DNA from: Bacillus pseudomycoides
GTDB taxonomy: Bacteria > Bacillota > Bacilli > Bacillales > Bacillaceae_G
Reading direction: 5' to 3'
DNA: 24,000 nucleotides
Assembly: GCF_022811845.1 (NCBI RefSeq)
Contig: NZ_CP064266.1
Span: forward strand, 3,586,314-3,610,313
A program made the translations under genes and the position numbers. Under the pieces are notes generated by a model. That model worked only from the letters and a program-made list of their open reading frames with translations, made no database searches and was not told the DNA's origin. The first letter of the stretch is position 1. Each line of letters starts with the position of its first letter. Positions 1 through 24,000 of this stretch are shown piece by piece.

Positions 1-2
1 AG

Positions 3-290
3 GCGAAAAAAGGAGCAACTATTGAAGATTTAGCATCAGCGATTGAATTGACTTATCAATCTATGAAACTAGGCTATCAACAACCACGTGCAAATCAATT
101 GATGGAGGACGTGTCTGCGGAAATGTTCCAAGACGGTGTAGAGTATTGGAAAGGAAAAGATATCAATAATGCATATAAATGCTTTGAATTTTTAACTCGG
201 GATCGATATGCAACAACTATTGATGGAACATTACGTGAAAGTGCAATGAAATATGTGGAACAAATTAAAGCCATGGATGCTCAAAAGTAA
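3..290 (+). CDS. 3' end of an ORF entering from the left edge (hypothetical protein, last ~95 aa)
   Basis: The frame is open from base 3 (AKKGATIEDLASAIELTYQSMKLGY...) to the TAA at 288-290. The Met at 48 has no RBS, so the gene probably starts upstream of the window. A hairpin follows at 302-334. Confidence 0.5.
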   Translation, partial: AKKGATIEDLASAIELTYQSMKLGYQQPRANQLMEDVSAEMFQDGVEYWKGKDINNAYKCFEFLTRDRYATTIDGTLRESAMKYVEQIKAMDAQK

Positions 291-301
291 ATATTTGTGA
301 A

Positions 302-334
302 GTTCGCCATCTTATCTCAGGTAAGATGGCGAAC
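302..334 (+). terminator. Stem-loop downstream of the first ORF (possible terminator, weak U-tract)
   Basis: gttcgccatctta (302-314) pairs perfectly with taagatggcgaac (322-334) around a 7-nt loop. The trailing sequence ctattctcatt is only moderately T-rich. Confidence 0.45.
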
Positions 335-360
335 CTATTCTCATTAAGGGGTGAAAGAGA

Positions 361-795
361 ATGAGTTTACTAGCAATTTGTCCGTTAGATGAGGCACTAG
401 TAGAAGCATTACAGAACGAAGAAAAAAGAGGGCATTTTTACGATGTTTTACAAAAATCAAATTTATACGTTGTTGCTTCTGTAGAAGGGGATACAAATAC
501 AGATGAAGACGGCAATTTGATTTCTACAGACAATACACAATTACAAATTCATTATTTTGAAATGGAAGAAGGACTCATGTTACCGCTTTATTCAGATTTA
601 AAGCATTTAGAAACGGTGATTCCAGAAGAATGTCCGTATGTTTGTATGAATGCTGTTGAATTATTCCAGATAGTAGATTTAGAGGCGAATGTGATTTTAA
701 ATCTAGGGACACCATTTCAAAAAATGTTTGTAAAAGAAGAAATCGAAGCTATTTGTGATGGTAGTATCTTTGATATTTTTTCTAAAGAAGTATAA
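361..795 (+). CDS. SseB-like small acidic protein, candidate secretion accessory or chaperone for the downstream toxin
   Basis: 144-aa ORF with a purine-rich RBS (aaggggtgaaagaga) before the ATG. The pattern F..VL..S.LYV....., G.MLPLYSD...L, NV.LN.G.PF...F..EEI matches my recollection of SseB N-terminal family proteins. It sits immediately 5' of the toxin gene. Confidence 0.45.
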   Translation: MSLLAICPLDEALVEALQNEEKRGHFYDVLQKSNLYVVASVEGDTNTDEDGNLISTDNTQLQIHYFEMEEGLMLPLYSDLKHLETVIPEECPYVCMNAVELFQIVDLEANVILNLGTPFQKMFVKEEIEAICDGSIFDIFSKEV

Positions 796-843
796 GTAAT
801 AATGGATGCAGTTCCTGCTCTTTTTGGTATAAAATAGAGGAAG

Positions 844-2148
844 GTGGGAGAAGGTTTGGAGATTAAAGTCAAACCCGAACAACTCGAACAAATTGCCAAA
901 AACATCTCAAAAATGCAGAGACACAGCCAGAATGTACAACAAGATCTTAATCAAGCGATGTTCAGTATTCAAATGCAGTGGCAAGGAGCAACGAGTCAGC
1001 GTTTTTACGGGGAGTATGTGCGATCGACGAAACTAATGGAAAGGTATATACATAACTTACAAGAAACAGAAAAAGATTTACGGCGCATTGCCCAAAAGTT
1101 TCGTCAAGCAGATGAAGAATATCAAAAAAAACAAGCAGAAAAGGCAAAAGAAACACCGAAAAAGAAAAAGAAAGAAGAAAAATCGTGGTGGGAAAAAGGG
1201 TTAGATGAAGCAGCGGAATTTTTCGGTGTAAATGATGCGATTAGAGCAGTTACAGGTAAAGACCCACGTACAGGTAAAGAGCTATCCACAAAAGAAAGAC
1301 TCATTGCGGCAGGGTGGACGCTTTTGAACATTATTCCGGTTGGAAAGGCCCTCAGTGTTGCTGGAAAAGCAATTAAGTATGGCGGGAAAATGGTCGTAGG
1401 AGCAATAGAAAAAGGCGGAAAAGCTCTTCTTGATGGAGCGAAGAAAGTATCAAGTAAGCTACATGAAGGCGTATCTTTCGTTGCTTCTAAAACGAAAAGT
1501 CTCGCTGATAAAGTAGGAGACCTGTGGAATAAAGGAAAAACGAAAGTTAAAAACGATTTTATAGAAGCAGATAAGGCATTCCATTATGCGATGAAAAAAT
1601 TGGGAGAGTATGTGCCGAAATCTGGTAGAGACCTTGCCTTTGAGACAGAAAGTGCAGGCAAGATTCCTGGTGGAGGAAAGAACCTGCTGAAAGATGCTTA
1701 TCAGTATGTGAAAGATACTGGGGAGAAGGTTTTTGGTAGTGGAACTGAAAGGATAAAATTTTCAGAAATGACGGTAGAAGAACAGTTGAAGCTAGCAAAA
1801 GAATATGCTAAGAAATCTCCAATAGAAATTCCTGAAACTGCTAAAACTAAAGCTCAATCAAAAAACGGGTATGAACAAATTTCATATAAGTGGAATGATG
1901 GTACTTATAAATATGAAGTTAGATGGCATACAAGGACACCTGGTGCTCCAGTTGAACAAGGGAATACATGGGTAATTCAAAGGACGATTCCAGGAAATGG
2001 TGGAGCGAAACCTCAAACATTTTTCAAAATAGGAGATAATGAGTGGACAGAAGCTTATAAATGGTATGAAGCAATTAAAGCAAGAAAGGATGGAATAGCT
2101 ACTCCTGAGCAAATAAGAATTCTAGATAAAGGACACTGGAAGGAGTAA
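844..2148 (+). CDS. Full-length WXG100-fused (T7SS-type) polymorphic toxin, C-terminal toxin type 1
   Basis: The N-terminal ~95 aa form a helical hairpin with W-x-G (FSIQMQWQGATSQRFYGEY). A Lys-rich linker follows, then a PT-TG-like segment (NDAIRAVTGKDPRTGKELSTKERLIAAGW), then a conserved pre-toxin region ending GEKVFGSG, then a variable tip from ~1744. The paralogue at 3723 starts at the TTG equivalent to 856 (GGGAG at 845-849 as RBS), so the true start is probably 856. Confidence 0.85.
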   Translation: MGEGLEIKVKPEQLEQIAKNISKMQRHSQNVQQDLNQAMFSIQMQWQGATSQRFYGEYVRSTKLMERYIHNLQETEKDLRRIAQKFRQADEEYQKKQAEKAKETPKKKKKEEKSWWEKGLDEAAEFFGVNDAIRAVTGKDPRTGKELSTKERLIAAGWTLLNIIPVGKALSVAGKAIKYGGKMVVGAIEKGGKALLDGAKKVSSKLHEGVSFVASKTKSLADKVGDLWNKGKTKVKNDFIEADKAFHYAMKKLGEYVPKSGRDLAFETESAGKIPGGGKNLLKDAYQYVKDTGEKVFGSGTERIKFSEMTVEEQLKLAKEYAKKSPIEIPETAKTKAQSKNGYEQISYKWNDGTYKYEVRWHTRTPGAPVEQGNTWVIQRTIPGNGGAKPQTFFKIGDNEWTEAYKWYEAIKARKDGIATPEQIRILDKGHWKE

Positions 2149-2154
2149 TATATT

Positions 2155-2535
2155 ATGATAAATGATAAATATTATATTGGTTTTGAAGGAGAAGTAGAAA
2201 TTAATTTAGTAAGAGGAGTCCAAGAAGAAAACAAATCTATATTTAAAATATGGAATGGTTATTTTGAAACAATTTTAGATAATTTATTAGATAATGATGT
2301 TCCTAAAGAAGGAATTATTAAAGAATATTTTCATCAAGAGGGTTGGTACGATGAATCCCCATGGCACGTGGAAGATATTAGTCTAACCATAAAACAATTT
2401 CGTATGTTCGATAATAATAAAGTGAGAAATTCAAGTTCTTTAAAGGAAGTATTACCTGAGTTAGTCACAGATATTATTGATTTTCTTGAACAAGCCAAAG
2501 TTAAAGAAGAAGATGTTTATATTGAATATGATTAA
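2155..2535 (+). CDS. Putative cognate immunity protein of toxin 844-2148
   Basis: 126-aa acidic ORF starting 7 nt after the toxin stop, with an AAGGAG RBS embedded in the toxin 3' end. This is the classic toxin-immunity arrangement. I did not recognise the family. Confidence 0.65.
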   Translation: MINDKYYIGFEGEVEINLVRGVQEENKSIFKIWNGYFETILDNLLDNDVPKEGIIKEYFHQEGWYDESPWHVEDISLTIKQFRMFDNNKVRNSSSLKEVLPELVTDIIDFLEQAKVKEEDVYIEYD

Positions 2536-2676
2536 CAAATGAAAGGATTAATCATTATGAAGTTAGAGATAGTGAAATAAAAAGTAATTTATTAATAATG
2601 GCGGAGTATCAGGGGGAAAAGGAAATTGTGGTAATATTTTTAAAATAGGTAAGGGAAATAAACTTTTAATTAGCTA

Positions 2677-2718
2677 AAAGCATTAAACCGATAAAATTTC
2701 TTAGGTTTAATGCTTTTT
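2677..2718 (+). terminator. Rho-independent terminator
   Basis: A 13-bp perfect stem, aaagcattaaacc (2677-2689) with ggtttaatgcttt (2704-2716), runs into a T-tract. Confidence 0.7.
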
Positions 2719-2821
2719 ATTTATTATTATTTTAGGGGATCTCCCGCTCAGAGGGAATTAGTTAAATACTTATTAACATAGGGATGCGAATATTAAAACT
2801 GAGGATTAATTCTTAAAAGAA

Positions 2822-3025
2822 ATGAGAACTTTTACAAAAGATGTTGAATTTGTGAATCCACCTGGATTTCACGGTGGAGAAGGGTCTACTACAGCTCATA
2901 ACCAAATACTACGTATTATTGATACGTCGGCAGATTATGAAACTTTTGTTAAGAGATTAAATAATTGGGCAAGCGATAGATTAAAAAATGGAAAAATGGA
3001 TTTACCAGAAGGATTAAGGAGGTAG
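2822..3025 (+). pseudogene. Orphan toxin C-terminal remnant (67-aa ORF) preceding an Imm22-like gene
   Basis: A short ORF (..PPGFHGGEGSTTAHNQILRIID..) ends 6 nt before an immunity-type gene. The frame is closed by a stop only 15 nt upstream of its ATG, and no N-terminal secretion or pre-toxin region is present. Confidence 0.4.
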
Positions 3026-3031
3026 CATAAT

Positions 3032-3424
3032 ATGAATGAAAAAGTATCAGTATGGATTGGGAATTTTGAGAGTAAAGCCGAGTTAATGGACTATATAAAT
3101 ATTGAATATACAGAAGACGGAGATAGTTTATCCTCAATATTTGAAAAAAACTTTCATTTAGATTATTACGATCGTGATTTGGTTGAGAAAAAATGGATTA
3201 GTCAACCGACAAATAATATTAGGGATTTATTGAAGGGTTTTTCATACTCCGATCAATTTATTAAACGATTTGATGTCATTAATCATGAAAAAGAATTTAA
3301 TACTACCATTCTGGTTTATAATCTTGAATATGATGCTCAAGAAACAAAGATTAAGTATAATAATAACGAAATGGAATTTATCGGTGTTGCCCAATATACT
3401 ATAGTTATTGATGATAGATGGTAA
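3032..3424 (+). CDS. Immunity 22 (Imm22)-like immunity protein
   Basis: AAGGAGG RBS. The N-terminus VSVWIGNFESKAELMDYINIEYTEDGDSLSSIFEKNF..DYYDRDLVE, and later LLKGFSYSDQFIKRF and ILVYNLEYD, match the remembered Imm22 signature (VS.WIGNF.S.EEL..Y....Y..DGD..S.F..DF). Confidence 0.65.
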   Translation: MNEKVSVWIGNFESKAELMDYINIEYTEDGDSLSSIFEKNFHLDYYDRDLVEKKWISQPTNNIRDLLKGFSYSDQFIKRFDVINHEKEFNTTILVYNLEYDAQETKIKYNNNEMEFIGVAQYTIVIDDRW

Positions 3425-3438
3425 ATTTCTAAACGTAA

Positions 3439-3716
3439 CAAAAAGAATCAGAAATCGACGCAGAACAAGCAGAATGTATTGGAGCGGATTTTAAGAGTAC
3501 TAATCTTACAAATGATAAATTTGAAAAATGCAAATTTATCAGAGGTAGATGCTAGAAATGCAGATTTAACAGGAGCGACCCTTTCAAAAACGGATTTTAC
3601 CGGTGCTAAACATTGACAATGTGGTTTGGAAGGGCGCAAATGTAGAAGGCGCCAAGTTTGACGAAAATGTGAGAAGTCTATTTAGAGGCTTATGTACACT
3701 TGATGAGATATATTGA
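3439..3716 (+). pseudogene. Decayed pentapeptide-repeat protein gene (N-terminally truncated, two frameshifts)
   Basis: Three successive frames read ECIGADFKSTNLTNDKFEKCKFI / VDARNADLTGATLSKTDFTGAK / NVVWKGANVEGAKFDENV..., which is an A(D/N)LxX-type 5-residue periodicity. The reading is interrupted by TAG (~3551) and TGA (~3614). There is no start codon, and the final TGA is at 3714-3716. Confidence 0.6.
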
Positions 3717-3722
3717 AAAGGT

Positions 3723-4856
3723 TTGGAGATTAAAGTCAAACCCGAACAACTCGAACAATTAGCCAAAAACATCTCAGAGATGCAGAGACATAGCCAGAAT
3801 GTACAACAAAATCTTAATCAAGCGATGTTCAGTATTCAAATGCAGTGGCAAGGAGCAACGAGTCAGCATTTTTATGGGGAGTATATGAAATCGACGAAAC
3901 TAATGGAAAGGTATATACATAACTTACAAGAAACAGAAAAAGATTTACGGCGCATTGCCCAAAAGTTTCGTCAAGCAGATGAAGAATATCAAAAGAAACA
4001 AGCAGAAAAAGTAAAAGAAACACCGAAAAAGGAAAAGAAAGAAGAAAAATCGTGGTGGGAAAAAGGATTAGATGAAGCAGCGGAATTTTTCGGTGTAAAT
4101 GATGCGATTAGAGCAGTTACAGGGAAAGACCCACGTACAGGCAAAGAACTATCCACAAAAGAAAGACTCATTGCGGCAGGGTGGACGCTTCTGAACATTA
4201 TTCCGGTTGGAAAAGTCCTTAGTACTGCTGGAAAAGTAATTAAGTATGGCGGAAAAATCCTTCTTGATGGAGTGAAGAAAGTATCAAGTAAGCTACATGA
4301 AGGTGTATCTTTCTTGGCATCAAAAGCAAAAGGGCTAAGTAATAAAATAGGGGATCTATGGAATAAAGGGAAAACAAAAGTTAAAAACGATTTTATAGAA
4401 GCAGATAAGGCATTCCGTTATGCGATGAAAAAATTGGGAGAGTATGTGCCGAAATTTGGTAGAGGCCCTTCTCCTGTAATGGAAGGTGTAGGTGCTGTTT
4501 CTGGTGGAGGAAAGCAGTCTCTGAAGGATGATGTGATTCAATTTATGAAGGAGACTGGGGAGAAGATTTTTGGTAGTGGTCTTAAAGGCTGGAATTTAAA
4601 ACCGAGTAATATCCCAAACATGCCGAGACAGGAGCTCCTTGATTCTGTACCAAACAACTGGAAAATAAATGATAATAATGGATTTGCGCACATAAGAGAT
4701 GAAAATGGGTTAATGCGTATGAGAATAGATCCACCAGATAAGGTAACTAAATATGATCATGTTCACATATATGATGAGGCAGGGAATTCATTAGATGTCA
4801 ATGGAAACATTGTAGATAGTAAAAGCCCGGCTGCACATATTCCATATAAAAAGTGA
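3723..4856 (+). CDS. Full-length WXG100-fused (T7SS-type) polymorphic toxin, C-terminal toxin type 2 (DHxH motif)
   Basis: The TTG start is homologous to position 856 of the first copy. The WXG100-like hairpin (MQWQGATSQHFYGEY), PT-TG-like segment and pre-toxin region are near-identical to 844-2148, apart from a 33-nt deletion. The variable tip starts at ~4581 (..MRMRIDPPDKVTKYDHVHIYDEAGNSLDVNGNIVDSKSPAAHIPYKK). Confidence 0.8.
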   Translation: MEIKVKPEQLEQLAKNISEMQRHSQNVQQNLNQAMFSIQMQWQGATSQHFYGEYMKSTKLMERYIHNLQETEKDLRRIAQKFRQADEEYQKKQAEKVKETPKKEKKEEKSWWEKGLDEAAEFFGVNDAIRAVTGKDPRTGKELSTKERLIAAGWTLLNIIPVGKVLSTAGKVIKYGGKILLDGVKKVSSKLHEGVSFLASKAKGLSNKIGDLWNKGKTKVKNDFIEADKAFRYAMKKLGEYVPKFGRGPSPVMEGVGAVSGGGKQSLKDDVIQFMKETGEKIFGSGLKGWNLKPSNIPNMPRQELLDSVPNNWKINDNNGFAHIRDENGLMRMRIDPPDKVTKYDHVHIYDEAGNSLDVNGNIVDSKSPAAHIPYKK

Positions 4857-4866
4857 GGTAAAAATT

Positions 4867-5238
4867 ATGAATGCTAAACAAATACAGGATAAAGTGGAAG
4901 AATTACATTATTGGGATTCTAGGGTGATAGAGTTATCTAGTGATTATTTTGCAGATGAAATAACATTAGCTTATGATAATAGCACATCAAAAGTCGTTTA
5001 CCGGTTTGTTGGTTGCTATAAATCCAATTTCAACCATTGGATTAGTTTTGAGAAAGAAAAACCTTATAGAGATTTATCTTTAGCTCAGGTACCGTATTTT
5101 CTTCAAGATGTAGAAATTAGTGAAATTGAGCAAGAAAATAAAAAGCTATATTCTTGTAAAGTGCTCATGCCACCTATGGAATTAGAAATATGGTGTACGG
5201 ATATCGAAGTTAGTGAAGTAATGAATAGTGCACAGTAA
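4867..5238 (+). CDS. Putative cognate immunity protein of toxin 3723-4856
   Basis: 123-aa ORF starting 10 nt after the toxin stop, with a GAGG RBS. Its N-terminal motif YWDSRVIELS resembles LHDSVVESIT of the immunity ORF at 9203, which follows a toxin tip of the same family. Confidence 0.65.
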   Translation: MNAKQIQDKVEELHYWDSRVIELSSDYFADEITLAYDNSTSKVVYRFVGCYKSNFNHWISFEKEKPYRDLSLAQVPYFLQDVEISEIEQENKKLYSCKVLMPPMELEIWCTDIEVSEVMNSAQ

Positions 5239-5246
5239 CGACTCAA

Positions 5247-5280
5247 AAAGACAACTAGAAAATTTTTTCTAGTTGTCTTT
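5247..5280. terminator. Bidirectional terminator between convergent genes
   Basis: aaagacaactag (5247-5258) pairs with ctagttgtcttt (5269-5280) around an aaaatttttt centre. It has A/T tracts on both sides and lies between the ends of 4867-5238 (+) and 5324-5524 (-). Confidence 0.75.
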
Positions 5281-5323
5281 CGCTTATAATTTAATTCTCA
5301 AAGTCATCGGAATTGTCGGGAGT

Positions 5324-5524
5324 TCAATCGATAAGGTCACCCTCATCGTTAAACATCAATGTTTCGCATTGTTCAATTGTGTAAGGATTAGGATATTTGT
5401 TATCTCTTATTGTCTCTTGATATTTATCATAACAGAAATGGTCATCGTACCTTTTAAGAACCTTAGCAAGCTTCATTTTAGCTCGTAAATCTTCTACAGT
5501 ATTCATAATATAAGAGAACGTCAT
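5324..5524 (-). CDS. Small hypothetical protein (66 aa)
   Basis: The minus-strand ORF reads MTFSYIMNTVEDLRAKMKLAKVLKRYDDHF...DEGDLID. I chose the internal Met at 5524 (AAAGGGA RBS) rather than the hydrophobic, RBS-less extension to 5608. It ends at the bidirectional terminator. Confidence 0.4.
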   Translation of the reverse strand: MTFSYIMNTVEDLRAKMKLAKVLKRYDDHFCYDKYQETIRDNKYPNPYTIEQCETLMFNDEGDLID

Positions 5525-5766
5525 ATCCCTTTTCACTAACATTAAAAATTTGAATATAAATAGGGTTAAAGCTAATGTTTTAAATAAACAGCAGTTAAGT
5601 AGTGGCAAAAGATTAGATCTATATGATTCTATTAAAGAATACCATATTTAAATTTGGATATTAAAAACATTAATGGATTAAAATAGGAAATCTCTGTCTA
5701 GAAAGAATAGGAGATGTTACTTCATATTTATCTAAAAATTATAGGAATTGTACAATAAGAATTGAA

Positions 5767-6024
5767 ATGATTTGGCGGTAGAAATTAAAAAATATTATTT
5801 CTATCATCAATGAAAAATTAAAGCTTTTAATTAGAGAAGAGCGACTCCTAGAAAATATGAGGAATCAGATTTTATTTGATATAATGAATATTGCACTATA
5901 TCAAAGCTATTATCCAGTATTAAAATCAGAATTTTATGAATGTTTATATCGAATATATGTAAATGGATATATTCCTTGTGGTTGGAATGGAAAATATCCT
6001 AAAGGAAATATAAAAGTAATTTGA
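5767..6024 (+). pseudogene. Small immunity-like ORF interrupted by an in-frame TAG at codon 5
   Basis: ATG at 5767 (MIWR), then TAG at 5779-5781, then the same frame stays open to 6024 (KLKNIISIINEKLKLLIREERLLENMRNQILFDIMNIALYQSYYPVLKSEFYECLYRIYVNGYIPCGWNGKYPKGNIKVI). An internal ATG at 5857 could give a 55-aa product. Confidence 0.3.
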
Positions 6025-6030
6025 TGAGGA

Positions 6031-6441
6031 GTGAAATTTTGGGAAGAAAATAAAGATTTTATGAATAAAAGTATAAAAATTGCGAATAGTCTTGTGGATG
6101 AAGTTTTTAAAATTGATAGTAATGATGAACAAGAAAAGCAGGTTCTAGGTGCATATCTCTTTGGAATGATTAATGGTTTAGGACAGGAAATGAATATTAA
6201 TCCTGTTGAGGTACAAGGTGCTATGATTCAAATATTGAGTGGGAAAATGGCTTATTCTTTAGAGATTGCTGTTCAGTTTAGTCAGTGTCTTATTAATTCT
6301 ACAGATAGAACTTTTCACCCCACTATGTTTGCTATAATTCATAGGGGATTGGAAGGATACTATATGTATAAAGATGGAAAGAATAATGAATTAACACGAG
6401 ATTTTCAGGAAATTATTGAAGCTGTCAAGGAAGAAAGCTAA
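6031..6441 (+). CDS. Hypothetical protein, possibly an immunity protein (Imm-like, IIHRG motif)
   Basis: 136-aa ORF with a GTG at 6031 directly after GAGGAG (too close for a good RBS) and an alternative ATG at 6061. The sequence QVLGAYLFGMINGLGQ...FAIIHRGLEGYYMY recalls an immunity family, but I cannot name it with certainty. Confidence 0.45.
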   Translation: MKFWEENKDFMNKSIKIANSLVDEVFKIDSNDEQEKQVLGAYLFGMINGLGQEMNINPVEVQGAMIQILSGKMAYSLEIAVQFSQCLINSTDRTFHPTMFAIIHRGLEGYYMYKDGKNNELTRDFQEIIEAVKEES

Positions 6442-6683
6442 TTTTAATTCTAGAGAGAATTATTCTGATGAAAATACAAGTTATTATATGCTATTTTTCT
6501 AGATTCTAAGGGCAAAGAAAGAAAAACTTAAAAGAACAAGTTTAAATGTTAAAGCAAACGGTGGGCATGTTAAGCTAGAGGTGCTCGAGGAACTGACTAA
6601 GGTTGTTAGCTATTTTGTGAGTTTCTCGATCACCGGTAAAGAAACATATCCACTTTACAACGTTATTTAATGAAGTTTTTGTT

Positions 6684-6760
6684 TATACGATCTGAACTGG
6701 AAGATGTAATTAGTCTTCCAGTTTTTTATTGAACTGAAAAAATAGATATAATTAAAAAAG
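6684..6760 (+). repeat. Inter-cassette repeat copy A (terminator hairpin + TATAAT)
   Basis: tatacgatctGAACTGGAAGATgtaattagTCTTCCAGTTttttattgaactgaaaaaatagaTATAATtaaaaaag. The stem is ctggaaga/tcttccag followed by a T-run, and TATAAT lies at 6747-6752. Confidence 0.85.
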
Positions 6761-6836
6761 GAAATGTAGAATAGTTAGAAAAACGATGAAAAAATTGTTT
6801 AGAAGTTTTAACTAGCAAATAAATTTTTACATGTAA

Positions 6837-7771
6837 ACACCAGTATCAGGGGATATACAGGTAAAAGAACTCGTCATTGGCAAAGAACTATCCGCAAAAG
6901 AAAGACTTATTGCGGCAGGCTGGACGGTTCTGAACATTATTCCGGTTGGAAAAGTCCTTAGTACTGCTGGAAAAGTAATTAAGTATGGCGGAAAAATGGT
7001 CGTAGAAGCAGTAGAGAAAGGCGGAAAAGCCCTTCTTGATGGAGCGAAGAAAGTATCAAGTAAAGTAAAAGAAGGTGTATCTTTCGTTGCTTCTAAAACG
7101 AAAAGTTTCGCTGATAAAGTAGGGGACCTATGGAATAAAGGGAAGATAAAGGTTAAAACCGATTTTATAGAAGCAGATAAGGCATTCCGTTATGCTATCA
7201 AAAAATTAGGAGAGTATGTGCCGAAATCTGGTAGAGGCCTTGCCTTTGAGACAGAAAGTGCAGGCAAGATTCCTAGTGGAGGAAAGAACCTGCTGCAAGA
7301 TGCGTATCAGTATGTGAAAGATACTGGTGAGAGGGTTTTTGGTAGTGGTGAGAAGGATGTTGTTAAGGGAGCTAACGGTTTAAAAATTCCTCAGGGATTA
7401 ACAGAAGAACAGTTTTCCAATATGAGTAACTTATTAAAGAGTGAATTCGGAAACATAAGTGATGATATTTTTGTACAAGGTAGTAGAGCAGGAGGAACTG
7501 CAAAATTAACATCAGATATTGATATAGGTGTCCGTGTAAGTGAAGAGCAATTTGAGGGACTTGTAAAAAAAAATTTGGAACTCCAAATCCAGGTTCTGTA
7601 AAAGAAAGAACCATGCTTCATGCTTTAGAGACTGGAAAAATTCAAGCGGGTGAAGCTAAATTGAGAGGACTCCGAAAAGAAATAGAAAATCTATTAGGGA
7701 TAGAGGCTGATGTCTCTATAATTTTAGAGCGTGGAAAATTTGATAACCCACCATATATACCTATTAAATAA
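6837..7771 (+). pseudogene. Orphan toxin cassette 1: PT-TG/pre-toxin region + nucleotidyltransferase-like toxin tip, frameshifted
   Basis: It has no WXG100 domain and no start codon. The frame is open from 6837, and the degenerate PT-TG region has 1 extra nt near 6865-6880. The tip contains VQGSRAGGTAKLTSDIDIGV (the G-S-x10-D-x-D Pol-beta NTase signature). An A9 run at 7565-7573 shifts the frame: the ORF stops at 7601, but the frame reached by adding one A continues FGTPNPGSVKERTMLHALETGK...FDNPPYIPIK to the TAA at 7769-7771. Confidence 0.7.
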
Positions 7772-7784
7772 GGAGGAGTATAGG

Positions 7785-8158
7785 TTGGAAGATTTATATT
7801 GTAAAGTTTTTATAAATACTATTCAATCAATTGAAGAGTTAACTGAAAAAATTTCTGTTTGTTTACATTTGGAACATGATAAATTTTTTTCTATAGAAGG
7901 TGATTATTTCAGTGTTGATGTTATAAAAATAAAGAATTTGATGAAGAAAAATCGAAAGAATTTCCAGATGGCTTTCTTTACTTTCCATATTTTTTAGATA
8001 TTGATACATCTGATTATAATAAAAGCGGCGATTATAAAAAAGAAATCAGAAAATTGCTTGTGTTTTTGTGGGAAGAGAGTTATCAAGTAGTTGCCTCATG
8101 TGATTTTGAAAATGAGCTACCATATAAAGGTGGATATAACCAAAGAATAAATTATTGA
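7785..8158 (+). pseudogene. Immunity gene of orphan cassette 1, frameshifted
   Basis: AAGGAGG at 7770-7776, then TTG at 7785 (LEDLYCKVFINTIQSIEELTEK...). The frame breaks in an A5 run near 7922-7930. Adding one A restores ..DVIKNKEFDEEKSKEFPDGFLYFPYFLDIDTSDYNKSGDYKKEIRKLLVFLWEESYQVVASCDFENELPYKGGYNQRINY up to the TGA at 8156-8158. Confidence 0.55.
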
Positions 8159-8258
8159 AATTTATAATTGTAATTGCTTATTTTGCTAGAGTCTGAGGAA
8201 ATAGAAATGTAGAGATGATATAATTCTTTTTATAGTGTTATTTATAGGAGAATTTATC

Positions 8259-8330
8259 TATACGATTTGAACTGGAAGATGTGAATAATCTTCCAGTTTT
8301 TTTATTGGAATGGAAAAATATAATTAATAG
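8259..8330 (+). repeat. Inter-cassette repeat copy B
   Basis: tatacgatttGAACTGGAAGATgtgaataaTCTTCCAGTTtttttattggaatggaaaaaTATAATtaatag. It has the same hairpin and T-run, with TATAAT at 8319-8324. Confidence 0.85.
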
Positions 8331-8386
8331 AAAGAGATTTAAGTCATCTATGACAACTAAGAAACATTGTTAAAAGCTGCTATTAA

Positions 8387-9191
8387 GCAGCGGAATTTAT
8401 CAGTGTAAATGATGATATCAGAGCAGTTACAGGTACATATCCACGTACAGGCAAAGAGCTATCCACAAAAGAAAGACTCATTGCGGCAGGGTGGACGCTT
8501 CTGAACATTGTTCCGGTTGGAAAAGTCCTTAGTACTGCTGGAAAAGTAATTAAGTATGGCGGAAAAATCCTTCTTGATGGAGTGAAGAAAGTGTCAAGTA
8601 AGCTACATGAAGGCGTATCTTTCTTGGCATCAAAAGCAAAAGGGCTAAGTAATAAAATAGGGGATCTATGGAGTAAAGGGAAGACAAAGGTTAAAAATGA
8701 TTTTATAGAAGCTGGTAAGGAATTTCGTTATGCTATGAAAAAATTGGGAGAGTATGTGCCGAAATCTGGTAGAGGCCTTGCCTTTGAGACAGAAAGTGCG
8801 GGCAAGATTCCCAGTGGAGGAAAGAACCTGCTGCAAGATGCTTATCAGTATGTGAAAGATACTGGAGATAGGCTTTTGGGTAGGGAAAGTAGTAAGATAA
8901 AATATTCTTATAATAGTTTTACCAAAAGATCCAAGGGAGTTACTTAATCATGGGTGGAAAGATATAACACCTGAAGGAATGGCTAAAAACACCACTTCGA
9001 GAGAGTTTCTTGATCCAGATACAGGAATGAAGGTTAGATTTGATCCTGGGAAACCGGGAGCTAATGGCTTTGAAGGTAAAGACCATTATCATGTCCATAA
9101 TCCTAATAGTACTGGTAAGGGTGACTATTATTTGGATGTTAACGGTAAGCCTGTACCTAAAGGTTCAAAAGCGTCACACATTATACCATAA
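8387..9191 (+). pseudogene. Orphan toxin cassette 2: PT-TG/pre-toxin region + DHxH-type toxin tip, frameshifted
   Basis: The frame opens immediately after the TAA at 8384-8386 with AAEFISVNDDIRAVTGTYPRTGKELSTKERLIAAGW, and there is no start codon or WXG100 domain. The reading frame ends at 8947. The overlapping frame, open from 8901, continues LPKDPRELLNHGWKDITPEGMAKNTTSREFLDPDTGMKVRFDPGKPGANGFEGKDHYHVHNP...LDVNGKPVPKGSKASHIIP. That is one extra nt somewhere in 8901-8921, for example the T4 run. Confidence 0.7.
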
Positions 9192-9202
9192 GGAGGAGCT
9201 TT

Positions 9203-9562
9203 ATGAAAATAGTTGAGTTTTTAGAAAACTATAATTTACACGATAGTGTTGTAGAGAGCATAACTTTTTATCAAAATGAAAAAAGAGTTGTGATGGATAT
9301 GGACTTATGTAATTGGCTACAATCATTTTACGAGGATGGTGATCCAGAAATAAAGGTTGGTCAACTTGAATTTACTGAAGTAATATCATTCAAAACTGAA
9401 CCAAAAGTATTTACAATTAATAGTAATGAAATAATCGATGTTTCAGTATTAAGAATTGGTTCAGAAAATGAAACTGTTAAGTTTGTACTAACTAGTGAAG
9501 AGGATGTTATTATAGTAGAAATTGAAGCTGAAGGTGTAGATTGGTTTGAATGTGTAAATTAG
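9203..9562 (+). CDS. Immunity protein of orphan cassette 2
   Basis: AAGGAGG RBS, with the ATG 12 nt after the toxin-tip stop. The 119-aa acidic ORF has the N-terminal motif LHDSVVESITF, related to YWDSRVIELSS of ORF 4867. Confidence 0.65.
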   Translation: MKIVEFLENYNLHDSVVESITFYQNEKRVVMDMDLCNWLQSFYEDGDPEIKVGQLEFTEVISFKTEPKVFTINSNEIIDVSVLRIGSENETVKFVLTSEEDVIIVEIEAEGVDWFECVN

Positions 9563-9812
9563 AATTTACTCTTAAAGAATGTAAAATTGCTATTCTGCTA
9601 GATTTTAGGAAACAAAGAATTTTTAAAAGGATAAGATAGTCTAAATAGTGAACATGTGAATCTATAAAGTATTTGAGAGAATAAGCGGTGTTATTATTTT
9701 TATTAATTCTTTGGATGCCGAAAAAATAACATGCCAATAAAAGAAATTAACAGTAGTGTGAGAAAAGTGAAGTGACTGTTAGAAGTTTTATCGTGTTACT
9801 CGTTGGCTTATC

Positions 9813-9888
9813 TATATAATTTGAACTGGAAGATTAATTATATCTTCCAGTTTTTTATTGAACTAAAAAAATAGATATAATTAAAAGG
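9813..9888 (+). repeat. Inter-cassette repeat copy C
   Basis: tatataatttGAACTGGAAGATtaattataTCTTCCAGTTttttattgaactaaaaaaatagaTATAATtaaaagg, with TATAAT at 9876-9881. Confidence 0.85.
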
Positions 9889-9929
9889 AATAGGTGCAAG
9901 AAAAATATAAAAATATTTAAAAGTTTTGA

Positions 9930-10790
9930 TTGGCAACTGAATTTTTCAATGTAAACGACAGTATCATTGCGGCAGACTGGACGCTTTTGAATGTTACTCC
10001 GATTGGAAGAATTGGAAAAGGAATTAAATATGTCGGGAAAAAGGCTGGAAAAGCACTTCTTGATGTAGCGAAGAAAGTACCAAGTAAAGTAAAAGAAGGC
10101 GTATCTTTCGTTGCATCTAAAACGAAAAGTCTCGTTGATAAAGTAGGAGACCTGTGGAATAAAGGGAAGACAAAGGTTAAAAATGATTTTATAGAAGCAG
10201 ATAAGGCATTCCGTTATGCTATGAAAAAATTAGGAGAGTATGTGCCGAAATCTGGTAGAGACCTCGCCTTTGCTACAGAAAGTGCAGGCAAGATTCCTGG
10301 TCGAGGAAAGAACCTGCTGAAAGATGCTTATCAGTATGTGAAAGAGACTGGTGAGAAGGTTTTTGGTAGTGGTGAGAAGAACGGTGGTAAGGAAGCAAGC
10401 GGAGCTGGGAAGTTAGGAACTGGTAATATCGGGGATTTTAGTAATATACAGGGAGCGACCATTGATGATATTTTATCAAGAATTCCAAAGGATGCCCCAA
10501 AACGTGATCTAAGTCCACAACCAGGAAAAGTGACAGAAGGATTTGAATATAAATGGGAAGCTCCAGATGGTTCAACTATGAGAGTTAGAGTTCATGGTCC
10601 AGATGCCTCAGCACCGGCTGGAAGTAATGCTGCTAATGGTTGGATTGTAAGAGTGCAAAAAGGGAAAAAGTATTTTGATCCTATTTCAGGGGAGTTTCAA
10701 CCACCAGGCATAGTTAAACCAAATAGTTCACATTATAATGAGGGATTAGCAAATAGTACTTATATTCCAATCCAGCCACCAAAAAAATAA
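9930..10790 (+). CDS. Orphan toxin cassette 3: uninterrupted ORF lacking WXG100, toxin tip related to type 1
   Basis: The ORF runs from TTG 9930 (MATEFFNVNDSIIAADWTLLNV...). Relative to the full-length genes, about 60 nt of the PT-TG core (RAVTGKDPRTGKELSTKERL) are deleted. The pre-toxin region is conserved. The tip, FEYKWEAPDGSTMRVRVHGPDASAPAGSNAANGWIVRV, shares a motif with ISYKWNDGTYKYEVRWHTRTPGAPVEQGNTWVIQR of 844-2148. No credible RBS precedes 9930. Confidence 0.6.
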   Translation: MATEFFNVNDSIIAADWTLLNVTPIGRIGKGIKYVGKKAGKALLDVAKKVPSKVKEGVSFVASKTKSLVDKVGDLWNKGKTKVKNDFIEADKAFRYAMKKLGEYVPKSGRDLAFATESAGKIPGRGKNLLKDAYQYVKETGEKVFGSGEKNGGKEASGAGKLGTGNIGDFSNIQGATIDDILSRIPKDAPKRDLSPQPGKVTEGFEYKWEAPDGSTMRVRVHGPDASAPAGSNAANGWIVRVQKGKKYFDPISGEFQPPGIVKPNSSHYNEGLANSTYIPIQPPKK

Positions 10791-10804
10791 AGGAGTAAGG
10801 CAAT

Positions 10805-11245
10805 ATGAATTTTGAAGAAAAGTTAAATAAAATATTGAATGATTCTAGACTAGACAAGCAAGAAAAATTAAATAGTTTAGGAGCTATAGGAGATATTTTA
10901 GAATATGGGGATATCAGCAGAGATGAAGCAATTCAAGAAATGAATGTTCTAATAAAATATGTTGTTGAACAAAATGATAATGATATCAAAGAAGAGATTT
11001 TAAATATTATTTTGAATGGAGAAAATTCACGTAATGTTGATAAGGAATTAGATTTAGAACCAATTGTTTTGAATTTAAGTAAATTTAATGATGAATGTAT
11101 TAGTTACATTTTATCAATGTTAGGGTATTCTGGAAAAGAAAAATACAGAAAAGTAATTGAACAATTTAAGAATAGTCCTCGATTGGAGGAAGATGTAGAA
11201 GATGCGTTATTCGAGTTAGATTATAGAGTGAAAAATCAAAAGTAA
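10805..11245 (+). CDS. Immunity protein of orphan cassette 3 (helical-repeat-like)
   Basis: AAGGAG RBS, with the ATG 14 nt after the toxin stop. It is a 146-aa acidic, helix-rich ORF (..EEILNIILNGENSRNV..ISYILSMLGYSGKEKY..). I did not recognise the family. Confidence 0.6.
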   Translation: MNFEEKLNKILNDSRLDKQEKLNSLGAIGDILEYGDISRDEAIQEMNVLIKYVVEQNDNDIKEEILNIILNGENSRNVDKELDLEPIVLNLSKFNDECISYILSMLGYSGKEKYRKVIEQFKNSPRLEEDVEDALFELDYRVKNQK

Positions 11246-11580
11246 GAAACCACTTTTTCTAGCTTCTGGGGACAATAGTAAGAAGTTGAAAGATTGAACT
11301 TCTCTAAAATACCTATCAAATAAGTAGTCAATAGCTATGTTATAGGAAAATGTGGTGTCTATTGGCTATTATCATTTTATGTAACAGTTAATAGAAGACA
11401 CTAGTTTTATTTTTAGCAATTTATATAAGATGGATTTTAGTAATTTGGTGTTAAAAATATAGATTTTGATTCTACAATTATATGATAGCTTCATTTATAG
11501 TAGTGAATAGTATTGTTAGTTTGCTAGATTATGAGAGTAAACTAGCAAGATAAGAGCAAGGTTAATATAGAAAATGGCTG

Positions 11581-11655
11581 AGAATTTGAACTGGAAGATG
11601 TAGATAATCTTCCAGTTTTTTTATTTAAGTGAAAAAATAGATATAATTAAAAGGG
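11581..11655 (+). repeat. Inter-cassette repeat copy D
   Basis: agaatttGAACTGGAAGATgtagataaTCTTCCAGTTtttttatttaagtgaaaaaatagaTATAATtaaaagggg, with TATAAT at 11642-11647. Confidence 0.85.
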
Positions 11656-11707
11656 GAAATATGGAAAGGGAAATTACGACGCATTGTTAAAAATTTTTAT
11701 CAAGTAA

Positions 11708-11914
11708 CTGAATTTTTCCATAAACGTCAGTATCAGGGGCTTTACAGGTAAAGACCAACGACCTACAAAAGAAAGACTCATTGCGGCAGGCTGGACGCTT
11801 TTAAACTTTGTACCAATTGGAAAAGCCGCGAGTCTCGCTGGAAAAGCAATTAAGTATGGCGGAAAAATGGTTGTAGGAGCAGTAGGGAAAGCTGCCAAAG
11901 CCCATTATACTTAA
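11708..11914 (+). pseudogene. Orphan toxin cassette 4: truncated stub (PT-TG remnant only, no toxin tip)
   Basis: It reads ..INVSIRGFTGKDQRPTKERLIAAGWTLLNFVPIGKAASLAGKAIKYGGKMVVGAVGKAAKAHYT then stops at 11912-11914. It has a 21-nt deletion in the TG core and an upstream frameshift, and homology to the other cassettes ends at ~11890. Confidence 0.65.
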
Positions 11915-12168
11915 TATGTGCACATCAAAATTTGGAGGTAGCTACGATGATACTAGAGAGTGGTGGGGATGTAAATATTAGAGATAAGTTTTGAAATAAT
12001 GCATTATGGAGTGCAGTTTTAAATTGTAAGGGGAAATATTATGATATGGTTGAGCTTTTGATAAGAAAAAATCCGGATGTAACGACTAAAAATAAAGTAG
12101 GAAAATCCCCTTTAGATTTTGCAAAGCAGGTAAATAATAAGCGGTTAATTAATATACTAGAAAATTAG
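11911..12168 (+). pseudogene. Ankyrin-repeat protein remnant (3' part, in-frame TGA)
   Basis: The frame reads LICAHQNLEVATMILESGGDVNIRDKF, then TGA at 11992-11994, then NNALWSAVLNCKGKYYDMVELLIRKNPDVTTKNKVGKSPLDFAKQVNNKRLINILEN. This shows ANK-like periodicity (..LL..G.DVN..D..G..PL..A). It has no start codon and is fused directly to the orphan-4 stub. Confidence 0.55.
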
Positions 12169-12289
12169 AATTTAAATTATAAAGTAGAATCGATAATGTC
12201 ATTTTGGAGAAACAATAACATTCTAGTTTCTTTTCAAAATTGATCTAATTGATTTTTAAAAATTAATTAAAAGTTATTGGAGGATAATT

Positions 12290-12838
12290 ATGAAGAGTAA
12301 TGCCGAAGCTTTTATAGAAGGATTAGAAGAGTTGTTTGGAGAAGCAGATGCAATAAAAAAGATTAATACTAAAAATGGAGATACGCCAATTCATGTGTTT
12401 TTTTATCGTGATTTACCTGAAGAAGGTATGATGACATCTATTACTTATGGACTATCAGAAGCAAACCATCCAAATTGGAAAAACGGAAAACCAGAAATTA
12501 TTCTAACACTAGAGACTCAAGATGAAAATTGGGGATTAGCAACAGCGTATTTTGCGTCACAATTTAAAGGAGAAAAAAATTTCTCTTACGGTTCACTGTT
12601 TACTTTAGATACTCCCATTTCACATGAATCTGAAATGGTTGGGTTCTTTGTTTTTGCTCCTTCAATTCTAAGTAAAGAATACTCAGAAATTAAAACACCA
12701 AATGGATCAATACATTTAGTTGGTATGTATCCAATCTATAAAGAAGAGATTAAATTGTATCAAGCGATTGGATTGGAGGAGTTTTGGCGTATGGAGGGTT
12801 TTGATTTATATAATGTAAAGAGAAAAAAATTAGTATAA
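12290..12838 (+). CDS. SUFU (suppressor of fused)-like immunity protein
   Basis: GGAGG RBS and a 182-aa ORF. The pattern TPIHVFFYRDLPEEGMMTSITYGLSE...PEIILTLE...NWGLATAYFA...MVGFFVFAPSIL...IHLVGMYPIYKEEI..Y...G.EEFW fits the bacterial SUFU-domain immunity family as I remember it. Confidence 0.6.
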   Translation: MKSNAEAFIEGLEELFGEADAIKKINTKNGDTPIHVFFYRDLPEEGMMTSITYGLSEANHPNWKNGKPEIILTLETQDENWGLATAYFASQFKGEKNFSYGSLFTLDTPISHESEMVGFFVFAPSILSKEYSEIKTPNGSIHLVGMYPIYKEEIKLYQAIGLEEFWRMEGFDLYNVKRKKLV

Positions 12839-13191
12839 ATGTATAATGAGTTTTCAAAAATCCCTTTTTGTATATTTATGTAAATTAATTATCTATCATG
12901 CGAAAAACGGATGCTCAGTTTTTGATTTAATGAGTTTTAGGTCGATGATTAATACTATAGTATCGATATCTACAAAACTCTATTTACGAGTTGTTAAGTT
13001 AGTTATATGACATCCTCTTTAAAATTATCCTTTAAAACAAAAAATATATAATATTTCAAATCAAATCATAGGCAAGTATAGTGTATATTTCGTTATAGGA
13101 AAATTTGTTTTCTAGTTCGAGTGAGATATGGCGGGTACAAATATAATATGAAGAAGGATGAATATCTGTATGTTAAAATATAACAGGGGGG

Positions 13192-14253
13192 ATGAATATA
13201 AAAAAGATTGTGATTTCTATTATAGCTCTATTTGCTTTTATTTTCTTTGCTGCTATAGTGAATTTTTTATATTTTTCTTCTGTAAGTAAAGAAAACAAAG
13301 ATATACAAGAATACATAAAGGGCAAATATGGCATTGATGTTATCGTAACAAAACGAGGCAGTTCGAATGAGGTGAATTTAGGACACACTTGGCACACAGT
13401 TCAAGTAAAAGATAACAAAAACATTCAGTTTCGTGTAGAAGTGACTGGTTTCTTTTTTTCTACAATAATAGGTGATGAATATGAATATGGTAGAAAGACA
13501 TATGAAGAGTATAAAGAATTTAAGCCTCTTTTGAAGGAAATTGAGATGTTAGGATACACCCCAGTATCTGATGAAAATGTAATTCAATATATAATTGATG
13601 ATAGTGAGGTTGAGATTGAAGATAGTAAGATTGATGAGGAAAGACCAACCAATGAATTATTATTAACTTTAAAAACTATCCCTAAGCTTGATTATAGTCA
13701 ATTTGAAACAAAAGAACTTGATCGATTATTTGCCCTATTACAACTTGTTCAAGGTAATAACAAACAAATAACAAAAATTGAAATACTTGATAGCAAAGAT
13801 AAGTTACATGGATTTCATTTAGAAAATATACAGCAAATTACATCAAAAGATCAATTGTTATCTGTAATGAAAAATGAATCAGAGGAGTACTGGACGTATT
13901 TAATTCGTACACAAATCCATGACAAAATCAAAGAAGTTGAAAATGAACGTGTAGCGTTCAAAGATATTTCCTGTTCCTATATAGAAAATGGAGAGTGCAA
14001 GGGTTACGAGGCTACTTTAGAATTTAAAAATAATACGTTGCAATATAAGAAAAATCCACAGTTAATCGACGACATCTATAAAGTAATTTCTTTATTGCAA
14101 GCGGAAAAACCTAACAAAACAATTACTATGGAGTTTATCAATACAGGAAAATCATCCTATGCAAAAGTTTTTCATTTTGACACATTGCAAACAAGAGAAC
14201 ATATTGAAACCATTGTAAAAAAATATTTGGTTGAAGGTCCGTATAAATATTAA
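13192..14253 (+). CDS. Hypothetical membrane-anchored protein
   Basis: 353-aa ORF with one N-terminal hydrophobic helix (IVISIIALFAFIFFAAIVNFLYF) followed by a charged, presumably extracytoplasmic body. A G6 tract lies immediately 5' of the ATG. I did not recognise the family. Confidence 0.55.
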   Translation: MNIKKIVISIIALFAFIFFAAIVNFLYFSSVSKENKDIQEYIKGKYGIDVIVTKRGSSNEVNLGHTWHTVQVKDNKNIQFRVEVTGFFFSTIIGDEYEYGRKTYEEYKEFKPLLKEIEMLGYTPVSDENVIQYIIDDSEVEIEDSKIDEERPTNELLLTLKTIPKLDYSQFETKELDRLFALLQLVQGNNKQITKIEILDSKDKLHGFHLENIQQITSKDQLLSVMKNESEEYWTYLIRTQIHDKIKEVENERVAFKDISCSYIENGECKGYEATLEFKNNTLQYKKNPQLIDDIYKVISLLQAEKPNKTITMEFINTGKSSYAKVFHFDTLQTREHIETIVKKYLVEGPYKY

Positions 14254-14281
14254 AGTTTTTAAATTTTGTTTTTAGAAATAC

Positions 14282-14318
14282 AATAATCGCCTATCTATAA
14301 GTTTGATAGGCGATTATT
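14282..14318 (+). terminator. Stem-loop after 13192-14253 (terminator-like, poor U-tract)
   Basis: aataatcgcctatc (14282-14295) pairs with gataggcgattatt (14305-14318). Confidence 0.5.
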
Positions 14319-14689
14319 AATGTTACTTCTTCAATTAAGGGAGCTCAGCAGATCAAGAATGACAGATTAATCCTTTTCTTGTTGCTTTATAGGTGAGCAA
14401 GAGATCCTTTTTCTATGAAAAAAATTTAATTATGATGTGTATAGCAATCAAAATGGAATGAGTATTTAAATATGTAGGAGAGATTATTATGGAGTACTTA
14501 AGAATTTTCACTTAAAGAGATGGACGTGTGAAGACAATAAAAGTAGAGCCGTGGCGTTCATTTAAAGAGAAAATGAATGTTTTAGGAATCAAATATTCAG
14601 ATGTGTCCCAAATTTAACTAGTGGAATATAGAAAAGAAAAGAAATGCAATTTACTAAGGAAAATATGAGATGGAAGTAAAACATGTTAT

Positions 14690-14718
14690 GTATAAATATC
14701 ATAATTAAGCACATGTTA
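14690..14718 (+). promoter_or_regulatory. Candidate forespore (sigma-G-type) promoter for the SASP gene
   Basis: GTATA (14690-14694), a 17-nt spacer, then CATGTTA (14712-14718). This resembles the G-x-A-T-A / C-A-T-x-x-T-A pattern of sigma-G promoters and lies ~27 nt upstream of the ATG. It is a match by eye only. Confidence 0.3.
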
Positions 14719-14744
14719 TATACAAATATAATGGAGGTGTAATT

Positions 14745-14963
14745 ATGAATATTCAAAGGCATGATAATAGCTATAATGAAATTCTAATTTCTGGTGCTGC
14801 AAGTGCAATCGAGCAGATGAAATATGAAATCGCTCGTGAATTAGGAGTTACACTGGGTCCAGAGACATCTGCACGTGCTAATGGTTCCGTAGGTGGGGAA
14901 ATTACAAAGCGTCTTGTTCGAATGGGTGAAGAGCAATTAATGGGACAATATAGATTACATTAA
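14745..14963 (+). CDS. Alpha/beta-type small acid-soluble spore protein (SASP)
   Basis: GGAGGTG RBS and a 72-aa ORF. The sequence contains the hallmark [20 protein letters not shown]......[14 protein letters not shown]. Confidence 0.9.
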
Positions 14964-14982
14964 AAAGATACATATCCAATTA

Positions 14983-15019
14983 AAAAAGTATCCTTTACTT
15001 CGTTAAAGGATACTTTTTT
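14983..15019. terminator. Strong bidirectional terminator
   Basis: A 15-bp perfect stem, aaaaagtatccttta (14983-14997) with taaaggatacttttt (15004-18), carries A and T tracts on either side. Confidence 0.8.
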
Positions 15020-15021
15020 CT

Positions 15022-15126
15022 TTATTTTAACATTAAATTCAAAAATATAACATCCATTTTAGCATCAGAAGTTATTACTGTTCCAGGTAAAATCACATAT
15101 TGTTTTAGAAAATTAAAGTTACTCAT
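15022..15126 (-). CDS. Unannotated 34-aa small ORF with a strong RBS (speculative)
   Basis: On the minus strand, AAAGGAG, an 8-nt spacer, then ATG at 15126: MSNFNFLKQYVILPGTVITSDAKMDVIFLNLMLK. The stop at 15022-15024 abuts the shared terminator. It is below the ORF-track length cutoff. Confidence 0.25.
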   Translation of the reverse strand: MSNFNFLKQYVILPGTVITSDAKMDVIFLNLMLK

Positions 15127-15362
15127 ATTTTTTCTCCTTTTTTAATCTATCTTCCTAGAGGAATTTCTCTAGCAGGACTACCTGACCTATGAATAACACT
15201 TTAAAATTATGGAGGAAAGGGAAGAGGTTGTAAATATGAAAATACAAAAATATACAAATGAAAATGCTAATTATGTTTTAGAGAGATAGCGATTTAGCAA
15301 ATGGGGTGCATATGAGGTAATGCGCCTTTCTATGTTACTGCTATATGTAAAGTAATAAGAAG

Positions 15363-15389
15363 AGCCGGTTCCTATTAAAGGAGCCGGCT
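15363..15389. terminator. Stem-loop downstream of the minus-strand gene 15413-15670
   Basis: agccggttcc (15363-15372) pairs with ggagccggct (15380-15389), giving 10 bp with one G-U pair. Confidence 0.55.
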
Positions 15390-15412
15390 TATATATATAT
15401 TTGTTCATTTAA

Positions 15413-15670
15413 TTATGCTTCATATGCCATGCTATCAGGAAAGTCTTCGTTTCTTTTAAGACATCGCACAATCCTAGTACATGCACAATTAAAATAATGT
15501 TCTCTCATTGTTTCTGAATCTACTGGGGCTTGCTCTAAGTCATAAAACATTCGTTCTTTTTTATTATAATACATTTTGCCTATTTTATCGGGGGATTCAG
15601 AAGGGTAGTATTGATAAACAACAATTTCTTCATCTTCCAATTCTTTAGTCATTAATAAACATACTGCCAT
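15413..15670 (-). CDS. Putative immunity protein (paralogue of 15833-16138)
   Basis: AAGGAGG RBS (15680-15686, minus strand), 9 nt before the ATG. The 85-aa ORF begins LLMTKELEDEEIVVYQYYPS, related to IVITKELDNSDYAIYSFGPS of its neighbour. It is immediately preceded by a toxin-tail remnant. Confidence 0.55.
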   Translation of the reverse strand: MAVCLLMTKELEDEEIVVYQYYPSESPDKIGKMYYNKKERMFYDLEQAPVDSETMREHYFNCACTRIVRCLKRNEDFPDSMAYEA

Positions 15671-15688
15671 AGATAAAGACCTCCTTAT

Positions 15689-15787
15689 TTATTCTTTATC
15701 TATTTTTGGCACATCCCATGGTCTACCAGATCTCACAGTGGCATCATGTGCTTCTCTATACGTTGTTTTAAATATTCCTTTTAGATT
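15689..15787 (-). pseudogene. Toxin C-terminal tail remnant (32 codons)
   Basis: The minus strand reads NLKGIFKTTYREAHDATVRSGRPWDVPKIDKE then stops, directly upstream of the immunity-gene RBS. The frame is closed by a TAA at its 5' side, so only the tail survives. Confidence 0.45.
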
Positions 15788-15832
15788 TTAGTTACTTCCC
15801 ACATATTGAAGCTAAATAAAGTAATATAGTAT

Positions 15833-16138
15833 TTAAGCAAATGAAATGTGATTTGGAAGATCAATATTTTTAAAATTTTTCATTCCACCATCATTTTCAA
15901 TTTGTTTATGGATTTTAATAATACATTTATAGAACAATGAAATATGTTTTTTAGGTATGTCATCAAGTAAAACAAAACTTTCTTTGACAGAAAGCTTATC
16001 TTTTAAGAGCTTAAAACGCCATCTTTCATACATTTCTCGATATTCATTACACATTTCAATACTAGGGCCAAAACTATAAATGGCATAATCACTATTATCT
16101 AGCTCTTTTGTTATTACAATCGCAGGATATCTTCCCAT
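15833..16138 (-). CDS. Putative immunity protein (paralogue of 15413-15670)
   Basis: AAGGAG RBS and a 101-aa ORF. It shares the N-terminal ITKELD...Y.F.PS motif with 15413-15670 and is preceded by a second SGRPW toxin-tail remnant. Confidence 0.55.
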   Translation of the reverse strand: MGRYPAIVITKELDNSDYAIYSFGPSIEMCNEYREMYERWRFKLLKDKLSVKESFVLLDDIPKKHISLFYKCIIKIHKQIENDGGMKNFKNIDLPNHISFA

Positions 16139-16155
16139 TCTAATACACTCCTTGA

Positions 16156-16245
16156 TTAATCAAATGCTTTAGCTAAAGGAATTTTAAAATGTTCATCAAG
16201 CGGACTCATAGGTTCTGTATCAGGAGCATTCCAAGGTCTTCCCGA
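16156..16245 (-). pseudogene. Second toxin C-terminal tail remnant (SGRPW motif)
   Basis: The minus strand reads SGRPWNAPDTEPMSPLDEHFKIPLAKAFD then stops at 16156-16158. Upstream sequence (to ~16270) contains stops and frameshifts where the first remnant has REAHDATVR. Confidence 0.4.
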
Positions 16246-16470
16246 TTAACATTATGAACCGAGAGGATAAATACGTAAATATATAAATAAAGTAAAAATA
16301 TATGTATGTAAATTAAAATAAGGTTTAAAACATAAAAAATGCTAACAAGTTTGCAAACGAACTTGCTAACATCTATTTATATATCGATAAAAAATTGGGG
16401 GCTGTTTATGGTAATCAAATTTTTACAGTTCAAACAGTTAAAAGTATGAATATATAAGGAGGAATCTGCT

Positions 16471-16980
16471 TTGTTCTCTATACGTTATAAAGTATTTTTT
16501 GATGAAATATATGATGATCATGAATTAAAAGGAGCAGACGGTTATTTTCAAATACAAGTGGACAATGAAAACTATGGATTATTACTTTCAGAGGAACTAG
16601 ATGCGTTTTCTGTATCGGTATATTGGTGGTTTTATTATTTTTTAGAAGCAACAGAACTACTAAAAAATGAAAAGCAAGTGTATATAAGTGATATAGAAAC
16701 TCCACAAGTTTGGATTGAACTAAAAAAAACTAATAGTGATTATATTTCTATTAGCAAAGCTTATGCAAATAAACCAGAAGGAAGCCATGCAGTCGAATGT
16801 AGTAATATAGTTGGAATAACTTATCTTAGTTGGAATTCTAAACTTGTATCATTGGAAGACTTTAGAAATGAATTGTTAGAGAAATCTAAGATGTATGCGA
16901 AAGACTTGCAGGAACTAAATGACGAGCCGCACCCATATATCTTAAAGTTAGAGTTTTTAATAAAAAAAGTTGAAAATTAA
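16471..16980 (+). CDS. Hypothetical protein, immunity-like
   Basis: AGGAGG RBS, 7 nt, then TTG at 16471. It is a 169-aa acidic cytoplasmic-type ORF in a toxin-remnant context. I did not recognise the family. Confidence 0.5.
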   Translation: MFSIRYKVFFDEIYDDHELKGADGYFQIQVDNENYGLLLSEELDAFSVSVYWWFYYFLEATELLKNEKQVYISDIETPQVWIELKKTNSDYISISKAYANKPEGSHAVECSNIVGITYLSWNSKLVSLEDFRNELLEKSKMYAKDLQELNDEPHPYILKLEFLIKKVEN

Positions 16981-16990
16981 TAGATATATT

Positions 16991-17260
16991 ATGCTTATAA
17001 AGAATGTCAATGGGCTAAATAGGAAAGAATTTTATGCTCACAGTAGTATAAATGAATTAAGTGGTGTGTTAGAGGAAAGAGTGGCGGATATTATATTAAA
17101 GCCTAATAACCCAACTTTTAAAGCTTCAATAGCAGCAGATAAGAATGGAATTGAATACCCAAGAGAGGCTGATACTGACTATAAAATTCTAAATGATATA
17201 GCTAACAGACTTGGAAATAATACTGAGGCAAAAGGCAAAATATTGACTCAAATCCAACTT
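16991..17260 (+). pseudogene. 3'-truncated toxin-domain fragment (possibly deaminase-like) ending at the IS junction
   Basis: It reads MLIKNVNGLNRKEFYAHSSINELSG...KPNNPTFKASIAADKNGIEYPREADTDYKILNDIANRLGNNTEAKGKI. Beyond ~17250 the ORF only continues as antisense of tnpA. The segment R.ADTDYKILNDIA....G.I resembles the region before the PCxxC motif in toxin deaminases, but that motif is missing, so the family call is weak. Confidence 0.3.
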
Positions 17261-17629
17261 CTTCACCACGTCTACTGGTGCACCACCAGTAGTTATCAAA
17301 CAAAAACTTCTTGCCCAAAACATTTCTTTCCAAAGTTTCTTTTTCACTTGTGGAAATTCTTTCTTTATTAATCGAGAACTCGCACTCTTATAAGCATTAA
17401 TGAACTTTGTCATTTCTGTATTAGGGTGTGCCTTGCACAATATATGTACGTGGTCAACATCATGATTTCACTCGACTAACGTTATATTGTAGTTCTCAGA
17501 AAGTCTTACAAACATGTCCTTTGCATAGTCAGACATATCATCATCGAATACATTTCTTCTGTATTTCACAACTAATACAAGATGATAATACAATAAGAAC
17601 ACTGAATGATTATTACTATCTAGTTTCAC
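17189..17629 (-). mobile_element. tnpA: IS200/IS605-family tnpA (Y1 transposase) pseudogene
   Basis: The minus strand from GTG 17629 reads KLDSNNHSVFLLYYHLVLVVKYRRNVFDDDMSDYAKDMFVRLSENYNITLVE, then TGA at 17470-17468, then NHDVDHVHILCKAHPNTEMTKFINAYKSASSRLIKKEFPQVKKKLWKEMFWARSFCLITTGGAPVDVVKK. It carries the HUH (HVHIL) and KYRR hallmarks. The 3' end diverges and overlaps the toxin fragment, so the element appears truncated. Confidence 0.8.
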
Positions 17630-17834
17630 CGATACACCAACCTTTATATTTTATAAGACTGATTATATTAGGAGCAAAATAAAAAGCAAAGTCAAGTGCT
17701 TTTTGGCTACACCAAACCGAAATTCATTTCCCGCCTACCGTTGGGCTATCGCCCTTTACACGCTTGAGGAAGGAGAATTCTTTCGGGGAGTGCGATTAAA
17801 TGTTTTCATTTAATGTCACACATTATAAATGAAA

Positions 17835-17884
17835 AAAGAAGGATAGGTAAGCGGAAACATTATCTGCTTTATCTATCCTTTTTT
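17835..17884. terminator. Bidirectional terminator after the lipoprotein gene
   Basis: aaaagaaggatag.. pairs with ..ctatccttttttt in an imperfect inner stem, with A and T tracts on both sides. It lies 30 nt downstream of the minus-strand stop at 17915. Confidence 0.6.
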
Positions 17885-17914
17885 GTACTACAAATCCCGT
17901 CTTCTTTTGCTACT

Positions 17915-19219
17915 CTATTTCGGTAATGTGAATTTCACTTTTTTCCCTTTTGAAATGTCTTTTGCGTCTTTATTTCTCATAGGTCCTAATTCGATCTCAA
18001 AGCTTTTGTTTTTCAAAATCTTTTCATACTGCTCCTGATCTAAGGTGAAAACCTGTAATAACTCGCCAGATGTTCCAACTTTAATCGAATCATTATATTT
18101 GTAATTCAGCAACATGCCTTCGTTGAGCGTATACTGCGAGCCATCATTAACTCTTAGTGTAGAACTTATTGAAGACAACGCAATATCTTCAGTCTCTTTG
18201 TTATCGAGTTTAAATTTGACTGTCAATAAAACAATGCCATTTTTGAAATTTTCAAATCGGGGAGCTTCAACGGAATTTGGCGTGAATTTGGTGAATTGGT
18301 ATCCATCAAATGTAACATTGACAGCACCTAATTGTTCACTTTTATTAATGTTTGATTTTTCACTTAGCATTGTTTTCTCGCCCATGTTTTCAACGGTTGC
18401 TTTATCTTGATAAAAAGTTTTATCTGCTGAAACCTTATCAGAACCTTGTTTATTTAAACTTAACGCAAATTTCCCCGGACTTCCGATTGGAGCGTCAAAT
18501 TTTCCTTTATTAGCCTGCGCTTCAGGAACCATTACTGATACCGTTGATAGCCCCAAAATTTTTGCTAAATCATCTTTACCGAATGGATAAGCAGCATAAC
18601 CAGAAACGGTTTCCCCTGCTTTTACTAAATAATTATTCTTTGGAGACAATTTTTCAGATAATTGTTCTTCTTTTGGGATTAAATCTTTATAATTACTGTA
18701 ATCCTTTTTAGCGCCTGTAAATGTTATGTTTAAAGTTGGCATATAATAAACATCTTTATTTGAACTATTCTTTACAGTATAGTGTGCAAGAATAACCCCG
18801 CCATTTGTCTGCCTGTTAAAAGGAATGTCAAAATCGGCATGAAAATCATTCAATTCAACTAATGTATAGTTATCAAGCGATACTGAAACATCTTGCAATT
18901 TATGTACTTGCGGTTCCTTGTTTTCATAAAGAACTTTTGTTTTACCTTGTGTTTCTTTCTCCATATATGAGATAAGCTTTGAATAATCGCTTGAGCTAGC
19001 TACCGTATTTTTAGTGTTTGTATCTTTAGATTCTTTTTCTTTTGGTGTATCCTTTTTTTCTTCTTTATTTTCTTTTTGAGTATCTTTTTTCTCTTCCGTA
19101 TTTTCTTTTGTCACATTCTCTTTTTGATCATTATTTGCTTTATCACTTTGACCACAGCCAGTTATCATAAGGGCTGCAACCATCACGACAGAAAATAAAG
19201 ACATTACTTTTTTTGACAT
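17915..19219 (-). CDS. Lipoprotein with Lys/Glu-rich linker and two beta-rich domains
   Basis: The signal peptide MSKKVMSLFSVVMVAALMITGC carries a lipobox (ITG-C). A repetitive linker follows (KENTEEKKDTQKENKEEKKDTPKEKESKDT), then two similar domains (..HYTVKNSSNKDVYY.. and ..LLTVKFKLDNKETEDI..). The RBS is GGGGGAAG. Confidence 0.8.
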   Translation of the reverse strand: MSKKVMSLFSVVMVAALMITGCGQSDKANNDQKENVTKENTEEKKDTQKENKEEKKDTPKEKESKDTNTKNTVASSSDYSKLISYMEKETQGKTKVLYENKEPQVHKLQDVSVSLDNYTLVELNDFHADFDIPFNRQTNGGVILAHYTVKNSSNKDVYYMPTLNITFTGAKKDYSNYKDLIPKEEQLSEKLSPKNNYLVKAGETVSGYAAYPFGKDDLAKILGLSTVSVMVPEAQANKGKFDAPIGSPGKFALSLNKQGSDKVSADKTFYQDKATVENMGEKTMLSEKSNINKSEQLGAVNVTFDGYQFTKFTPNSVEAPRFENFKNGIVLLTVKFKLDNKETEDIALSSISSTLRVNDGSQYTLNEGMLLNYKYNDSIKVGTSGELLQVFTLDQEQYEKILKNKSFEIELGPMRNKDAKDISKGKKVKFTLPK

Positions 19220-19503
19220 TTCTCTTCCCCCTGTTTTTTCTCTATTAAACTTTTAATCTACACAACCAAATAATTAATTATATCCCCTCCCTATCGTCTC
19301 CACGTTTCATTATAGGAAAAATGTCTATCATTTACCAGCTTTTTCTAGTACCTTGCACCATCCATACACCACGGCAAATTTATGAGGCGAAAAACAAAAA
19401 ATAATAAGTTTGTACTTTTCGGAAAATTCTAATTTAGATTATAATAAGATCATAAGTTATTTGTTATGCGATGAATCTTATCTTAAAATTGGTGGTGTAA
19501 TAT

Positions 19504-20084
19504 GTGAAGCATACAAATAAAGAACTAATAAGAATGAGACAAGAGATTATATATAGTGAGAGTGATTTATTAGGGCAAGTAAGAGAAGTTTTAGAAAAAA
19601 AGATGTTAAAACTGCGGAAATATATGATGCGAACAAAGAGGATCTGCATTATACAAGTGAAACATTGCGTGAAAAATTCAATTTGCCTTTTCCTCAAATT
19701 GTTGTAAATGCGGGGCTATACGATCTTAATAATCATTTGAAGTGCATCCCTAAAGAGATAATATATGAAGAACTTAATCGAGAATTTAAGCGTATAGGCT
19801 CGACAAGGAAGAATATTTATAACAGTAAAAGAAATAAGAGCCATTTTCCTTATAGTGATACTTTGAAAATAAGATTAAATCAAAGTTGGCCAGAAATTTT
19901 ATTGTGCTGTAATCAATTAAGTGAAGTAAAAAAGTATGATGAAATTTCAAAAGAATTGCTTAAAGATGAATATAAAATGATTAGCAAAAAATTGGGTCGT
20001 GCTGCTACTATTCGAGAGTTAACAGATCGTACTATTTTTTCGCTTGATATATATCGCCAACATTTTTCTACAATAAAAGTATGA
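19504..20084 (+). pseudogene. Homing-endonuclease-associated-repeat (HEAR)-like protein, frameshifted in an A7 run
   Basis: ORFs 19504-19707 and 19665-20084 join if the A7 run at 19595-19601 is read as A8: ..SESDLLGQVREVLEKKDVKTAEIYDANKEDLHYTSETLREKFNLPFPQIVVNAGL / IPKEIIYEELNREFKRIGS...YSDTLKIRLNQSWPEILLCCN / ISKELLKDEYKMISKKLGRAATIRELTD...SLDIYRQHFSTI. That gives three repeats of ~55 aa with the HEAR-like pattern. Confidence 0.45.
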
Positions 20085-20093
20085 ATAGTCATT

Positions 20094-20289
20094 ATGGTCG
20101 AAAGGAATGAAATGGCAATGTTCGATAAAGGTAAGAATCAAACTAACGATATAATTTTTTCATATGATGTTAAGAAAGACGATTAATGGCGTTCAAATAG
20201 AAGTGATTAAAATAGGTGATGAAGTTGTATCTGGATATCCAACTAGTGAAGGTATTACACAGCTTTTAACAGGTTTAACTACACCTTAA
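20094..20289 (+). pseudogene. Toxin C-terminal tail remnant (nuclease-like ...V.V...G.V.SGYPT), frameshifted
   Basis: One frame reads MVERNEMAMFDKGKNQTNDIIFSYDVKKDD then stops. The next reads ..RKTINGVQIEVIKIGDEVVSGYPTSEGITQLLTGLTTP and stops at 20287-20289, 29 nt before an immunity-type gene. The tail pattern resembles bacterial EndoU-like toxin C-termini, from memory and unverified. Confidence 0.35.
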
Positions 20290-20318
20290 TATTATAGATA
20301 ATTAAAGGAGATTTTTAA

Positions 20319-20732
20319 ATGTATAAAGAATTTGAGGATTATCTTTTTGGATATTTTACAGTCGACTATTGGTATGATGAAGGATTTTTAATCGCACAAG
20401 AAATGTTACTGGAATTCTCTTCTCATGATTGGAAAGAATTACTTAATACGGCAGTAACCAAACCTTTAGAGTGGCAGCGAAAATTAGCCTACTGTTTGGA
20501 TAATGAATGTAGTATGAATGAGTTGAAAGCGCTATTAATAATGTTGGATACAGACGATAAAGAACTATTCGAAATATGCGTAGATACGTTGAGAAGCTTT
20601 ACAAGTTCAGAAAGTAAACAGCTTATATTGGAAAATCCATCAATTATACAGCGAGTAAATGATCTGATTCCACAAGCTGGTGTTGCAACTAGAAAAATAT
20701 TAAAAGACTTTCTTAGTAATATTTATTCATAG
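20319..20732 (+). CDS. Putative immunity protein (helical)
   Basis: AAAGGAG RBS and a 137-aa ORF located directly after the toxin-tail remnant. It is a helical, acidic sequence (..WKELLNTAVTKPLEWQRKLAYCLDNE..). Confidence 0.55.
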   Translation: MYKEFEDYLFGYFTVDYWYDEGFLIAQEMLLEFSSHDWKELLNTAVTKPLEWQRKLAYCLDNECSMNELKALLIMLDTDDKELFEICVDTLRSFTSSESKQLILENPSIIQRVNDLIPQAGVATRKILKDFLSNIYS

Positions 20733-20795
20733 TTAATTAAGCTTTATTTGATTAAATTAGGAAAACAAAGAAAGATTATCAATTAAAGAAAGGGA

Positions 20796-21236
20796 ATGAG
20801 GCATATCATGAGAAAAATCAAGTGGTTATTTTCAGAAGAAATAGTAGATGAACAAATAATAAATAAAGTAGAAAAATCGTTTGGAGTAAACTTTCCATAC
20901 GATTATAAAGAATGTGTTAAAAAATATAATGGCGGATATCCAGAGCCAAATACTTTTGAATTTGTAACTGGGGGAGAAGGTGTAATAAATGATTTATTAA
21001 GTTTTACAAGTGAAGAAATGAATATAGGGATGTTTTACGATCCAATACAGCCTGAGATAGAGGGGATTATTCCTTTTGCGAAGGATCCTTTCGGAAATCT
21101 AATATGTTTTGACTATCGTGCGGATAAACTATCACCAACAATTGTATTTTGGGATCATGAGGAACAAGGAGAAGCAGCTATAGAGATAATTTGTCATACA
21201 TTTTCAGAGCTATTAGATGGATTGCATGATGATTAA
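20796..21236 (+). CDS. SMI1/KNR4 (SUKH-1) family immunity protein
   Basis: The pattern I..VEK.FGV.FP.DYKE.VKKYNGGYP........GE.V.N.LLSF.......GII...PFAKDPFGNLICFDY.......IVFWDHE is typical of SMI1/KNR4. The start could be 20796 or 20808. Confidence 0.8.
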   Translation: MRHIMRKIKWLFSEEIVDEQIINKVEKSFGVNFPYDYKECVKKYNGGYPEPNTFEFVTGGEGVINDLLSFTSEEMNIGMFYDPIQPEIEGIIPFAKDPFGNLICFDYRADKLSPTIVFWDHEEQGEAAIEIICHTFSELLDGLHDD

Positions 21237-21303
21237 AAATCTAATAAAGTAATTAGGAAAGTAAAGGGAATACATATGAATTTTGAATATACATGTATCC
21301 TCT

Positions 21304-21341
21304 AAAAAAGAACCTTCGTGGTAATATCGAAGGTTCTTTTT
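21304..21341 (+). terminator. Rho-independent terminator
   Basis: aaaaagaaccttcg (21305-21318) pairs with cgaaggttcttttt (21328-21341) and has a T-run. Confidence 0.75.
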
Positions 21342-21724
21342 GCTAGAATATTTATGATTCTTTCGCAGTGAATATTTGTTTGAAACGGTGTAAATTTTCC
21401 TTTTCTTCTCGATTTTTACTTTTGATAAAACACTTAAGAGCAGTGAGTTTGCAGAATAATTTCTGTCTTTTTCTAATAGGTGTCTCATACCTGACACCAT
21501 CATATACAGATCTAAAATAACAATGGTAAATAATAAAGAAGGACCAAAAACTATCCAAAAAGGTTAACTTAGATAGTCTTAAAGAATGCTAAGTGCATCA
21601 ATATAACTAATACTTGTAATATTTGTTGATTTGGCCAAACATAAGATTTTGGAAGTAGATAGGGCCTTATGTGCAGCTTGCATATTAAAAAACCTCTTTT
21701 TCGACAAAAAAATAAATATCTTGC

Positions 21725-21753
21725 TTGACAGCCGTAAATATAACCGATATAAT
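21725..21753 (+). promoter_or_regulatory. Consensus sigma-A promoter of the T-box/transporter operon
   Basis: TTGACA (21725-21730), a 17-nt spacer, then TATAAT (21748-21753). Both hexamers match the consensus perfectly. Confidence 0.75.
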
Positions 21754-21793
21754 TCGTAGTAATTTCAAAAGAACTTATATTCAGAATATTAGA

Positions 21794-22068
21794 TTGCGTT
21801 GAATAGGAGTAGTAAGGTCATGTGTTTGTACAGAGAGCTATGGGTTGGTGTGACATAGTCAAATAACATCCTGAACTCGCCTAGGAGCAGTAAGGTGGAA
21901 CAGAAGTCTAATTCTTAGTAAATCTTAACGGTTAACCTTCGATAACAGGTTTGTAATCAAACGATTACTGCTAAGGTGGATTCATAATGGAATCAATAAG
22001 AGTGGTACCGCGTTAAGTAAATGGCTTAGCGTCTCTTTATATAAAGAGATGCTGGGCCATTTTTTATT
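21794..22068 (+). promoter_or_regulatory. T-box leader (tRNA-sensing riboswitch), specifier CUC = Leu
   Basis: The Stem I base has the GA/K-turn motif (TTGCGTTGAATAGG...CCTAGGAGCA), an AGTAGTA S-turn and a CAGAGAGC AG-bay. The specifier loop CCTGAA-CTC-G (CTC at 21876-21878) aligns with the glyQS GAA-GGC-A layout. The T-box sequence AATAAGAGTGGTACCGCG lies at 21996-22013. The terminator hairpin at 22021-22060 (atggcttagcgtctcttt/aaagagatgctgggccat) is followed by TTTTTT. Confidence 0.85.
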
Positions 22069-22156
22069 ATATATAGGAAGAAATGGAGGTTTTATTTGGA
22101 TTGGTCAATTATATTTATTTATTAATATAAAGAGATTTAATTAGGAGGAAAATACG

Positions 22157-23497
22157 ATGAAACAGACGGAGCAATGGACTTCGAAATTAGGTTTTATAAT
22201 GGCCGCAGCAGGATCTGCAATTGGACTTGGTGCAATATGGAAGTTTCCCTATATTGCTGGGAAGAGCGGGGGAGGAGCATTCTTTTTAATCTTTATATTG
22301 TTTACGGTATTAATAGGTCTTCCGTTATTGATAGCTGAATTTATGATAGGGCGCAGTACACAAAAACAAGCAGTTGGAGCATTTAAAAGTATCGCACCAA
22401 ATACAGGTTGGCATTGGATTGGACGCCTTGGCGTTGGAACTTGTTTTATTTTGTTATCGTTTTATAGTGTTGTTGGTGGCTGGGTATTAATCTATTTATT
22501 CAGAGGAATAACTGGACAATTGATTACACCACAGCAAAATTACAGTTCTTTATTTACAGAAACAATTGGAGATCCTGTTTGGGCAATTGCTGGACATTTT
22601 GCCTTTATGTTTATTACGATTTGGGTGGTATCAAAAGGGGTACAAAATGGAATTGAAAAAGCGAGTAAATATATGTTACCGGCATTGTTTGTTCTGTTTG
22701 TCGCTCTTATTGTTCGCTCTTTAACACTTGATGATGCGATGAAAGGGGTTAAATTCTTCTTGCAGCCTGATTTCTCAAAAATCACATCAGAAAGTATTTT
22801 GTTTGCAATGGGGCAATCATTCTTTGCGATTAGTATAGGGATTTCAATTATGGGCACGTATAGTTCTTATTTAAATAAAAAAGAAAGTTTACCACGTTCA
22901 GCGGTAACAATTGTTGGATTGAACCTATTTGTTTCTTTATTTGCAGGGCTTGCTATCTTTCCAGCAGTATTTTCACTAGGAATGGAGCCGACAGAAGGAC
23001 CAGGTTTGTTATTTATCGTATTACCATCTGTATTTAGTCAAATTCCATTTGGGAATTTCTTCTTAACAGTATTTCTTGCGCTATTTACATTTGCAACGTT
23101 AACATCTGCGTTTTCCCTACTTGAAACGGTTGTTTCAGCACTAGCGAATGGGCAGCAAGAAAGAAGAAAGAGGTTGTCGTGGATAATTGGATTTTTAATT
23201 TTCTTAATAGGTATCCCATCTGCACTTTCATTTGGTGTATGGAGTGATATTACAATCTTCGGTAAAAACATTTTTGATGCGGTAGACTTTTTATCTAGTA
23301 ATATTTTAATGCCATTTGGAGCTTTGTTTATTAGTATTTTCGTCTCATTTAAAATGGAGAAAAAGGTACTGAAAGCAGAATTTTTTGTTGGCGGGAATTA
23401 CGGGAAATCAGTATTTAGTTGCTGGGTGTTTTTACTTCGATATGTTGCGCCGATTGCGATTGTCATTGTCTTTTTGAATGTGATTGGGATTATTTAA
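22157..23497 (+). CDS. Sodium-dependent NSS/SNF-family transporter (probable amino-acid:Na+ symporter)
   Basis: GGAGG RBS and a 446-aa polytopic membrane protein. The N-terminal signature [37 protein letters not shown] is typical of bacterial neurotransmitter:sodium symporter homologues. Confidence 0.9.
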
Positions 23498-23542
23498 ATG
23501 TAAATGATTGAATATTCAGAAATCATTTGAGGTGCTTAAGGG

Positions 23543-23582
23543 AAAAACCAACCGAATTATTAAAAAAATGCGGTTGGTTTTT
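23543..23582 (+). terminator. Rho-independent terminator
   Basis: aaaaaccaaccg (23543-23554) pairs with cggttggttttt (23571-23582). Confidence 0.75.
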
Positions 23583-23604
23583 AGCCTGAATAAGTAAATC
23601 AATT

Positions 23605-24000
23605 TTATTTATTAAAAGTTATTTTCCCTTTAACATTATTTACTTTTATTTTATCGCTTTTTGCACCTAAGATGGTAACGTGCTTTTCAATATTATTGAT
23701 ATCAGCTGAACCATCACCAACTTTGGCTCTTATAGATCCTTTTATATCCGTAATAACAACTTTGCCGTTATTATTATCAAGATTAATGTCAGAATTTGTA
23801 TGTGCAATATCTACATTTCCATCTCTATTTGTTACACTTACAGTTCCATTAACGTTGGAAATGTTAATATTACCGTTGACATTAAGTATATTTATATCTG
23901 AATCGAGATTAGAGACTTTGATATTGCCGTCTCTATGATTTTCTTTAAATTCTACTTTTATGTTTTTAGGTAATGATAGTTTGACATCAACCCAAGTTTC
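23605..24000 (-). CDS. 3' part of a beta-strand-repeat protein (DUF4097/LiaG-like putative adhesin), 5' end outside the window
   Basis: The minus-strand frame is open from 24000 to the TAA at 23607-23605: ..NIKVSNLDSDINILNVNGNINISNVNGTVSVTNRDGNVDIAHTNSDINLDNNNGKVVITDIKGSIRAKVGDGSADINN.. This shows a periodic (N/D)G.I.I motif. It is absent from the ORF track because no Met lies inside the window. Confidence 0.65.
   Translation of the reverse strand, partial: ETWVDVKLSLPKNIKVEFKENHRDGNIKVSNLDSDINILNVNGNINISNVNGTVSVTNRDGNVDIAHTNSDINLDNNNGKVVITDIKGSIRAKVGDGSADINNIEKHVTILGAKSDKIKVNNVKGKITFNK

Follow-up and report, generated by a model that had tools for sequence, protein, structure and literature searches.

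A variable toxin/immunity island beside a Bacillus pseudomycoides type VII secretion cluster, with toxin tips probably exchanged by recombination

RESULTS

A polymorphic-toxin island of a known kind

The region described here is very probably a variable toxin/immunity island joined to the type VII secretion cluster of B. pseudomycoides, with toxin tips exchanged by recombination. The 24,000-nucleotide stretch of chromosome analyzed (the window) holds six copies of a pre-toxin region, two in full-length genes (F1 and F2) and four in 5′-truncated orphans; tip stubs lie downstream, as do more than 10 immunity-type genes that have ribosome-binding sites of their own. Self-blastn of the window gave repeat E-values of 1e-23 to 0, which are not due to chance. 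The small immunity open reading frames (ORFs) carry Shine-Dalgarno sequences and have pIs of 4.1-5.0, while the truncated toxins lack Shine-Dalgarno sequences. The right end of the island lies at ~21.3 kb, past the limit of 12838 set by an earlier, sequence-only reading.

Polymorphic-toxin islands of this sort are a known kind, described since 2011-2012, and RefSeq annotates this one so. WXG + PT-TG toxins have already been described (PMC3113570; PMC13483458), and fusion to a WXG100 domain is an architecture already on record (PMC3113570, PMC13483458, PMC3297441). The N terminus is common to more than 1,100 B. cereus-group homologues, which vary in their tips (AHH, WHH, LHH, Colicin-DNase, deaminase, EndoU, Ntox15, GH-E, and others). 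The array had been called unusually dense, but relatives' loci hold cassette arrays of comparable density, and such arrays are typical in the work that presents the cassette-recombination model (PMC3482391).

The expression site and a displaced paralogue

361..795, +, SseB-like gene (144 aa, pI 4.06; Pfam SseB, E 3e-18)
844..2148, +, F1, expression-site toxin (434 aa; Pfam and NCBIfam matches)
859-1116, +, F1 WXG100 (Pfam WXG100, E 2e-18)
Between WXG100 and PT-TG, +, F1 Lys-rich linker
1177-1368, +, F1 PT-TG (Pfam PT-TG, E 2e-17)
1732-1743, +, F1 pre-toxin end, FGSG
1744-2145, +, F1 tip, toxin domain without Pfam family
2155..2535, +, candidate cognate immunity gene to the F1 tip (126 aa, pI 4.39; Shine-Dalgarno, 6-nt gap)
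2676..2717, +, terminator-like hairpin behind the F1-immunity pair (-16.3 kcal/mol, then a T-rich run)
~3470..3716, +, pentapeptide-repeat pseudogene with two frameshifts (three-frame translation; Pfam Pentapeptide E 3e-9, joined reading)
3723..4856, +, F2, displaced full-length paralogue (377 aa; Pfam matches)
3726-3983, +, F2 WXG100 (Pfam E 6e-18)
4044-4229, +, F2 PT-TG (Pfam E 6e-18)
4569-4580, +, F2 FGSG
4581-4853, +, F2 tip, HxH family, without Pfam model
4867..5238, +, candidate immunity gene to the F2 tip (123 aa, pI 4.56; Shine-Dalgarno, 10-nt gap)
5247-5280, +, hairpin 3′ of the F2 immunity candidate

The two paralogous genes proposed from sequence, 844-2148 and 3723-4856, are both present, and both the WXG100 and the PT-TG profile matched the N termini of F1 and F2, as did NCBIfam TIGR03930 (E 4e-22); the WQG motif lies at 979-987 in F1 and 3846-3854 in F2. 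Calling their first ~300 codons near-identical was generous: the homology is real, at 82.5% amino acid identity over ~298 aa (DNA 86%, first 300 nt 95%). The tips are unrelated, as claimed, with no similarity between them on comparison, and the predicted small acidic ORF follows each gene (gaps of 6 and 10 nt). Profile search of the window proteins gave no Pfam match to an LXG domain, in keeping with a polymorphic toxin locus linked to type VII secretion in which a fused WXG100 hairpin, instead, is the trafficking domain.

RefSeq starts F1 at TTG 856 (430 aa), 8 nt behind the Shine-Dalgarno sequence AGGTGG. The SseB-like gene directly 5′ of the toxin gene is 84-97% conserved (9/9 B. cereus-group loci including the toxin start), and its product is a candidate chaperone or targeting factor. 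The F1 tip is 74-78% identical to the C termini of LXG, WXG100, DUF4280, DUF4157, and PrsW proteins; Foldseek of its AF2 model (pLDDT 89.4) against the PDB found no match. The product of 2155..2535 is 58% identical to that of the gene right after the same-tip Listeria LXG toxin and 45% identical to that of the gene right after the same-tip Paenibacillus WXG100 toxin; tip and downstream gene are thus kept as a pair across these genera.

The pentapeptide-repeat pseudogene ends 10 nt ahead of the F2 start. Homology between F1 and F2 reaches just 8 nt 5′ of that start, and F2 therefore lacks F1's Shine-Dalgarno sequence. F2 is a complete ORF that has lost its ribosome-binding site, a former or alternative toxin gene. 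Sister strain L011 carries the same gene at its expression site, with the product of 4867..5238, 100% identical, encoded right behind the 377-aa toxin. In the alignment of the F2 tip family, W, HxH, S, and H are invariant.

The orphan cassettes are headed by a terminator and carry damaged toxin parts

6694-6724, 8269-8299, 9823-9853, 11588-11618, +, orphan terminators, one per orphan 1-4
6654..7771, +, orphan 1 (terminator + leader, pre-toxin 6864-7349, split tip)
7785..8155, +, immunity gene of orphan 1, broken by loss of 1 nt from a homopolymer at 7924
8229..9191, +, orphan 2 (terminator + leader, pre-toxin 8387-8890, split tip)
9203..9562, +, orphan 2 immunity gene, intact (119 aa, pI 4.06; AGGAGG Shine-Dalgarno)
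9786..10790, +, orphan 3 (terminator + leader, pre-toxin 9930-10373, Ntox30 tip 10374-10787)
10805..11245, +, orphan 3 immunity gene, intact (146 aa, pI 4.53)
11583..12165, +, orphan 4 (terminator + leader, 63-codon PT-TG stub, ankyrin fragment)

Four recurrences of the pre-toxin region had been proposed, and tblastn with F1 recovered them at 6864-7361 (84%), 8387-8908 (76%), 9933-10652, and 11714-11902 (68%), with no WXG100 part in any of the four. As that reading had also held, they lack a credible start: no Shine-Dalgarno sequence precedes the candidate starts, including TTG 9930 of orphan 3. The terminators, ~100-150 nt 5′ of each homology start, share an identical 12-bp stem (-15.7 to -18 kcal/mol) followed by 6-7 T; four such hairpins were observed against zero expected by chance, and the element recurs in 12 further copies in five other genomes. 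Because this conserved terminator and leader, overlooked earlier, head each orphan, the repeat unit begins ~150 nt before PT-TG. The claim that the PT-TG segment forms the cassette boundary is right for the 5′ truncation but not for the tip junction, which lies ~125 codons later at FGSG.

None of the four orphans retains an undamaged toxin part. The nucleotidyltransferase-type tip of orphan 1 (Pfam NTP_transf_2, E 1.6e-8 with its pieces joined) is frameshifted into pieces at 7350-7601 and 7586-7771; L011 has the same frameshift, the tip is intact in L012, and the immunity gene is intact in L011 (124 aa). The tip of orphan 2, of the F2 tip family (E 1.7e-5 between the two tips), is broken by a 1-nt insertion at 8917; the intact L011 version is P0240, and the immunity product is 100% identical there. 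The window-specific frameshifts at 7924 and 8917 could be assembly errors, since both sit in homopolymer runs. Orphan 3 (Pfam Ntox30, E 7e-38) has an internal PT-TG deletion in its pre-toxin and a His-to-Tyr change in the THIP motif (STYIP versus STHIP in homologues), the His being retained in 7/7 LXG Ntox30 homologues and a B. arachidis remnant; its immunity product is 96.6% identical to that of the gene beside the Ntox30 remnant in B. arachidis L008. In orphan 4, the PT-TG stub (11714-11902) is fused by deletion to an ankyrin-repeat immunity fragment (11902-12165; Pfam Ank, E 1.3e-9) with an internal stop. The frameshifts in the tips of orphans 1 and 2, that in the orphan 1 immunity gene, and the orphan 3 defects had escaped the sequence-only reading.

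Tip stubs, lone immunity genes, and island borders

2813..3025, +, orphan stub comprising the final 67-70 codons of a toxin tip
3032..3424, +, immunity gene of this stub, Imm22 family (Pfam DUF4284/Imm22, E 1.5e-25; AGGAGG Shine-Dalgarno)
5857-6024, +, small ORF just 5′ of the Imm48 gene
6031..6441, +, Imm48-family immunity gene without toxin part (Pfam Imm48, E 2e-48)
12290..12838, +, SUFU-family immunity gene (182 aa; Pfam SUFU, E 7e-12)
16471..16980, +, orphan immunity gene (46% identity to the gene directly behind L012 toxin P0004)
17003..17251, +, deaminase tip stub (Pfam Toxin-deaminase, E 1.7e-15)
17189-17440, -, IS200-type transposase fragment that ends the deaminase stub early (Y1_Tnp, E 3.5e-17)
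20796..21236, +, SUKH/SMI1-KNR4 immunity gene close to the island's right end (Pfam SUKH_6, E 9e-24)
21790..23497, +, island right border, T-box leader and SNF-family transporter
21790-22039, +, T-box leader (Rfam T-box, 126.6 bits)
22157-23497, +, SNF-family transporter (Pfam SNF)

Several orphan tips of the window occur on full-length toxins elsewhere. The 2813..3025 stub matches the last 67 aa of 450-464-aa WXG100-PT-TG toxins, for example P0058 and P0065, at 83-84% identity, the deaminase stub shares 61% identity with full-length toxins of the WXG100-PT-TG-deaminase type, P0086 among them, and Ntox30 is found on LXG proteins. P0004 is likewise full length; the 16471..16980 gene is also 46% identical to array genes of L009 and L011, and array genes of L001 and L009 match the SUKH gene at 59% identity. 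In B. tropicus, B. nitratireducens, and B. dicomae, the toxin gene is followed after ~2-6 kb by a transporter 94% identical to that at the border. The Imm22, SUFU, Ank, and Pentapeptide profiles that the sequence-only reading had named all matched, the last on the pseudogene; the stubs and immunity genes past 12838 lay beyond its reach.

The neighboring type VII secretion cluster

48..290, +, 3′ end of an 895-928-aa gene, the last large type VII cluster gene (L001 alignment)

The type VII genes lie outside the window, and their linkage to the island is by synteny in relatives. Window positions 151-1742 align with L001 9296-10854 at 90.6%, the end of the L001 928-aa gene (9435) corresponding to window position 290. 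Relatives 90-95% identical to the window's left end carry EssC, WXG100, kinase/TPR, the 895-928-aa gene, and SseB directly upstream. In these syntenic relatives, EssC has no room for N-terminal FHA domains, the cluster encodes a single small WXG100 protein, and its membrane Ser/Thr kinase has a C-terminal TPR region. This layout matches that of T7SSc, for which B. anthracis is named (Garrett et al. 2024). Judged by gene content, the adjoining apparatus thus looks like the kinase-containing T7SSc type and not T7SSb, as had been proposed.

Recombination and rival readings

Strains differ in their tips, so the locus is variable, as anticipated. L011 is 99.5% identical to window 3715-10372 (6.7 kb), lacks the 2,867-bp F1 module, and has the F2 tip behind an F1-type Shine-Dalgarno sequence; its orphan 3 carries another tip and another immunity gene. 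Differences cluster at 3717-3791 and 10261-10370, within the conserved 5′ region, placing inferred breakpoints in the WXG100-coding 5′ end and the late pre-toxin region; this comparison of strains provides evidence that recombination exchanges tips. The F1/F2 difference could be a deletion by F1 × F2 recombination, but import of a foreign segment is favored because the left flank is 95% identical.

It is possible, if somewhat doubtful, that the orphans are simply decaying leftovers of displacement, with immunity genes kept against neighbors still making the toxins. The uniform damage to orphan toxin parts suggests that most are relics and not ready spares, and a ready-to-use tip reservoir is unsupported in this strain; of the silent, exchangeable cassettes proposed from sequence, the 5′-truncated cassettes stand and the ready spares do not. 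The two tip stubs, devoid of any 5′ homology, the lone immunity genes (Imm48, SUFU, SUKH, 16471-16980), and the Shine-Dalgarno sequences and reading frames retained by immunity ORFs point the same way. However, orphans 1-3 retain 5′ homology at 76-93%, and the six pre-toxin copies are mosaic (maximum chi-square permutation p = 2e-4, five triplets), which shows that this sequence has taken part in recombination. The orphan 3 swap and the expression-site tip change between otherwise 99.5% identical strains, and the intact orphan 1 and 2 tips in L012 and L011, respectively, also speak against pure decay, and the frameshifted orphan 1 immunity gene shows that immunity genes are not uniformly preserved.

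A role of the WXG100 fusions in virulence or host interaction, first discussed for the Esx proteins of B. anthracis, in place of one as antibacterial toxins is very improbable. Garufi et al., in 2008, reportedly found that infected guinea pigs made antibodies to B. anthracis EsxB, EsxP, and EsxW, which would fit such a role, as would the view that function is not deducible (PMC3297441). Yet each tip is tightly linked to a small acidic gene, the pair travels across genera, family tips are nucleases, deaminases, and RNase-like domains, Imm22, Imm48, SUKH, SUFU, and Ank immunity families are present, and the locus bears the inter-bacterial polymorphic toxin signature (PMC3482391). It is extremely unlikely that the truncated copies are independent PT-TG-toxin genes translated alone, even though RefSeq has a protein at 9930-10790 (P0121, a 286-aa Ntox30 protein) and many PT-TG proteins without a recognized trafficking domain are argued not to be truncations (PMC13483458): besides the missing Shine-Dalgarno sequences and the strong terminators, stops occur in all frames just 5′ of the homology, the homology is to central parts of F1 and F2 and not to an N terminus, and frameshifts are tolerated.

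Proposed mechanism

For the toxin/immunity island favored here, the SseB-like gene, F1, and its immunity gene would form the expressed unit. By analogy with B. anthracis, where secretion of Ba-EsxW, a WXG100 protein that bears a large C-terminal domain, requires Ba-EsxB (PMC3297441; PMC4570534), the F1 WXG100 hairpin may pair with the cluster's small WXG100 protein and be exported by the EssC-type ATPase; according to PMC13483458, secretion of WXG-containing toxins through a T7SS still awaits demonstration. The C-terminal tip would then poison related bacteria that lack the downstream-encoded acidic immunity protein. The ~0.5-0.9 kb of conserved 5′ sequence common to all copies could serve as the substrate for homologous recombination, which would change the expression-site tip and replace array cassettes. 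Most orphan toxin parts are decaying, whereas the majority of the immunity genes that go with them are retained, and the array would be mainly a record of past tips and an immunity bank, and secondarily a tip reservoir. The locus is thus a well-preserved example of an already known bacterial warfare system.

Two paralogous toxin genes share a WXG100-PT-TG carrier and differ in their tips

The sequence-only reading proposed that this region encodes polymorphic toxins in which a shared N terminus is joined to differing tips and followed by immunity-type genes, and profile and database searches bear this out. Two full-length genes carry this architecture, one at the expression site (F1) and one a displaced paralogue (F2).

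Full-length toxin genes
844-2148, forward strand: F1, long ORF, 434 aa
3723-4856, forward strand: F2, long ORF, 377 aa

Both proteins match the full-length Pfam WXG100 model (F1/F2, E = 2.2e-18/6e-18; 66.7/65.3 bits; cutoff, 27.3), the NCBIfam model TIGR03930 (78.1/77.5 bits; cutoff, 44.85), and Pfam PT-TG (E = 2.3e-17/5.6e-18; 63.2/65.1 bits; cutoff, 23.5). The WXG motif is present as WQG at 979-987 (F1) and 3846-3854 (F2), and neither protein matches LXG (PF04740) at an E value of ≤0.1. F1 and F2 are 82.5% identical over approximately 298 residues (86% in DNA, 95% in the first 300 nt), and their similarity ends completely past the FGSG motif (1732-1743; 4569-4580). These matches and this point of divergence confirm the two as paralogues with unrelated tips. 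A small ORF with a Shine-Dalgarno sequence and a pI of 4.4 to 4.6 follows each toxin gene, after 6 nt for F1 (imm1, 2155-2535) and after 10 nt for F2 (imm2, 4867-5238). RefSeq names a Bacillus pseudomycoides protein 100% identical to F1 "WXG100 family type VII secretion target," and F2 and the ORF of the third orphan copy are likewise annotated there.

The F2 ORF is complete, but its homology to F1 starts merely 8 nt before its start codon; the tail of a pentapeptide pseudogene lies where F1 has its AGGTGG Shine-Dalgarno sequence. No SseB-like gene is found 5′ of F2, and a terminator-like hairpin (2676-2717) stands between the F1 unit and F2. In functional terms, it is more apt to call F2 the first orphan of the array, one that is not truncated.

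Toxin tips and cognate immunity genes

Among the best 120 of 1,183 homologues, all of which carry WXG100 and PT-TG, we found at least 12 different Pfam toxin tips. Toxin domains in the window are each followed immediately by an immunity-type gene with a Shine-Dalgarno sequence and an acidic pI; the Pfam families represented are Imm22, Imm48, SUFU, ankyrin, and, further on, SUKH, with the pentapeptide-repeat pseudogene also among the immunity-type matches.

The F1 tip matches no Pfam family. It is 74 to 78% identical to the C termini of LXG proteins of Listeria monocytogenes, Shouchella, and B. halotolerans and, in the same range, to those of WXG100 (Paenibacillus), DUF4280, DUF4157, PrsW, and peptidoglycan-binding proteins. 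The DUF4157 carrier is annotated "eCIS core domain," and DUF4280 is PAAR-like. An AF2 model built from 30 sequences (pLDDT, 89.4; pTM, 0.81) contains one helix, a six-stranded sheet, and two helices; Foldseek returned no PDB match, and the predicted structure could represent a toxin fold without a solved relative. The downstream gene imm1 shares 58% identity with the gene that follows the Listeria toxin with the same tip and 45% with that behind the Paenibacillus one. This conservation supports the F1 tip and imm1 as a putative cognate toxin/immunity pair. One carrier of the F1 tip, in Paenibacillus amylolyticus (CP121451.1, 3011-7702), is a WXG100 toxin with no PT-TG match; a 267-aa gene with weak TPR matches lies upstream and five small genes, one of them SUKH-4, downstream, with apparently no type VII cluster within its 4-kb flanks.

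The tips of F2 and of the second orphan copy (O2) belong to a single small family in which W, HxH, S, and H residues are invariant and which is also found at an Rhs C terminus in Snodgrassella. Its members (P0241-P0275) are nearly all short ORFs of 90 to 280 aa without a recognized N-terminal domain, which suggests that the family is known mainly from orphan fragments or from carriers whose trafficking domains are unannotated. Kinship with Ntox30, a predicted metal-independent RNase (PMC3482391), was suspected because both end in (A/S/T)HIP-like motifs; a profile-profile comparison was negative (probability, 0.1%), and we rejected it.

Four orphan copies begin with a conserved terminator-leader and carry damaged toxin parts

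Searching with F1 by tblastn, we recovered the four downstream recurrences of the pre-toxin region that had been described from the sequence, at 6864-7361, 8387-8908, 9933-10652, and 11714-11902 (orphans O1 to O4). The WXG100 part and a ribosome-binding site are absent from all four. Their DNA is 72 to 90% identical to F1 or F2 over 126 to 560 nt, and self-comparison of the window gave E values from 1e-23 down to 0, so these repeats do not arise by chance. An assembly artefact is ruled out, since several independent assemblies have the same architecture.

Each orphan head carries a hairpin with a 12-bp stem (AACTGGAAGAT...ATCTTCCAGTT; −15.7 to −18 kcal/mol), then six or seven T residues, then an A-rich leader that contains ATTGAACTGAAAAAATAGATATAATTAAAA and an invariant TATAAT; the conserved unit spans approximately 150 nt in all. 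Four instances of the hairpin pattern are present in the window versus none in 100 shuffles, and 12 further copies in five other genomes each lie directly 5′ of sequence that aligns with the truncated pre-toxin start. Homology to the full-length genes starts approximately 110 nt past the hairpin, within PT-TG (F1 residues 123 to 139). PT-TG had been proposed as the cassette boundary; because the tip junction lies approximately 125 codons further 3′, it marks the site of orphan truncation and not the edge of the exchangeable segment.

The unit could insulate the truncated toxin parts against upstream transcription, act as a promoter through which the orphan immunity genes stay expressed, and, together with the pre-toxin repeat, provide two homology arms for double-crossover cassette replacement. 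A promoter in the leader stays speculation, as a sigma-70 consensus scan did not flag TATAAT and found no acceptable −35 element at 16 to 18 nt; TTGAAC lies just 12 nt upstream. Rfam holds no family that matches the hairpin-leader, and its sole match in the window is a T-box. Overall, we think it unlikely that the terminator-leader contributes functionally to the cassette system instead of being a passive remnant.

The toxin part of every orphan is damaged. A frameshift interrupts the nucleotidyltransferase-type tip of O1 (Pfam NTP_transf_2, E = 1.6e-8) both in the window and in the close-relative locus L011 (CP128119.1); in a second close relative, L012, this tip is intact. The O2 tip is split by an additional T at 8917, and L011 has the intact form. 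O3 is missing 63 nt of PT-TG (about 21 codons), and its Ntox30 domain (Pfam E = 7e-38) reads STYIP, versus STHIP in seven of seven LXG homologues and in a B. arachidis remnant. The conserved motif of the family is given as "RxH, R, THIP" (PMC3482391), from which O3 departs; by this comparison, O3 is an Ntox30 member that is probably without a predicted catalytic histidine. O4 is a 63-codon stub fused to an ankyrin fragment. Most immunity genes are intact, and that of O1 is split at 7924.

Six indels separate the window from L011, which is otherwise 99.5% identical (5543, 5685, 5743, 5786, 7924, and 8917). Because all six lie in homopolymer runs, they could reflect sites prone to slippage or errors of sequencing in one assembly, and the window-specific frameshifts could likewise be slippage mutations or assembly errors. 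Four of the six are grouped within 250 nt of apparently noncoding DNA between imm2 and the Imm48 gene.

A close relative differs in the expressed tip and in one orphan cassette

Aligned with one another, the six pre-toxin copies form a patchwork. O2 tracks F2 for approximately 330 columns (97 to 99% identity, with a common 33-nt deletion) and then F1 and O1, its latter part being about 90% identical to F1/O1 versus 63% to F2, while O1 is first near F2 (96.7%) and later near F1 (91.7% versus 81.7%). Maximum chi-square tests on five triplets gave a permutation P value of 2e-4 in all.

L011 provides the strongest evidence for such recombination. Window positions 3715-10372 are 99.5% identical to L011 over 6.66 kb, with 31 differences. 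F2 occupies the expression site in L011, as a 377-aa F2-type gene directly after the SseB-like gene and with the F1-type Shine-Dalgarno sequence; the 2,867-bp block at 848-3714 (F1, imm1, a stub, Imm22, and the pentapeptide pseudogene) is absent. The first 77 nt of F2 account for five of the 31 differences, and at all five L011 agrees with window F1. Another 13 are grouped at 10261-10370, past which L011 has an unrelated tip and a 211-aa gene in place of the window's Ntox30 and its 146-aa partner. These two clusters of differences place both breakpoints within conserved 5′ sequence. As aligned, a different tip lies at the expression site past the first apparent breakpoint, and past the second one orphan cassette has been exchanged for another. 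Identity to L012 and to a third close relative, L001, ends at window position 1742, at the FGSG junction.

A deletion by recombination between F1 and F2 would produce the L011 state. Import of a foreign segment into the window lineage would account for the same difference and seems a somewhat better fit, in that the left flank is merely 95% identical and the first 77 nt of F2 are divergent. Together, the mosaic copies and the comparison with L011 are comparative evidence for a probable exchange of tips by recombination. Orphan tips also occur on full-length toxins elsewhere, namely, those of the stub at 2813-3025, of a deaminase stub, and of Ntox30 (on LXG proteins).

The variable island extends to a conserved T-box and transporter

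The island had been thought to end at 12,838. We found a conserved right border well beyond this point, composed of two features.

Right border of the island
21790-22039, forward strand: T-box leader (Rfam RF00230, 126.6 bits)
22157-23497, forward strand: sodium:neurotransmitter-symporter (SNF) family transporter, downstream of the T-box

Counterparts of the T-box and transporter that are 94% identical lie approximately 2 to 6 kb beyond the toxin gene in B. tropicus, B. nitratireducens, and B. dicomae, and from this border the island spans roughly 844 to 21,300. A SUKH gene is present beyond 12,838, as are the following remnants.

Toxin/immunity and insertion remnants beyond 12,838
16471-16980: orphan immunity gene; its 46%-identical counterpart follows the full-length L012 toxin
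17003-17251: deaminase tip stub, 61% identical to full-length WXG100-PT-TG-deaminase toxins
17189-17440, minus strand: C-terminal half of an IS200-type Y1 transposase (Pfam Y1_Tnp, E = 3.5e-17), overlapping the end of the deaminase stub

The IS200-type fragment cuts the deaminase stub and is probably the remnant of the insertion that truncated it. Other genes also lie in this part of the island. An alpha/beta-type SASP gene (14745-14963; Pfam SASP, E = 1.8e-18) has a 97%-identical copy in the corresponding B. arachidis contig. Two paralogous small ORFs on the minus strand (15413-15670 and 15833-16138), whose N termini are similar (TKELEDEEIVVYQYYPS and TKELDNSDYAIYSFGPS), match no Pfam family and may add to the immunity-type genes. 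The remaining ORFs encode a 353-aa protein with a hydrophobic N terminus and no Pfam match (13192-14253), a 434-aa lipoprotein-like protein whose signal-like N terminus contains a Cys (17915-19219, minus strand; DUF5068, E = 7e-19), and a 139-aa product with a homing-endonuclease-associated HNH_repeat match below the cutoff (19665-20084; E = 2e-4).

The adjacent secretion cluster resembles T7SSc

The type VII genes lie outside the window, and their linkage is taken from synteny in relatives. The first 847 nt of the window are 90 to 95% identical to L001, L011, and L012, and the gene order is shared with more distant B. cereus-group species (loci L003 to L007). In the close relatives, the order is an EssC-type ATPase, an 89-aa WXG100 protein (E = 3.6e-21), an 890-aa kinase/TPR protein, an 895- to 928-aa protein, a 144-aa SseB-like protein, and the toxin. 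Among L001, L011, L012, and L003 to L007, the small WXG100 gene lies within approximately 7.5 kb upstream wherever the DNA covered reaches that far; EssC and kinase genes were found in L001 and L012, and the kinase gene also in L011.

The large gene between the kinase and SseB-like genes has no Pfam domain, and its product has a weakly hydrophobic N terminus. ORF 48-290 of the window is the end of this gene. Window positions 1 to 150 (against L001) and 1 to 300 (against L011) fail to align with this gene, whose C-terminal end is thus also strain variable.

Large gene between the kinase and SseB-like genes
6649-9435 of L001: 928 aa
1829-4531 of L011: 900 aa
6747-9434 of L012: 895 aa

The sequence-only reading had labeled this system T7SSb, a label that the upstream genes do not support. 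The ATPase product (1,336 aa) matches FtsK_SpoIIIE in three stretches, and no transmembrane segment was found in residues 137 to 1336; its membrane helices must then fall within the first 136 residues, which leaves no space for the pair of FHA domains that T7SSb EssC carries. The large gene that follows encodes a Pkinase domain at residues 36 to 237 (38 to 276 by the Tyr/Ser-Thr kinase model), one transmembrane segment (503 to 521), and C-terminal TPR repeats. We did not encounter the T7SSb apparatus (FHA-bearing EssC, EssB pseudokinase, and EsaA) in the visible part of the cluster. Upstream of the toxin there are no Lap1/Lap2-type (DUF3130/DUF3958) genes and the SseB-like gene stands there instead; by contrast, a Listeria LXG locus has DUF3130 upstream.

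Garrett et al. (2024; PMC11217815) define T7SSc by this combination: an ATPase of the EssC type, here apparently lacking FHA domains, one small WXG100 protein, and a membrane Ser/Thr kinase. Among the carriers that they name are Paenibacillus and B. anthracis, and they report a toxin/immunity pair at the T7SSc locus of the latter. In their nomenclature, the ATPase corresponds to TscC, the lone WXG100 protein to TscA, and the kinase, whose kinase domain is N terminal and cytoplasmic, to TscD. The adjacent apparatus is thus probably T7SSc, a membership that is incomplete in that the DNA examined covers three of seven proposed components; TscB (YukD-like), TscE (vWA), TscF (PPM phosphatase), and TscG (EspG-like) would lie upstream. 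The WXG100-PT-TG toxins may depend on this type VII apparatus for export, for which the indirect evidence comes from EsxW of B. anthracis (PMC3297441).

The SseB-like gene (361-795) is 84 to 97% conserved and lies directly 5′ of the toxin gene in nine of nine loci, that is, all those that include the toxin gene start. Neither it nor the large gene is named as a T7SSc core component in the sections of PMC11217815 available. The SseB-like protein has no relative among PDB sequences, and its single-sequence model is unusable (pLDDT, 37.7); it could be a dedicated targeting chaperone of WXG100-fused toxins in T7SSc.

Relation to known systems

The locus belongs to a known kind, as fused WXG100, PT-TG, orphans, and immunity genes are all established. 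Zhang, Iyer, and Aravind described WXG trafficking domains, PT-TG, and arrays that combine toxin cassettes with immunity genes in 2011 and 2012 (PMC3113570, PMC3482391), and WXG is among the six most abundant PT-TG architecture groups (Pandoomain 2026, PMC13483458). The locus resembles these toxins in its WXG and PT-TG domains, variable toxin, immunity gene, and standalone cassettes, and this literature lists Ntox30 with T7SS (WXG, LXG) (PMC3113570, PMC3482391, PMC13483458). Its descriptions are at catalogue level and silent on terminator-leader heads, a displaced full-length copy, or a strain-to-strain switch.

Within the same bacterial group, B. anthracis EsxW, EsxL, EsxP, EsxQ, and EsxV likewise join an N-terminal WXG100 hairpin to a large C-terminal domain, and B. 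anthracis homologues are among the best matches (54 to 65% identity). These proteins are described as WXG100 with a C-terminal extension, and a 90-aa WXG100 protein of the cluster is the secretion partner (Garufi et al. 2008, via PMC3297441 and PMC4570534). EsxW secretion is EsxB dependent, and EsxB secretion is independent of the ATPase (PMC3297441). The Esx proteins were studied as secreted antigens with C-terminal functions undeduced, in a description that omits tips, immunity genes, and orphan arrays.

LXG toxins share with this locus a helical targeting domain at the N terminus, a tip that varies, immunity encoded downstream, and 5′-homologous orphan fragments. Orphan modules accompany LXG toxins in E. 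faecalis OG1RF (PMC7790226), B. subtilis (PMC8321402), and S. intermedius (Tel; PMC5555719), with the 5′ homology described for the E. faecalis type VII loci (PMC7790226), and the fragments occur as full-length toxins elsewhere (PMC7790226, PMC8321402, PMC5555719). The F1 and Ntox30 tips are themselves 74 to 82% identical to LXG-carried tips. Unlike LXG toxins of T7SSb, however, this locus has neither an LXG domain nor Lap1/Lap2, and the adjacent apparatus is not T7SSb-like.

As in Rhs and CdiA orphans, the copies are 5′ truncated, keep a piece of the core, and have no start signals; such orphans can recombine with the main gene and change the expressed tip (Poole et al. 2011 and Koskiniemi et al. 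2014, as cited in PMC7790226). The carrier protein and secretion route differ, those of Rhs and CdiA being T6SS or T5SS of Gram-negative bacteria, and the conserved terminator and leader on each orphan set this locus apart. In the literature searched, we found no description of orphan arrays of B. cereus-group WXG100 loci specifically.

Because the class is already established, the value of this locus lies in detail: its T7SSc context, the SseB-like neighbor, the terminator-leader heads, the uncharacterized F1 tip, and the strain pair with apparent tip exchange. The F1 tip is an uncharacterized, widespread toxin domain whose fold is predicted with confidence and which matches neither Pfam nor PDB entries, and this makes it a reasonable target for biochemistry. 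For architecture surveys, we caution that PT-TG toxins lacking a trafficking domain can be orphan fragments, of which the annotated 286-aa Ntox30 protein of the window is an example. The window and L011 represent near-identical strains (99.5% across the array) that differ in the expressed tip and in one orphan cassette, and this pair supports a recombination model that is usually just assumed for type VII toxins. In the B. cereus group, toxins with a fused WXG100 domain appear tied to the kinase-containing T7SSc and not to T7SSb, with the conserved SseB-like neighbor as a testable partner candidate.
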